Assembly (NCBI GenBank): GCA_001662655.1
Contig: KV460207.1
Reading direction: 5' to 3' (one strand)
Source of the DNA: Pseudogymnoascus verrucosus
Taxonomy: Eukaryota
Length of the DNA: 64,000 bases
The notes beneath the pieces were generated by a model. That model was not told the origin of the DNA and made no database searches. It saw only the letters and a list, made by a program, of their open reading frames with translations. Each line of letters begins with the position of its first letter. Within the stretch, counting starts at the first letter, position 1. This document shows positions 1 through 64,000 of this stretch, piece after piece. The translations under genes and the position numbers were made by a program.

Positions 1-539
1 TCGGCACCCTGGTCTCCGTTTTCCTTGCCCCTGGCATGTTCGTCCTCTTCACCTCCGCCTACCCCTGCATCATCCACCCCGACGACTATGACCACTGTCC
101 CTTCCAGGCTCCGTCCGTGGCTGCTTGGGCCGCTGTCGCCCAGGCCGTCACCGACCCCAGCATCGGCATCCCCATCAAGGCCGGCATCTTTGCCTGCGTT
201 ATGGGCGCCGTGTCGGTCATCCAGGTCATCTTCCGTCACTACTACCTCGTCGGTGAGCGTGAGAAGTACCGCGCCTATCTTCCCAACTGGGGTGCCATCG
301 CGCTCGCCTTCGTGTTGCCCGTTCCAGTCTTCACCAATGCGGCGCTCCTTGGTGCCATAATCGCTGCTGTCTGGCGCAAGTACCGCTATGCCAGCTGGGA
401 TATCTACGGATATGCTGTTGCGGCTGGTATGATTGCTGGAGAGGGTATGGGTGGTGTCGTTGGTGCCGCGCTGCAACTCGGAGGTGTTTCTGGGGATGTG
501 TACGGAACGAACATCGGATGCCCTATGCTCTCGTGTTAG
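1..539 (+). CDS. OPT-superfamily (YSL-like) oligopeptide transporter, 3' end (5' truncated by window)
   Basis: Frame is open from the window start (GTLVSVFLAPGMFVLF...). It has hydrophobic helices, a CPFQAPSVAAW motif and a C-terminal AVAAGMIAGEGMGG motif typical of OPT/YSL proteins. Confidence 0.8.
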   Translation, partial: GTLVSVFLAPGMFVLFTSAYPCIIHPDDYDHCPFQAPSVAAWAAVAQAVTDPSIGIPIKAGIFACVMGAVSVIQVIFRHYYLVGEREKYRAYLPNWGAIALAFVLPVPVFTNAALLGAIIAAVWRKYRYASWDIYGYAVAAGMIAGEGMGGVVGAALQLGGVSGDVYGTNIGCPMLSC

Positions 540-1408
540 TTGGAGGGCGAGGATGTATGTTGGAGGTATGGGGCTATATACTAAGTTCAGTGAGCTATGT
601 AGAACATTACTAGACTGACTGGTGCTGTTGAACGGCCGCTAATGACAATCGGTTGATGAAACTCCATGTATTTTCGTGATTCTTGTGAAATTGCTTCTAC
701 GATATCTCTATCCAAGCGTGATCCTTTCACCTTCCACGTCCTCAACTTCAACAGTATATCAGCTCTATATCCCTCACCAACTTCATAAAGTCGTCTCATA
801 ATTTGGCTGTAGATGAGGTCGTGTCAACCTTTTAAGGTTCTGAGAGGCGCTGAGTGACCCACCACGGGACTCGGGGTGTGGCGCTCTGTAATTCACTAGT
901 GACCGAACGTATCACTGGAACTAACCTTTCGTTTCCCTCGAGTTCCAGGCAAACGAACAGTGTTCGCGGAACCCGACGGCGTTCACGACCAGCAAAATTA
1001 GCAGGCACATTTACTAGTAAATTATATGCGAACTGACATAGAATACTACGAAATTTGAAAATAATTCCGGCACGCTACCAGAGCCTGTTCTTAACAATTA
1101 CAGAGAGCACAAATCAAATAATTATAAGCTATACTCTTAATATGAGTAGAAGAGTATATTTATTTATTATGAATCCTCTGAACTGAATATTATGAGGGCT
1201 TGTCATTGCAATATATTGGTTTAGATTTTACTTTTTAATTTTTATTATTGCTTTGTTATAAAAGCTGACCTTTACAAATTCTAGTTTTTTCTGCAACATC
1301 ATCCATTTTCTCTCGAAATATATAGAATGGGACAGAAAGTCTTCAATTTCGAAGATCGAATTTCGATCGCTATAGCGTAGGGGCTAGGTTACCCATTGTA
1401 GCACAGCT

Positions 1409-1685
1409 CTATTGAGCTTGAGCGTGGCCGTCGTATTTCGAGATGGCCAAATCAAGAGTATCGCCGAGAGATTTGGCCTCGCTCTCAAAGTCCTTCGCTC
1501 GAGACTGAATGTGTTGGATAAGTATGTTTGATATCGACTGTCCAAGGTTAGCTAATATGCCAATCAAAATGGTAAATTTAAGGAAACCCATATTGACAAC
1601 GTCTTTCACCTGGCCGAGAACGACAGCAACGGGCGGGCCGAGCAAGGGAACTTGTTCCACGATGCCCGCCTTGCCAATTACGACG
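1409..1685 (-). pseudogene. Remnant of a UVI-1-like small secreted protein gene
   Basis: IGKAGIVEQVPLLGPPVAVVLGQVKDVV...IQSRAKDFESEAKSLGDTLDLAISKYDG resembles the C-terminus of fungal UVI-1-like proteins. An internal intron keeps its GCTAAC branch and CAG acceptor, but the donor reads AT instead of GT. No N-terminal exon was found. Confidence 0.5.
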
Positions 1686-2213
1686 CACCATTCTCCTACG
1701 AGTACATTAGGTAGGGTCAAATGTCTTGCTAAGTGAAAATCAACCTATGCTCTCATTCTCTTCTGCCTAGTTTCGAGGTGTATGAAAAAGGAGCAGGAAT
1801 CCAATAGTCCAAATTTAGTGAGTTCGCCGTTGTGGCTAAGACTGAAGTGTTTGATAAGCATATGCAGCATCATGGATGGCCTATGGCGCTGGCGTACTGC
1901 CTTGCTGTGCCATAGAAACCCAATTAAGATTGAGTCTGTCTAATCCACAATATAGACTATTGACTTTCAATAAAAGAGGTTCGGGAAAGAGCCGAGGAGG
2001 CGGTGGTCTAGCCCACTAAGTTGCAGCATAGCCATACTCTGCCATCTGCCTCTGAGTATCTAACCTAAGACCCAGGATCCGTTGTGACCAGTCCGATCAT
2101 GAATGATCAGCAATGGGTTAGCCTAAACTAGGCTAGCTTTGTATTTGTATTTGGGCTATTGGTCCCTCCCGAATTTCTTTTTGCCCTCCTCCAGAGTCGA
2201 TTATAGGCTGATG

Positions 2214-2237
2214 CGGAAACGGAAACGGAAACGGAAA
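2214..2237 (+). repeat. (CGGAAA)4 microsatellite upstream of the amino acid permease
   Basis: cggaaacggaaacggaaacggaaa read directly. Confidence 0.85.
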
Positions 2238-2634
2238 AGGTCTAACAAGCCCGGTGCAGGTCGTACAGTGACTCCCAATGAAGCTAGTGGCCGAGACGCA
2301 TCAGAGGCGGCTGTGGCAGATTAATCTCGGTAACTATTCCAGGGACCAACCCTTCAGGCGGCAGGGGGCGGGATCGGGATCGGATGCGAAAGTGCCCAAT
2401 TGTGCATAATAGGAATGATTACAGCAACTATAATTGAAATGTACGATCTCAGTCGCTCAAAGATAAAACTTTATTTTAGTGACTCAGAGTATAAACGCGA
2501 GAAATTCTGCGGATCACGTGGTATGTTGAGAGTATCATCGACGTAAGCAATCACACCATACCCCCGCTCTGACTCTATTAAAAAAGTGTCTCTGTGCCCG
2601 TAGAGAAACAAACATAACATAACATATCCGAAAC

Positions 2635-4345
2635 ATGGCTCAGATACCCATTGACGATGGAGCTCAGCGGCCCCTCCTCAGCGAATATGATGAGACGACT
2701 TATAGTGCTGTAGCTGTTGAGCACAGCGGCACTTTCAGGCGCAACCTTGGCGCCCTTGAAGCATTTGCTATTGTGATCAGCATTGTTATTGGCAGTGGTG
2801 TGTTTACATCCACGGGATCGATCGATGCGAATGTGTCGTCCCCCGGTGTGGCCCTAGCGGTCTGGCTGGTTGGTGGGGTGTTGGCTTGGACAGGTGCAAG
2901 CACGCTGGCGGAGCTGGGGACTGCGATTCCGGGAGAAGGTGCGTTATGTGGTTTCTGAGACCTGTGAGGACTGAGGACTGACTCTGTCCGAAAGGTGGCG
3001 TGCAACCATATCTGCAGCGTGTGTTCGGCGACGTGGCAGGCTTCCTGGCTGCATGGACCTGGGTTGTTGCCGTGATGCCGGCGACGCTGGCGATCTTAAG
3101 TATAGTATTTGTGGAGAGCATTTTCACGGCGGCGGGAGTGACAGACCAGGCAGGGCGGTGGGAGCATAAGCTCCTGTCTGTGCTGGTGCTTGTGGCCATT
3201 AACGGAGCGAACTCGATCAGCACGAGGGCAAGCACACGGCTGAACAACTTTTTCGTAGTGACGAAGTTTGTGAGTATAGCTGGGGTCGTACTGGCCGGCG
3301 CAGTGGTTGTTGTTCTAGGGGCCGCGGATCCGGAGAAGGACGTGGGGGGGAGGGATTGGGCTACGAAGCCGTGGTTCAGATTTCGTGATAGCATCGCCCC
3401 CGATGGGAGTACGATTCACTGGGGCGAGCTAAGCACCTGGGAGACGCTGGGCCACTATTCTACCGCACTTTATGGAGCGCTGTGGGCATATTCAGGGTGG
3501 GATAAGGCAAGTTGTAACTCCTCTAAGCCGAAAGAAAATAACACTCATATCCATAGGCAAATTATATCACGGCTGAACTCTCATCACCAGCCCGGCAGCT
3601 CCCTCTGGCAATCAATACCGCCATCCCAGTCATAATTGCCTGCTTCATTGCTACAAACACAGCATACTATATCCTCCTCCCATGGGATATCATTGCGACA
3701 ACTGACAGCGTGGCTGTGGTATGTCTCATATCCCCCGAATTATTGAACTAGTAGTGGCTGACACTGAACCCCAAGACTGCCATCACCATACTCCTCGGAC
3801 CCTGGTTCGGCATCGTAGCCGCAACCTTAATATGTCTAGTTGTGGCTGGCTCCTTGCTTGGAAACTCCTTCGTAGCTAGCCGCATGGCTGTTGCGGCTGC
3901 GAACAAGAACTGGCTACCCCAGCCTCTCGCTCTCGTTGGCCGCATAGGCGCTACGCACCTCAGAGGCACCCGGCCAGACTCTTCGAAGCCGTCTACATCC
4001 GACGCCCCGATCAATGCCTTGCTACTATCTACAGTACTATCTACGCTGCATATCCTTCTAGGCGACTTCCGCTCGCTCATCACACTCAACGGAATTGGCG
4101 AGTTCTCATTCTTCTTCCTTACGGTCGTGGCCGCGATAATTTTGAGATTTCGTGAGCCGGACCTACATAGACCGTATAAGACTTTCTTAATAGTGCCGGT
4201 GACGTTTGCGATGGTGAGCGGGCTGGTTGTTATCAGGGGGGCGGCGTTTGCTCCTGTGCAAGCAGCGGTCTTGATTGGGGTTTGGGTCGTAGGCGTGGTA
4301 TTTTACTGGGCGAGGAAGGCATGGGCAAGGGCTGTAGAGGAGTAA
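2635..4345 (+). CDS. APC-superfamily (LAT-type) amino acid permease
   Basis: Exons 2635-2938, 2995-3506, 3557-3718 and 3776-4345. Motifs IGSGVF, ELGTAIPGEGG, WAYSGWDKANY and EPDLHRPY. Intron 2 (3507-3556) is GC-AG. Confidence 0.9.
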
Positions 4346-4669
4346 GAAGGATTCATAAATATGAGCGAGAACAAGTAACAAAAGAGGAGCATCAGATTTG
4401 CATTTAAAGCTGGGAACGATAAGTGGCACAATCATCCGCGTCGTATTCTTGAATGGGTACTGGTGCTGCCCAAAGGTCCGAAGAGGGGCTGTACATAACA
4501 ACAGCGATTGTAGAATCTAGAATTTAACTAAAGGCATTCAGTCACTGACGGTTGCAACCAGTAAGGAAGTTACTAACAAATGAAACTGAGATGATAATCT
4601 CTATGGGGTTAAATTGCTCAAAATCTATCTAGCCCCCTTTCAGACTTTTGGGCGACAGGAGTCGTCACA

Positions 4670-6513
4670 TCATGCTCTACACATTCTCCCATCTGCAGCC
4701 ACATTCCAATGATCGCTCCCCACACTTTTGATGGCATAGAACAAATAATCTCCGTCCCACTTATCCTTGATTTTTAACAACTTCGGGTAGTTGCTCCCAA
4801 AGAATGCTTCTTTGTAATCGGGCTGTCTGAAGTCTGCCTCGTTCATGTATGCTCCACTTCCGGGCGTCACGGCCTCGATTTGTGGCTGGATAGAGTCGGT
4901 CATCTTATCTTGTAATGCAATCATGCCTGCCCATGGAGCAGTGAAGTTCCACGGAGTGGTTATGGTAGCGTGGATGAGGGTATCCCTCCAGGCGGGGAGG
5001 ACAGAATTTGAGACCATCTCCGCCGGAGCGGATACATCAGTGCCAACTCCAATGAAGAGGACGCCGTCTTGCGTAATGTTACGGGCCATTTTCATAAATG
5101 CGGCATTATTGTTTTGAATGGTTGCGCGTGGGATTAGTCGGCCCCCATATTGAGCGATGCCGACCTTAATATTTCCATACGGCAACGGGCCGAAGTAGGT
5201 ATTGTAGTGATCGGTGTAAGTCGCTGATTGCGAATAGGAAACATTGTATGGAATCTGGAGTTCGTCTAGCGCTTCTACAAAGTCGCTCAGGACCGATTTA
5301 ACTTCCGTGGAGGTTTTGTTGTATGCAGTAAGTGGCCCGATCTGAAAGAACGTGTCATCGAAGAAGTAGACTATCATCGAACCAGAGTCTACCATGGCTG
5401 GGAGTAGGGAGTGGAACTTTTCAACTCCAGCGTAGAAGTTATCCGCGGTCGTCGACGAGGATTGAAAAATGAGTGTCGCGCCACCGACGATAGCATCGGG
5501 GTATGCCTTCGCAGTCATAGACACCACAATTCCATAGGTTCCTCCGCCGCCTCCACTCAACGCCCAATAAAGATCGCTGTTCTGTGTGCGAGAGGCCGTT
5601 ACAAGATGCCCTTTAGATGTGACCACCTCGAAAGACAGAGTTTGATCAGCACCAAGACCGAATGAGGTGCTCAATGCAGAATGGCCACCACCTTGTGTGT
5701 AGCCACCTGCGACTCCAACTGTCGGGCATTCACCCCCTATGGAAACTAGACCTTCAGCCTTTGCAGCTGCCATAGCTTCAAAGCCCTGGACGCCAGCGCC
5801 CATCTTGATCGCCTTGCCATCATAGTACGAATCCTTCCAATCTAGAACTTGGGTGGACTTGAGATGATGCGTCCAGACCGCTAACGCTCCAGCACCGATT
5901 GACTTTCCACTGTAACTGATTTGCGGAGTTAGTCGTAATTTCACATTAGGGGGCCGAGAAAAATTGAACATACTCGTGTCCTGTGTTTCGAATAACAAGG
6001 CGGATGTTGTGTTCTTGTGCGAAGTTCACAGCTTCTATGATATCGTCGGCGGATGTGGCATTGACGCTGTAGCTCACATAATTTCCAAGGGTACACGGTC
6101 GCAATGTCGGTGTCCATGGATCACAACTCTGGTTGGCAAAAAAAGGTGCCATAACAGAAGATGAGGACTCCATACTTGAAATCGAGTTTAGCATTATCTC
6201 GGCCCATGATGCAATATACTGTAACCTACTGTAGCTGTGCATCTGTCCACGCGGTTTGCAAGGATGCGCATTTTGCAGCGTCATAGGCAGGATCGTGGCA
6301 CACAGAGCCTAATGGATAAGTCTTGATCAAACGGCCACCAACACTCGAATTGAGATTTTTCCATTGGGAAACAGTCGGCCAACTATCGTCACCTGGCAGG
6401 GAGCGACACCAAACCTTAAGAACAGTAGGGAAAGCAGGGAAATCGGCAATGGCGGGGAGTGGTGCCAATGTCAATACGAAGGCACCAGCGCCCACGAGAT
6501 TGAAAACCTTCAT
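4670..6513 (-). CDS. Secreted FAD-linked oxidoreductase (berberine-bridge-enzyme-like / isoamyl alcohol oxidase family)
   Basis: Signal peptide MKVFNLVGAGAFVLTLAPL and two introns. Motifs RNTGHDYSGKS (covalent-FAD His), GECPTVGVAGGYTQGGGHS, and a BBE C-terminus GAYMNEAD...FFGSNYPKLLKIKDKWD. Confidence 0.9.
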
Positions 6514-6744
6514 TGTAACTCAGTCAGTTTCTAGTGTCAATCCATCCCAGAACCGGAGGGTTGCGATGGTATAATATATACTTATATAGCCATGCTGACT
6601 GTGTCATGTACTCCACTCTCGTGCGTGCTCCTTTGGCCGATCTTGTACGGCAATCCGCTCGGTAGAGACAAGTTATGCTCCACAGCTTAACACCCAACGT
6701 CGCCGAGATGTTACCACCCGTTATTAACTCTACCATCTCCACAT

Positions 6745-7015
6745 GCTAAAATTACCCCAAAATAGGAAACAGACGAGAAAGAAAGATGAAAGAAGCAAAA
6801 TTAACACTAGGCGTTACGTCGCCTCACCCAATCACCCCCGCTTTTCTTGCTCACCCCTTGCTGTTTTGCCTCAAGATCATCGTCAAATCGATAAGGGCCA
6901 AAATCCTACGTTAAATCTATTGGCACAATGGAGATAAAAAAAACAATTGAATACCGTGCTTGTGTATGGTTAACCTGGTGGGATGTCCAATTCTTTCGAG
7001 TCTATGGCATGTATT
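6745..7015 (-). repeat. Composite repeat copy B: degenerate 5S rRNA 5' half (about 6958-7015) fused to foreign body (6745-6957)
   Basis: 6958-7007 matches 59202-59251 at 40/50 nt without gaps. Body motifs cgcctcacc, tgctcaccccttgc, aagggcc and ctattggcacaatggaga match 48421-48620. Confidence 0.8.
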
Positions 7016-7125
7016 ATCATTCTCACATAGCAGAATATATACACCATTGCACCCACCACATTTATAGCCATGAAAGATCTGGGCGGTCTAGTGGTTCAGA
7101 GATTGACAATTAACGCTGCATTGCC

Positions 7126-8363
7126 TCAGACATCATTAAACATCAGCATGGGCGGTATAGGCATATCGCAAACTGCCCAGGTCCACGCTGCACTGGGAAG
7201 GTATTGCAAGGCAACCATTACCTCCATACCATAGGCGGCTGCCCCGAATACCTTTGGATCACATTCTTTTGCCTTTTCAATCTCATCGGGTGTACAAAGA
7301 GCGAGGAAGTGTTCTCGTTTAGGGCCGATTGGGAATGCGCTACTTCCATAGTTATTTATTGAAACGAGAAGAATGGTGGCAATTCTGCGACTTACAATGC
7401 ATTTCCAAGGATGCCGTGGCAGAGATTCGGTTCCTTCTTGAGGAGACCTCGACTCCATGTCGTTTCCCGTCCCCGTGCAATAGCCTGGTCGATGCGGCCA
7501 TGAAGTTCTGGGTAGAAGGGGCGCAGCGTCTGCAAAGCACAAACAAACCCGGGGGCTCCATGACAGTATTGCACTCGCTCCCACCCTTTCTCGGTTTCCA
7601 TCGTATCTCTACTGGACGGCCAATTACCATCTGGTCCCTGGAGACTCAACAGTTCCTCGACCTTCGCAGACAGCTTGGGTGCGAGTGACGGAAGAGTGAG
7701 TACTAGCTGAGTGATGATGCCGATATCGCCGTGAGGGGGACCGTAGCGCCTGTCTCCGTTCCACTCCCAGTTGCCCTTGCCATCGCTATCCGTGTCCATG
7801 ATTTTCCCTGCGAGTTTGGCTATCGGCTCCTCAAGGCTCGACGCACTGGCGGGCACCCAGTGACGCAACATCCGTAGTAGATACAAAGCGCCTGTCCTAC
7901 CATATAGAAGCTCGGTCTCGTAGGGGTCGCCTTGGTCCGTGGGGTAGGGCCCAAGCACCGCTGGCATGTCAGAAAGGAAAGCGAGTACATCGCCATGCTC
8001 TTTAGAGAGACAGGCCCACAGAGCCTGAAAGCAGAGTCTTTCGTTTAACAGGCCGCAACCCTGCTCCTTATTGACGATAAAACATTCGATCCCGGTCCTT
8101 TTGCCCTCCATATACCGCTTTGCCCAATAGATCAGATCATGGCCGAGAATCTCTAAGCCTGGGCGAAGAGCCGAGATCTGAAAGAAAAGAAAAGCAAGAC
8201 CCGTATAGCCCATGAAGAAGCCACTGGCTTGCTCTTCGTTATAGCTCTCCTTTGGGGGAAGTGTCTGTAGAATCTGTTCTAAGCACGACTGTAGAAGCTC
8301 CGAAGGTGGTGATCGCAGAGCTTGCGTTGGGATATCGTTTGAGATATACAGTATCTCTTCCAT
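7126..8363 (-). CDS. Lanthionine synthetase C-like protein (LanCL)
   Basis: Motifs ELLYGRTG, YGPPHGDIG, VQYCHGAPG and NLCHGILGN (Zn ligands Cys, Cys, His). One intron (gtaagt...tag) near 7340-7395 joins to AFPIGPKREHFL. Confidence 0.85.
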
Positions 8364-8456
8364 GGCAAATAGCTATCGCAGATTTTGACCTGTATCTTTT
8401 TAATTAGCTAAATTACAATATGTAGATAATTAGTCCCTAATCCCCAAACTTGACAT

Positions 8457-8690
8457 TGGAAAACCCCAAGCAAGTGCGACTACGAAACTGACACGAAATG
8501 TTGCTGCCTTCTCACCCCGCTTACCCCACCCTAGTCAGGAAGGTGCTTACCCCTCAGGCGCCTGGAGAGGGGGGATCCCAATTCCACGCTATACCTATTG
8601 GAACTATCGAGAGTAAAACCAAGTAATTACTCCCAGGCTTCTTGCTGAAAGGGTAGGACTCCCAGCCACCATAGTCTACGGTCGCATATG
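8457..8690 (-). repeat. Composite repeat copy C: foreign body plus very degenerate 5S 5' half
   Basis: cgaaactgacacgaaatgttgct, ctcaccccgc and attccacgctatacctattgg match 48460-48609. The junction cccaggctt (8632-8640) and agtctacggtcgcatatg (8673-8690) echo cccaagctt and agtctatggtcgtatgtg at 59197-59260. Confidence 0.7.
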
Positions 8691-9123
8691 ACAGTTGCTC
8701 TCATATCGGGGCACGCTGTTGACCATGAAGATAAAAGCAAGAATTGTCGTAAACTGTGAATCCTACTGAAGGAGTTGTTGTAGCCTTGCTAACAAAAGAG
8801 GTGGATTGTATTCGGTTCAGCAGCATTTGTCACAGTTGATAACGATCATACATCAAAAAAAAAAATAGTGCAGCTAAATAACCAAGCAGTTTTGGCATAG
8901 TATTATATTGTCGCTTTATTTACAACGCCTACCTTGACATATAACATGCCCAAATTTAACGCCGCATAACCCCCCATCAATCTGAAGACGATGATGGACC
9001 TGCCTTTTGCATCGTACAGCCAGCTAGGCTCAGAATGGCGGCTTGGGGTTTCAATTCATTTCCTATCGGGCGTGCCCTTCCTTGCTTTATTCAAGGAGTA
9101 ATCGCAATCCAGACACTGAGGAC

Positions 9124-10878
9124 TTAGATGTAAAGGCTCTTGATGTTCTTAACGATGAAGTCGTAGGTCTTGCTGCGGAAGTCATCCTTGATGAGCTGAC
9201 TGTAGGTCGCGTAAGTGTTCAGGAGCTGGTTGCCGTCCTTCCACTGCGGCCACTTGCGGTACTTGGGGTCGGTGCCATTGTTCGGGTCCATGGTAGCCAC
9301 GAAGGAGAGGTAGTAGGCGCGGAACGATGCGGCGGCGTAGTTGGGGTAGATGCCGAAGAAGACTTGGATCAGATCGCTGCCATGGAAGGTACCCATGACC
9401 GGGGTGCCGTAGTCGTAGCTGGATAGATAAGACCACGATGGCACATCAGGCGCGATAGTGCTAGTACCAAGGAGCATGACACGGCGGGAGAGTGTGAATG
9501 TAAGGTCACCGAGGATGGCGGCCAGGCGCTTAAATTCGGGGTACCAGTTGTTGAAGATACCGGTGCGGAAGGGGGAACCGTCTAGCAAGCCGATGGGGTA
9601 TGTTTGGACGAGCTCTGACATCTGAGCTGCGGTGGAGTGGTGGAAGAAGACCGTCGTAAGGTGCTTAACCAAGTCCGCGGGGGTCTTAATGTAGCTGGTG
9701 AACAGGGCGAACAGAGTGCCTTCGTCTTCTTGATCGCCGACGATGAAGGGGACCTTCGCGTATTTGCCGTTCAGAACAAGGACATCAGGGGACTGGGTCA
9801 GGAAGACGCCGTCGGGGCGAGGAAGGTATGATAGCGCCACGGAAGTGTGTGACAGTAAGCCCGGCACAGAGTTCGCTGCATTGAGGTATGTTTGGTATGG
9901 AACACTGCGGAGGCAGGCGAGGGTATCCGCCTTGCCCTTGCAGCCAGCAGCTTCAACAACAGTGTCGTAGACGACCTGACCCTTGGGGCAGTCGACGGGA
10001 TCGGCGGGGACGACTGAACCAGAGTTCATAATGCCAGCGCGGAAAAGGGGCTTTCCCTTGTAGGTGTGGTCACCATCATTGATGACCATCTGGTCGAAAA
10101 CCGAGATGGCGCCGGCAGACTCACCCCAGATGGTCACCTTGTCGGGGTCACCTCCAAAGGAAGCAATGTTGTCGGCAACCCATTGGAGCCCCAAACGCTG
10201 GTCCTTCAGGCCGAGATTAGAGGATCCGTCTTTAAGAATCTCAGCACCTGGCAGGAATCCGAATCCTCCGATACGGTAGTTGACAGTGACGAAAATCATA
10301 GGCTTGCCCTGCTCAATAGAGGACTTGACCCATGGGGATCCATCGTACATGGTGTTCCAGCCAAGCTCGAAGCCGCCACCGAACATCCAAAAGAGCACCG
10401 GGAGTTTCGCATTGGCGGCGACGCCAGCTGGACGGTGCACGTTCAGATAGAGGCAGTCTTCGCTCTGTTGTGTAATCTTCTGGACGAAGGGCGAGTTGAG
10501 AATTTGGCCGATGACTGAGGTGGGGATGGAATCATCGAGGGCGTCTGAGAAGAAAAACTGTGGGCAGGCGGCCTGGTTCTTCGTTGCCTGGTAAGTTCCG
10601 AGGGGTTCGGTAAGAGGTTGCGGGGACTTCAAGCGCAAGTCGCCGACAGGAGGTTTGGCGAACGGGATTCCAGGGAATTGCTCAACATCTGCACCTCCGA
10701 GGCCAACGATTGTAGCCTGCGGAAATGGGATGACGACTGTTGGGGTTGCATATCTTGCCTGGAGCTCCGGTGCAGGTTCAACACGAGCACCCAGCATCGG
10801 AGGAGCGGGACCCTGAGGCATATCCTCGACGGGCAAGGCCAATGCCAAAGGCAATGCGAGAAGGGAGAGGAACTTCAT
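9124..10878 (-). CDS. Secreted type-B carboxylesterase / Candida rugosa-type lipase
   Basis: Intronless 584-aa ORF with signal peptide, SEDCLYLNV, FGGGF oxyanion motif, WGESAG nucleophile, GDQEDEG and FHGSD. Confidence 0.92.
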   Translation of the reverse strand: MKFLSLLALPLALALPVEDMPQGPAPPMLGARVEPAPELQARYATPTVVIPFPQATIVGLGGADVEQFPGIPFAKPPVGDLRLKSPQPLTEPLGTYQATKNQAACPQFFFSDALDDSIPTSVIGQILNSPFVQKITQQSEDCLYLNVHRPAGVAANAKLPVLFWMFGGGFELGWNTMYDGSPWVKSSIEQGKPMIFVTVNYRIGGFGFLPGAEILKDGSSNLGLKDQRLGLQWVADNIASFGGDPDKVTIWGESAGAISVFDQMVINDGDHTYKGKPLFRAGIMNSGSVVPADPVDCPKGQVVYDTVVEAAGCKGKADTLACLRSVPYQTYLNAANSVPGLLSHTSVALSYLPRPDGVFLTQSPDVLVLNGKYAKVPFIVGDQEDEGTLFALFTSYIKTPADLVKHLTTVFFHHSTAAQMSELVQTYPIGLLDGSPFRTGIFNNWYPEFKRLAAILGDLTFTLSRRVMLLGTSTIAPDVPSWSYLSSYDYGTPVMGTFHGSDLIQVFFGIYPNYAAASFRAYYLSFVATMDPNNGTDPKYRKWPQWKDGNQLLNTYATYSQLIKDDFRSKTYDFIVKNIKSLYI

Positions 10879-11377
10879 ATTGACGGTGACGATGAATTTA
10901 GTTGCAGCGAATTCTCGTTGTCCATGATTCCACCCGGATTGATGGGACTATATATGCTTCCCCATAATCAGACCCTCGGGTTTCCCCCGCTTCCCCGAAG
11001 ATATTGTCAGCTGCCCCAACTCAAGTTCTCCATATCATGGCGATCCGGAAACTCGAGAGCTTCCTCTTTCCAATGTTCATGCTGCGATGTTAGCTTACGA
11101 GTGGGAACGAAAAACGCGGGGCGGTCAGCCGAACACACGCACACCATTGGCCGCGTGATCTCGAAGAATGGCACTTCATCGGTGGATACGGATTAGTGTC
11201 TCAGCATGCGTCGATGTAGTCAGGGCTGGTGTCGACGGAAAATTCGATCAGCATTGTTAAAATTCGGCTTAAAATGAAAATAAAATGCAGCTGTCTGACA
11301 TGTGAAGGTTGGCAACATTGGCAATAAAGTTTTAGGCGGTACCGGCGCTCCATTGAGCCGCTCCCACGAAATACTAA

Positions 11378-11418
11378 GCATTTGCAGGCATTTGCAGGCA
11401 TTTGCAGGCACTTGAAGG
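11378..11418 (+). repeat. 10-bp tandem repeat (GCATTTGCAG)x~4
   Basis: gcatttgcaggcatttgcaggcatttgcaggcacttgaagg read directly. Confidence 0.85.
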
Positions 11419-12678
11419 GATTTTGCAGGGTGGTATGGGACATGTGCGCGGCAATCGTTGATCGTGGTCATTGTGCAGCATAGTAGCATGGTGTTGTTAT
11501 GGCATTATTGGTATTTGTTGAGGTATTGCTGGAGTATTACTGGTGTAGCTGGCACGTGTGGAGTATGAAGCTCACGTATTCAGCGTGGGAGTCGAATGAT
11601 TAACCGGATCTGGAAATACGTGCGAGTCCAAAACCAGACCCCCCACGAAATATTCCCCGCAATTCGTGTAGTAACCCCTGTCATATAGCAAGGGTTCCCC
11701 TGTTCCCCCATGGGGAAAGAAGCGAACCAGCGAACCACAATGCCGGAATGCACGGCCATTGCTACTGTACACGGCATGGATCGGTTTGTTTATGCCAACC
11801 AATCCCAACATAACTCTACTAAACACTACTAGAGACCTTAGGCATCACTATACTCCCCGCTATATATATCGTTTTGTACGCTATACACGCTATCTAGTTC
11901 CCATGGGGTAACGAGACACCACACAGCAAAAAAACCTTAAGATTACTCAAGTGTAATGCGGGGAACACATGCCAATCAGCCAAACCTCGGTTATCCGGCT
12001 CAGGAACGGGGCGGAAGATCAGACACCACAGAATCTTCTACGTCCGACAAATAGAGCTTGCCTTATGAATGCGGGGAGGCTGAGGAAGGCTGACGGTACT
12101 GGGTAATGCCTGTCAAAGGTTGATCCACTCAAGGTTTCCCCACGATCCAGCGCGTGGAGGTGGAGAAAACCCTCAGACACCCCACGGAGAAGTACATATG
12201 TTCATCTGACAAGGAGAGCGGCAATGCTCCGCAGAATTATCAAGAAGTAATGTGATACTACGTGGTACTCTTGAAGCCCAAAAGTCTGAAGAGGGGCTGT
12301 GTTTAAGAGCAGTGATTATAGCAACTATAATTAACATATAGGCATTCAATCACTCGGAGCTGCAATAAATTAACAAGTCACTCATAAAATAGCAGTAAAA
12401 ATATAAGTTAAATAGGCTTAAAGGGCTAGTATCAATCCTCAGTAAAAGCCAGCTCCTCCTCAAACTCTTTGGGGAGTACGAGTAGTCCCTTCAAATTACT
12501 AGGGTTTGGAGGTCGAGATATAGTAGTATTCTCGTCATTCATGTGATACTGAGACGGAACATCTAAGACCGCCTCAACATTACCTACAGAACTAGTCTAA
12601 TGGTGCACCGCTATCAACACAGAGAGGGGTTCTTGACGTTGTAACCGACCCATTGTGCAACCGATGTCGCAACTAGCT

Positions 12679-13505
12679 TTACTTCCAACAGGAATCTGCA
12701 TCCTGATGAGGCGGCACAGGGGGGATATCGTTCCTTGCGTGCCGTTTCTTCGTCGAGTCGATTCCGAAGCGCTCATCTCGATCCTTGACTTTATCCCATG
12801 GTACCTTGCACGACAATTAGCACATGTAATAGTCATACCTCTTAAGATGACGCTGCAAGGGGAATATGCCGCAGATTCGCATGTGCTTAATTAATATTGA
12901 TGAGTTGCGACTCACCTGCTCGTCCTTCGTAAAGCTCATCATTAGCTCTGGCTTCCCAAGCGGCAACTCGTCCCCTCGATCTACCTGCCAGAAATGGAAA
13001 TTCTTGCCGTATAAACCGACCACCTCGCGCATCTCAGCTGTCTCCGCGATCTCCCAGACCCCCTCGGGAACTAATGGATTGGGCATTATGACTATCCCTG
13101 AACGAACCTAGATCTGTAAGCCAACATTCTATCCGCTTCCATTTTTCGGTCTCGAACCTCATAGTCATGGCTGTGCCATAACTTCTTCTCTTCTTTTGTC
13201 AACGCATCATACAATTGCCTTGTGATCAGATATTCAACTCCAATCAACCTTGCGGGGTTCTTCGGAGAATCATAGATTAGGCACTGTCTGACGTTGGCAC
13301 TGAGATGAGCGCAGTAGTGATTTGCTTCGACGTTACGGGAGGTATCGGAGGCGTAGACGTGGAAGGCGTTCAGGTGTGCGCAGATTGAGTTAACTGGGGC
13401 GAAGTTTTGGATTGTGGCAGCACCAGCATTGAGGACCTGGTCCTTCGTGGTGGGAACTCCACCTAGGGTAGTATCGTACGTGGAAGAAGATTCGGCTTTG
13501 ATCAT
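12679..13505 (-). CDS. DUF1264 / oil-body-associated-protein (OBAP) family protein
   Basis: Three exons: HLNAFHVYA...EANHYCAHL...QCLIYDS...LIGVEY...WHSHDYEV, then [19 protein letters not shown], then [14 protein letters not shown]...DADSCWK*. Confidence 0.85.
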
Positions 13506-14055
13506 TGTAAATTATGAAGACTATGACATGTGGTTTGTTTGTTCAAGCCAGGCATGGAAGGAGTTTTCTTTTCAATATCATCTGGAAGCACTCTTGACGT
13601 CATGGATATCATCACCCCACCATCGACATGATTATAGGCATCATGTTCCTGACTATATCTTATCTGCCCGATATGCTAAATCGAAATGATCATCATCGGC
13701 CATGTTATAGTTTTATTTTTGGCGTATTGTTTCCGGGTGATCCTCGGTGCCAATCGCCCCGAATAATTGAGCCAGGATCCCCGCATCCCCACTTCATATG
13801 TAACCTTTCTATACCTCTGACCCCCACGTTCGTAGAAGCCAAGTATCCATAATTTTGAAGAGAGCTGTACTTTGGTAAGTTTTTGTAGGATCCCCCCAGA
13901 TTCTACAGCTACATCGTCGGTATTGTCATCTTCAACTCAAATTCCCCATCATCGTTGTGTTGCGTGTTAAGTTCATTTTCTTACTATAGCTTCTCTAAGC
14001 TTCAAGTGATATCCTTGGTGCTGGCGACAGCATTGATGGCAAAGGTGGCCGCGCA

Positions 14056-14274
14056 ATGCGAAACGGTATCCAAGCCATGGCGGAGAAGGGTATCGAGGGT
14101 CGCGGAGTGCTGCTCGACTACCACAGCTGGTAGCAACGCAACAGGTCTTCTGAAGCACCTATCGATGGATTCAAAACACGTTACATTCGACTCGAAGACC
14201 TCGTTACGGCGAAAGAGCAAGGCACCGAAATACACTGTGTAGATATACTACGTATACGCTCGGGCTACATAGCA
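14056..14274 (+). pseudogene. Fragment of a fungal cyclase / kynurenine-formamidase-like family gene
   Basis: The frame reads RNGIQAMAEKGIEGRGVLLDYHSW*...LEDLVTAKEQGTEIHCVDILRIRSGY, matching the GI-GRGVLLDY and DILLIRSG motifs. There is an in-frame TAG at 14131-14133 and no flanking exons. Confidence 0.7.
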
Positions 14275-15535
14275 TCGGTTTATACGAAATCTGCTTCGGG
14301 GGCTATGGCGCAGCCGCAAAATAACGAGAATAAGAGAGCTATACGAATATTTGTGGGCAACCTCAGCGCGAAGAGATGAACATGGTTTCCATCGTCGCCT
14401 TCGTGGTTTGAGCTCGGCTTCGTCCTCCTCGTGTACGACGTCGTCATTCAATTGCCATTGCCGCCACCAACTACTTGCTGGACGCCCTTTCCTCCCTCCT
14501 GATACCAATCGTCAAGCTCGACTGGGTTTTCTTCGATCTCCTTCAGGATCGCTCCATATTTTGCTTTCCTTCCCTTTGTACTCCATCTCCTACTGGTACC
14601 ACTTGATCGCGGCATCGAGATTTCTCTTTGCCCTCATAACCCCATCGTTGGTGGCCGGAAACCGTCTCTTGTATTCCGCCTTCTTCCTCATGAACTCTTT
14701 CTTCCTTGCGTATTGGGAATCCGAGGCTCGTTTCATCGCGGCTTCGCCCGCGGCCGCCTTCTTTCTTGTTTCCGCTTCGATATCTCTGCTTCTAATATGT
14801 CACTTTGACACGAACGATATACTTACCATTGCTTCCATTGCTGCCGCACATTCCTTCTTCTTGTGTGGGCCAGCGGGTCGGGGCGGTACGGGATGGTATC
14901 TTTTGTAATAGCGGGGATGGAGCAGTTGCCATGGTCCTATCAAGTGAGTTTTCGCATTAATAGACACTAGGAACTCTGTTTATAAAAAACAGGCCTGTCC
15001 GCACTATCTTGAAGAGAAAGAAGGTCCCTCACGTCAAGGCCGAATAGAGTCACCCTCAATAAATAACGGTTTCTAAACTTCAAACTTGAGCTACACAAGA
15101 ATCAAGCTTCTGACAAATGGCATGGGCGAGCGGAGTTAAACTTCGTATCCTATAGTCATGGCGAAATACTCGTCACAAGACAAGGATATTCAAATGGCAA
15201 GAGAGAAGGCTGCAAAGGTAATTGTAGAACGCAAGCACTTGTCTAATAAACTATAAATAATAGTTGCGAATATTAACGTGTAATAACAAAAAAGTTGCCA
15301 CAAACACTGCGGCTCTCCTGGATGAAGTGCTAACAAATGATGCTGCTAACCTCCGTGCCTCTCCTCCATACTTCATCTTGTCGTATTCTACAAACTCGTT
15401 CTTGAAATCCTCCATCCGGCGATGAAGTGGTTCCCAGCCACTAAGAAAAATGCGCCGCCGCACGTAGATTTGATCTTGATATCTTGACCTTGGCCTTTCA
15501 TTACAATGTATGTGAAAGTGATATCATTGGAGGGC

Positions 15536-16326
15536 TCAAATTCCTTGATGTGCCACTGCCGGGCGGTGCATCACGACGTGCTTCGCAATGCCCATCCCCT
15601 TTCCCCTCTCATACTCCCACAATTTGAACTCCATCGCTTCGAAGTCGATATACCCGTGCCTCCGGTACAATCCAATCCCGTATGGCGACGCCCCGAGGAT
15701 TGATTGCAAGCCTAGCTTATCCGCCTCCCGGAGTCCCTCTTCGAGCATCATGGCCCCCAACCCCATGCGCTGGTACTTAGGCAAGACGGCAAGCATCCTC
15801 AATTCTACTCGGAGCGTTAGCTAGTTCCAATTTAAATGGGCGAGCAATTCAATCATCATAGTAGCAACTCACTTGCATAGTCCTTCCCTTCTGTCGCCCT
15901 TGCCATATGCTCATCCGCGCGCACAAACACATCCACGCAGAACTTAACATCAGCGCCCGGCCCAAATGGCTCAGGTCCCGGATCCTGTTGAACCGCCCAT
16001 GACTCTCTCGTTCCCAATTTCTTCTTCTCTTCCTCGCTGCCAGTCCTACCAATACATATCACCCACCCCGCATAACCGACAATCTCCTCGTCCCCGGCAG
16101 GCCCAACTCGCACTAGCTTCATATTCCGCACCGTTTCACCTAGCTTGGGAGGAGCCCCTAGAATTATGGCGCGCTGATCCATGGCTGCATCGCTGTTACG
16201 GTCTGGACCGAAGCCAACTTCACCAACGTCGGTCTCGCCAAAGACAGCTGCTTCCAGGCGGGCCAGGGCGGGGAAGTCACCCGGGAGAACAGGGACGAGC
16301 TTAATTGTTGGGTCGGAAGTTGCCAT
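15536..16326 (-). CDS. GNAT-family N-acetyltransferase
   Basis: Two exons (ATG 16326 MATSDPTIK..., intron gtgagt...tag at about 15873-15807). Acetyl-CoA motif LAVLPKYQRMGLG and ASPYGIGLYRRHGY. Confidence 0.85.
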
Positions 16327-17344
16327 TATTTCAGAACTGTAATTAGGATATCGATGAAGATGGAAGATTATGAGAGATGGGGGTTTATATATTTTTTGGT
16401 TGGGCAATTTGAGCTGGATTCTCTTTTGGGCTCGCCGCTTATTTTCGAGTCAGCCCGCCCCGGTGTACCGAAGCGGGATAAGTTTAAGGTACAGCGTATG
16501 GTTGAAAAATACGAGCAAACAGGGGGGTGCGTTAGCACAATGAATAGGCCACCAGACCTGCCACTCGAGCTCAATTTTGGGGAGTGTTCAACGCCCCATG
16601 AGGTTTGTGCTATAGAGTACAGTAGAATAGGAGTACCATGAATAGTTAGAAATGAGATTTTGCGCAAAATCCATAATACGACTGAATATTTGGTACAAAA
16701 ATGAGGGGTACCTGTAGCTACATATAATTTCACATATAAAAGAAGCCGATAAAAGAACTATTTTTAACAATAGGTAAAAACCTAAAATTGCGTAGATTGA
16801 TTAAACAGCTCTATACTTGGAGAATAGTAGGTGAGCGAAGAGAACAAAGACTGAGATTTCAAAATTTGCGTTGAGAGCTATCGCATTCTGAACATCCGTC
16901 GCCATATCATTTGCAATAAATAATATACTCACGTTCGCAATTTCAAGGACTTTCTCATTTCTCGTTTACTCGACTCCTGGAGGTGCTGGCACATGTTGGA
17001 TTGACAGGTGGTGAGTGGCGCCGGGTACGCACGACGGTACTGCTGGAGTGGGTGAGGTTTGTAGATGGCACCGCATTTTTCTAAATCCTCCATTTACGTA
17101 CAGTACAGTCAGATACACATAATAAAGAGTCATTGACGTTCACCAGGCGCGATGCCGCGTGTTGGGGTGTTGGGTCGCGTACAGCGCCAGGCAACAGTGG
17201 TAGCGCCCGAAGCCCCGAGCCCGAGACCCCGAGCATGAGGGTCCGTAGAGCTTCGCTCGTGGAATATATAAAGGTCTATGGGACGGACAATAATATCGCG
17301 TCTACCTCCTAACCACGCCTAAATATCCACACACACAAATCATC

Positions 17345-18610
17345 ATGCCCTACACAGCTCGTATAGCAATCATCGGTGCTGGCCCATCCGGCCTCGCACT
17401 CGCCGCCCTCCTGCAGGCGCAATCAATCCACCCCACTATTTATGACCTCCGCGCCGAGCCCACGCCCGCCTTCTTTGCCGCCCCCTGCGGTATGCTCGAT
17501 CTCCACGAGGATTCCGGCCTGAAAATAATTCGCGCCGCCGGTCTCTGGGACGCATTCCAAGCCGAGCTTGGGGGTTGCTCAGAGGAATGCCGCGTCCTTT
17601 CCCCGGCCGCGGAAACCCTTCATACTGACCAGGGGCAATTGTCCTCGCGGCCTGAGATTGCGAGGAATGCGCTGACGAAATTACTTCTTGGTGCTGTGAC
17701 GCCGGGGTCGGTGAAGTGGGGTCATAAAGTCTCATCCGTGCACAGCGCGAGGACAGAAACTGGCGCCACCGAGGTAACCCTCGATCTCGGCGCGGATGGG
17801 AAGGCGACGTACGACTTCGTAGTCGGTGCAGACGGCGCGTGGTCGCGCGTACGGGCAATGCTGACGGACATTGTGCCCGTCTACACTGGAGCACAGTACG
17901 TAAATGCCACCCTGCGGGATGCTACGGCGAAGTTCCCGCAGCTGGTGGATCTGGTGGGAAGCGGCACTACGATGGCCCTCGGGGGAGGAAGAGGGATTAT
18001 GACGCACCGAGGCCCGCAGGACTCGATCCGACTATATATCGCCGTGAAGACGCCACTCGAGAACTGGGCTGAGGAGATTGGGATCGCGGGGAAGACTACC
18101 GCAGAGGCGAAGGAAGTCTTACTAGGTGAAGGAGGGGGGTTTGAGAAATGGGCGCCGGAGCTCCGAGAACTTCTTTCGACGGCGTGTGATGAAGAGACGA
18201 GCGATCACCCAGGCACAGTGGTGGATGTGCTGCCGTTGTACATGTTGCCTGCAGGTTCGCGGTGGGAGACGCAGGTAGGGGCCACATTGGTAGGAGATGC
18301 GGCGCATTTGATGACGCCTTGGGGAGGAGAGGGGGTCAATCAAGCGCTGCTTGATTCGCTGGAGCTGTCGAATGTGGTGGGAGGTGTGGGACAGGTAGAG
18401 AGTGTGGTAGAGTGGCAGGAGAAGCTGGAAGCGCCTATGAAGGGATTCGAGGAAGCGATGGTAGTGAGGGCGAAAGAAGTGGCAGAACAGTCGTCAAAGA
18501 ATGGGGAGATGATGCTGGGCGAGCATGGAGGACAAGCGATTGCAGATATCTTCAAGATGTTTGCGGATATAGCGGCGAATGGAGGAGAGTTCCCTGAAGG
18601 GTTATTGTAA
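17345..18610 (+). CDS. FAD-dependent monooxygenase, TetX-like family
   Basis: Intronless. Motifs IIGAGPSG, GMLDLHEDSG, RPEIAR, VVGADGAWSRVR and LVGDAAHLMTPWGGEGVN. Confidence 0.88.
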   Translation: MPYTARIAIIGAGPSGLALAALLQAQSIHPTIYDLRAEPTPAFFAAPCGMLDLHEDSGLKIIRAAGLWDAFQAELGGCSEECRVLSPAAETLHTDQGQLSSRPEIARNALTKLLLGAVTPGSVKWGHKVSSVHSARTETGATEVTLDLGADGKATYDFVVGADGAWSRVRAMLTDIVPVYTGAQYVNATLRDATAKFPQLVDLVGSGTTMALGGGRGIMTHRGPQDSIRLYIAVKTPLENWAEEIGIAGKTTAEAKEVLLGEGGGFEKWAPELRELLSTACDEETSDHPGTVVDVLPLYMLPAGSRWETQVGATLVGDAAHLMTPWGGEGVNQALLDSLELSNVVGGVGQVESVVEWQEKLEAPMKGFEEAMVVRAKEVAEQSSKNGEMMLGEHGGQAIADIFKMFADIAANGGEFPEGLL

Positions 18611-19019
18611 GAGGGTAGCAGAGGTGATACAGTACGATAGTGTATATATAGTTTGATCCCTTAGGGATTGCAGAAACGCCGCTAAAAATAGAAAAACCTC
18701 AACTCACTTACATGTCTTAATCAGCGCCGCTCCTGATTTTCATGCCTTCACGTTCTTCGACATGTCATATTCTGTTGGGGATAATGGTTGGAATTAACTC
18801 GACTGACTATTCTGCTGTGTGGGAAAGCCCCATTTGTACTGTAATAGTTGGGTAATTGCTTGGAAATCCCATGGCAGATTCAGCGGTGCGGCACAATTCT
18901 CATATTTCCCAACATATTCCACACACTCATTCCTGGAAACCTTCCGTCGGGCGATGAAATGATTCCCATTTACCCCTAGGGAGGAAAGAAAGGGAAAGAG
19001 GCTTTAGAGAACCTGTAAG

Positions 19020-19672
19020 TGGTCTCTAACTACTGCTAACCTAAAGCCTACGAAACTAATCTTCTAAACCTAAGGGCATAGTATGCTAAAACCATAGACC
19101 TTCTATATAAGTTTAACGCCTTTAACCTAGTCGCTAACGTAAACTCTAATCCCTAGCAGATGTCGACCAATTCCGGGAAGTCTCTACTAACGAGATGTAG
19201 CACGTCCTTAGTACAACCCTTTGGAATTTCTACCTTCTAGCTATAACAGACATCTTGTTCTTCATAGCCATATATATTCTTAAGCATGGGCATAAACGTA
19301 CAGTCGTAGAGCATTGTCTAGGAGCAACAGTAACACTCCTATGCCAAATGATGACACTAGGTGGTAGAGAAAGAATCCACTGAGGACCTTCTTTAGGAGG
19401 GTTTTGCTGTTGATGTCTAGTTGCTTCGACATCATCGAGTGAAAGCGGCTTTTATCCGTGACTCCAACTGCTGGGCTAAACCCCTCCTTAGCCATGTATG
19501 CCATAAGGTCGGCATCTGGGCTGTCTCCCTGCAATAGTTGACAACATCCGTCGTATGCTTCGTAGAACTCCATGCATAGTTCCAGGGTTCTGAAGGCGCA
19601 AAGGCGAGACTTCTGTGGTATCCCAGTCATTGATTTAGCTTTGTGGATGACGTGTATCTTCTGGCGCACCAC
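19020..19672 (-). pseudogene. Degraded gene of unknown family with RIP-like mutation pattern
   Basis: A 130-aa coding-like exon ends in a gtacgt donor. Downstream sequence is TpA-rich, with stops such as ATC TGC TAG GGA (probable CAG>TAG). Confidence 0.4.
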
Positions 19673-20868
19673 AATTAAGAAATGAATGTTTCTCGTACAG
19701 ATATTTCAAAGGGGTGATCATATCCTGTACTATGCCAAACGTGATAAGGGCTTAGTAGAAATGCAATAGAACCTAAATTTCTCTACAGATGCTTGTCGTA
19801 TTTGCCAAACACGACAGTAGCGCTTAGTAGTAATGATGTAGAGTTAAATTGCCGAATAGATGCTTGTTGTATTTGATAAACATGAGGCTAATGCTCAGGA
19901 GTAATGCTACGGCGTCTAAATTGCCCCACACATGTCACCCTCCACCTCGTGGATCCCAATAATATTAGAAGACTCTGCCGTGAAGTGAGAACCCTGCTAT
20001 GTCTCAGAGACACGATGTGGAATGCAGGTGCTTTGGGCCATAACACAACAAAAGCCAGGCCACTCTGATATAACAATAGAGGGGTCTAGATTCGCGCGAA
20101 ATCACGGCGATGCATGCATTTACACAGAAGGTAATTAATACCTTTTCCTATTGGATGGTAAGCTTACTGTCTTATCCAGGGCAAACGCCAAGGTCAATGA
20201 CGATCATCGCTGATCACTCGATCCTGGGATATCACAACAGTTCGTACGCGCCAAGGCCACTTCCTTTTCCTTTTCAGGAGAGAGCATAGAGTAAGTTCGG
20301 TCTCCTTCTCTAGCAAGCAGGCTATCTAATCAACTATCGCAAAATTTCTTGACTCCTTCCCTCTTAAGATCGCCACAATCTACGGTTCTCGGCAATTCAC
20401 TCACTGCCCGCGTCAAAAGAAGCGCCAAGCCCCCGCCACACCGAGCCGCCGTCCCTGCGCACGGGCGACGTACCCATTGCCCGTCAGCCCCGCTGTCGCC
20501 ATCCTTGGAAAAGTCTTGGAAAGGCTTGGACCTTCTCAAAGCAGTGCTCTCGCCGAGCGGAACCTGCTATCGGCGCCACGGCATGGGCGCAATAGGCAGG
20601 ACCATGTTAGACAGCGCGCACGCATGCCCTCGTGATCGGCGGGGTGCAAGCATGATCAGGGCTGCCGGATGCGGGGTTGGCAGGGTAATTGTTAGGTCTG
20701 ACAGGTTGGAAGAAGGCGGGTTTCTGCAGCTCGTTATCTGCGGTGATTGCTTGCGCGACAGCGCACTGCAGGTTGGGGAGCTATATAAAGCTCATTGAAG
20801 CTGCACGAGATATATTTTTTCCGTAGGATACTTTAGCTGTGTTCCCCAATATTCGCTCAGTTCTCATC

Positions 20869-22542
20869 ATGAAGGTCACTGCATCCCTTATCGCGCTTTT
20901 CGCGGTCCTGAACGCCGTAGCCGCTGCACCACCGAGCGGCGCAGGTAATAACGGTAACGGTAATGGAAATGGCAACGGGAATGGCAACGGAAATGGCAAT
21001 GGCAATGGTAACGGGAATGGCCATGGTCACGGCAAAGGGCCAATGGTAAACTCGGTATGTGCTGTCTCATCCAATTGCGCTGCACAGTATCTAACAAGCA
21101 CCTAGAAAGCCCTCCGCGGCTTAATCAAGGAGAAGGCCCTCATGGATAAAGCCCAGACGCTCCAAGAATTCGCTGCCCTGAGTGGTACCCCAATCACTCG
21201 TGTCATCGGATCGCCCGGTCACAATGCTACGGTCAATTGGTACTACGACACCATCAAGAAGCTAGACGATTACTACAGCGTCTACATCCAGCCCTTCCCC
21301 GTCGTTACTGCTAACGGTAATCTTACCGTCAACGACGCCCTGATCGAGTCGGCAACTATGTCATTCACCGGCGCCGGCCACCCAGTCGCAGAGCTCGTCC
21401 CTGTGGCAAACGTTGCATGCGAAGCTGTAAGTTCCCGCCTACCATCAATGACCCCCTTAATCCTAGCTAACGAAAAATAGTCCGACTTCCCAGCTGAAGT
21501 CTCTGGAAAAATTGCCCTCCTCTCCCGCGGCACTTGCACCTTCGGATCAAAGGCTCTCCTAGCTAAAGCCGCTGGTGCCGTCGGCGTGGTCGTCTACAAT
21601 AACGTGGATGGTGTTGTGCAAGGCACCCTCGGCGAGGAGGGGGACTACCCCCCTACCGTCGGCATTTCCAAAGCCCAGGGCTTAGAGTTTCTTGCCGCCA
21701 TTGCAGCAGGCAATGCCCAAACTGCCAATCTCGTTGTCGAGCAGCAAACTGTCATTACATACAACGTTATCGCCGAGACTCTCACTGGTGACCATAATAA
21801 CGTGATCCACGTCGGCGGCCACTCCGACTCCGTCACCGCGGGTCCAGGAATCAACGACAATGGATCTGGCGGCATTGGTATCCTTGAAGTAGCCCTGCAC
21901 TTGACTAAGTTCAAGATCAACAACGCCGTCCGCTTCTCGTGGTGGGCGGCAGAGGAGGAGGGTCTCCTCGGCGCCCATGCCTACGTCAACGCACAACCTC
22001 AATCCGAGCTCGACAAGATAAAAATATACGGAAACTTTGATATGATAGCTAGCCCTAACTACATCATTGGAATCTACGATGGCGATGGATCTGCTTTCAA
22101 CGTTACGGGCCCAGCGGGGTCGGCGCAGGCCGAACATCTCTTCATCGACTATTTCCGGGATATCGAGAAGGTTGACTCCGTCCCCTCCGATTTCAACGGC
22201 CGCTCGGACTACGGACCGTTCTTAGATGCGGGAATCGCGTGTGCTGGTCTTTTCACTGGAGCTGAGGGACTGAAGACGGTCGAGGAGGCTGCGATGTTCG
22301 GCGGGGAGGCTGGGAAGGCTTACGACCCCAACTACCACGCTGCGGGCGATACCGTGGCTAACTGCGATGGCACGGCCTTCTTGATTAACACAAGGGCTAT
22401 TGCGCATATGGTTGCGGTGTTGGCAAAGAGCACGGCTATCTTGGAGGAGCCGCTGGTGAGGAGAGGGGGGTACCGGGACTTTACCCGCGCGACTGGGGTG
22501 CCGAAGAAGCTGGTCGGTGGATGTGGAACTACAGTCATGTAG
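20869..22542 (+). CDS. Secreted M28 aminopeptidase with PA domain (aminopeptidase Y / LAP2-like)
   Basis: Exons 20869-21054, 21106-21426 and 21481-22542. Signal peptide, PA domain RGTCTF, and motifs GGHSDSV, GINDNGSG, AEEEGLLG, NFDMIAS and YH. Confidence 0.92.
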
Positions 22543-23149
22543 GAAGGTATACATACAAGGTTACACTTGATAAAAGGACAGGGCGTGGTCATTTCTGTAT
22601 AGGGGGTATAGATTATAACGGCGAAATATGAGAAATGAAGATATGTCATGTGACTCACCTATCCATGACCACGCAATTTGCAAACTCGGGAGATGTGAAA
22701 GGGTGACCACCGAGACAAAGGATAGCACCATGGAGGGTAAGAGAGAGTATCATAAGAAGACGTTTTGCTCAGAATAGAGGTGGGTTATACTTTAAAATGG
22801 GGTGGGGGGACGATTTGCTAATTTGCGATATATGGTGGATATATTCAACACACATTTATTCCTGTCGTACCACCAACCCGCCAGTAGCAAATATACAACG
22901 CATTATAATAATTAATAACGAGTAATTAAAAACAAACAATGATTTTTAAGAAAGGTATCTAGATTTATCTATGGGTACACTAGGCTTTAGGAGCGAAGAA
23001 TAACGGTGTGTGAACGCCCCATACAGACTCTGCGTCTCTCATCAGTTGTAACAGTGAAACATGCGATTAAAAATGCAAAGCACAGCTTGCTACTAGCAAC
23101 TATCGGAAGTGCACTCATTAGAACATAGGTAAGTCCCATCACTTGCAAT

Positions 23150-23643
23150 CTAGCGTCTCCGTCTTTCAATTAAACTCCATGGAAGGCCGTAGACTATTGC
23201 TTCCACCCGGTGTAACTTCTTTGGTAGTGTGTGTTGGGTACACCACGGAAACGTGGATACTGAATAGTCAGCAAATGAGCCTAACAATACCACGAGGGGG
23301 GCATACCTGTGCTGCCTTGTATGTACTTGTCCAAACAGAACCCGCTCTCGTCAATGAGTATGCTCTCATTGGAAACGGGCGCGAGTCCTTCGGGCTGGAA
23401 GTCTGTCGGGTACATTTGGTTGTACCTCAATCGGAGATTCATCGCTTTTATTTCTGCTAAGGAATTAAGGACTGTTAATGGGACAGATAGCAACTATAGC
23501 GTACCATAAGTGGATGTATCTGACTCTCCAGTCGTTTTGACTAGTCTGGCAAACAAGTGATGCATCTCATTAACATCTTCTGTCTGATCCCTTGTACAGT
23601 AACGGTGTACGATAACGCTGCTAATACGTCCAGCTTTATACAT
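23150..23643 (-). CDS. Putative three-exon orphan ORF, 132 aa, unknown function
   Basis: Exons 23643-23505, 23456-23307 and 23259-23150, joined by 48- and 47-nt GT-AG introns (branch TTAAC and GCTGAC), give an open 399-nt frame. Confidence 0.45.
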
Positions 23644-23670
23644 GGGTTATTATGCTTGAGCTTCCATTCT

Positions 23671-23797
23671 TGAGTTATCATGGTTAGGTTACTGCATCCA
23701 AGCTACACCATCAGTCACTGTGTTCAAGCTGCACCATCTGAATCACTGCGTCAAAGTTACTACGTCTAGGTTACTATATCTGAGTTATTATATCCTA
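23671..23797. repeat. Degenerate 13-14-bp tandem minisatellite
   Basis: Units tgagttatcatggt / taggttactgcatc / caagctacaccat / cagtcactgtgtt / caagctgcaccatc / tgaatcactgcgtc / aaagttactacgtc / taggttactatatc / tgagttattatatc. Confidence 0.6.
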
Positions 23798-23807
23798 CTA
23801 AAATCTT

Positions 23808-25213
23808 CTACAACATCGCTGCCATCACAAACCCAGCCAGAACAGGCACCATAGTCGCAGCATTCACAGCCGCACCACCAGTCGACGTAGCTTTCGGCGC
23901 TCCCGCCGTGCCCGTGCTCTTCGCCGTACCATTAACCGACCCCCCCTGGGGCACCGCCTTGCCATTAACATTGTTTCCACTAACAGCATCATAGTTGTAC
24001 ACCGCGGTGTAGTTGTAAGTAGACTTGCTAGCACCCCATGTCTTCTTCACCGAGGCCAAAACACCGAGGCCGTTCGCGCACTTGGCATCGGTGTTTGGGA
24101 CGGGCCAGGTTGGGTCGTAGAGGTCATCGGACATAGGGCCGGGGTAGGAGGAGTTGAAGTACAGCCCCTCGGTATCGACGACGACGTTCTGGTACCCGGT
24201 GATGTTTGCGACGGTCTGGAGGACGTTGGCGCCGCAGTCCCAGCGGCCGAGGGAGGGGAGGTCCCAGTTAGCGGACACGGAGGAGATGGTGGAGAAGTGG
24301 TTGTAGAAAGTGTTATCTGTGGTGCCGTGGAGGGACTTGGGAACGGCGCCACCAAGGAGGAGGGTGAAGACTTTGTTGGGGGTGGTGTAGGTGTCTACCT
24401 CGTCGAAGGAGAGGATGATGAGGGTGTTGTTCATGAAGTACTCGTTTGCGAGGAGGGGGGTGAGGAAGGTCTTGGACCAGGTGGAGGCGTAGGTGATGGT
24501 GGTGTCGTGTCCGTCGTTGGTCATGTTGGGGGTGATGAAAGACCACTGGGGGAGCTTCTTGTTCTTGAGCTCGGTCTCGAAGTCGACGAAGCTCTTGATC
24601 GTGCCGAGGCGGGTGGAGTTGGCGGTGACGGACTCGTAGAGCGCGAGGGGGTTGTGCTTGCGGACGTAGTCGTTGGCGAAGTTGGCTTGGTTGGAGTAGT
24701 TGAAGCCGAGGAAACCGGTGTAGGGGAGGTGCTCCTGGTAGGTGCCGAAGGAGATGCCCTTGGTGTCGAGGAGGTCGATGACGGTGGACACGTTCTTTGG
24801 GAACGTCAGGAAGTCGTCATTATCCATTCCGAAATGGTCTCCGCCGATGACAGCAGCGTAGTTGGGCTCGGAGGGGTGGGTCACGGCGTGGTAGTTGGTC
24901 AGGGTGATGGCCTGCTTGGCAAGCTCCTTCATGCTTGGGTCGTTGGCCGCGAGAGCATAGTCCTAGTGATGTCAGTGAGGTGCTGTTAAAGGAAGGCAGG
25001 ATAACTCACAGTGTTCTCGAGCCAGATCTGAACGATACGGTCGAAGCCCTTACCCTTCACATCAGAGGTGAGGACAACAGGCGTTGCGGCCGCGGCGAGA
25101 GCAGAGATGGCAGTAGCCGCTGGCTCGATGGTGGACTCAGCAGGGCGACTGGCCGAAGAAGCAGCCAGAGCCACATTGGCGCCAGCAAGGGCGAGGGCAG
25201 CAGAGAAGAACAT
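23808..25213 (-). CDS. Phosphoesterase-family acid phosphatase, probably GPI-anchored (PhoA-like)
   Basis: Signal peptide; IWLENT|D across an intron; THPSEPNY, YVRKHNP and TPNMTNDGHD; S/T/G-rich tail with a hydrophobic C-terminus. Confidence 0.9.
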
Positions 25214-26584
25214 GGTCAATGGAAGTGAGGGGTCTTCGATTGAGGTTCGGGGAAGGGCTGGCTGTGAGGAGTGAAGGAAGAGGGACAGGCGACACAGAGG
25301 ATGCTGGGCGCCGATCTTTATATGAGGAGAGGAGTAGGGCTTAGTAGCGCGTTGGAGCTCGTGGCACAAAAATCAGAAGGCAGGGGACCGGGGCGAAGTT
25401 TGGAAATGCAGCTGCAGGAAACGACAGTAGTGTACTGTGAAAGCGTGGGTAGGTGAGACTTAATCCTTGCATGTGATGCTAATGATAGTTTAGTATTGGA
25501 AAAGCATGGTGTTAGAGAAGAAGTAGGGAAGCCTTAGGGCAGAGTGAACGATGACGAAAAACGCATGGCGACGATCCCATTGGGGAATTTGGAGAAGAGA
25601 GAGAGACACCGAGACAGCAAACAATCCCCAAGGTTGACTTGTCCGAGGCTTCCCCGATGTTCCCCCACTTTTGCCCCTGTCACACTAAAGTCTCTAATGT
25701 CTAGGCTTAGCGCGGCCCGTTGATAGGAACGGGACAGTTATTCAGGCACATGTCCAATCCCCGACCAAGGATTGGTTATTGTCAGACACTGTGACCTGTT
25801 TGTTATAGCATGAGTAACTGGAGTAACTGTTCTCTCGGTGAGTACGAGGAGTGCTTACTCGTACGCCTTTTTTTTTTGTACAACTATATCAGAGTACGGT
25901 GTAAATAATGCGACCGTGATATACTGCACATTCTGTATTTTGGACAGTAATATCCGAAGTAATGTCCGAAACAAGACACTCTTCGCAAAACAAGCCTCGC
26001 CGAGCTCTGGGCGTCCTGGGCATTCTGGGCATTCTATCCAATCTTTGGTTTCCCGTCTTGTCTTGGTGCTTGTCTCTCCTTGGCGATCGTCGTGGCTTGC
26101 CCCCCATTTACAGCTGACTAATCACAACAACCTCCATCAACCTTGTCAACCTCGTCAACCCCCTGTGAGGTTTCTGCACGAAGGGGAAGGCGCAATGGAC
26201 AAAACTGACCTTCATCGCTCCTGCCACGGACCGCCCCTTGCATCTTCTCCAAACCCTCAGCCGCTCCTTCCCGTTTGATCCGTTCCACGTGCGGCTGCCG
26301 CTCCCTCTCTTTCGTTTTCTATCCCTGCCATTCTCTTGACCTTCCCCCTCTTCTTCCAACGTTACATCCGTCCAGGGTATTCGCTTTACTTGCATGCTTC
26401 TGCGTTCTACGCTCTGACTGTCCCCTGGTATCAATAATACGAGTAGTGCTTCTTTGCATCTTTTCTTTTTTCCTTCTAGCTTCGACTCTAGTTTCTGCTG
26501 GAGCGTGTTATCTTATTACCCTCGTGCTCTGGCGCCGAGCCTTGGCCTTCCACTTGGATGGTCTAGCTGCGCCCCTTCGATTTC

Positions 26585-28712
26585 ATGGTCGATCTCGTGG
26601 ACATGATAGACAGAGCAGCCATAACAGCCGCCGAGCAAAACCAGCAAGCCAAGATGTCTCCAGCTCCGGCAACTATGGCGCCTCCCGAGATGACGGGTGC
26701 CGTTAATCCCAAGGATACCTTCTACAATGACCAGCTGCCGCCTCCGCCTCCACCTCCCGCGAGACGTTGCCATGTCTTCTTTTGGGCTGTTTTGAGCGTT
26801 GTCTTGTTTGTTGTTCTCGGTCTTGGACTCGGCTTGGGCCTCGGGTTGGGTCTGCACAAGCCGGCCCGGGGTTTCTCATCTCCGGTCACTGGCCCCGATT
26901 GCCCGTGTTCGGCTTGTCCCTGTGTGGTTGAAGGTCCCCGCCCGGACATCCCGACGGATTTGCCGCCATGGCGTCTTCCTGATGAAGAGTATCACCTGAG
27001 CATGGATTGGGATATCTATGCTCCTCCTACTACCCGTGTGTATAACTTCACTGTGGAAGAGATTCAGGCTGCTCCTGATGGTATGTCAATCTTCTCTGTG
27101 CTCACTCACCACATGAGTTACTAACATCTGCAGGTGTTCTCCGCAAGATGATCACCATCAATGGGAAGTTTCCTGGTCCAATGATCCGTGCGAACATGGG
27201 AGATCGGATCAAGGTGCACGTCACGAACGAGCTCAGTGAGCCCACCTCTATCCACTGGCACGGCATGTTCCAGTATGGCTCCAACTGGATGGATGGCACA
27301 TCAGGCATATCACAGTGCCCTATCCCACCAGGACGTAGCTTCACGTATGATTTCTTGATTGACGGTCAATACGGCTCGTACTGGTATCATTCCCACTACT
27401 CAACTCAATATACTGATGGCATGGTTGGGCCACTCATCATCCATGCCCCAGAAGAGGCGGAAGTACGCAAGCTTTACGACCACGATGAGGTGATAATGCT
27501 CCAAGATTGGTATCATGACATGAGCAAAGATCTTCTGCCAGCATACCTCGCTTCAGGAAATGAGAACAAGGAGCCAACTCCAGATAATGCATTGATACAG
27601 GGAACGAATATGTGAGTTTGCCGCTTTAGTCCCTGAAAATGACGAAGACTTACACCAGCAGATTCGACTGCTCCAAATATGACGCATCCAGCAACCGCAC
27701 GTGTGAGGGCAACTCGACGAGAGCAGTCTTCGGGGTCACCAAGGGCTCGAGTTACCGCTACCGACTCATCAACGTCGGGGCATTTGCTGGATTCTATTTC
27801 TCCGTGGATAACCACACCATAACCGTCATTGAGGCAGACGCCACATTAGTTGAGCCCGTTGAGACCCACCGCATATCGATCAACATCGCGCAGCGCTACT
27901 CAGTCATCGTACACGCCAACCAGCCTGAGGCGAACTACTTCATCCGTGCAGACATGATAACAACCTGCTTCGCCCAGCCCAACCCCGTCCTCGACTCCCT
28001 CGCCCTCGCCGTTCTCTCGTACACCGAGACGACTGATACCCCCACAAGCGTCGACTGGGACCCGAGCGAGGCTACTGTTTGTCAGGACTTCAACAGCACC
28101 CTCCTCATACCGACCGAGGTGGTTTCCGCGCCTCCTGCTGACGTCCTCTATTACTTCATGGCCTCCTTCCAGATTGGCGCGTACGCTCTTGACCGCGCCT
28201 TCTTCAACGATACCACCTGGACGACCGCTAACATCCCAACCATCAACCAAGCCGTCGACGGAATCAACAACGCTTCCACTGCTCACCTGTTTTCGGCAGA
28301 TGGAGTCAGCTCAGGCTTCTCAGACAACCAACTCGTCGTCTCAGTCCCGAAGGGCCGGGTGGTCGATTTCCTCGTCCAGAGCTTAGATGATGGGGCGCAC
28401 CCCTTCCATCTCCATGGTCATGAGTTCTGGGTCATGGCACAGAGCCCCGTGCCCGCCACTACGGGCTATTTCCCCTGGGAGACCTATGGCAGCCTCAACA
28501 CAACGAATCCGCTCCGTAGGGATACGCTGACAATTGGCCCATTTGGATGGGCGTTGCTTAGGTTCGAGGCCGATCATGAGGGCTTGTGGCCGTTTCATTG
28601 CCATATTATTTGGCATATGGAGGCGGGGCTGCTGATGCAGTTCATGACTGGCGCGCATGAGTTGGCGAAGATCGGTATTCCAGACGATGTGAGGGACTTG
28701 TGCGATGTTTAA
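26585..28712 (+). CDS. Multicopper oxidase (laccase-like) with N-terminal transmembrane anchor
   Basis: Three exons. Cu motifs HWHG, WYHSH, HPFHLHGH and HCHIIWHMEAGL. TM segment FFWAVLSVVLFVVLGLGLGLGLGLGL. The exact start Met is uncertain. Confidence 0.9.
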
Positions 28713-29075
28713 TTCGTGATGCGTGCGTCCGTCGTCTAGGCGTGTGCCTAAGTTGGGGAGATTACTGGGAGTTTGTCGACGGGAATAATGATAATGACGG
28801 TCAAAACGGGGGAGTTTGTATTCGTTATGCGCGGAGTTTCGTTTTTTGGTTTTTGGTTTTGATTAGAATTGCCTGCGCTGGCGTATCGATACCAGGGATC
28901 AGTATTAGGAGTTTGTGTTTACAGCATCCGATTCATGGTAGCGATAGGAGTATACGGTAGATCAGGAAGCAGGGCTATTATTATTCTAGGCCCTTCCATT
29001 AATCAGAACCCTATTTTAGTTTCCAGCACAATGAATCCCTTCTATTCCACATAGGAATTTAACTGACTTGGTGTA

Positions 29076-30839
29076 CTACAAACACTGTGAATACCAGTCA
29101 TTTGAGTATTTGCAAGTAAACGGGCTCTGGCAAGCCGTCGCGCCTGTATAACCTATTCCCCCACATTGTCCATATTGCGCGACTGTTCCCCCAGGGATGG
29201 TCGTAGTAGTACCACCACCGCTGGATGTAGGCGTAGAAACAGGGTTGGTGTTTGTAGGAGGAGTACTCTGGGCAGGGCTCGAAGTGGTATACCCCGGCGA
29301 ATCCATAGCAAACGAGTTGACCTTAACATAACCACCCAGCGCCTTCGTAGCATGGTTAAAGATAGCATATCGATACCCCATGAAGAACTGCCACGCATTA
29401 TTCATTGTCAAGCTCCCCAGCTTCGTGAACGTCGTGCCATCCGTACTATAGTAAAACGACCCCTGTTGTGATGCCCCAGGATGGATGTCTGCGTAGATCC
29501 GTAACCAGATCTTACCCCCTGATACCGTGGCACCGGCGACTTCGGACCCGGTACTGGAGGTCGCCCAGGTGGACGTCATGGTTAGCCCGGAGTACATTGA
29601 GACGCGGAATGTGCCGCCGTTGTTGACCACCCCTATCCAGGCGCTGGTGTCGCGCAACAGGGCGAGGCCGGCGCGATCACCGTCTTTGGTGGTGCTGTAG
29701 TCGAGGAGAATTGTGCCGGAGGAGGTGGGGCCGAGGATGCGGTGGGTGAGGGTGTTGCGGGCAGCGTAGAGGTCGGATGTCACTGTTGTGGTGTAGAGAG
29801 TTAGACCGTTGTTAACGGTGAATTTGGTGGTGTCGGGGTTGTGGTTCCATTCCCATTCCGGGCCGAGTGACGTTCCAGAAAATGTGTCGGTGCCAGCGGG
29901 GGATTTGAGGGCGTGCGCGGGCAGGGGGAGGGGGTAGGATGCGCCCCAGCCGCCGTTGACTTTGGTTATGGCTGGGAAGCCGTCGGTGCCCCAGGTTATG
30001 GGGGCGAGGACGGGAGTACGGCCGCCGGGGTAGTTGTCAATAAAAGCCATGTAGTGCCAGGCGCCGCTGGGGGTCTGGATTAAACCACCCTGGTGAGGAA
30101 CTCCTGATCCTGAGACGGGAGTGCCGATGTTTAAGAGCAGCTCCTTGACTGTGTAGGGTCCGAAGGGGCCGCTGGTGGAGCGCAAGACGTATTGTCCGTT
30201 TGCGGGCCTGGTGACGAAGATGTAATACGCTCCGTTGATCTTGTACATGCGTGAGCCTTCTAGAGTGCCGATGCTTGAGGGCGTGTTGTACACGACTTGT
30301 GTTTTAGCCTGGCTGAGTCCGTCGGCGGAGAGCTGGGCGACGCTGAGTTGGGTGTTGCCGTAGGCTACGTACATGGTGCCGTCGTCGTCGATGAGGAGAC
30401 CCGCGTCGTAGTAGCATGTTGAGATTGAAGCTGCCTTTGTCCATGGGCCGGTGATGGAGGGGGATGTGTAGACGTAGGTTGCTGCGTACTCGATGCAGCC
30501 GATCCAGTAGTAGAGTTTTCTTGTTGGGTGGTATCGCATTGTTGAGGCGTAGATGCCCTTCACGTAGGCGCTTTGGCCGCTCACTAAGTTGTATTTGGTT
30601 CCCCAGTCGAGGGTGGGAACGGAGTGGCCGATGAACTCCCAGTTTACTAGGTCGTAGGAGCGCAGGATTGGGGCGCCGGGGGAGTAGTGCATCGTGGATG
30701 CGGAGTAGTAGTAGACATCGTCGACGCGGAAGATGTCGAGGTCGGCGAGGTCTTCCCAGAGTACGGGGTTGGAGTACTGCTGGCCGAAAATGGGCATGGC
30801 GTAAAGGAAGGCAACGAGAGCTGAAAGAATAATTTTCAT
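29076..30839 (-). CDS. Secreted GH43 beta-xylosidase/arabinofuranosidase with C-terminal CBM1
   Basis: Signal peptide; [15 protein letters not shown] and [11 protein letters not shown] linker; CBM1 [16 protein letters not shown]...YSQCL; intronless. Confidence 0.93.
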
Positions 30840-31858
30840 TGTGGCAATAGTAAAATTGTGATAATAGGAAGATTAAGTTAAAACTGACCAAGTTTTAAAC
30901 ACGTTCGTATAAAATGGTGAACGCGATTCATTGAATTTTATATCAATCATCGGGAAAGTGTAAGTAGCAGCTACAACTTTGGATAAACTGGCTTAAAGTT
31001 GAGGAAATCGACGATTACCGGGACTTGCGCTGATTTTTTAGGTTAAAGTTAATATCCACGAAGCAAATGCTTTTGCATATCATGGGCTGTGGTGTTTCTC
31101 CGCATTTAATAAACGATTAGCAGGGGTTATTTGTTAAACATATAGTACGCCCACCGGGGAAGTCATAAAAAAGGCCAAGCCCTGTGGGTTAAGGTTTTAG
31201 GCTATATTCGACGATAAAGTTTCCTACCTTTGCATTGCCTTGGTTAAGAGATTTAACGCCACCTGCCACATTTAGGAGGAGCTAGAAGGAGCTGTGGACT
31301 AAATAGAAGTGCGGGGAAGTTAAATAAAACATCTCGTTATTCTTAGATATAGAAAACAGATTAACCTCGTCTAATAGTATAGTAGTCAGATGCGGCGTCT
31401 GACTACTATACTGGCCCTCCGTTCTTTCAAGCTTCTAATGGGAAACGTCGGCTGTTTGGAGTTTTCTAGTAGCCATTGTGTGTTGAAAATGTGCCATAGT
31501 CTCTGTAAGGCGAAGCTTATATTTATCATCCTTTTTATATTCTTTAACGTTAACGGATTTTTTATACAATAAAGTAACTTCCTGGGGTCGGAGCTGCTGA
31601 ATTTGGCACGGCGCAGTTGCTGCTTTACGCATCCTTTACTCTTTTTTTATTCTTCCTTGCAAAATTTTACTTAAATAATGGCACAAGCTTCAGCTATGCT
31701 TCGTAGTTTGCATGAAAACAAGTCTGCTGTAACAATGTACAGTTGCGCTCGCGTTACACCTCATTGAGCCAAAAAAAGACTACATTATTCCGGCTCGCCC
31801 GGAATACGCGCCACACGCTATATATACTGTAACGGTTGGCCAGCATCACCCCGTTACA

Positions 31859-31889
31859 ATGACAGAGCGGACGGGATGCCCAAGTCTCT
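31859..31889 (-). pseudogene. Short 5S rRNA gene fragment
   Basis: 29/31 nt identical to 59210-59240 (ttgggcatcccgtccgctctg core on the minus strand). Confidence 0.7.
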
Positions 31890-32259
31890 GTGACCCTCCA
31901 TCGCTTTAACTAGAAACGCGAACGGCCAATAATCCTCCCAATAGCCGTAACGGGAAGCTTCTACAAGCACATAGGATAGAATATCATGTCAATGTCAAGG
32001 GCAATGTAATACAGAGAGGTGCCGTTGTTATAAGGAAGCCAAGGAGCCTAGTATACACTGTTATAACGATGGCTATAACTGTAGCTATTTATCAGGTCTA
32101 GCTACTTATATAGAGATAGCTTTAGTTGAGAGGCCCTCATCGGAAACAAGCACGGGCAGACATGGTAGTCAATGCCATATAGATTGGTTTGTGGTCGGGC
32201 CGGCTAGTTCATGAGCCAGCTAAGTTCACGGTTGGGCCGGAACATGCAGCTAGATCAGC

Positions 32260-33546
32260 TTAGTTCTTTTTGGCCTCGATGGTGAAGGAGTAGGCGGGTT
32301 CCAAGTCGTTCTTGACAGGAAACAAGTTACCACCTTCATAGGTCATGTCGCGAGTGTAGTACTCAACGTTGACGGACTTCTTGCTGATGTCCATGGTGAC
32401 AAATCCGTTAGCAGCTGCCTGCTCGTTGGCTCCAAGATACTTGACGAAAGGTCCTAGCTTGACACCATTGTTGCAGTCTCCTGCTTCAGGATAGCCAGCA
32501 CCGCCAGTCAGAATGAAGTTCGTGTTGTTGGCATAGTAGTGGGCGAGGCAGTGGTCGTGGCCGTTAACAACGATGCCATTGTACTTGCTCACGATCTCAA
32601 CGAAGGGAGCAAGCTCGGTGTAGTTTGAGCTAGACGAAACATAACCATGGTGAATTTGCAGGAACTTCCATTGGGCGTCAGACTTAGAGAACGCCTCCTC
32701 GACAAAGTCAACCTGTTCCTGCTTAGTTTCGTAGCAGGCCTTGGTATAGTCATTCTGGTAGACTGAATTGCTCTTCTGGTAGTTCTCAATGAAGCAGTCG
32801 GAGTCCACAACCGCGAATGTGGCTTTCCAGTCCTTGCCAGACAAATCGTAGGTGTAGTAGGGAAGGTTCTCAGTACCAAAATACCACCTGCTATCATACA
32901 GAGGAGCGATCTTGGTCTGGAATTCCACACCGCTTGTGCCCTTGACAACGTCGTGGTTGCCCAAGCACTGGTACCACGGGGTGTTGTTGAAGATTTTACC
33001 GGTGTACATGTTAGACCATGCCTCCTCAAAGCGAATGATGCCGTTGGTGGAAAAATCAATGGCGCTGGAGTAGAAGTTGTCGCCGACGGACACAAATGCG
33101 TCACAGTCCTTCTTGGCGCAAACCTTCTCAATGTAAGACGCAGTGGCCACTGTTGAAAAAATCGCATTCAATTAGCCTAGTCCATAGGGAAGACAGCAGG
33201 AATTATAACATACTCTGGTCCGCAGTGGCATTTTTGATGTTACCGCGGTCTCCAGCATCACAGTCATTCTGGATCTCGCGAGGAATGGTGATGTTGTTCG
33301 CGATCAGGCGCGGCATCACATTATTACAGAAGTTCACGGGGGCAGGCTCCCATCCAGTCCAGCCAAAATCTAAACTCGGATATTAGCGAGGTTGGTCTAG
33401 AATGCAAAGAATGACGAGATCCTACCACCAATGACACCTACAGTGAGCACATCTTCTTTAGGTACAGGCTTGGCCTGATAGCCTTCGGCGGAGATGAGGC
33501 ATGCTGCTGTGGCTAAGGCCAAGGCAGTTAGCTTGACGATTGACAT
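32260..33546 (-). CDS. Secreted calcineurin-like metallophosphoesterase (purple/tartrate-resistant acid phosphatase-like)
   Basis: Signal peptide MSIVKLTALALATAACLISA and two introns. Motifs G|DFG, GDNFY, GNHD and GHDH. Confidence 0.88.
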
Positions 33547-33685
33547 GATGAACGTTGACCAACACTTGACAGAAGTAACAGATAGGTGGTTGAAGATTCT
33601 CGTTAGAGGATTATGGGGGGGCGTATCGTGCTTTAAATCCTTACATTCTTGTCATACAGATCCCGTCAAGATAGATGGCAGATGC

Positions 33686-34027
33686 CACGTGCGTTGCCCT
33701 TTGCACTTGACTATAGATTTACTCTTCAAAGAACTTGACCATTATTTCCCAGTTTGCTTTTCGTCCTCGACGATGTTTCGTCTCGCCACTACAGCAAATA
33801 AGATTAGATGCTAAGACCACGTTTCTCGAATGTATCCTGCCCTAGTTCTCTGCGCAATCACAGCATTGTTAGGTCGTGGCGGGAGCTATGTTAACTAATG
33901 TAGATCTGCAGTACCCATCATACATATAAAGGCGCCAATTCCCAACCTTTTGAAGTCTATACCCCCGCCTAAAAGCTTACTTCGTGCTTTGGTGGAGATG
34001 ACATTAACGCCAAGATCCACCCACGTG
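33686..34027. promoter_or_regulatory. Candidate Pho4/NUC-1/PalcA sites upstream of the metallophosphatase
   Basis: CACGTG at 33686-33691 and 34022-34027, and CACGTT at 33818-33823, all within 500 bp of the ATG at 33546. Confidence 0.5.
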
Positions 34028-34120
34028 CCTGATTTCTTGGCGGCTGTAGGGTCCCCTGTCCCGTCCTCTTGGCGCTCTAGACAGTTTTGGCCTGGGGAAT
34101 GATATTAACGACAAGACCCC

Positions 34121-34231
34121 CCTCGGCTCACCTTGCTCATCCTTGCTTCACCCATTCAGGCAGCAAGGGGCTCAGATTCCACGCCATGCCTATTGGCACG
34201 ATTGATTATTAATCCATTAGATTACAAGCTT
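34121..34231 (-). repeat. Composite repeat copy D: foreign body ending at the CAAGCTT junction
   Basis: ggctcacc...ttcaggcagcaagggg...gattccacgccatgcctattggcacgattga matches 48529-48618. It ends in caagctt (34225-34231). Confidence 0.8.
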
Positions 34232-34253
34232 TTAGTAGATTAATACTCAGGAC

Positions 34254-34446
34254 TAGGGTGCGTCATGGGGAACCACCGACCCAAGACCGGACCATGGTCT
34301 GTTCTAGTCCCAAATCTTCAGACTAGACCACGGTCCGATCTGAAGGTATGGGGCCATTGGGGGACCACAGCGGTCTAGGCGGTTCGCCCTGGATTTTCAA
34401 CTCAGACCGGCGGTTTCGAATCGGCGGTCCCCCATGACGCACCCGA
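34254..34446. mobile_element. hAT-type MITE, 193 bp
   Basis: 26-bp TIRs matching 23/26 (tagggtgcgtcatggggaaccaccga / tcggcggtcccccatgacgcacccga) and a perfect 8-bp TSD ctcaggac at 34246-34253 and 34447-34454. Confidence 0.9.
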
Positions 34447-36991
34447 CTCAGGACAATGCCATCCAGAATGGCGGGTAAGCGAAATTTTCATGCCCTGTAA
34501 TGATCCGGTTGCCTCCCTCGGCTACATGATGGCGACCACGGCTTCTTTAGCCCATGCTGTATTAATTTAAACTGCTAGACTGCTAGACTAAATAGAGCGA
34601 ACTTGGATGCTACTTTCGCGTAGGTCCTTCATAAGCTGGGTCTTCCCTGACATTAAACTTCGCGCATCAATCCACATGTAGCTGGTGTTCTCTGATTAAG
34701 TCAACAACACACCACCCTCTGACTCCGAGCCTTTCCCGCTGTCCCCTTACCCCTCCTGTAAGCAACTAATTTGGTCTGCCAACTCTTTTCCGTCCTTATC
34801 TGAAACGGAAAGTCGAGGACTTGACCTAGCAGAGATATGTGTTGTTGCGTGCCCAGGTTTAGGATGATTTGGGTATTCCCAGTCGTTGAATCTGGTCGCC
34901 ACATACTTGGGCCTCACTGTCGTTCGATAGGTCGCAAAGTGTCAAGTCTGATCTGAGCAATGACATCTCGTTGAATTTTCTCTTTTGAGCCAAACCCCGC
35001 GCGGCATACCTCGCGACTGAGATTATAAGATACATAGACGCAGCCGTCGTTCTATAAAGGCTTCTCTACGTAAATGAACTCATAGAAGGAAGGCTATGCC
35101 GTAACACGAAAACTATTCAACATGACTTCCCAAAACTAGTTCTCAACATCAAGTTAGTGGTCTTGTCACTATTAATCTCGAAACACTCTTCGCTCGAGAC
35201 TCCAGCGAGACGATTAAACTTTTCGAAGTAGCAAAAGAATACGGCTTATGTGTGGCAGACAGGCCCTACTCATTGAGTTTCATATATCAGATTCCATTAT
35301 CATCATACTCTATAAGCTCCTCCTCTGGAAGACTAAACAATGCTTCGTGAAAAGCATATATTCCATCTATGAGACGTAGAAAAGCCCGCGTCTTGCTGTG
35401 TCCCCTACGCTTGCTAAAATACTATGCGCAACACTTTCACGAACCTGGTCCGCCCCAAACCGCACACACTAACCTAGGCAGCCTGACCGTCCTTTTCAGC
35501 AAGCACCCTGGGCTACAGGTTCTTCAGAAGGGAGCGGGGGAGTGGAGTTTGTAGAGCCGCGCTATAAATATAGACGATGGGATGGAAATGATGACAAATG
35601 GGCTGTTGCATTCGACTTTGCACCGGGTGGTGCTGCCGAGGGACAAGGCAGTGACGACGAGGCATTCGTTTGCTGCGCGGGCGGAGGAACATACGCCACG
35701 CCGTTAATTAGTATTCGGACCCCTTTAATTCCGCCGAGGGAACAGGCGTCGAGGATTCTCACGAGTGGGAAGTGGCTCGATAAAATGTTTGGCATGTTAA
35801 GAGCGAAGAGGCATGATAGTGACCAGGCGTGGGCGATGAGGGGTCCCCAGAGGGTTGCTGTGATGTTGAGATAGCGATGATATTCGATTTTTTCGAGTTT
35901 TTCGAGTTTTTTCGAGTCTTGGAAGAGTTGTTATATTTCTTTATCTAGCTATTGTTGAACTGTGAAAGAGGGAATTGAACTGTCAAAGTAGGTGGCTGTG
36001 GCATTAAAAAACATCAGGCTCCTTCTGCAAAACTTTTGGAAGTCTATAAGTCCACGAGTCACGTTGTCGGCAAGTTTAAGAAGCTTGTATCGCCAGATGC
36101 ATTACTAATGCTAAGATAATCTACCTCAAAAGTTATGTCACATATTAAATTCATGAATAAGCACCCATAGACTTGATACAAATCAGAGTACGCTGAACAA
36201 AAGCTGATTTAGATTTACAACCAGGTACTGTTATTATTGTTCGCCGAAAGAGAGGAAGTAATGCCATTCCATGAAACAGTGACTATTGTGATGTCCACTT
36301 TACTAGAGAATATCAGCCGTAGAGCCCTATCACCTTTAGGCTGATATCCGTAAATAGCAGATGTCTGGGGGATTACGCCAATGTAGCGAGATTGCGCCAT
36401 AGTGTTGTGTTGGTTTTGGTTGGAGAGGATTTGTAAGATCGGTAATATGTAGCACACGAGATTTATCAGAGTTTGTTACCATTTTGTCACCATCCTGTCA
36501 CCATTACATTACTAAGATGTTGGTTCAGCGGGGCGACTTCATCGGGATGGGATGGAGTACTAGGTACGACAGGGTACGGGACAGGGAATGGGCCCGAGAG
36601 TGGGCAGTGGCCTTGTAGCCTTCACCTGTGTGGGCCGCGGATATCATCTCGCCAGTCGATCGGGGGATTTCAGAGATCCGTTAGAGATATGTTAGCTCCT
36701 TTCATTCTAATTGAATATTGAGTGGTGATAGCAATTAGCTAACAAACGTCAGAAAGAAGTGGCTTATAATGGCATTGCATTGTTATTATAACATTCCTGT
36801 CTCGACCATCGCGTCCATCTCTTCATCGCACTACTATCCTCGCATTTCTTCTCTGTCTACTACTTCTATATATTCTCTTGATCTCTCAACTATCATCCTT
36901 TATCTTCCTTCTTCTTCAAGGAGTCTGATTTTATGAACAATTAAGAGTCTACTTGTCCTACAGAAAGAATCTCAAAACCCCATCAACAAAT

Positions 36992-38065
36992 ATGGCGGAC
37001 ATCATCAAAAATGTTGTCATTATTGGCGTCAGTCCCCCCGGAGATATCCTCGCCTCCTACCCCCTCCACGCCATCTTTGCCTTACAACACCTAACTAACA
37101 GACAAAAAGGCCAGCGGCAATATCGGCGCCTCAATATTTAAAGCCCTCGTTGCGTCGAACAAGTTCACCGTCTCTGTCCTCACGCGTCCCGAATCCACGC
37201 ACATCTATGCGGGTGATATCAAAATCCTTCAGTCCGACTACAGCGAAGTAAGCCTAGTCGAGGCGTTCCAGGGCCAAGACGCTGTCGTCTCTGCTCTTGG
37301 CGCAGCTGGACTAGCAGATGAGATCAAAATTATCGACGCGTGTGTCAAGGCTCGTGTAAAGCGCTTTATCCCCAGCGAGTATGGCAGCAATTCGAAAAAC
37401 GCCAAGGCCACCGCCTTGATTCCCTTCTTCGGGCTCAAGGCGCAGATCAATGCGCGTTTAGAGGCGCAGGAGGCCAATGGGCTGACTTGGACTGGAATTG
37501 CCGCTGGACCAATGTTTGACTGGGTGAGTTCCCCATTTCCGTTCACGCGAGGATATCCCTTGCGGCTTTCGCCACACGATTGACCATATTCTGAGTTATT
37601 TTTTGACAGGGTATCAACATGGGGCTTGTTGGTTTCAACATTCACACTAAGGAAGCCCTAATCTTCGACGGCGGCGACCGACGCTTCTCCACGTCTAACC
37701 TCAGCCAACTCGGCAATGCCATCGTGGCCATCCTCTCTAAGCCCACGGCGACAGTCAACCAATACCTTTACATCGATTCCTTCACCGCGTCGCAAAATGA
37801 GATCCTTGCTGCACTAGAGTCGACGACGGGAGAGAAATGGACTGTCACCAAGTCCACCACTGAGGCTGCAGTAACTGAGGGTCAGGCGCTGTTCGCTAAG
37901 GGAGACTTCTCGGGATTGTTGCTACTCTTGAAGGCAAATTTCCTTGGCGAGGGTTATGGCTCGGACTTTACGAAGGATGCGAAGTTAAGCAATGAGATCT
38001 TGGGCCTGCCAAGCCAGGATTTGACCTCCACAGTCAGGGCGCTAGTTAAGGGCGAGACGATTTAG
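36992..38065 (+). CDS. NmrA / isoflavone-reductase-like NAD(P)-binding protein
   Basis: VVIIG|ASGNIG across intron 37028-37109; GQDAVVS and RFIPSEYG; second intron after FDW. Confidence 0.88.
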
Positions 38066-38223
38066 ATCTGAAGTTCGCTATGGGGACAGTAAAGAAGCCA
38101 CCGGGCCACGGCAACCCTACTAACTACTACTGTTATTCTTGCTCCCTAAGAAACAATATTCATGGACGTCGTAATTGAACCAGATTAAATTATATAATGA
38201 ATTATACAATGATACGTCTTCAC

Positions 38224-38988
38224 TCAGAACTGCTGCAGATCATCTTCAATCTGAAACTCACGCTCGTATGGGTCCAAAACATGAGCTACCAGTGTCTTCC
38301 ACCATGTTTGGTATCTACTGCCAAACCGTGATTTAGTATACTCCCAATATGCAGGCCACCAACCAGCCATTTCCCAGTCAATGATCCCAGTGACCTTTCC
38401 AGTTGTTGGCTCGACAAATATATGATCCCCACACAGATCAGCGTGGGTAAAAACAACCCCCTGATCATCTGCAGGTTGTTGGCGATAGTGTTTAACAAGC
38501 TCTTTCCGAGGACATCTGGCCACAGGGACCACAAGAAAATCGTGAAAATCCGATACTGAAGCGAAGGGTCCACAAGGATGGCCATTGTTGAGGCGATGGT
38601 CGTATGCTGAACCACCGCTACAAGACCCGATGGAGGCTGGCGTCGGAGACGGCACGGTCCGTAGTTCGTCGAGGTAGCTGCGAAGATCTGCCTGGGTCGC
38701 TGTGCGTGCTTCCTCGTTCATGCTGGGCCAAGCATCCGTGAGAGGACTTCCAGGAATCACGCTCATAGAGAACCAGCTGCTTCGACTCTCATCGTTCTCG
38801 TCGACATATGTTTCGAAAACGGAGGGGATGGGAATAGATGTATGTTGGCGAACAAATTCCATAGCCTCAACCTCTCTGTGAACTTGGCGACCTGTTCCGT
38901 GCTTGACATAGGAGCCTTCAGCCTTATGGGCACGCTTTAGTGGCACCATCAGAGGATTGATAGAAACTGATATGTGTGCGTTCGACAT
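38224..38988 (-). CDS. APH/choline-kinase-like phosphotransferase
   Basis: Motifs EVEAMEFVRQHTSIPIP, VFTHADLCGDHIFV and GIIDWEMAGWWPAYWEY. Confidence 0.85.
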   Translation of the reverse strand: MSNAHISVSINPLMVPLKRAHKAEGSYVKHGTGRQVHREVEAMEFVRQHTSIPIPSVFETYVDENDESRSSWFSMSVIPGSPLTDAWPSMNEEARTATQADLRSYLDELRTVPSPTPASIGSCSGGSAYDHRLNNGHPCGPFASVSDFHDFLVVPVARCPRKELVKHYRQQPADDQGVVFTHADLCGDHIFVEPTTGKVTGIIDWEMAGWWPAYWEYTKSRFGSRYQTWWKTLVAHVLDPYEREFQIEDDLQQF

Positions 38989-39713
38989 TTTTATCGTAAG
39001 ATAACCCAGGGAAGGTTAGTGGATTGGCTAGATCTGTTGCCGTTGTATCATCAATTCCCATGTGTAGACACATCCCGAGACTTTTCAGCCACACGAATGT
39101 CAGTGCCACAAAACCAAATCGAAGCCACAAAACCGGCCATCGGTGTCTGCATTACCTCACATTTACTCGATCCCGTAAGCCACCATAACCGACCAATCAT
39201 GCACCCTGTCACCTAACCACCACCAATATAAAACCCCCAAGCGCCACCTGGCTTGCACTCCGCTGAGGCTGACTAAGCTCCCGATTTTACCGCGCGCCAT
39301 AGGTCCAACCAGACCATGTACGTTGCTGACATCAGGCTCATCGGCGGTATTTGGAATAGACCCGCGTGCGATACTGTGTCGATGGCGAATCAGCGAAAGG
39401 GATTTTCAATATACTGTAATGGGTGGTGGGAATGCAAGCTTGTTCGCCAATGGAGAGGAGGCTGCTTACTCTGTGCCAGTTAATATAGTCGAGAAGGTGA
39501 CGTGATATAGCTACCCTACTTCATCTGTCAACAGAAGACGGGATGAACTCGTCAGCGTGGGCGGGGTATATAATACCCCTCCTCAGCTCCCATAGCTCAA
39601 GCTGACTGTCTCAACCCTAATCCCCTCCTCGCCACTCAATTATCCCTCTATCATCTATTGTCAATATATTACCCGTGGACTACCAACGATCAAAGTGGAA
39701 CAGAGCTGTCGCA

Positions 39714-40757
39714 ATGCCTCTCCCATCCGACGAGCAAATCCTCGCGACCTCGCGCGGTCTGATCGACCAGCTTCAAGCGCTATTTGGGAAACATCCTGGG
39801 TTCCGCCCTGGTGCGCCTCTCCTTCCCATCTTTCAATTATTTCCACTATACAGGCCCCTCCATCCGAAATAAACCACAATCTAACATTTCTTAGCTCATG
39901 CAAAGGGCCACCTCTTAACTGGGACCTTCACCCCCACCGAAAACGCAGCCAAACTCAGTTCTGCCCCCCATTTCAATCTCCCATCCACACCCCTCCTCGC
40001 CCGTTTCTCCACCTCCACTGGCCTCCCCGCCATCCCCGATACCGCCCCCCCAGCCGTCCCCCACGGCCTTGCCGTCCGCTTCCAGCTCCCCCCTCGCGAC
40101 GGGCGCCGCGTCCACACAGATTTAGTCACTCATTCCACACCTACCTTCCCCACTCGCACCGGCGAAGAGTTCCTCGAACTACTCACCGCAATTGGCGCCT
40201 CCTCGTCCTCTACCGAGTCTCCGAACCCCGTCGAGAAGTTCCTCAGCTCGCACCCTGCAGCACACTATCATGTCACGAATCCGCCCCCTGAGACTGGGAG
40301 TTACGCTACAGATACATTCTACGGCGTTAATGCCTTCCACCTCGTCGCTGAGGATGGGAAATCAACAGCAATCCGCTACCGCATCATCCCTTCGTCTTCC
40401 CCCACCACGTTATCAGCCGAGGAATTAAAGGCGAAGCCAGATAATTTCCTACGCACCGAGCTCGAGTCGCGCATCGGCGCCGGCCCGCTTGTCTTTTCCC
40501 TCGTTGCGCAGATTGCCGCCTCGGGCGACCCAACTGATGATGCGACGTCCCTGTGGCCCGAGGACAGGGATATTGTGGAGCTGGGCAAGATCGAGCTGGA
40601 TACGCTGCTCGATGAGGAAGAAGGAGGGAAGGAGCAGAAGCGTGTTATTTTCGATCCGATCCCGAGAATTGAGGGGGTAGAGGCGAGTGACGATCCGTTG
40701 TTGGAGATGCGGGCAGCCGTTTACTTGATTAGTGGACGGGAGAGGAGAGAGGCGTGA
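39714..40757 (+). CDS. Small catalase-related peroxidase (SrpA-like)
   Basis: GKHPGFRP|AHAKG across intron 39811-39894. Exon 2 is in frame with DDPLLEMRAAVYLIS (proximal R...Y). Confidence 0.88.
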
Positions 40758-42104
40758 AGGGAGGCGTGAAGGTGATATTCCGGCCTGCCGTTTTATGTTG
40801 TCCGTTGGCCTATGGCCTAGGCTAGTCACTAATACGATTATTGATATTGCTAGTTGGACTGTACTACCACCCGTCAATACTGGTGGTATATCGTAATTGA
40901 TGGAGAGTATATTTCTTACTATCTGCTCATACCCGCTGCCTATTTAGCATCTCAACTAAAGCTATCTCTATACGTGGCTATGCTTAATAAGTGCAAATAA
41001 TGGTGATCTATATAAGCATGTACGCTGCACTACGTATCTCCATGATAACAGTAATGCCTCCTGATACAACACTACCATTGACATCGACATGATTCGCCTC
41101 ATAGGTAAGCTTACAAAAGCATATATATCCCCCAGTACTTGTGTGTGGCTACTGGGTAAGCAACATTTCCAAGGGAGATGATACGCAACCAGAATAGCGT
41201 GTGAGAGAAAGACCGACGTTATTCCGTTGCTGGAGCCAACAAGGTTTTATGCACTACAATATGCGATACATATGGCAGGAATAATGGTGCCAATAGCTTC
41301 CTAATACATATAGGGTAAACCGTACAATAGGCGCATCGTGGGATAATCATCGACAACTCAAAGTGGTAATCTACGGACAACATCGAACCATAGTCTCTCC
41401 CCAGAGTCTGATTATAATCTGCAGTCTGTAGGATTTGTTGTGTCGCTATTCGTCTGTGTGTTTACATGGATCGGCAATCTAACGTTACAAGGCAAGGACT
41501 CGGACCACAAATGCAGGGATGTCGTTTTTGGTGGCTTTTATTCGCTCCGGCAGACCGCGGGTGTGGCTGCCTCGGGAGTTCGGATGGGGGAGAGGCATCA
41601 GTGCCACATGAACTTCTTAATACACCTGGGAAACCCACTCGCCGAGAAAGCTTGTAATAAACTGCTGTCCATATCAGTGTGGTAGTACTCTGTGCCGACT
41701 GCTCGTACGATCACCTACAGGTTCCAGTTAGCAGTGAAAAGCTAAAACACGGCTCCGAAGCCGTTATCTTGTTTTACCTTGCACGAGCGAGCACACAAGT
41801 AAGCAATGACGATATTGTGCCAGGGGTTGACGGCACAAAGGATTCCGCTAGTGGTCGTACCCCAGACCACAACAGCAGCAACGGCAACTTTGTGTGGGGA
41901 TATCTCCACAATATGTCAACACGCGCTCGTACCAGCGCCAATCTTCTCCATTCTTAAACCTAGAAGACGGTGAGATTGGAGAATGAAATGAGGGGTAAAA
42001 ACTAGGAAATGAGGGTGGAGTCACCGTTTATATGGGCCAAGCTGCCCCCCAAGATGTGAAATGTTCTTTGATTTCACCTTTCACGTTTCTCGAATAGCGC
42101 AATC

Positions 42105-44296
42105 ATGGCTGAACCGAAAGCAGTTGCACCTCTCGTCGAGGCTATCGACAAGTATGAGCTTCACGGTTCTTGATAATATTATACTCAAGCTAACCATTTC
42201 CTAGTAATGAAGCTGGCTACAACCCAGACCGCGTTAACCTGAACTCAAACATTTCGGGGAGGTAAGCTTTACGAAGCATTCGCTAAAAGGCTTGTGTTGA
42301 AAAAAACTAGAATAGAGAATCCACTCGCTGGTATTCCTCGCGACACCCTCCTCTTAGAAGTTGAGAAGTTTGCAGAGGAAAAGGCCCTCACTGAGCATGT
42401 CGATATCCTCAAAAAGGGTGCACTCGTCGCCCAAGATCCTCTCAATTATGAGGATATTACGGGCGAGCACAGCTTAACCGACGCAGAGGTTGAGGATCTT
42501 CGTAACGAGATTCTACACAAGTGGCGCCACCCAATGACTCTTTATCTAACCATCCTTCTTTGTTCCGTCGGGGCAGCTGTGCAAGGCTGGGATCAAACCG
42601 GTTCCAATGGAGCCAATTTGTCCTTCCCCAAATTTTTTAATATCGGGACTGAAAGCACCCGCGACCAGCTGCTTGTCGGTCTTGTAAACTCTGCGACATA
42701 TCTCGGCTCGTCTCTCTTCGGATGCTGGATTTCGGATCCTTTGAACTTTTATTTTGGACGCCGTGGCACAATCTTCTTTTCCGCCGTCTTCTGCTTCCTC
42801 CCGGTTATTGGCTCTGCATTCACACAGACTTGGCAACAGCTCTTCGCCTGCCGTATCCTGCTCGGATTTGGTATGGGCGCAAAAGGCTCAACTATCCCAA
42901 TCTTTGCTGCTGAAAACGCGCCTGCCAGTATCCGAGGTGCCTTGGTCATGAGCTGGCAGTTATGGACAGCCTTTGGAATCTTCCTGGGGTACTCTGCTAA
43001 TCTTGCCGTTGCTCATGTGGGAAAGAATGCATGGAGACTCCAACTTGGGTCCGCTATGCTCCCTGCCATTCCTCTACTAATCGGTGTCTACTTCTGCCCT
43101 GAGTCACCACGTTGGTGCATGAGTACGTACCTCCAACTGTTCTCAAATTTGAAATTAATGCTGACGCCGAAATATCAGAGAAGAATAGATACCCTCAGGC
43201 AATGGGGTCTCTATTGCGACTTCGCAACAGCCCGCTCCAAGCAGCTCGCGATCTCTATTACATCCATAAACAGCTCGAAGTTGAGGCGTCCATCATCGGC
43301 AAGAGCAACTACATAACTCGCTTTATCGAGCTCTTCACCATTCCTCGAGTTCGCCGCGCGACCCTTGCCTCTTTCACTGTCATGATTGCGCAGCAAATGT
43401 GCGGTATCAACATCATCGCATTCTACTCTTCCACAATCTTCGTGTCGTCTGGCTTTGATCAGTATCAAGCACTGTGGGCTTCGTGGGGCTTCGGTCTTAT
43501 CAACTTCCTTTTTGCGTTCCCTGCACTCTGGACCATTGACACGTTTGGGCGACGAGCACTGCTCCTCTTCACGTTTCCCAACATGGCGTGGACGCTCTTG
43601 ACTGCCGGACTCTGCGCGCTGATTCCCGTACACTTTAAAATCCACTTGGGGTTGGTGGCATTGTTCATCTATCTCTTTGCCATGTTCTACTCCCCAGGTG
43701 AAGGGCCTGTCCCATTCGCATACTCGGCTGAAGTCTTCCCATTGTCCCACCGTGAAGTTGGAATGGGCTGGGCTGTGGCAACATGCTTTTTCTGGGCTGC
43801 TATTCTTTCGATCTTCTTGCCACTCATGTTGGTAGCAATGTCTCCCACCGTAAGTTTGCACCGAATTCTATTCTAATTTCTCCAACTTGCCGCTAACTTA
43901 TATGAAAAGGGTGTGTTCTGCTTCTATGCAGGAACTAACCTTATTGCCTTGGTCATGATATTCCTCTGGGTTCCCGAGACCAAACAGCGCACACTCGAGG
44001 AGCTAGACTACATCTTCGCCGTCCCTACTCGCACCCACATGCACTATCAGATCAACAAGGCCCTTCCGTACTTTATCCAGAGATGGGTCTTCTTTAATAA
44101 AAACGCTGTCCTCGAGCCTCTTTATAAATTCGACACTGCCGGGGCGACTGACAAGTCTAGAATCGCGGATATGCATGCAAATGACCTCCGACGTGCCGAG
44201 CTGCGCAATGATAACAGTGCCTCCGATGAGAACGTGGAAAAGACTGAGAAACAAAATGAAGCTTCAGACGAGATTGTCGAGAAGGTTCGAGAATAG
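42105..44296 (+). CDS. MFS sugar-porter family transporter (polyol/myo-inositol-like)
   Basis: Multi-exon. Motifs [35 protein letters not shown] and [12 protein letters not shown]. Confidence 0.92.
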
Positions 44297-44856
44297 ACTT
44301 TCTATTAGAAATTGATAAGTTACGCACGAGGTCTAGTGAGGCGAGAGACAGATTGGGGGGGTTATTGTCTTGGAACTGCTAGTGGATAGTTTGGTAGACA
44401 TCGCAGCAGTTATGAATTTAACTCCATAATTCGAGATTGGTTGCTGGTGCAGCTACAAATTGTAGAAGGTCTTCTATGGCTGAGGATTGTGAAGAAATGA
44501 AAGCCCCAGTTATGACTATAGCCCACACAAATCGCCCAGTTATGAGAAGGAAGCCAATGAATTTTATTTCTTCCATTCATTGCCGCCCTAAAGCATGACT
44601 TCTAATTGGGCCGTATTCGCCTTGCCGTTTGGTGAGAAGGAGAGTGGTGCATGTTAATGATCTCAATATATGGGAAGATATTTGAGTCACGGTCTAGGTG
44701 AGATTTCAAGGGCATGATTATTAGTGCACATGAGAACCATGCTCATGGTAAGTCTTGTGTATTTATTGAAATCTAGTCTTTACCTATATATAATTCAAAT
44801 TTGTACAGTACAGCTCAGCATGCTCCCAATAGGCGATTACTTTCGCTATAATCCGA

Positions 44857-45450
44857 TCACGGTGGGACGACCACATCTAGCGGGACGCAGGGATAGTTCT
44901 CATGGGAACCAAATCTCTCTTCATCGATCCAGTTCTGTAATGCTGTGTTGGTATCGCACACTGGGATTCCCACAACACCTGGTGAGCGAATGCCCATGTC
45001 ATACAGGCTGCTTGCCGTCTTGCTGTCATTTGGGTCGGCTAATTTGCAGCCATTCTTATCCCCATTAGCATGGTATCCGTTGACGCCGCTAGAAATCACT
45101 ATGTTAGATATTGTACTGTAAAAATCCAGTCCACGAAGAAAAGATACAACTCACCCTACTACGAAATCATCGAGCTTCACGCCACCCCAAAGTTTGCCAT
45201 CTAGTTTATCAATGCCAGCGGGTGCCGAATAATAATTATGCTTGCAAAATCCCTCGCGGCCAGTGGTGCATGTGGCAACAGTTCCCTTCAGAACGACGAG
45301 GTAGTAAAGCTTGTTGCCAGCGCATGCCCAAGTCCAGATACTCAATGGTGAGATCGAAGGTGCCGCAAGGAACACCAGCGTCAAGAATGAATGGCTTCTG
45401 GCTCGACAGCTGCCATGCGCTAGGGATAAGATGAGCAAATAGAGCTCTCT
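44857..45450 (-). pseudogene. Frameshifted 3' remnant of a conserved fungal hypothetical (probably secreted) protein gene
   Basis: RALFAHLIPSAWQLSSQKPFILDAGVPC sits in one frame and shifts to TWACAGNKLYYLV...APAGIDKLDGKLWGGV. After an intron the reading is GIRSPGVVGIPVC...NYPC. No 5' portion was found. Confidence 0.55.
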
Positions 45451-46266
45451 AGGTAAACGAGGATTTGCTATTGCCAAGGTGCCAGGCTGCTGTCGTCGTT
45501 GTTGCAGCTGTTGCAGTTTTGCTGGCTATATTTCAGACGTGAGTCAGTCTCTCTAGAGATCGACAAGGGTTAGAATCCTCCACAGCCACGGTAACTCAGC
45601 ATTCCTTCAGATAGTAGACTAACGCCTAAAATGGTATTCCCCGTAACGGTTTCATAGCGCTATGTCCGAAATGGTTTCCCGCGAAACGGTTTCACGGGAG
45701 CCATGAAGGACAAATGCTCTTCAAACTTTGGTCTTGGAAAAAGCTTGACAGGATCGATTTCAATTCCAAACAATACCATTGAACTTCTCAACAGTTGCAG
45801 GGCATTTCGGTCTAAGCACCATTTGTGCTCACAAGGCAGACTACTACGTATACGCCTCGCGTGATTAAGCAGGCCAGACTCCATGATCTGAATTATAAAA
45901 AACTAATAAAGTACTCTTCCATCGCCCATCATGGACCTTACATCACGTGCCTCCACAGTCAAAAATAACGTGACTTTCCCAAATATATTGTGTGAGTTAC
46001 GAGCGTAAACCAAACTTGTAGATTATTACTGGGCTACGGCCTTTACTTATGCCGTAGCCTTCGGAGCTATTCTCCGTACGAAACATACTAATTTTTCACT
46101 AAGTCCAGCTATGTAAACCCGTGATCTCTGCCTGATTCTTCAGGCCAGAATCACAATTGCGAGGTCATCGTTACCATTGACATCAATGATATCACCACCC
46201 GAGTCACTCCGTCACCGCCATAATATCGCATTCACGTGCTAAATCTCCAATGCCTCATCCGCGAAG

Positions 46267-48077
46267 ATGTCCCTCTCCCTCCGTCGTGCCTTAACATACA
46301 GCCTCAATCGCAATCCCAGTCCGTCCTTGAACGCTAGAAGAACACTGCATTCCTCGCGCGCCATGGCTGAGGTGAAGAAGACCACGCCGAAAATGAGGCA
46401 GCGGGATATTGTGTCAAGTTTCTTGTGCGCGCCGCCGGTGGAGGAGGGCGGGCAGCATCGGTTCGTGCTGTTCAAGAGGAGCCAAGAAGTGTCTTCTTAT
46501 CGGTAGGATATATTTTTAATTACAGCTATCATTTTAATCATACGTCATGATATATCCACCCTATTTTTTATTATACAGATAAACCTACCCGTTTACCTTA
46601 CCCACTACTCCCCAAAATAATACCCAATGCACAGCCATCTCTAACACACACCAGCGGCAAATGGGCCGTCTGCTCCGGCACAATCGAGGCCACAGACGCC
46701 AGCCCCCTCGCAGCCGCCTACCGCGAAATCGCCGAAGAAACCCAACTCACCCCCCCCTCTATCAGCCTCCTCCGGCGCGGCCGCCCCTTCACCCTCCGCG
46801 ACGAAACCATCAGCACAGACTGGACCATCCACCCCTTCGCCTTCCTTCTCGCCTCTCCTGACACCCCCTTAACCATAGACTTCGAACACACCGAGTACAC
46901 CTTCGTGACGCCCTCCCAGCTCTCTGAGTACGACACCGTCCCAGCCCTAGCAGACACGACACTCCGCGTCCTTCCCGGCGCGGAAGTCGAAGACGCACTC
47001 CGCACACTCCGCTCGGACCACACCTCCGGCGCCACTGCCCTGGCCACCCTCGCGCTACTCACCCTCCGTCGCGCCCTCCTCCCTCCTCTCTCCACGGCCC
47101 CAACCACGGCTGTCCAATGGCGCGCAACCCGCCTCCTCGCCTGGACGCTCGCGAAGTCCGCGCGTCCCGCCATGGCGCCCGCGATCGAGGCCTCAGTCTT
47201 CGGGGCGCTGGAACGTATTTCGCTTTCTATTGGCGGTGTGGGAAAAAACGATGACCTCAAAGTAGCGATGGAGGCGTTGCCGATAGAGGAGTTTAGGCAG
47301 GTGGCTACGAAGGCGATTGAGGATGTGATGGAAGCGAGGGAAGAAGCGGTGTTGAAGCTCGCTTCGAACTTTACGGCGTGCGTGCAGCATAGTGCAGGGT
47401 ACCAGGCTGCGTTTACGGAGCAGAGGCCAGTGACGTTGGTTATCCTGTCTGCGTCGGCGAGTGTAGCGGCCTGCGTAGCGGATCTAGCTCGCGCGGCGGC
47501 GGCGACGAAGATGGGTGTTAGGGTTTTAGTATTGGAGTCGCGGCCGGGGTTTGAGGGTGTTGATATCGCGAGGGCGGTACTGGATTTGGTGGGCTCGGAT
47601 GCGGAGGTTGAGATGCAGATCTTGACTGATGCGGGGGTGGGGTGGGCGGTGGGGGAGGCGGATTTTGTGATGCTTGGGGCGGATAGGGTGACGGGGGAGG
47701 GGGATGTGAGTAATAAGACAGGATCGCTTGCTGCGGCTGGGTTGGCACCCACGGTGGGGAATGGATGTAAGGTTGTGGTTGTCTGCTGTGAAGAGAAGAT
47801 TATGGGTGATGATGGGGGTGGGGAGGGGTTGGCGGAGGCGGAGGCGGATGGGGGAGAGGAGAATGAGTCGTCAGAGGTGACGGCGGCCTGGCCGGCGAGG
47901 GCGAAGGAGGTCGGGGAGCTGGAGGGTGTTAAGGTGCGGAATCCGTATTTTGAATGGGTGCCGAGTCGGTTTGTGGATGTGTATGTGACGGAGGCAGGGG
48001 AGGTGGGAGTTGAAGGGTTAAAGAAAGTGGCACGGGAGAGGAGGGAGTTGGAGGAGCGCTTATTTGATGGTTTGTAG
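46267..48077 (+). CDS. NUDIX hydrolase fused to an eIF2B-alpha/ribose-1,5-bisphosphate-isomerase-like (IF-2B) domain
   Basis: Exons 46267(or 46363)-46502 and 46655-48077. Nudix box SGTIEATDASPLAAAYREIAEETQL; IF-2B motifs DHTSGA, RPAM, ESRPGFEG, GADRV...NKTGS and NPYFEWVP. Confidence 0.88.
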
Positions 48078-48420
48078 AGTGATATATGGGTGTTATTTAT
48101 ATTAAGTGGGAAGGTGTATGATATTTATAATATCAAATAGTTATTTATATAAAGTGCAAAGGCATAGGCTAATTATAACATTGAAGATTAGCACACGATA
48201 GCAACAACTTTCTCTACTTATTAAAAAATATCCAAGCAACATATTCGATACAAAGACCCTATCGTATGCATTAGAGGGCCCCATGTGCAGTGCGCAAAGG
48301 AATCTAAAGTTGCATAGATATTCATTTTAGAACTAGCTACAGGTTCAACATCTGTTCTATGCATCTAAGATCTATACCAATGGTTCAAGCGAGGTCTGCA
48401 TATTTATATAGGGTAGGTAA

Positions 48421-48644
48421 GCTAAAATGGCAAACCCCGGCACTATTACGATAATAACGCGAAACTTACACGAAAATGTTGCTTCGCCTCACTCACCCCG
48501 CTCACCCCACTCACCTTGCTCACCCCCCGGCTCACCTGCCTCGCCCTGCTCACCCCTTGCCTCACCCTTCAGGTGGCAAGGGCCCGCGATTCCACGCTAT
48601 GCCTATTGGCACGATTGAGACTATTAGCCAGAGGATACGCAAGC
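48421..48644 (-). repeat. Composite repeat copy E: best-preserved foreign body, with CTCACC array, ending at CAAGC
   Basis: Shares blocks with copies B, C and D. 48613-48644 equals 59172-59203 at 30/32 nt. Confidence 0.85.
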
Positions 48645-48914
48645 AATCCTCTGGATAATACTTGAATTGGTGCCATCGGGCCAAGTGGGTGAGCTTCGCT
48701 GCCGTTACTCTTATTTTGTGATCACGACCGCCTTGACTACCTCGACCACCCAAAAGTGAATCCGTTTTTTACAACATGATAGGACGGCCTATACATGAAC
48801 AACACATGAATAACATATGAAAATAGATCATAATACACAGCACAGTTCAAAATAAAGTTCTAATTTTAACAAGAAGCCCTCTTTCAGTGATCATAATTTG
48901 CGACTGAATCCTAA

Positions 48915-50607
48915 TCAAGCTCTTATAGCATTCTCTACAATCTTCAACGACACGACCAACTCCTCATCCCTTCCAGGGCGGCCCAAGATTTGAAATCCAG
49001 ACGGCGCACCTTCCACATCCTTGGGCAGATATGCTGGAACATATGAGACATCGCGGCGAAAGGGAACATCAAGTTCGGCATTAGCGTTGCCATGTGGAAT
49101 GGAAACTGAAGGGTAATCGACCAGATTCGCAAGAAGAGTATAGAACGCAGGACCGTAGGTATCGTGTCCAACAGCAGTTCCTTGGTACACAGGCATAATA
49201 AGAACATCAAGCCCCTCCTTTACCCATGCATTTTTGAACTGGTTACATACCTCGCGCCGCTCGAGGTTCACACGGAAGGCATCGTCGACGGTTGGCTGGT
49301 AGTGTTTGAGTTCTGGCAGAGAAGTGTTGGATATGGACGGAATGGGTGGTTCGCCGGATACCTTTAGCTGAGAGAGGATATAATTGGTGGGATCCATGCT
49401 AAATAGGTAATAAGCAGTAGTAACGGCCTTGTCAAGGAATTGCGATGGTAAATGCTGCTCCATGTTCACAACAATGTGCCCTGCTATCTCCAATTTCGAA
49501 ATGGCGTCTTTGAAAGTCCGCAACACAGATGGGTGGAGAGGGAATTTATTGCTTTCCGTGACAAAACCGATTCGAAGTTTCTTCCCGGCTACCTCAGAGA
49601 TGCTTGGAGACACTGACCGCCATGGTGCATACATCGCAGTTTCGTCCAGAGACCAAATATCATTTTCGGCACTTAGAAAATTCTTGAGGAAGTATTCGAC
49701 ATCCCGAACAGAGCGTGTGAGTGGACCACCTGTTGAAAGGATGCCCCACCCGCCTGGGCGAGCGGCAGATTCCTGGCCAGCAACGGGAAAGCGACGGGCA
49801 GTAGGTCGGAACCCAATTGTGCCGTTCACATAAGCTGGAATGCGAATGGAACCTCCAATATCAGTCCCGACTCCAATGATGGAGCCCTTCATGGCGAGAA
49901 GAGCTCCTTCGCCACCAGATGAGCCGCCAGCAGTTAAAAGGAGGCTGTGGGGATTAAGAACCCGCCCGAAAAGGTTGTTATCAGATTCTGCAGTCATCAT
50001 AGTTTGTGGGATGTTGGTCTTGACATAAAGAACCGCACCTTGACCTATGAGGATCTGCGCCACAGCTGAATGGGACTCTTCAACAGGACGTTCAACAAAC
50101 GAGATAAACCCAAGGGTAGTTCTAACGCCTTCTACCGCAAAGCATTCCTTAATAGAAATCGGGAGGCCATGAAAGGGTCCTAATGTCTTCTTCTCTCTCG
50201 CTAGGTAATCGTCGCAGAATTTTGCGCGCTTGAGAGCAATGTCAAAAAATGTTTCGGTAAGGCAGTTTGTCTGTATTTGTTAGCTTAGTTGAGATAATTT
50301 GTTAACAATGGTAATATACTAATTGTTGGGCAATCGCAGCACGCTTGCAGAAGGCTGTAGTGACGGCAACAGATGTGAACTTCCCCTGTGCTAACAATTC
50401 GGCCATCGCCACCGCATCATAATTTTCAGTGATGTCTAATTCTTCCTTTGTCAAAATGTCGCATGTTCTTGGAATATCCAAAACGTTCTGCTCTGAAGTC
50501 TGAGAAATATTATCCGTAATCGAGGCTGGTAGTCGCCATTCCTTTGGGATTTTCTCGGCCATAATTGAGCGGTATCTCGCAGCCGATTCTTGCCATGTTG
50601 CCATCAT
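48915..50607 (-). CDS. Amidase-signature family amidase (acetamidase/general amidase-like)
   Basis: Two exons (intron about 50319-50271). Motifs KRAAIAQQL|TNCLTE, GLPISIKE, GGSSGGEG and GTDIGGSIRIPA. Confidence 0.92.
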
Positions 50608-50957
50608 GAAAACCAGTGTTTGGTTAAAAGACTAATTTTGAAACTGTGTTGTCAGGTAGTAAATTGTGAACGGATTGGAAATGTAGGAAAGAAAGAAGGA
50701 GGGGGATAATAGGAGCAGCTTTATATATTTAGCAAATATATACATTCTAAACCCCGCAAACACCCCATGTTCCACTACCAGCTCCACAATGTCCAAGGCA
50801 CCCAAGTCGACGTCTAAATTCATTTACCAGGCCTTAGTCGAACCTTGGGGGCCGTTCAGGTTAGTAACTATTGGGATATCCGATTTCATGCCATTGGCGT
50901 TAGCCAATCAGGTGTAATTGCGCGCTACTAACAATATCCACAATTAGTCACATCCAC

Positions 50958-51396
50958 TAATCGTGGGTGGAAGCAAGTCCGGGCACTGGAAGCAAGTGCG
51001 CGCAACCAGGGCCAAATTTGCAGGTATCTTTACATAGTAAATTATATGTAAAAGTACAAATGGTCAATAAATTGTAATAATTACTATGCTATTTCTAACA
51101 CAAAAGTACATATAAATAATAATAAACATTCTAAATGACTTCATTAAAAGAGAAATAATAATACATTAATATACTCTATTACCTATACTAGAATATCTAA
51201 AACTTAATAGTTATATAAAAGTGTTAATTAATAAAAAGGTAATAGAATTACCCTCGTTTTACAGCGCGTTTTTTGGTAAGGAAAGCAAAATTACTATGTA
51301 ATTTGCAAACTCTATGTCACTTTACACCTAATTTACTATGTAAAGATACCTGTAAATTTGGCCCTGGTTGCACGCACTTGCTTCCACCCACGATTA
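50958..51396. mobile_element. Tc1/mariner(pogo)-type MITE, about 440 bp
   Basis: About 68-bp TIRs (taatcgtgggtggaagcaagt...ccagggccaaattt.caggtatctttacatagtaaatta), with a 19-bp internal duplication in the left TIR, TA at both ends, and a very AT-rich interior. Confidence 0.88.
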
Positions 51397-51704
51397 TTCG
51401 TTTATCCTCAAACCACGAATTGAGGGAATAAGAATTTCAGGGAATAAGGATTTCAATAAATTTAGTAGGGATAGAGGGTGCGGAAGAAGTGACCGTAGTG
51501 ATTCTCTTTCTCCTCTTTACGCGCTCGTCGTATATGGCCGGCCACAATTAGCAAACTCCCAAAGTCTCCCAAGCGCATCTAAGTTTGAAGAGGTTTTATA
51601 TCGTAACTAGAGAGAGCGTTATTTTATTTGTAGCATTATTTATGGAGTAATTTAAGTAATGCTTTTATATGAATAGCTATATGACTATAAGTAAATATAA
51701 AGGT

Positions 51705-53295
51705 TTAAATCTTTGCTTTCCATATCCATTTATAGTCAAGGCATGCCCATCTCGCTATTAAAATGGAGAGAAGTGCCAGGACCAGAATTCCGCCTGAGAA
51801 AGCAACGTATGCAGTCGTTCCTGCAGCTGACTGCAGTTCTGCTGCAATAGGAATAGAAATTAAAGTGCTAGGCGTAGTGTTAGAATTTTCTCGATTGTTT
51901 TGCGATTTAGCACTTACGCAAAAGCCACTGCACTATAGCTTGTGCCATACCACTGACCATACTCGCTCACTTTGCAAAGGTCTCCAATACACACCGGAGC
52001 CAAACTAATTACACTGCCAGAACCAAACCCAAAAATGGAAACCATGACGTAGAACAGAGCTACGTTATGTCCAACTGGTAACCAGAGCGCGAATGTTGCA
52101 AATATGGAGATTAGAACAAACAGTGCCATGCAGTTGAACCGACCATAATAATCAGCGACTAGCCCAGCGGTATAGCGTCCCAGTCCGGAGCCACTTTTGA
52201 TAATTAGTTTCCAACTTCAGATGCAAGAGACATTCTTACGCATTAAAGACTGCAATCGCGTTAAAGCTCGCCTGATGACCGAAGCCCTGTTCGAGGGCAA
52301 AAGTTGGAAGAAGACCAATAGCAGTGTAGAGAACAAACTCGAAGCCTACCAAACTCTTGTCAGTAGATTTAAATTTGAAGAGGCATCCTTTGGGTTAACT
52401 TACACGCAATTCCAACAGTTGCCCAGGCAAATCTCAAGTCCCGAAAGCATTTCAAGCTGATGACGCCTCCTTGTTTTCCTGTTGGTAGGCGACCTTTAAT
52501 GAAAATATTTCCAAACACCACAAACACAAACACAATTAGACTTAACAACCTCATTGCCCAAGCCCAGGACAAGCGCTCCAAGATTGGATTCAGTGCTAGC
52601 GGGAACATTATTCCTCCTAAACTCGTCCCCATGAAGGCAACCCCAGTGGCCAGTCCCCTCCTGGCCTCAAACCAATGTGATACCACTGAAAGGGCTACAG
52701 TTGTAAGTATCGCGCAACTAATCCCACCTAAAACACCAAAACAGAGAAAAAAATGCCAATATTTCGTGCATTCACCCAAAATCAGCAAATAAGCAACACA
52801 CCCGACAGAGCCTGCGAACGTCAACCATCTTGGTCCATATCTATCGAAAAGCGGACCAATCTGCACACCGAGAAAAAGAGTTAGGAAGATTTGGGTTGAT
52901 GATATCCATCCTATATCTCGAGAGCTGTAGGTTGACAGTTGGTGCGACTGCCAGTAGGACTGGAAGAGCCCGATGCAGCTGCCGAGTCCAAATGTGGCAG
53001 CGATTAGGCAGAAGCCGGAGAAGACGACGAGCCACGCACTGAGACCTCCCTCAGGAAACGACAAGGCAATGGAACGGGGTTGTGATTGCTGGAGTTCTAG
53101 TTGAAACTCCTCTTCGTCATTCAGTGCTGCTGTAAATTCTGACAATATTGCTGGTCGGGTTTGGGGAATTGTAGCGTTTTGTGCCTGCGGCAATTCTCGT
53201 TGAATTTTCTCTTCATCTGATGGTGGGGCGGATGTTGCTAAAGTTATCATGCTTGTTTCGATTTTTGAAGTGGTATATGCCGCTGTCTCTGCCAT
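51705..53295 (-). CDS. MFS monocarboxylate-porter (MCT/MCH-like) transporter
   Basis: Multi-exon. Motifs FPEGGLSAWLVV, GPLFDRYGPR and HWFEARRGLATG; ends ARWACLDYKWIWKAKI*. Confidence 0.88.
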
Positions 53296-53489
53296 TTACG
53301 GAACAAATGATCAGGGTAGTTATGCCTTAACGGAAAGTCAAGTCAGAGCAACTCAGAGCGAGAAGTTATAATAAGGTCGGAAGATTAGGGAGGCTTCCCA
53401 ATTTTTGGCCCCCTTACATCAATTTAACTTTTTCACGTTTCTGAAAAGATAACTGAGTTCAATCGGAAACAAATAGAGCCTCTAGTGTA

Positions 53490-54015
53490 GATGTCTCCTA
53501 TTGGAAGAATCTTATTTTTTTCAGGTAACATCTCTTAAGCTTCCTCGTTGTCCACCTTCCCAGATTGAATACAAGCTAACGGAATCTCTCTCTGAAAACG
53601 TGGAGGCCCCAGCGCAAATGCCTCCTATTGGAAGAACCTTGCTATTCTTAATCAGGGATATTTAATCCTTCCCGCTGTTCAGCACCCCAGATTCAATAAA
53701 AGCCAACGGAATTTCTCTATGAAAACGTTGGAAGCCCCAGCGCAAATCTATCCTATTGGAAGATCCTTGTTCATTGTTCTCTTCAATTGAGAGGGAGATC
53801 CACATCTCTAAAGCTTCCCCGCCGTCCACCTCCCCGGATTTAATAAAAGTTATTAGAATCTCCCATAACGTGGAGGTCCGGCGGAAATAGCTCCTATTGG
53901 AAGAGTCTTGTTCTTTTAGTCGTGGGGATTGTCCACCCACTAGCTTCCCCGCTGTCCACCTTCAAAACAAACTAACGATTTCGTAAGCGAAAACATGGAG
54001 GCCAGGCGCAATTAC
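53490..54015. repeat. Four diverged tandem units of about 127-141 bp in a divergent promoter
   Basis: Core tcctattggaaga at about 53496, 53623, 53751 and 53892. Each unit also has cttcc.cg.gtccacc and aaacgtggaggcc..gcgcaaat variants. Confidence 0.85.
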
Positions 54016-54078
54016 ATATGACTGGTCTTGATTTTACACTGCCTTGATCCAGCGTTACTTAAGCTTGCCTAGATTGTT

Positions 54079-54188
54079 GTGGGGAACCCCGCAAATGATA
54101 AAGTGGCAACGAATTAGGGTCCACGATACAAAGCACTAAAAGCTGGACTCCGATTGATCGTCATTTTATCATTTGCGGGGTTCCCCAC
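54079..54188. repeat. 110-bp hairpin/inverted repeat upstream of the DAL5-like gene
   Basis: Perfect 24-bp inverted repeat gtggggaaccccgcaaatgataaa (54079-54102) / tttatcatttgcggggttccccac (54165-54188), with imperfect pairing continuing inward. Confidence 0.85.
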
Positions 54189-54334
54189 TTCAATTTGGAG
54201 AAACAAGATGTCAAGTGAAATGTACCGAAATATAAAGCTCTTCGCATATCTAATATATCATGGATGTCGGATAGTCAACTTCTACAACATTTGCCAACCG
54301 TGGTATCCAGACACTAAACTTTGATATCGAAATC

Positions 54335-56125
54335 ATGGCAGAGAAGAATACAGAGGCTGATTTGCCTGGTTTCCGTCATCTTGAGATGTCCTCTGCAGAT
54401 TTGAGGAGAGACTCGACATCTGATAACTTGGCTACTCTCAAGACTGACATTAGAGACATTGCAATCATTGAAGTGACGGATGAACAGAATCGCAGAGTCT
54501 TGCGCAAGATTGATCGATGGTGAGAAACTCTAAAGCCAACCCAAGCTTCCAAAAACTGTTAGCCGCCCATTAACAATGAGCTTAGTCTCCTCCCCATTAT
54601 GGGTATCGCCTTCATGCTTCAATTCCTTGATAAGGCTGCTCTAGCAGCATCGACTTTGCTTGGCCTGCTCGATCCGACAACAGGCGGGATCGTGAGTTTA
54701 TTTCCCCGTTTAAAAGGACATCTCTATGAGGAACATATCAACGAGTCTAATTCTATAAACAGGCTTTGGTAGGATCCCAATTTGCATGGTGCTCTTCGAT
54801 TTTCTACTTCGGGTATCTTGTTTTCAGTTTCCCAAGCGCCTACCTTATCGTCCGCTTGCCAATCGGAAAGTACCTAGCTTCCGTTGTTATACTCTGGGGC
54901 GGGATATTAATGTGCACCTCTGCTTGCAAGACATTTAGTGCCTTGATGGCTCAAAGATTCTTTCTCGGTGTCGCGGAAGCAGCCATCACACCAGGGTTTT
55001 CTCTCGTCACTGGGATGTTCTACACGCGTAAGGAGCAGCCTCTACGCCAGGGTGCATGGTTTATTGGAAACTGTCTTGCTCTCATACTAGGTGGACTGAT
55101 TACGTATGGAGTCAAGAACATTCCTAACCCTCCTCTTCCACATTGGAAATTATTGTTTCTGTTTGAAGGAGCTGCTACTTGTGCATATGGAGTCTTCATG
55201 ATCTTCGTCTTACCAGACTCTGTTATGACAGCCTGGTTTTTAAATCATGAAGAGCGCACCATTGCCTTAGCCCGTACATTGAAGAACAAGACTGGCGTTC
55301 TCGACAGCGGCGTCTTTAAATGGGAACAATTCAATGAGGCATTTCGAGATCCACAAACGTGGCTCATTGCGCTCTATAATGTTGCCATCAATCTCCCAAA
55401 CGGTGCTTTAAACACGGTATGTCACTCGTTGGAGTACATTGCGGTATTATAACTAAAACCTGCGACTTTAGTTCCAACCTCTTATTGTTAATGGCTTAGG
55501 CTTCAACACTCTCACCTCAATCTTGCTCCAGATGCCAACTGGTGGAAATGAAATCGTCTTCCTCCTCATCACCTCTAGCCTCGCCTCATTACTTCCGCAC
55601 GCGCGTGTTCTGATTATGATTTTTAATTGTGTTGTCGCCATGGTTGGCATGGTCCTAGTGTACAGTCTCAAGTCCCAAGCTGGGCAAATGACCGGTGTCG
55701 TCTTCGCCGCCACATACGCCATCAACATCCCTATATTTCTCAGTCTAATCACATCTAACGTTTCGGGCTTCACCAAGAGAAGCACAGTTAGTGCGATTGT
55801 GTTCGTGATGTATTGTGTTGGTAACATCGCTGGTCCGCAGTTTTATCTCGAGCGTCAAAAACCACGATACCAGGTGCATTGCGACCCCTTCCATATTCCT
55901 TACTGCTTGCTAACAACAGAATAGATGGGTCTAATATCCTCGCTCGTCGGATATGCCGTTGGCATCACCTCTCTCATTTGCCTGTACGCTTATTACCGGT
56001 ATGAGAATCGTCGGAGAGACAGGGTGTATGGTTCTGAATCAGAAGTCAACACTAACCAAGAACTCACCGATGAGTTGTCTAACGAAACCGACCGTACGAT
56101 TACTAGCTTTCGCTATATGATGTGA
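54335..56125 (+). CDS. MFS anion:cation symporter family, allantoate/ureidosuccinate (DAL5-like) permease
   Basis: Multi-exon. Motifs RVLRKID, LQFLDK, SIFYFGYL, RFFLGVAEA, FYTRKEQPLRQGAW, SNVSGFTKR and GNIAGPQ. Confidence 0.9.
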
Positions 56126-56897
56126 AGTTTGGTTGAGTCCTGGTCAAACGTTTGTATGCTATATACTTCAGGCGCGCACTGTTGTCTTCTAGAGAGCAAA
56201 CAGAGCTTAACAATAGTAAAAACTTTCTAAGAATACTCCCATCTACAAATATATGTTGAGTTTAAAACTTACAAGTAATATTGCGGTCAACTATGCTTCA
56301 GGATGAGATCAATACAGCGCATACTATAGCTTCCGGTTTGTGCTGTCGAGTTTCAGAAGCTATATCAAATGAGTCTGTATTTCATTTCACTCTCACAACC
56401 TCGCTAGTTAGTACACTGAGGGGGCCTTCTTGAAGATCGGGCCATCAAGCCAATTTACAATGGGTGAACTGATAGATACAAAAGTCTTTAATAGCTAAAG
56501 CACTCTGAAAACACACTAGGCTGGGTACAAAAATGGTTATTGGATGTTAGTACTTAACTAGCACGAAGGCCACCAGCCAGTTGATATTGAGGTCGACAAC
56601 ATGATCCTAGATATCTCTCTCCTCACTTCTTTCACATTACTCATACACCTACAAGTCCCCCTATTTCCGAAATCATTTCCCAAACGCCACACGATTCGAT
56701 TAAAACCCTTCCGCAGACTAACTTTGTGAAATCTCAGATTCGTGATTACCAAGAAGCTCTCTGAGTCCTATTCTTAATCTGTTAAGAATAGGGAAGGGAA
56801 CGTAATCAATGTCCTACAAGATGACTGTTATGGCTAATACTGACCATTCTACTCAGGAAATCTTGATTCAAATCACATCTTCTGAAACTTCTATAGT

Positions 56898-58439
56898 TTA
56901 CTGTAGCCCAGGCATACCCACAAATCGATCGAGCCGTTCTTGCGAGACTTCCATGACTCCACAGCCATCGATGACCCGCAGCGTCTCCGCTATCCTGTCC
57001 TTGATTATCCTCTTAGCACCCACATCCGTCGCAATATGTTGAATTATACTTAGCGGCCACAAGTTGTACTTGCTAAACAATGGCGTAACCGCGACTGCAG
57101 TTATTTCATTAACGAAACGGTTTATATCCGCCTGGGCCGAATCTTTCAAGCTTATTCCCTCTGGCTGCTGCGACAAAACATCCTCTAGCAAGACTTTCGC
57201 AGCTAGAATATACAGTCTCCCTGGTGAAGACGCGTTCGACGCTAGAAAATTTACCCATTGATGCAGTTCTGTTATTGCAAACGCTGCAATAGCGAGATCC
57301 TCTTCGCCTAAGGGTCTGCGCCGCCGCGCAAGATTTGAAATGATGACGATAAGGCGAAACAACTTATATGGTACACCTAACACCGGCCAGCTCTCCCAGT
57401 TCTCATCACTAGGGAGCAGAGAAAACTGAAAATATTCATCGATCATCTGCCATGCCTCACTGCTAACTAGGACATCGAAGTCAGGGTCGTAAGTCATCAT
57501 GATTGTGCCATGGTAGAGCAGCGATTCGTAGCATTTGCGCTCAAAAATTACATGTAGTGCCTCTGGGTCGCATTCGGCTTCTGTCATTCGGGTCGCCTGT
57601 CGACACTTGAGCAGCTGCATAATCGCGCGAATATGTGTCCCTCTCGACCAGGTGGGACAGCTCAGATCCCGATTAGCTAGTATCGTGAGCAGGATGACGG
57701 CGCCTAGCAGCCAGTCTTCGGTGCCGTTCACACTTCCGAGCTCAATGCATCCTCGAATGGAACGTATGGCGGCAGTTTGGTGGGTTAAAGCTCGTTGACG
57801 CATCCTCATAACGGTTCGCCGATCCGAAGAGACCATATAGGAGATGGACGTGGCAGCGCAGGCTAAAGCCGCTTCCATCACGGGAATATTTCCCAGCGCC
57901 AAATTAATCCAGTAGGCGCCATTGTGAAACCGTGGATGAGAATGTTCATGGATTAAACAGGGGAGAAAATGTTTCACGTAATATCTGAACAGGTCGTCGT
58001 CACCATTCCCATGGAATGACACTACTGCGTGATTTGACCACAAGTCGACGATGCAGTTGCTTAATTGATTATTGCCGACTATCCCATGGGGTTTTGTTGG
58101 ACCTCCAGTCGCAATTGTAGGCGAAGGCGAAGATGATCTGTCCTCGTTCGAAGTCGAGGTCTTTGATTCCGATCTCGATGATCGTATCGACCGCGTTCGT
58201 CTCCGGCCATCCTCAAGCAGGTGCTGAGAGCTAGGCCACACGCATTTCATAAGGACGTGACGACAGCCTCCGCATCTTGGACGCACTTCATCACATTTCT
58301 TCTTACGTTGTCTGCCTATAGCGAACGTGAGCCGAGAAACTTAATAGGAAAAGGAGAACCGAATAAGTTACGCACAAGAAATGCAGCCGGTCTTTGTCCG
58401 TAGACGCGCATTGTTTGTAATTGCCGGCATTTCGATCAT
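56898..58439 (-). CDS. Zn(II)2Cys6 transcription factor
   Basis: Exon 1 ...RTKTGCIS|C spliced to RQRKKKCDEVRPRCGGCRHVLMKCVW gives the six-Cys binuclear cluster. A fungal TF middle region follows. Confidence 0.88.
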
Positions 58440-59198
58440 CACATCAAGATCGATATAATATATTATCTATCACGATTCATGATCTACGGTTGTTGATTTC
58501 CATTGGAATGCGGGGTAAAGGTTACAGAGAGTTGCGGGGTAGCATCTCCATTTTGTGGTATCTAATAACCGAACCGCTTTCACGCTAGAATGTATTCAAC
58601 AATTCATATTGATTCCGATTTCCTATAGGATAATTAGAGATCACATATGGTGGGAAATGACAACCTCCAAACTTATAAATCTTTGACTCCAGCCGGCAGC
58701 CAGATTCTGGTCGGCGGCAAGAACCTAGCTGGCTCATAATAGTTGCGAACCCACACCATAACCCCGCGTCCGATTTTGACTTATTAACAACTACATGTTC
58801 GCCACAGCACCAGACCTTCGCCAAAACTAAGTCGCTCCAAACCGTTAGAGCTTGGAGCAACAGCCTTGCGGGAACCATAATTTTTGACAAGAGAAGAAAC
58901 ATTGAATATTTGAGTGCCACTCGACAAACTGCGTGAGATGGGACGGGGAGATAAGAGAGCGGTGTAAGTTGAGAATACAGACAGAATCGGACAAAGTATA
59001 ATGGTTACGAAACTTTCATGATATTGAACTACGTACGTACAAAATCTGACTATCAAATTCGGAGCCTCAACAGTCACACAATTGGGTCCGTTGTGTATCA
59101 GGCGGCAGACTTCACATCAATGGATCATAAATCGGATCCAGACAGTGAATTTGTTACGAGTCAGCTGGCCTGATTGAGACTATTACCCAGAGGATACC

Positions 59199-59259
59199 CA
59201 AGCTTGTGTATGGCAGAGCGGACGGGATGCCCAATTCTCTTGAGTCTATGGTCGTATGT
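59199..59259 (-). rRNA. 5S rRNA gene, 5' half only (interrupted at about nt 61)
   Basis: The minus strand reads ACATACGACCATAGACTCAAGAGAATTGGGCATCCCGTCCGCTCTGCCATACACAAGCTTG, a typical Pezizomycotina 5S start. A TATA lies about 28 nt upstream. The 3' half (box C, GGGTGACCACC) is replaced by foreign sequence. Confidence 0.88.
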
Positions 59260-59606
59260 GATTGTTTTTAGAGTATGACACTCTATAAGGGGGTGGGGAG
59301 AAGAAGCCCAAGTCAGAAAAACGCTGCCTAGGTTGTGGTGCATTATTAGAAGCCCGGCCCTGCGGTTGCTAGTGCTTTCCCAGCAATACTTAGAATTGAA
59401 TATCATGGGGTTATCGCCAGAGGCGGCATATAGCCCCACACGCGTGTATAATAGGTAGTCGAATTGACCTGTTACCTTCCCATGAACGGAATCCCAATAT
59501 TTCGCCCTCACATCTTTATCACATGATACACTGCCAATCAGGTCTTCCCTTTCCTCCTAAATCATCACATAATGTGTGGTCCATCAATCAGCCCTTGACT
59601 TCCTAA

Positions 59607-60192
59607 TCACTTCCTCCCCTCGACCATCATTACATGATACCCAAAACCCGTCTTTGCCTCCCCCCACTTCGGGTTCCCCACTGTGCTGGCCTCGAGCTCA
59701 AAAGCCACAGCCTCAAAGATTGGGTCGAGGTCGCCTCGTCGTTTCCAGCCTAGTGCACCGCCTGTGAGGCGTTAGTATAAGTACTGCCACCTGTCCATGA
59801 TGCTTCTCCTGGTGTCACATCACGCCCGTGATTTTCACCGCTCATCTGCACAGCACGTGCATTTCTTCACGTGCTAGGAGACACGATACGCACGCATGAA
59901 GAGAGAGAAAGGGGGAAAGAATGACAGAGAGAAAAAGGTACACACCAGCCCTCGCCTTGTCCTCACTCATCTCCCTCGCTACCTCGTCGAACTTGCCTCC
60001 ATCGCGTAGTTTAGCGACGACCTCTTCCTTCCGCGCGTGCTTCTCGCACAGGATATGGCGGACGTTGATCTGCTGCGCGCCCTTGACCTTCGCTCCTCCT
60101 TTGTCGTCGTCGGCCTTGCTAGCATCCTTCCCCTTGCCCTTTCCCTTTCCTGCACCACCCGCAGCAGCTTTGTCTTTCCCCTTTGGCGCCAT
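59607..60192 (-). CDS. PIN4: Parvulin-type peptidyl-prolyl cis-trans isomerase (Par14/Pin4)
   Basis: Exons 60192-59946 and 59761-59607. K/G-rich N-terminus; INVRHILCEK, SEDKARAG|GALGW and KTGFGYHVMMVEGRK. Confidence 0.92.
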
Positions 60193-60730
60193 GCTGCTTG
60201 TTGTGTCGTTTGATCACCTCGCAGCAGCCACCTTCCTCGCTCTGATCACCTTCCCGTTCTCTCCTTGACCACCTTCCCGTTGTCTCTCAGGTCACGTTCT
60301 TGGTTTCTCGTCACACTTCCTATCTTTGACCGCACTTCCTTCACGCTTGTTCCTTCTATTCTCGTACAGAGTATGTAAGTATTACCCTATAAACTTGCTC
60401 TAACCCGCTAATAAGCCACTGCTCCTTCCCTCATTCGCACGTCGACAGCGGGGTACTAGCCAATCCAATCAACCCCACTTACGTACAGTTTCTCGATAAG
60501 AATCACGTGAATCTACGGTGTACAGAGTACAAAAATAGTCATCACGGCCGTTTATTCCGCTCTGTTTGTCCGGATCACGGAAGAACGGAAAAACATGGGA
60601 AAGGCCGGGAATCGTCGGGTGTGACGTCGTATGGAGTGTGGATGACTGGATGAGATTTCTGTGGATTTGGATCAGATTGGATCAGATTTGTATGGATATG
60701 GCTATGGATGGCGTCGATTTATGTGTGGAT

Positions 60731-60768
60731 GGTCACATATGGCCACATATGGTCACATATGGTCACAC
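60731..60768 (+). repeat. 10-bp tandem repeat (GGTCACATAT)x~4
   Basis: ggtcacatatggccacatatggtcacatatggtcacac read directly. Confidence 0.85.
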
Positions 60769-61267
60769 TTACTACATGAAACTGTGGTTGAGATCTGTGG
60801 ACTTCGGCTCCCGTCGTTGATCCGTGCCGATGTCGCCAGTACTGCTGACTTTGTCCCTATAGCCAATCAAAGACTCCAATTCTGTTCAATTGTGCTGTGG
60901 CAATCGAGGCGGTGGAGAATGTTTGACCTGGCCGGGAATTGCTGGGATAGGATAACGGAAGGGACGATGCACACACTAGGTATGAGGCTACGACGGGCTA
61001 GACGGGGACGGGGCGAAGAGCGAGGAGGAGGTGCTTCGATGCTTCAGCATGCCGGTCTTCCTTTATACCTATAAAGGGATATATCTTCGAGCCTTGGTAC
61101 TGGCATTCTTCATACTACTGACGACTATTAACGACTCTATCGACGACTACATGATATAGGCGGCCGGCATTTACTCAACAGCTCCACAGACCGAGGTGGC
61201 AAACCAGGATCTGAACAAATCAACAATATACCTCGATACTCCAGGAACACTCCCACGACCATACACG

Positions 61268-62149
61268 ATGGCTCCCGGCCTCACCCTCCACGATAGCCCT
61301 CCCCTCTCCAGCACAACCTCCAAGCTCGCCTCTCCTCCCACCACATCCCTCTCCCCGACCCCTTCACCGGCTTCCTCGCCGAACACAACTTCCTCCACCA
61401 CCTCCGCGGCAGACACGACCAAGCCGGCTCCACGCCCTTCCAATGCCTTTGAGGACCTCGTTGACTCGCTGACGGCCATCCTAGGCCCGACGTCCGGCTT
61501 GACGAGCGAGGGCGTTGATGTCGATGCTCTGACGAGGCTGATGAGGGAGTATGAGAGTAAGGAGGAGGACTGGGGAAGGTACGCGCTAGGAGACGCGTCG
61601 AGGGGATATACAAGGAATCTGGTAGATGTAGGGAATGGAAAGAGTAACCTGGTATGTGTTTCCGAATTTTTATGTTTGTTCCGTTGGTTTGGCGGGGTTG
61701 GGAAACACCACAGCTAGGTCGGAGATAATGAAGTCTCGCTAACGCTTCAACAACAGCTCATCCTCGTCTGGTCCCCTAACAAGGGAAGCCTCATCCACGA
61801 CCACGCTGATGCCCACTGCCTCATGCGTATCCTCTCTGGTACCCTGCGCGAAACCCGCTACGCTACCCCTCCTTCACCCGCCGCCGCCGCCCCCCCCACT
61901 GTCCTCAAAGAAACCACATACTCCGCTGGCCAGGTCACCTACATGTCTGACTCCCTCGGCGTACACAAGATATCCAACCCAGACCCGGAACGGATGGCTG
62001 TTAGTCTGCATCTGTATACCCCGCCGAATGCCGCGAAGGAGGGTTGCCATGTTTGGGACGAACGCCATGGAGGCAGGAGCCACGTGAAGCAGAATAATTA
62101 TTTCTCGGTGATGGGGGTGAGGGGAGGTAGGGTGGAGGACCTGATGTGA
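61268..62149 (+). CDS. CDO1: Cysteine dioxygenase
   Basis: Intron 61652-61756. Motifs YTRNLVD.GNGKSNL|LILVW, IHDHADAHCLM, GVHKISN and SLHLYTPP. Confidence 0.92.
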
Positions 62150-62571
62150 GGGGGGTTTTGTGTGTTAATGTTTTATGAGTCTTTAGGGTTTCATGGGGGT
62201 TTATGACTGGCTTTAAGGGTTTGGTTGAGGGTAGATGGGGTGCGGGAGCGGGATAAGTTGTATAATAGACAGCTGTTAATGACATCATCCACACGCGACA
62301 GCTGTCTTTTGCTGCTTCAACCACAATCGTCAGTTTCTAGCTTGTAGGATTATAACATCAACTTCATTTAATGAAGGGTGCTGTGCAATTTCAAAGTGTT
62401 CTTTCAATTCTGTAATTGACAGGCTGGACGTTAACTGTTGAGCTCTCAACTCCTTCTTATGACGTTCCGGATTCGACACAAGGTCTCACATCTGCATTTA
62501 GCTATATGCCAACAAGACAAGCACTACCGCCACCGACAATAATATAATACACGCTCAAGAGCCACGTCAAA

Positions 62572-64000
62572 ATGTGGCCTTTATCCAAGAACCACTCCTC
62601 CAGAACAAACGGATCCTCCAAAGCAAACGGCTCCTTCAAAAATTCCATCGCCCAGCCGTCCTCGAAACAAACTGCCCCCTCCCAGAACCCTATGCCACCA
62701 TACCAACCATCTGCAAGACCAGGGTCCTCCTCAGGGATCCCAATCCCCCAAACAACCACAACTCCTACACAACTCACCCCCGGCAGCACACCCCCCCCAT
62801 CAACGCCCCCCCACTTCTCGCAGCGCCACCAATACCCACCCCAACTACCACCTCTCCAACAGCAACAGCAAGACGAACAACTGCTCCTCCAACAACAACA
62901 ACAACAACAGCAGCAGCAACAGCAACAGCTCCTCCTCCTCCAAAAGCAGCAGCAGCAGCAGCAGCAACAACAACAACAACTGCCAGCCCAGCCCCATACT
63001 CCCCCCAAAAAACGAAGCAGCGGCGGCGCCTCTACCCTCTCCAGGCGCACCTCCGGCGCCAAAACCCCCACCACTCCAGGAAGAGGACACTCCTACACTA
63101 GCAGCGTCGGCAGCGCAGGCAGCGCAGGCAGCACCGCCGGCTTCGGGCGATGGAGCCACCGTAGCTTACCCTCCCCGCCTGACTCGCTCGCTGGGAACGG
63201 CGAACCTAGCACTGTAACGCAGCTGGGAGAGCGCAGGAGCTGGGGTACAGCGGAGCCTAGGGAGCGCAGGAGCTGGGGCACAGCAGCGGAGCGGAAGAGC
63301 TGGGGCGCGGCGGGGACGGGGGGGTTGGGGGCGGCGGGTGATGCAGGGCAGCCGAGCGAGCAGAGAAGGAGTTGGGGGGCGGGGAATGGGGAGAGGGGGA
63401 TTGGGAGGGTGGCGGCGAAGATTAAAGCTGCTGTGCTTGGGAGGGAGGAGGAGGAGGGTGGGGGGAGGTGGAGTAAGGAGGGGAGTTTAGGGGGGAGTTT
63501 GGGGGGGAGTTTGGGGGGGAGTTTGGGGGCGAGCGCGTCGGGGAGTAAGGTCGCGAGTCAGGTGGGGAGTAAGGTCGGGAGTCAAGTTGGGAGTGTGAAT
63601 GGGGGCCTTGGGGGGGAGGTGGAGGGGAAGAGGAAGAGTGGTGTTAGTAGTGCGGCCGTGTCGCCAACGCGTTCGCCTAGCGATAGTGATGGTGAGGCCC
63701 CAGAGCCAAAGCGCGGGTGGGCCGACAGGGTGAAGGCGAGGAGGAAGAGGAGTTCAAGGTGGCGGGCGAAGAAGGTGGATGAGAATGTCATGCCTCCGGG
63801 GATGGTGCCGGGGACGGGGGGGTTGGCAAATAGGCCGTGGGGGCGGAGGGCGATCTGGGGGCGGCGGACGGGCGACAAGGGGGAGGAGGGGGAGGAGAAG
63901 AAGAAGAAGGTTGGGGGGTTCGTTACGATGCTGGATGCTAGTCCGGCGCCGATTAGGTTACCCGGTTATGAGAAGGTATCGAGGAAGTCGGATGAATTGG
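62572..64000 (+). CDS. Low-complexity poly-Q protein of unknown function (runs off the window)
   Basis: ATG at 62572 (MWPLSKNHSS...). The frame stays open to the window end, with poly-Q tracts, RRSWG repeats and GGSL repeats. Confidence 0.7.
   Translation, partial: MWPLSKNHSSRTNGSSKANGSFKNSIAQPSSKQTAPSQNPMPPYQPSARPGSSSGIPIPQTTTTPTQLTPGSTPPPSTPPHFSQRHQYPPQLPPLQQQQQDEQLLLQQQQQQQQQQQQQLLLLQKQQQQQQQQQQQLPAQPHTPPKKRSSGGASTLSRRTSGAKTPTTPGRGHSYTSSVGSAGSAGSTAGFGRWSHRSLPSPPDSLAGNGEPSTVTQLGERRSWGTAEPRERRSWGTAAERKSWGAAGTGGLGAAGDAGQPSEQRRSWGAGNGERGIGRVAAKIKAAVLGREEEEGGGRWSKEGSLGGSLGGSLGGSLGASASGSKVASQVGSKVGSQVGSVNGGLGGEVEGKRKSGVSSAAVSPTRSPSDSDGEAPEPKRGWADRVKARRKRSSRWRAKKVDENVMPPGMVPGTGGLANRPWGRRAIWGRRTGDKGEEGEEKKKKVGGFVTMLDASPAPIRLPGYEKVSRKSDEL

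Follow-up and report, generated by a model that had tools for sequence, protein, structure and literature searches.

The window analysed here, a 64,000-nucleotide stretch of Pseudogymnoascus verrucosus contig KV460207.1, contains several places where the 5′ half of a 5S rRNA gene runs abruptly into non-5S DNA, and raises the question of what kind of event joined the two. A first-pass annotation had read these junctions as the termini of a 5S-targeting element family, with the genes between them as possible successive cargo modules.

Copies of the 5S-block unit

An nhmmer profile built from eight metagenome copies from other fungi, with none from the window, matched the window six times, always on the minus strand (the chance of 6/6 on one strand is ∼1 in 32). 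The matches comprise the five places already named in the first-pass annotation and a new 5S fragment at 31859–31889. The earlier statement that one foreign sequence recurs at five places in a single orientation holds, with the amendment that the 59-kb copy keeps only ∼33 nt of this block. The five block copies are mutually alignable, and a repeat search of the window returned families D3, D6, and D7, the last pairing 6958–7007 with 59202–59251 at 80% identity; together with nhmmer, it bears out the two decayed 5S halves reported near 7.0 and 8.6 kb. The features are as follows.

59281–59288: TATA-like TTATAGAG, at ∼-30 of the 59-kb 5S head
59199–59259, minus: 5S rRNA gene head, nt 1–61; 91.5% identical over 59 nt to the 5S gene of locus L016; nhmmer E 4e-27 (59259–59166)
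59166–59198, minus: first 33 nt only of the foreign block (nhmmer model positions 62–94 and alignments); in our reading, the probable left end of candidate module E1
48704–59165, minus: interior of candidate module E1, boundaries putative (Pfam scans; collinear in X2, X3, and X15)
56901–58340: Zn2Cys6 regulator gene, E1 interior (Pfam scan)
51917–53295 and 54751–55921: two MFS transporter genes, E1 interior (Pfam scan)
50958–51394: MITE-like insert, E1 interior
48918–50279: amidase gene, E1 interior (Pfam scan)
48645–48703, plus: shortened inverted block copy (arm alignment; pairs with the palindromic form in L006); in our reading, the probable right end of E1
48638–48644, minus: core GCTTGCG between the two inverted blocks (direct sequence reading)
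48417–48637, minus: fullest block in the window, no 5S head; nhmmer E 4e-36 (48644–48443)
34124–34232, minus: block copy with AAGCTTG core, no 5S head; nhmmer E 8e-22
31859–31889, minus: sixth 5S piece, nt 20–50 only, no block after it; nhmmer E 2e-5
8482–8687, minus: decayed 5S head (∼8634–8687) then block; nhmmer E 7e-13, model positions 3–220
6795–7007, minus: decayed 5S head (6958–7007, 80% identical to the 59-kb head) then block; nhmmer E 3e-23

The unit begins with 5S nt 1–61/63 and continues with the foreign block and GGTGA-rich repeats, beyond which lies a stretch that varies in length. Its terminal region begins with a variable 18–24 nt, followed by a conserved core of ∼50 nt and by GGTGA-rich and TTTCGCGTCA repeats. 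GGTGA counts reach eight per 150 nt, confined to one strand, where 0.17 would be expected. In the fullest window copy (48417–48637), the conserved core carries the CCAATAGG motif and is followed by seven GGTGA in 150 nt and then by TTTCG(T/C)GT repeats. Alignment of the block with the 3′ part of 5S scored no better than shuffled sequence, so the block is foreign to the gene. The family is dispersed, with many copies in the window's genome and in three relatives (X2, X3, and X15), and is also present at 16 distinct metagenome loci. The block core is conserved across organisms and its surroundings are not; three of these loci (L004, L006, and L007) have ∼2.9 kb after the block in common (∼87% identity, few ORFs) and differ in their upstream flanks.

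The break in the 5S gene and its flanks

The 5S 5′ half with an upstream TATA reported at 59199–59259 is confirmed by its likeness to the intact, bona fide 5S gene of L016, which scores 75 bits against the Rfam 5S model and carries the same TATA-like motif as the heads. The Rfam model gave a weak match to the window piece (14.3 bits, E 1.9) that appeared only in a search of 221 nt, and nothing in the window reached its gathering score. This stump of a former 5S gene adjoins the PIN4-like and CDO genes. Three of the junctions, at 59, 8.6, and 7.0 kb, carry 5S halves; as a correction to the earlier account, the 48- and 34-kb copies are headless.

The break in 5S lies at one base, a point that the first-pass annotation had proposed to check. 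In the window's genome, likeness among the copies ends at 59199 (5S nt 61), and loose ends at this position come from 6 contigs of run X1, 7 of X2, 15 of X3, and 17 of X15; among the joints listed, 9/15 were X1 joints linking the 48-kb block to 59172–59219. At the metagenome loci, the head ends at nt 59–63 in 12/16. Overall, 5S likeness ends at nt 61–63 with nothing of 5S beyond nt 63, and no 5S 3′ half follows any copy in the window or at the metagenome loci. The flanks upstream of nt 1 are unrelated between copies, yet a TATA-like motif lies between -38 and -19 in 13/14 heads, as compared with 16% of random 20-mers; the heads are thus former host 5S genes. The 5′ edge of the copies is fixed and no common 3′ end can be defined, the likeness ending at +34, +67, +98, ∼+190, +272, +464, ∼+1250, and ∼+2900–3150 nt.

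The internal promoter of 5S genes is made up of box A, an intermediate element, and box C. The intermediate element and box C are missing from the heads because these stop at nt 61–63, a difficulty for the proposal that the family is a 5S-derived SINE (SINE3), in which an RNA polymerase III transcript beginning at the 5S start is copied back by a LINE. Such an origin would account for the sharp 5′ limit at nt 1, and a transcript of ∼230 nt could terminate at a run of five T that follows the core by ∼135 nt; SINE3-1_AO of Aspergillus oryzae is filed in Repbase as a 5S-derived SINE, AfuSINE3 has been described likewise, and RT-PCR products are recorded for 2/5 AfuSINE3 copies (PMC5063351). The copies lack an A-rich or LINE-like tail, and their 3′ ends vary from +34 to ∼+3000 nt with likeness running past the T run, the opposite of the fixed 3′ end and 5′ truncation typical of SINEs. 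Retroposition would not supply a positioned 5S-type TATA upstream, the predicted RNA structure is without covariation (term +0.08, compensatory change in 1/23 pairs), and the six window copies share a single strand. Because the 3′ ends are variable, the flanks bear promoters, and no 5S is found beyond nt 63, the SINE alternative raised in the first-pass annotation is disfavored, and we consider it highly improbable.

Headless junctions and a candidate module

The headless copies at 48 kb and in L006 are palindromic, with an inverted block, the core, and then the block. The earlier account of the 48-kb copy is corrected accordingly: it is preceded by an inverted block at 48645–48703. When its upstream flank was aligned locally to the reverse-complemented block, the score was 18, which 0/1000 shuffles reached, and the L006 arm score was likewise reached by 0/1000. 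The upstream inverted arm of the 34-kb copy was not significant (101/1000 shuffles), and head-bearing copies had none, with 12/12 of those tested at chance. The core between the 48-kb arms, GCTTGCG, resembles 5S nt 56–63 (AGCTTGGG).

The segment 48645–59198 (10.5 kb) has the block at one end and the inverted block plus core at the other, and the core matches the left repeat at 6/8 letters. The 48-kb palindrome therefore points to one 10.5-kb module with both ends, the candidate E1. The proposal of successive cargo modules is only partly supported: it may hold for this segment and does not extend to the others, which have no demonstrable far end, none having been found for the other four window junctions. 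Just 1.5 kb separates the 8.6- and 7.0-kb copies, and no far end lies in that interval, a spacing that sits uneasily with a Starship origin.

Comparison with 5S-targeting Starships

Voyager of Macrophomina phaseolina, the model offered in the first-pass annotation, is like the present family in that a giant element always inserts into, and disrupts, the 5S gene, but it does so 20 bp from the 5S start and belongs to a different family (PMC9156397). With the break at nt 61–63, Voyager is the wrong model; the site matches that of Enterprise-family elements of Aspergillus.

The Osiris elements h1–h4 of A. fumigatus are Enterprise-family Starships with a captain recombinase, averaging 37–138 kb, and their insertions are present or absent among strains (PMC12153272). 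Like the junctions studied here, they break the gene on insertion into 5S rDNA, and several insertions may cluster in one 5S-rich region. Their curated direct repeats are aagcc, ttaagccac, and aagccacacg (Table S3 in the supplement), and the break in the block family falls on an AAGC motif, at the 5S positions of these direct repeats. Repeats of GGTGA type come after the Osiris upstream end, judging by the AfuSINE3 sequences printed in PMC5063351. In Table 1 of that paper, by eye, both AfuSINE3-3a and AfuSINE3-3c carry the Osiris direct repeat. AfuSINE3-3c contains AAGCCACACG, which holds 16/17 letters of the h3 terminal inverted repeat as curated for Osiris, together with 18/18 letters of the predicted h3 upstream terminal repeat; AfuSINE3-3a has AAGCCACATG and 13/13 letters of the upstream terminal repeat of Osiris h4, after which GGGTGAG repeats begin. 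In both printed sequences the motifs come, again by eye, in the order seen in the window's block. The likeness to Osiris was judged from printed sequences without statistics, which tells against leaning on it for a Starship assignment. The number of copies per genome exceeds published counts of active Starships, which also speaks against that assignment.

AfuSINE3 and SINE3-1_AO share further traits with the window family, as far as their printed descriptions go (PMC5063351): a 5S head (preserved over positions 1–64) that runs into a body unrelated to 5S and bearing GGGTGAG repeats, variable tails, and low to moderate copy number. They were published as non-LTR retroposons; the argument made here is that the head is the stump of a host gene and the body the end of an element.

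The one-base break, the TATA in 13 of 14 heads, and the identity of the AAGC motif with the Osiris direct repeat support the earlier view of the junctions as termini of a 5S-targeting element family. We propose, with a probability of roughly two in three, that they are captain-less, fixed relics or non-autonomous derivatives of Osiris-like (Enterprise-family Starship) integrations into 5S genes, and not active Starships. Each junction would be a scar left on the upstream side when an element integrated site-specifically into a 5S rRNA gene; the host promoter and nt 1–61/63 would have stayed in place, meeting the terminal region of an Osiris-type element at the AAGC motif. The GGTGA-rich and TTTCGCGTCA repeats are putative recombinase-binding sites, and the sequence past the terminal region, which differs between copies, may be cargo. 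New elements would dock in tandem at the core kept by the end of an older one, and such docking could produce both the headless junction of inverted block, core, and block and the same-direction arrays.

Recombinase genes, relatives, and empty sites

Osiris has a captain; the window pieces do not, and they are fixed in three relatives. Pfam scans found no DUF3435 or other recombinase in any of the 162 window ORFs of at least 90 aa, a negative answer within the window to the proposed check for one next to the copies, and none was found in 236 ORFs of the 16 metagenome loci. A captain would be expected in the downstream sequence because the Osiris 5S head abuts the captain side, and 12 of these loci have at least 2.7 kb of sequence downstream of the block. 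As for transposases, the only candidate was a weak DDE match in L010 that falls below Pfam cut-offs. An empty site with an intact 5S gene, for which the relatives were to be searched, was not seen in the three compared (X2, X3, and X15) because 44001–59228 is collinear in all of them, with three differences in 7887 nt in X2, ∼98% identity in X3, and pieces in X15. The X2 and X3 contigs reach 28–30 nt into the 5S head, where the threshold for bridging was 31 letters. That a recombinase gene, a 5S 3′ half, and an empty site in relatives are all lacking counts against a Starship reading.

The inverted arms at headless junctions are 60–300 nt long, as opposed to 8–17 nt for the Osiris terminal repeats listed in PMC12153272, a disparity unfavorable to Starships, and the only two-ended module in the window is 10.5 kb with long inverted arms, unlike Osiris. 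These arms would suit the end of an undescribed, non-Starship 5S-specific DNA element, small or non-autonomous, with long terminal inverted repeats and a convergent site, as would the lack of a captain gene anywhere in the data and the ∼3 kb with few ORFs common to L004, L006, and L007. Convergence is plausible because Starships have evolved 5S targeting on at least five occasions (PMC11162782). Such an element is nonetheless quite unlikely, as no transposase was found beyond the weak L010 match, and the architecture and motif order resemble printed A. fumigatus sequences with Osiris motifs.

It is also unlikely, if slightly less so, that an old pseudogene family is responsible, in which one fusion of truncated 5S and foreign DNA was passed on to other 5S genes, whether through ectopic recombination or through one-sided gene conversion beginning in the head and extending downstream to a varying degree. 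Truncated 5S pseudogenes are reported to make up 18–83% of the 5S sequences that filamentous fungi carry (Rooney and Ward 2005, as cited in PMC5555474), and spread of this kind explains the fixed 5′ limit at the head with variable 3′ extent, the lost 3′ halves, the absent recombinase, the many fixed copies, and the well kept heads. It gives no reason, however, for a break on the direct repeat of 5S-targeting Starships or for a block core conserved across organisms when its surroundings are not, and it leaves unexplained the palindromic headless junctions with their core and the by-eye match of the A. fumigatus counterparts to Osiris ends.

Discussion

At bacterial tRNA genes, integrative elements accrete in tandem, and the core site kept at their ends leads to same-direction docking and an island. 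The captain-less Osiris-like relics proposed here would share with this process site-specific integration into a conserved RNA gene, and would differ in that the host is a eukaryote, the gene is not restored (a stump is left), and no recombinase is now present. The sequence attached to certain A. nidulans 5S rRNA pseudogenes is reportedly named 'block C'. By the title of Borsuk et al. 1988 (reference list of PMC5203791), these pseudogenes are associated with a conserved sequence that is similar to the switch region of mouse immunoglobulin; a truncated 5S gene with a conserved attached sequence is found in both cases, conservation being unusual in both, and the GGGTGAGC repeats of the window fit the switch-region likeness stated in that title.

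Among the contigs listed for X1, there were at least 15 block-type junctions against 30 contigs with upstream flanks of 5S heads. More broadly, we suggest tentatively, and at somewhat less than even odds, that the 3′-truncated 5S pseudogenes of Aspergillus-like fungi and SINE3-1_AO/AfuSINE3 are upstream junctions of Enterprise-family Starships, that a large share of the 5S heads in the window's genome are old Starship borders, and that repeated docking at retained cores builds same-direction, captain-less cargo arrays beside core genes. A literature search, with subscription journals outside its reach, found nothing linking Starships with SINE3 entries or 5S pseudogenes. The two main Starship papers make no mention of SINE, AfuSINE, or Borsuk, and in the Starship paper found to name both 5S rRNA and pseudogenes, the latter term means recombinase genes only.

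If this is true, the 5S pseudogenes (1988 onward), the fungal SINE3 entries (2006 and 2016), and the 5S-targeting Starships (2022–2025) would be one object, and repeat libraries would need correction because the 5S-block copies would not be retroposons. Truncated 5S genes would then offer an inexpensive way to mark past Starship integrations across a genome, even those that are now captain-less and have turned into ordinary chromosome, and the regions downstream of 5S stumps would be open to dating and to testing as former cargo. Candidates for the DNA recognized by the captain recombinase would be the conserved core and the GGTGA repeats, and the same-direction captain-less arrays would be a eukaryotic counterpart of bacterial tRNA-gene genomic islands.

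A truncated 5S rRNA gene and the block that follows it

The 5S sequence at 59199-59259 on the minus strand comprises the first 61 nt of the gene (the head), with a TATA-like TTATAGAG ~30 nt upstream, and past nt 61 it switches to a foreign sequence unrelated to 5S (the block). The head is 91.5% identical over 59 nt to an intact 5S gene from another fungus (L016:5186-5305, in a metagenome locus that carries the block), which itself scores 75 bits against the Rfam 5S family. A search of the whole window with Rfam, at the gathering score and at E values up to 10, returned no 5S match, and the head gave a weak score of 14.3 bits when 221 nt were searched alone. The block as a diverged 3' part of 5S was ruled out, with alignment scores at the level of shuffled sequence, and a conserved RNA structure of head plus block was rejected, with no covariation observed. 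ARAGORN found no tRNA in the window.

A block profile built from eight copies from other organisms, with window sequences excluded, matched the window at six places, all on the minus strand (chance ~1 in 32).

5S head and block-profile matches in the window (profile without window sequence)
59199-59259, minus strand, 5S rRNA gene head, first 61 nt
59259-59166, minus strand, block-profile match
48644-48443, minus strand, block-profile match
34232-34124, minus strand, block-profile match
31889-31859, minus strand, block-profile match, 5S fragment only
8687-8482, minus strand, block-profile match
7007-6795, minus strand, block-profile match

The first-pass annotation had described a 5S gene with an upstream TATA breaking at about nt 61 and a foreign sequence recurring elsewhere in constant orientation. 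The head and its TATA-like motif, the block copies found at every place that it named and their common strand confirm this observation and extend it by the match at 31889-31859, which it had missed. A separate short dispersed repeat (families D2 and D5, 64-74% alike) occurs at 2401-2458, 4456-4580 and 12264-12388, and a CAG/CAA run (62841-62981, glutamine-rich) lies within a long open frame, 62548-63999, that leaves the window.

Family spread and break point

Genome-wide evidence was drawn from contigs of four public runs (X1, from which the window may derive, and X2, X3, and X15, which bear other organism labels) compared with 44001-64000; the counts are of contigs, and read depth there is not copy number. 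Numerous contigs deriving from other parts of each genome gathered on the 5S head and the 48-kb block, with a differing letter at position 48583 in 19, 15, 17, and 18 contigs of the four runs and likeness among copies stopping at 59199 in 6, 7, 15, and 17. The 48-kb block was joined to 59172-59219 in nine X1 joints, among 15 joints listed of 72, and these joints are other genomic copies with the block after a 5S head.

When metagenome contigs were scanned once for a 21-letter block motif, 17 loci were obtained; as L011 is the same sequence as L004, 16 are distinct. The head ends at 5S nt 59-63 directly before the block in 12 of these and is decayed or partial in three, with L006 the only headless locus. 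One common break base, a point raised in the first-pass annotation, is thereby borne out at nt 61 in the window's genome and nt 59-63 in the 12 metagenome loci. The scan's demand for an exact core match accounts in part for core conservation among those loci; the copies in the window, which were not chosen by the core motif, still match the profile with E values of ~1e-13 to 1e-36. Window and metagenome loci have no orthology past the repeat itself.

Anatomy of heads and blocks

After an AAGC motif, the block consists of 18-24 nt that vary by subfamily, followed by a conserved core of ~50 nt and then by GGTGA repeats (up to eight copies per 150 nt, on one strand only, versus 0.17 expected), to which longer copies add TTTCGCGTCA repeats and additional sequence. 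The same subfamilies of the variable segment occur in the window's genome and in the metagenome fungi. The family has a fixed 5' limit and a variable 3' extent, copies ceasing to resemble each other at points between +34 and ~+3000 nt after the core, a pattern opposite to that of a retroposon.

The DNA upstream of 5S nt 1 is unrelated among copies, yet a TATA-like motif stands in the same columns, at ~-30, in 13 of 14 heads (16% of random 20-mers), a count that left out L011 (duplicate), L006 (headless), L002 and L013 (decayed heads), and L010 (short flank). The intact L016 5S gene has its TATA-like motif in these same columns. Each head is therefore the stump left by an individual 5S gene that had its own promoter, and lies outside any copied unit. 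L016, the only locus with an intact gene, carries it 70 nt upstream of the stump and block (4955-5108), and a remnant of a 5S 3' end at L005:4805-4828 is similarly placed; thus, stumps can stand in tandem with a working gene.

On the 5S-head side of the 16 metagenome loci are housekeeping genes (DEAD helicase, folate synthesis, 2-oxoacid dehydrogenase, diphthamide synthase, SMC, MTHFR, and PC4), with transporters, regulators, P450, methyltransferases, and histidine kinase on the block side, a contrast that is no more than suggestive.

Comparison with 5S-targeting Starships

Aspergillus Starships of the Enterprise family mostly target 5S rDNA (PMC11162782). For the four Osiris Starships of A. 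fumigatus, which belong to this family, the curated direct repeats are aagcc, ttaagccac, and aagccacacg (PMC12153272, supplement Table S3), and the break described here falls on that same 5S motif. Voyager, which the first-pass annotation had taken as the model, inserts 20 bp from the 5S start (PMC9156397) rather than at nt 61, and for that reason is not the model. In Osiris the 5S head is on the side of the captain, the DUF3435 tyrosine recombinase of Starships, so a captain would be expected downstream of the block; none was found in the ORFs of the block loci.

The first-pass annotation had proposed checking for a DUF3435 gene beside block copies and for an empty site in relatives, and neither was found. 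All 162 window ORFs of at least 90 aa lacked DUF3435, any other recombinase, reverse transcriptase, or transposase, and the 236 ORFs of the metagenome loci contained no recombinase, reverse transcriptase, or transposase except a weak DDE match in L010, below the Pfam cut-offs. A 5S 3' half after the block is absent from every copy examined in the window and metagenome loci. X2 and X3 are collinear with the window over 44001-59228, pieces of which are present in X15, and X3 lacks only a 437-nt MITE-like insert; consequently, among these relatives no empty site was seen and the genes show no sign of varying. The insert (50958-51394) has 87-nt inverted arms (50987-51073 and 51300-51386, 84% complementary), and an X3 contig joins 50957 straight to 51395. 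Its other copies pile up in all four runs, with one contig having a copy beside a 5S head.

Palindromic junctions and a candidate two-ended module

Two headless copies, the 48-kb copy and L006, are palindromic, with an inverted block directly upstream and a short core between the arms (GCTTGCG in the 48-kb copy). The arm scores of both were reached by none of 1000 shuffles. All 12 head-bearing copies tested were at chance for inverted arms, the upstream arm of the 34-kb copy was not significant (101 of 1000 shuffles reach its score), and the only inverted block that a search of the window returned was the weak 48645-48675 (E of 10 on its own). The arrangement of inverted block, core, and block is read as the right end of one element, a core that was kept, and the left end of its neighbor, the junction having arisen by tandem docking of elements. 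Alternatively, a break at the junction followed by fold-back repair may have produced the palindrome.

Given tandem docking, 48645-59198 is read as a 10.5-kb module with both ends and contains genes for a Zn2Cys6 regulator, two MFS transporters, and an amidase. The earlier proposal that genes between junctions form cargo modules gains a two-ended candidate here and is only partly supported. The block copies at 8.6 kb and 7.0 kb are separated by just 1.5 kb, in which no far end is seen, and this speaks against classing the junctions as Starships. Four tandem repeats at 53474-53910 (~128 nt spacing), each with CCTATTGG (CCAAT box on the opposite strand), sit between two divergently placed MFS transporter genes and share the octamer CCAATAGG with the block's conserved core.

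The ~2.9 kb following the block are common to L004:5000-8000, L006:1870-5020, and L007:1-2800 (~87% identity), all from the same metagenome data set; two of these copies are each preceded by a 5S head of their own, and the third belongs to a palindromic junction. This stretch has no ORF of >200 aa, and neither it nor a shorter part common with L008 gave a Pfam family (85 of 94 ORFs of 55-129 aa scanned, nine overlapping the block or 5S head being excluded and longer ORFs scanned separately). It could be a recently multiplied captain-less element.

Taken together, the junctions are probably (about two chances in three) scars left at the upstream side by integration of Starship-type elements that were Osiris-like and targeted 5S, and the best reading is that these scars are now captain-less and fixed and include at least one tandem junction. 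The junctions behave as Starship ends do and are not filed as Starships because the captain and polymorphism tests failed.

Relation to fungal SINE3 entries and 5S pseudogenes

Five "5S rRNA-derived SINEs" (AfuSINE3) were printed for A. fumigatus in 2016; they are relatives of Repbase SINE3-1_AO and preserve positions 1-64 of the head (PMC5063351). The Osiris source places the h4 copy of Af293 on record NC-007196.1 (PMC12153272). Among the printed sequences, compared by eye, AfuSINE3-3c holds AAGCCACACG, which agrees with the curated terminal repeat of Osiris h3 at 16 of 17 letters, and 18 of 18 letters of the predicted h3 upstream terminal repeat; AfuSINE3-3a, on chromosome 3, holds AAGCCACATG and 13 of 13 letters of the upstream terminal repeat of Osiris h4, with GGGTGAG repeats after it. 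We take NC-007196.1 to be A. fumigatus chromosome 3. By eye, the printed AfuSINE3 sequences and the block also have a motif order in common: direct repeat, TCAA.CGTG..C, GCCC.TT...GC.GCTTT...GGGTGA, GGTGA repeats, and CCGTCT.T.GC. This apparent likeness of AfuSINE3 to Osiris ends and to the block is a strong lead rather than a statistical result.

By its title, the 1988 paper of Borsuk et al. concerns A. nidulans 5S pseudogenes with an associated sequence resembling the immunoglobulin switch region, which fits the anatomy of head plus block. In the openly searchable literature, no paper was found linking 5S pseudogenes, fungal SINE3, and 5S-targeting Starships. The kind of element is already known and its members here are new; new as well is the apparent identity of the block junctions with published 5S pseudogenes and fungal "SINE3" entries.

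Follow-up and report, generated by a model that had tools for sequence, protein, structure and literature searches.

The Aspergillus elements AfuSINE3 and SINE3-1_AO have a head equivalent to nt 1 to ~60 of 5S rRNA, followed by a short stretch of variable sequence and a body with repeats of the GGGTGAG type. They occur as dispersed copies in gene-rich regions, and the available portion of PMC5063351 gives lengths of 259-343 bp and ~5 copies of AfuSINE3 in A. fumigatus. Truncated 5S rRNA pseudogenes represent 18-83 % of filamentous fungal 5S sequences (Rooney and Ward 2005, as cited in the accessible part of PMC5555474). 5S rDNA is also the insertion site of Starships, among them Voyager and Osiris and members of families named Enterprise, Arwing and Voyager (accessible parts of PMC11162782 and bioRxiv 10.1101/2024.06.28.601215).

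The locus described here lies in a 64,000-nucleotide stretch of Pseudogymnoascus verrucosus DNA, hereafter called the window, in which a 10.5-kb interval with a gene cluster is bracketed by direct repeats. The direct repeat consists of the arm and core of a SINE-like family that is derived from 5S, occurs dispersed and resembles AfuSINE3/SINE3-1_AO. As the origin of the arrangement we tentatively favour a single, old event in which DNA was inserted or rearranged into the 5′ part of one SINE copy of this type.

A 5S-derived, SINE-like repeat family

The family is represented in the window by an intact copy with head, linker and body (6746-7018, minus strand, as are the other copies and fragments of this paragraph), an intact but diverged copy (8472-8690), a head-less copy (34095-34249), all three recognised by alignment, and the two fragments at the ends of the interval. 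The left fragment contains a tail and body ('body E', 48422-48606) with CTCACC/GGTGAG repeats; its counterparts in the alignment are the bodies of the intact composites 6745-7015 and 8483-8690 as well as the copy at 34127. The right fragment ends in a 5S-rRNA-like head (59204-59259) corresponding to the 5′ ~58 nt of 5S, 80 % identical to 6958-7007 and 94 % identical to 31859-31889. Altogether 4 bodies and 4 head pieces, in six pieces of one shared orientation, were found in the 64 kb. No significant flank repeats or target-site duplications were detected at any family copy, the two intact ones included.

The head scored 14.3 bits with the Rfam 5S_rRNA model, whose gathering score is 38, and did so only in a search restricted to 301 bases; the alignment was good solely over model positions 1 to ~58, and scans of the whole window found no 5S. 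Box C of 5S genes lies downstream of position ~58, where the head ends. Partial retention of the 5S gene is a feature shared with the pseudogenes of Rooney and Ward, as far as the citing source (PMC5555474) describes them. The translation of the head is common to ORFs over true 5S genes and over family copies, which diverge after the head, and the head is derived from 5S rRNA, as in SINE3-type elements. As in these, too, a body unrelated to 5S is carried by many dispersed copies. The same body translation was found in the metagenomic ORFs P0005, P0006 and P0008, and in four related genomes (runs X2, X3, X4 and X17, whose contigs break in repeats) the bin covering the body of the left fragment had 12-14 times the single-copy depth. 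The head bin reached 40-160 times the single-copy depth, to which true 5S genes probably contribute. The 5S pseudogenes of A. nidulans reportedly also consist of a 5′ half joined to a conserved block, an observation attributed to Bartnik et al. in 1986.

The likeness to AfuSINE3 and SINE3-1_AO in head, variable stretch and repeat-type body was judged by eye only. It extends to the dispersal of the copies in gene-rich regions and to their length, ~270-290 bp here, whereas the body depth points to apparently more copies in the relatives than the available portion of PMC5063351 gives for AfuSINE3. Head-less copies with mirrored arms, described below, are not mentioned in that portion. The first-pass annotation had placed the interval at a split 5S gene, but the target is instead a copy of the SINE-like repeat with its ~58-nt 5S-like head. 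Fragments of 5S-derived SINEs can mimic the signature of cargo at a split 5S gene, which calls for caution in Starship-like calls.

Direct repeats bracketing the interval

The 32-bp direct repeat first noted at 48613-48644 and 59172-59203 (30/32 matches) was recovered and is longer than had been claimed, extending over 38 bp (48607-48644 and 59166-59203, both minus strand) with 34/38 matches and a BLAST E value of 5e-9 within the window. A 20-nt stretch taken from it, searched with a tolerance of 3 mismatches, was confined to these two sites, 0 occurrences being expected from 100 shuffles, and the other family copies in the window, anchored on the core, matched the 38-mer at just 6-19 of 38 positions. 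The left copy is composed of an arm, U1 (30 nt, 48607-48636), ACG and the core CAAGC, and the right copy of the arm U3 (59166-59195), ACC and the same core.

The left piece thus reads tail, body, arm and core and the right piece arm, core and 5S-like head. Similarity of the right fragment to the family ends precisely at 59166, and the two fragments are complementary, with an overlap of exactly arm and core. In the alignment the left piece (body and linker) and the right piece (5S-like half and linker) correspond to complementary parts of the composites 6745-7015 and 8483-8690, in agreement with the bracketed geometry originally proposed. Insertion into one composite element is a reasonable reading of the geometry.

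It is less probable, yet far from negligible, that the cluster is resident and that two members of a single SINE subfamily, truncated independently of each other, lie at its boundaries. The left fragment would then be a head-less, palindrome-bearing copy and the right one a 94-bp 5′ fragment, with the 38-bp repeat as their shared arm and core; the head-less copy could have arisen by twin-primed retroposition or by centre deletion of a palindrome, and the split-element picture would be secondary. The arm type of U1 and U3 is also present in an intact element in another context, in metagenomic P0005, and in contigs of X3 and X4, so that the similarity of the repeats could be mere subfamily membership. 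Since the window is dense in family pieces of the same orientation, two neighbouring fragments are not very improbable, and the copy at 34095-34249 is likewise head-less, with no partner repeat in the window. The idea of two separate fragments nevertheless demands several coincidences, namely that both share a rare arm type and their orientation, that the right fragment ends exactly at the limit of the mirrored arm U2 described next, and that the overlap is exactly arm and core.

A mirrored arm at the left junction

Just inside the left repeat an inverted copy of the arm (U2, 48646-48675, plus strand) forms a near-palindrome with U1 around CAAGC. It matched the reverse complement of 48607-48636 at 23/30 positions, a value reached by 0/5000 shuffles, and the U1/U2 region is predicted to fold, as DNA, into a hairpin with an energy of -18.3 kcal/mol and a z score of -5.1. 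U2 is anchored on CAAGC, and the same site in intact copies is CAAGCTTG, an 8-bp perfect palindrome at the head/arm junction of the intact arrangement, which can be read from the sequence at 59199-59206. The head-less copy at 34 kb has its own, different arm mirrored about CAAGC (34203-34224 and 34230-34249), with 15/20 matches (0/5000 shuffles) and offsets identical to those at 48644.

The stretch 48646-48675 had been interpreted as an inverted terminus of the interval. The inverted match itself stands, whereas its reading as a cassette end is not supported, as it mirrors the adjacent arm and recurs at 34203-34249. Because the mirror arm recurs there with a different sequence, it follows the element at hand rather than the cassette, and U2 need not be a cassette-borne terminal inverted repeat; the shared geometry at a second head-less copy points to a recurrent fold-back process at the junction. 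On these comparisons the mirror copy is to be regarded as a recurring junction feature and not as evidence of a transposon end. Twin priming (5′ inversion) is a property of retrocopies whose formation depends on LINEs, and short inverted repeats give rise to fold-back or centre-deleted palindromes. By analogy, the copies here would resemble the products of such processes in the inverted own sequence at the 5′ end of the element, in the short palindrome as pivot and in the occurrence of two copies each with its own arm, but differ from twin priming in that no target-site duplications were found at them.

U2 and U3 have a common outer limit (TGGC...), and are inverted with respect to each other, equal in extent and ~70 % alike. 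These features and the presence of CAAGC at both ends would suit a non-autonomous DNA transposon with U2 and U3 as terminal inverted repeats of ~30 bp and with a target-site duplication of CAAGC or AC(G/C)CAAGC, inserted beside a sequence resembling its own end. Other sequences also abut the CAAGC-head junction in relatives, including the end of a MITE-like insertion (51373-51398, joint 51398->59199). Such a transposon is nonetheless very improbable: U1, a third copy, would be left unexplained, no transposase was found in the window, and there are no further copies, as judged from single-copy depth in the relatives and from the occurrence of the pattern only twice in the window. Moreover, the end of the SINE body is conserved (TGGCAC.ATT.A) and forms part of U2 and U3, which hence derive from the SINE.

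The locus in related genomes

The interval was present at single-copy depth in all four related genomes, with depths in three of them of 44.5, 24.1 and 34.7 compared with 48-59, 18-23 and 32-39 for the flanks. Its divergence did not exceed that of the flanks (in X3, 120/9551 for the interval, 78/4137 for the left and 103/3613 for the right flank), and an interval as diverged as its surroundings is in line with a resident cluster between two independent fragments. Single contigs of X2, X3 and X4 bridged the right junction, running from the interval through the repeat to 59226-59228, and a metagenomic ORF of 92 aa, 96 % identical, includes right flank, head, core, arm and interval edge in one reading frame.

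The left boundary was different in X3, X4 and X17, where the left flank continues into unmatched sequence. For X3 and X4 the alignment of contigs begins at 48640, which shows that core and U2 are present there, and the letters preceding this left junction mismatch U1. In the same two genomes an E-like body with arm and core runs directly into a head at single-copy depth (joint 48639->59199, loose ends at 48644), which suggests, under the two-fragment alternative, that the left copy formerly possessed a head of its own. This short contig has the rejoined form that the first-pass annotation had predicted for an empty site, but it need not represent an empty allele of this site, since both genomes also hold the interval and its right junction. 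Neither a flank-to-flank empty site nor a circle junction was found among the matches listed for the relatives' contigs. Nothing indicates that the cluster has moved, and the relatives keep it in place; the mobility first proposed for the interval is therefore without support, given its single copy in 4/4 relatives and the right junction bridged in X2, X3 and X4.

Improbable, in our view, is the cargo cassette without a captain that the first-pass annotation had proposed. Site-specific recombination would have placed it at the CAAGC(TTG) core, and a recombinase encoded elsewhere would mobilise it in trans. Arm, core and mirror arm would form a palindromic attachment site for such a 5S-targeting recombinase, and U3, core and U2 of the circular form would place inverted arms round a short core, as in tyrosine-recombinase sites. 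The non-U1 letters at the left junction of X3 and X4 and the arm-core-head form in the same genomes would agree with this; in an extended version, which we also consider improbable, CAAGCTTG of the SINE would be the attachment site, X3 and X4 would show it unoccupied, and their left junction would be a second integration context. Starships offer a parallel, as they target 5S rDNA with direct repeats of 6-16 bp (accessible parts of PMC11162782 and bioRxiv 10.1101/2024.06.28.601215), and the locus shares with the 5S-inserting ones a Pezizomycotina genome and cargo bracketed by direct repeats at 5S-related sequence, the repeat reflecting the target. Starships, however, have a captain tyrosine recombinase (DUF3435) near one end, a size of at least 27 kb and repeats of 2-16 bp, whereas there is no captain here and the repeat has 38 bp; the 10.5 kb of the interval are far below their reported range of 27-700 kb. 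They also show presence/absence polymorphism, of which none was seen in the four relatives, and the 5S-targeting families use intact 5S, whereas the site of the interval is a SINE head/arm junction at which only the last 4-5 nt of the repeat are 5S-like, not a short repeat at intact 5S rDNA.

In Pfam searches no recombinase or transposase domain (DUF3435, integrase, transposase) was found in the 24 + 74 ORFs of 48400-59560, as the first-pass annotation had stated for the interval, or in 59 ORFs from elsewhere in the window, giving none in 157 ORFs overall. The presence of just one copy in each of the four relatives, a right junction that three of them retain and that a metagenomic relative links to the flank on that side, the lack of an empty site or circle junction among the matches listed, and the different mirror arm at 34203-34249 also argue against a cassette. 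Were a cassette the correct explanation, captain-less cargo would land at SINE heads, which would act as decoy landing pads for Starship-like cargo; this would add to the ways in which fungal genes are known to move.

Possible origin of the arrangement

The favoured one-off insertion or rearrangement would have started with a break in the head/arm region of the repeat, into which the 10.5-kb segment would have been joined by repair or by replication with template switching. Arm and core (38 bp), or perhaps the entire head-core-arm module of 94 bp, would have been left on both sides in direct orientation, together with one fold-back copy of the arm at the left junction that used the natural palindrome of the element, CAAGCTTG, as pivot. 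One event copying one module would yield the outer limit shared by U2 and U3. The event would be older than the split of the five genomes compared, with vertical inheritance since, and in the lineage of the window a small deletion between the two palindromic cores may afterwards have removed the head beside the left arm. That a single event produced all three copies of the arm, that it went through break repair and that the head disappeared afterwards are inferences of ours. No genome with both flanks joined across an uninterrupted element was seen among the relatives, so that the insertion is deduced from geometry alone. No target-site duplication was detected around the presumed original element, a test that was also negative for the two intact copies.

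If one break-repair event placed the cluster in the SINE, the locus would illustrate cleanly how repeats derived from 5S mould the surroundings of accessory genes in filamentous fungi, and the palindromic head/arm junction would be a recurrent breakpoint.

Gene content and composition of the interval

The predicted genes make the interval a four-gene amide-utilisation (catabolic) cluster, and Pfam bore out the gene content first assigned to it (Amidase, two MFS_1 proteins and a Zn_clus/Fungal_trans_2 protein). The amidase gene (48915-50631, minus strand; Amidase, E 2.6e-82) has a large exon (48915-50279) and an upstream exon (~50302-50631), the latter with tblastn matches to homologues in L004 and L018. 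MFS transporter 1, earlier labelled 'MCT', is encoded in two exons (51914-53295, minus strand; MFS_1, E 1.4e-18 and 4e-07), and MFS transporter 2, earlier 'DAL5-like' (54751-55924, plus strand; MFS_1, E 1.1e-18), has 53 % identity with the MFS gene adjoining the amidase homologue in L018. The Zn2Cys6 transcription factor (56898-58340, minus strand; Zn_clus and Fungal_trans_2) also has a homologue in the L018 cluster. The cluster core (regulator, MFS and amidase) is likewise adjacent in a distant fungus with 37-53 % identity, suggesting an old functional unit that is movable as a block.

The AT-richness noted by eye was borne out by computation of GC and codon usage. The GC content of the interval is 0.446 compared with 0.506 for the rest, the minimum of all 10.5-kb windows, and its 5 exons have GC3 values of 0.45-0.54, whereas 23 other exons range over 0.47-0.83 (one-sided Mann-Whitney test, p = 0.0003). 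They lie below 20/23 of the other exons, the remaining 3/23 also having low GC3. The distinct composition speaks for the favoured insertion, would also fit a cassette and is left unexplained by two independent fragments; the low GC3 may reflect weak codon bias of inducible genes.

A MITE-like insertion of 437 bp with inverted ends (50958-51394; inverted repeats I1 and I5) is polymorphic among the relatives, contigs of X3, X4 and X17 skipping from 50957 to 51395. The divergent promoter between the two MFS genes holds four tandem units of ~128 bp (repeat family D6, 53474-53910), each with CCTATTGGAAGA, which have no significant homology with the SINE body except a 14/15-nt match containing CCTATTGGAA. 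The interval is flanked by a NUDIX/IF-2B gene on one side and by parvulin/CDO genes on the other.

Direct repeats and content of the interval

The amidase cluster, an interval of approximately 10.5 kb, lies between two direct repeats. The pair reported in the first-pass annotation (48613-48644 and 59172-59203, 30 of 32 positions identical) is real and extends to 38 bp (48607-48644 and 59166-59203, 34/38 identical, BLAST E 5e-9 within the window). With up to three mismatches allowed, a 20-nt piece of the repeat was found in the window at these two sites only, where none would be expected (100 shuffles).

Pfam confirmed the four genes named earlier: an amidase (48915-50631, minus strand), two MFS transporters (51914-53295, minus strand, and 54751-55924, plus strand) and a Zn2Cys6 regulator (56898-58340, minus strand). 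The left flank carries a NUDIX/IF-2B gene and the right flank a parvulin-type and a cysteine dioxygenase gene, also by Pfam. The other 74 ORFs of at least 50 amino acids in 48400-59560 had no relevant Pfam domain, and the 59 ORFs of at least 110 amino acids from 1-44,300 included no recombinase and no transposase; these domain scans bear out the earlier statement that the interval has neither. The AT-richness first judged by eye was also evident when computed. GC content was 0.446 in the interval vs 0.506 in the rest, the lowest among all 10.5-kb windows, and GC3 was 0.45-0.54 in five interval exons, a level equally low in only 3 of 23 other exons (Mann-Whitney, one-sided p = 0.0003). The interval is thus a block set off by its bracketing repeats and by its composition, its insertion is plausible, and it lies at a known kind of repeat.

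Relatives of the amidase were found in metagenomes at 54 loci, with a best identity of 57 %, so that none of them is close. The sole informative locus, on a contig of a distant fungus (L018, 1806-11624), has a Zn2Cys6 homologue, a DAL5-like MFS gene homologous to the second MFS gene, an M20 peptidase and an amidase 50 % identical to that of the window. Since these homologues lie side by side, the core of the cluster is an old functional unit. The M20 peptidase occupies the place of the window's first MFS gene, and no Rfam match was obtained on L018.

A TA-flanked, MITE-like element of 437 bp with inverted ends (50958-51394) separates the amidase from the first MFS gene. It occurs in the window as well as in X2, one of four sequencing runs of related organisms, and is skipped by contigs of the other three (X3, X4 and X17; joint 50957->51395). 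The divergent promoter between the MFS genes contains four tandem units of about 128 bp (53474-53910), each with CCTATTGGAAGA, a reversed CCAAT-like motif. These units showed no significant homology to the SINE body except for a 14/15-nt match containing CCTATTGGAA. A near-palindrome with 51-nt arms, 80 % complementary around a 20-nt spacer, is located upstream of the second MFS gene (54073-54194).

The repeats belong to a 5S-derived SINE-like family

The repeats are parts of a family dispersed in the window. In minus-strand order its members consist of a head matching ~58 nt at the 5' end of 5S rRNA, the junction CAAGCTTG, an arm (a variable stretch of ~19 nt and the conserved end of the body) and a body of ~180 nt with GGTGAG-type repeats. 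Two copies are intact (6746-7018 and 8472-8690), two are head-less (34095-34249 and 48422-48675, the latter called E), one has only the head with 38 nt of arm and core (59166-59259), and one is a 31-nt head fragment (31859-31889); all six are on the minus strand. The two intact copies point the same way, and between them lies just one gene, LanC-like (7129-8372).

The first-pass annotation had placed the cluster within a split 5S gene, which was not borne out. Rfam detected no 5S in the whole window, either at the gathering cut-off or at E <= 10, and the head at 59204-59259 reached only 14.3 bits, in a separate 301-base search, vs a gathering score of 38. AfuSINE3 and SINE3-1_AO are described as 5S-derived SINE-like elements of Aspergillus (PMC5063351), and they agree with the window family in architecture and size, as compared by eye only. 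Because no 5S gene was detected by Rfam and the architecture is AfuSINE3-like, what was described as a "split 5S gene" is a SINE-like element that is split or looks so. Truncated 5S pseudogenes are abundant in filamentous fungi, according to work cited in PMC5555474. No significant target-site duplication was found at any family copy, intact ones included; the best flank match, between the sequence left of E and that right of 48646-48675, was 9/11, which 163 of 2000 shuffles reached.

The arm type of E is not unique to this locus. Linkers differ in other family copies of the relatives, some of which match the E-type arm over its initial 20 nt (to 48626) but not in its middle, and an intact element with an E-type arm occurs in another context in the metagenomic ORF P0005. 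This ORF crosses a true 5S gene at its 3' end and enters the element head about 25 codons further on, so that a 5S gene and a SINE-like copy stand in tandem on that contig. At position 59186, T was present in all three X4 contigs covering the site and C in the right repeat of the window; translated, the same arm site gives D in the metagenomic ORFs P0004 and P0005, G in the window's right arm and A in its left. Judging from these few copies, the base separating the two repeats may be a local change in each.

A mirror arm at the left junction

The left repeat is followed immediately by an inverted copy of 48607-48636, at 48646-48675 (23/30, reached by 0 of 5000 shuffles), and the region is predicted to form a DNA hairpin with a folding energy of -18.3 kcal/mol (z -5.1). 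A 26-nt pattern from this mirror arm had no exact match in genome_contigs or viral_contigs. Both head-less copies end at the core CAAGC, followed at the same offsets by the mirror of their own arm, with 15/20 matches at 48644 and 15/20 at 34229 (each 0 of 5000 shuffles); the controls, the right fragment (7/20, 11/30) and the intact copy at 6955 (9/20, 13/30), were not significant. Anchored at the core, the arms of the two head-less copies are alike at only 14 of 38 positions, and each mirror therefore derives from its own neighbouring arm. The match is significant as a position-anchored count. The thermodynamic hairpin at 34196-34256 was not significant (z -1.5, 20/200 shuffles), and gapped local alignment gave a score of 28 for the left mirror arm, equalled by the best of 300 shuffles, and 19 at 34100 vs a shuffle maximum of 24.

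Judged from the two head-less copies, the mirror arm belongs to the junction and not to a cassette. The imperfect inverted copy described earlier is thus present, while its role as a cassette-borne terminal inverted repeat is weakened by own-arm mirroring at both head-less copies, one with a different arm. A transposon with terminal inverted repeats is very improbable and would leave the third arm copy unexplained. The geometry is consistent with fold-back synthesis, with twin priming or with loss of the centre of a longer palindrome, with CAAGCTTG, a perfect palindrome at the head/arm junction of the intact arrangement (59199-59206), as the pivot. A degenerate 5S head right of CAAGC (48640-48760) was ruled out, alignment scores being below the shuffle means. 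A MITE-like pair of 39-nt inverted repeats, 121 nt apart (34251-34449), begins directly after the mirrored arm of the other head-less copy.

The reading tentatively favoured is a single old event, either an insertion into a copy of the SINE or a rearrangement there, which by copying one module would have left arm copies on both sides of the interval. It is preferred because it explains together the exact overlap of arm and core, the equal outer limit of the mirror arm and the right arm (59166-59195), the shared orientation, the mirror arm and the distinct composition. Independent fragments of one subfamily, the left head having been lost secondarily, are possible and nearly as likely; they require no insertion but several coincidences, and within the window the head-less copy 34095-34249 stands without a partner repeat.

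The interval and its right junction in relatives

A search with a query of half flank and half interval returned 22 runs, of which four, from four organisms and four studies, were compared (X2, X3, X4 and X17); one of these studies is also that of the possible source. The presence/absence comparison suggested earlier gave the interval in 4/4 relatives and no flank-joined empty site among the matches listed. Its depth was at the level of the single-copy flanks in X2 (44.5, flanks 48-59), X3 (24.1, flanks 18-23) and X4 (34.7, flanks 32-39). Divergence from the window was not higher in the interval than in the flanks: differences in left flank, interval and right flank were 78/4137, 120/9551 and 103/3613 in X3 and 78/4189, 145/10152 and 102/3613 in X4, those in left flank and interval were 80/4160 and 59/4959 in X17, and X2 differed by about 0.1 % in both flanks and interval.

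The right junction, from interval through repeat to head, was spanned by single contigs in X2 (51342-59226), X3 (58626-59228) and X4 (51395-59228). The window ORF 59161-59556 (minus strand) has a metagenomic counterpart of 92 amino acids at 96 % identity, which extends from the right flank across head, core and arm and ends with a stop codon at the interval edge. In this independent relative the right junction is thus connected with the right flank.

A site-specific cassette mobilised in trans would account for the palindromic order of arm, core and arm and for the variability of the left junction described below, but it is doubtful: no recombinase was found, no second copy was seen, no empty site joined to the flanks was present among the contig matches listed, and the right junction is stable in relatives where readable. 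Of the captain-less cassette first proposed, the bracketed, distinct block stands; site-specific recombination, mobility and the 5S gene as target are unsupported. Starships targeting 5S rDNA are the nearest mobile analogue; captain, size and repeat length were each tested, and these Starship features are absent here.

The left boundary in relatives

Since the relatives' contigs break in repeats, the figures here come from the contig joints, loose ends and pieces listed. The left-flank contigs of X3, X4 and X17 match to 48415, within ~6 nt of the outer end of the SINE-like copy, and continue for 1162, 1162 and 3107 letters, respectively, without match to the 20-kb comparison stretch. These three relatives are structurally different at 48415/48416, and conservation does not extend to the left boundary. 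On the interval side, contigs of X3 and X4 begin to align at 48640, after 15 and 26 unaligned letters, so that core and mirror arm are present there. An E-like body lacking 47 nt of the CTCACC tract was found on one single-copy contig each in X3, X4 and X17. ORFs across the left junction (P0001, P0024) matched no database protein.

In X3 and X4 the E-type arm and core run directly into a head (joint 48639->59199, 5 letters fitting both sides; depth 18.6 and 39.3), with loose ends behind 48644 too. The joint was not found in X2 or X17 among the contig joints listed, and contigs cannot prove absence. The rejoined form predicted for excision therefore occurs as a sequence, but X3 and X4 also contain the interval and its right junction, so that the rejoined form is a candidate empty allele only. 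Two readings fit. One is a long palindrome at the left boundary (arm-core-head, then head-core-mirror arm), from which a deletion between its palindromic cores would have removed both heads in the window lineage. The other is that the E-type element lies at a different locus.

The final 26 nt of the MITE end (51373-51398) abut the CAAGC-head junction on a contig in X4 and in X17 (51398->59199), and X2, X3 and X4 show a joint on the opposite strand, 51313->59199. In some family copies the linker position is therefore taken by MITE-end sequence. Further to the left, X3, X4 and X17 are without 169 bp of the window (45987-46155; joint 45986->46156), and 20 nt are inserted in them after 45332.
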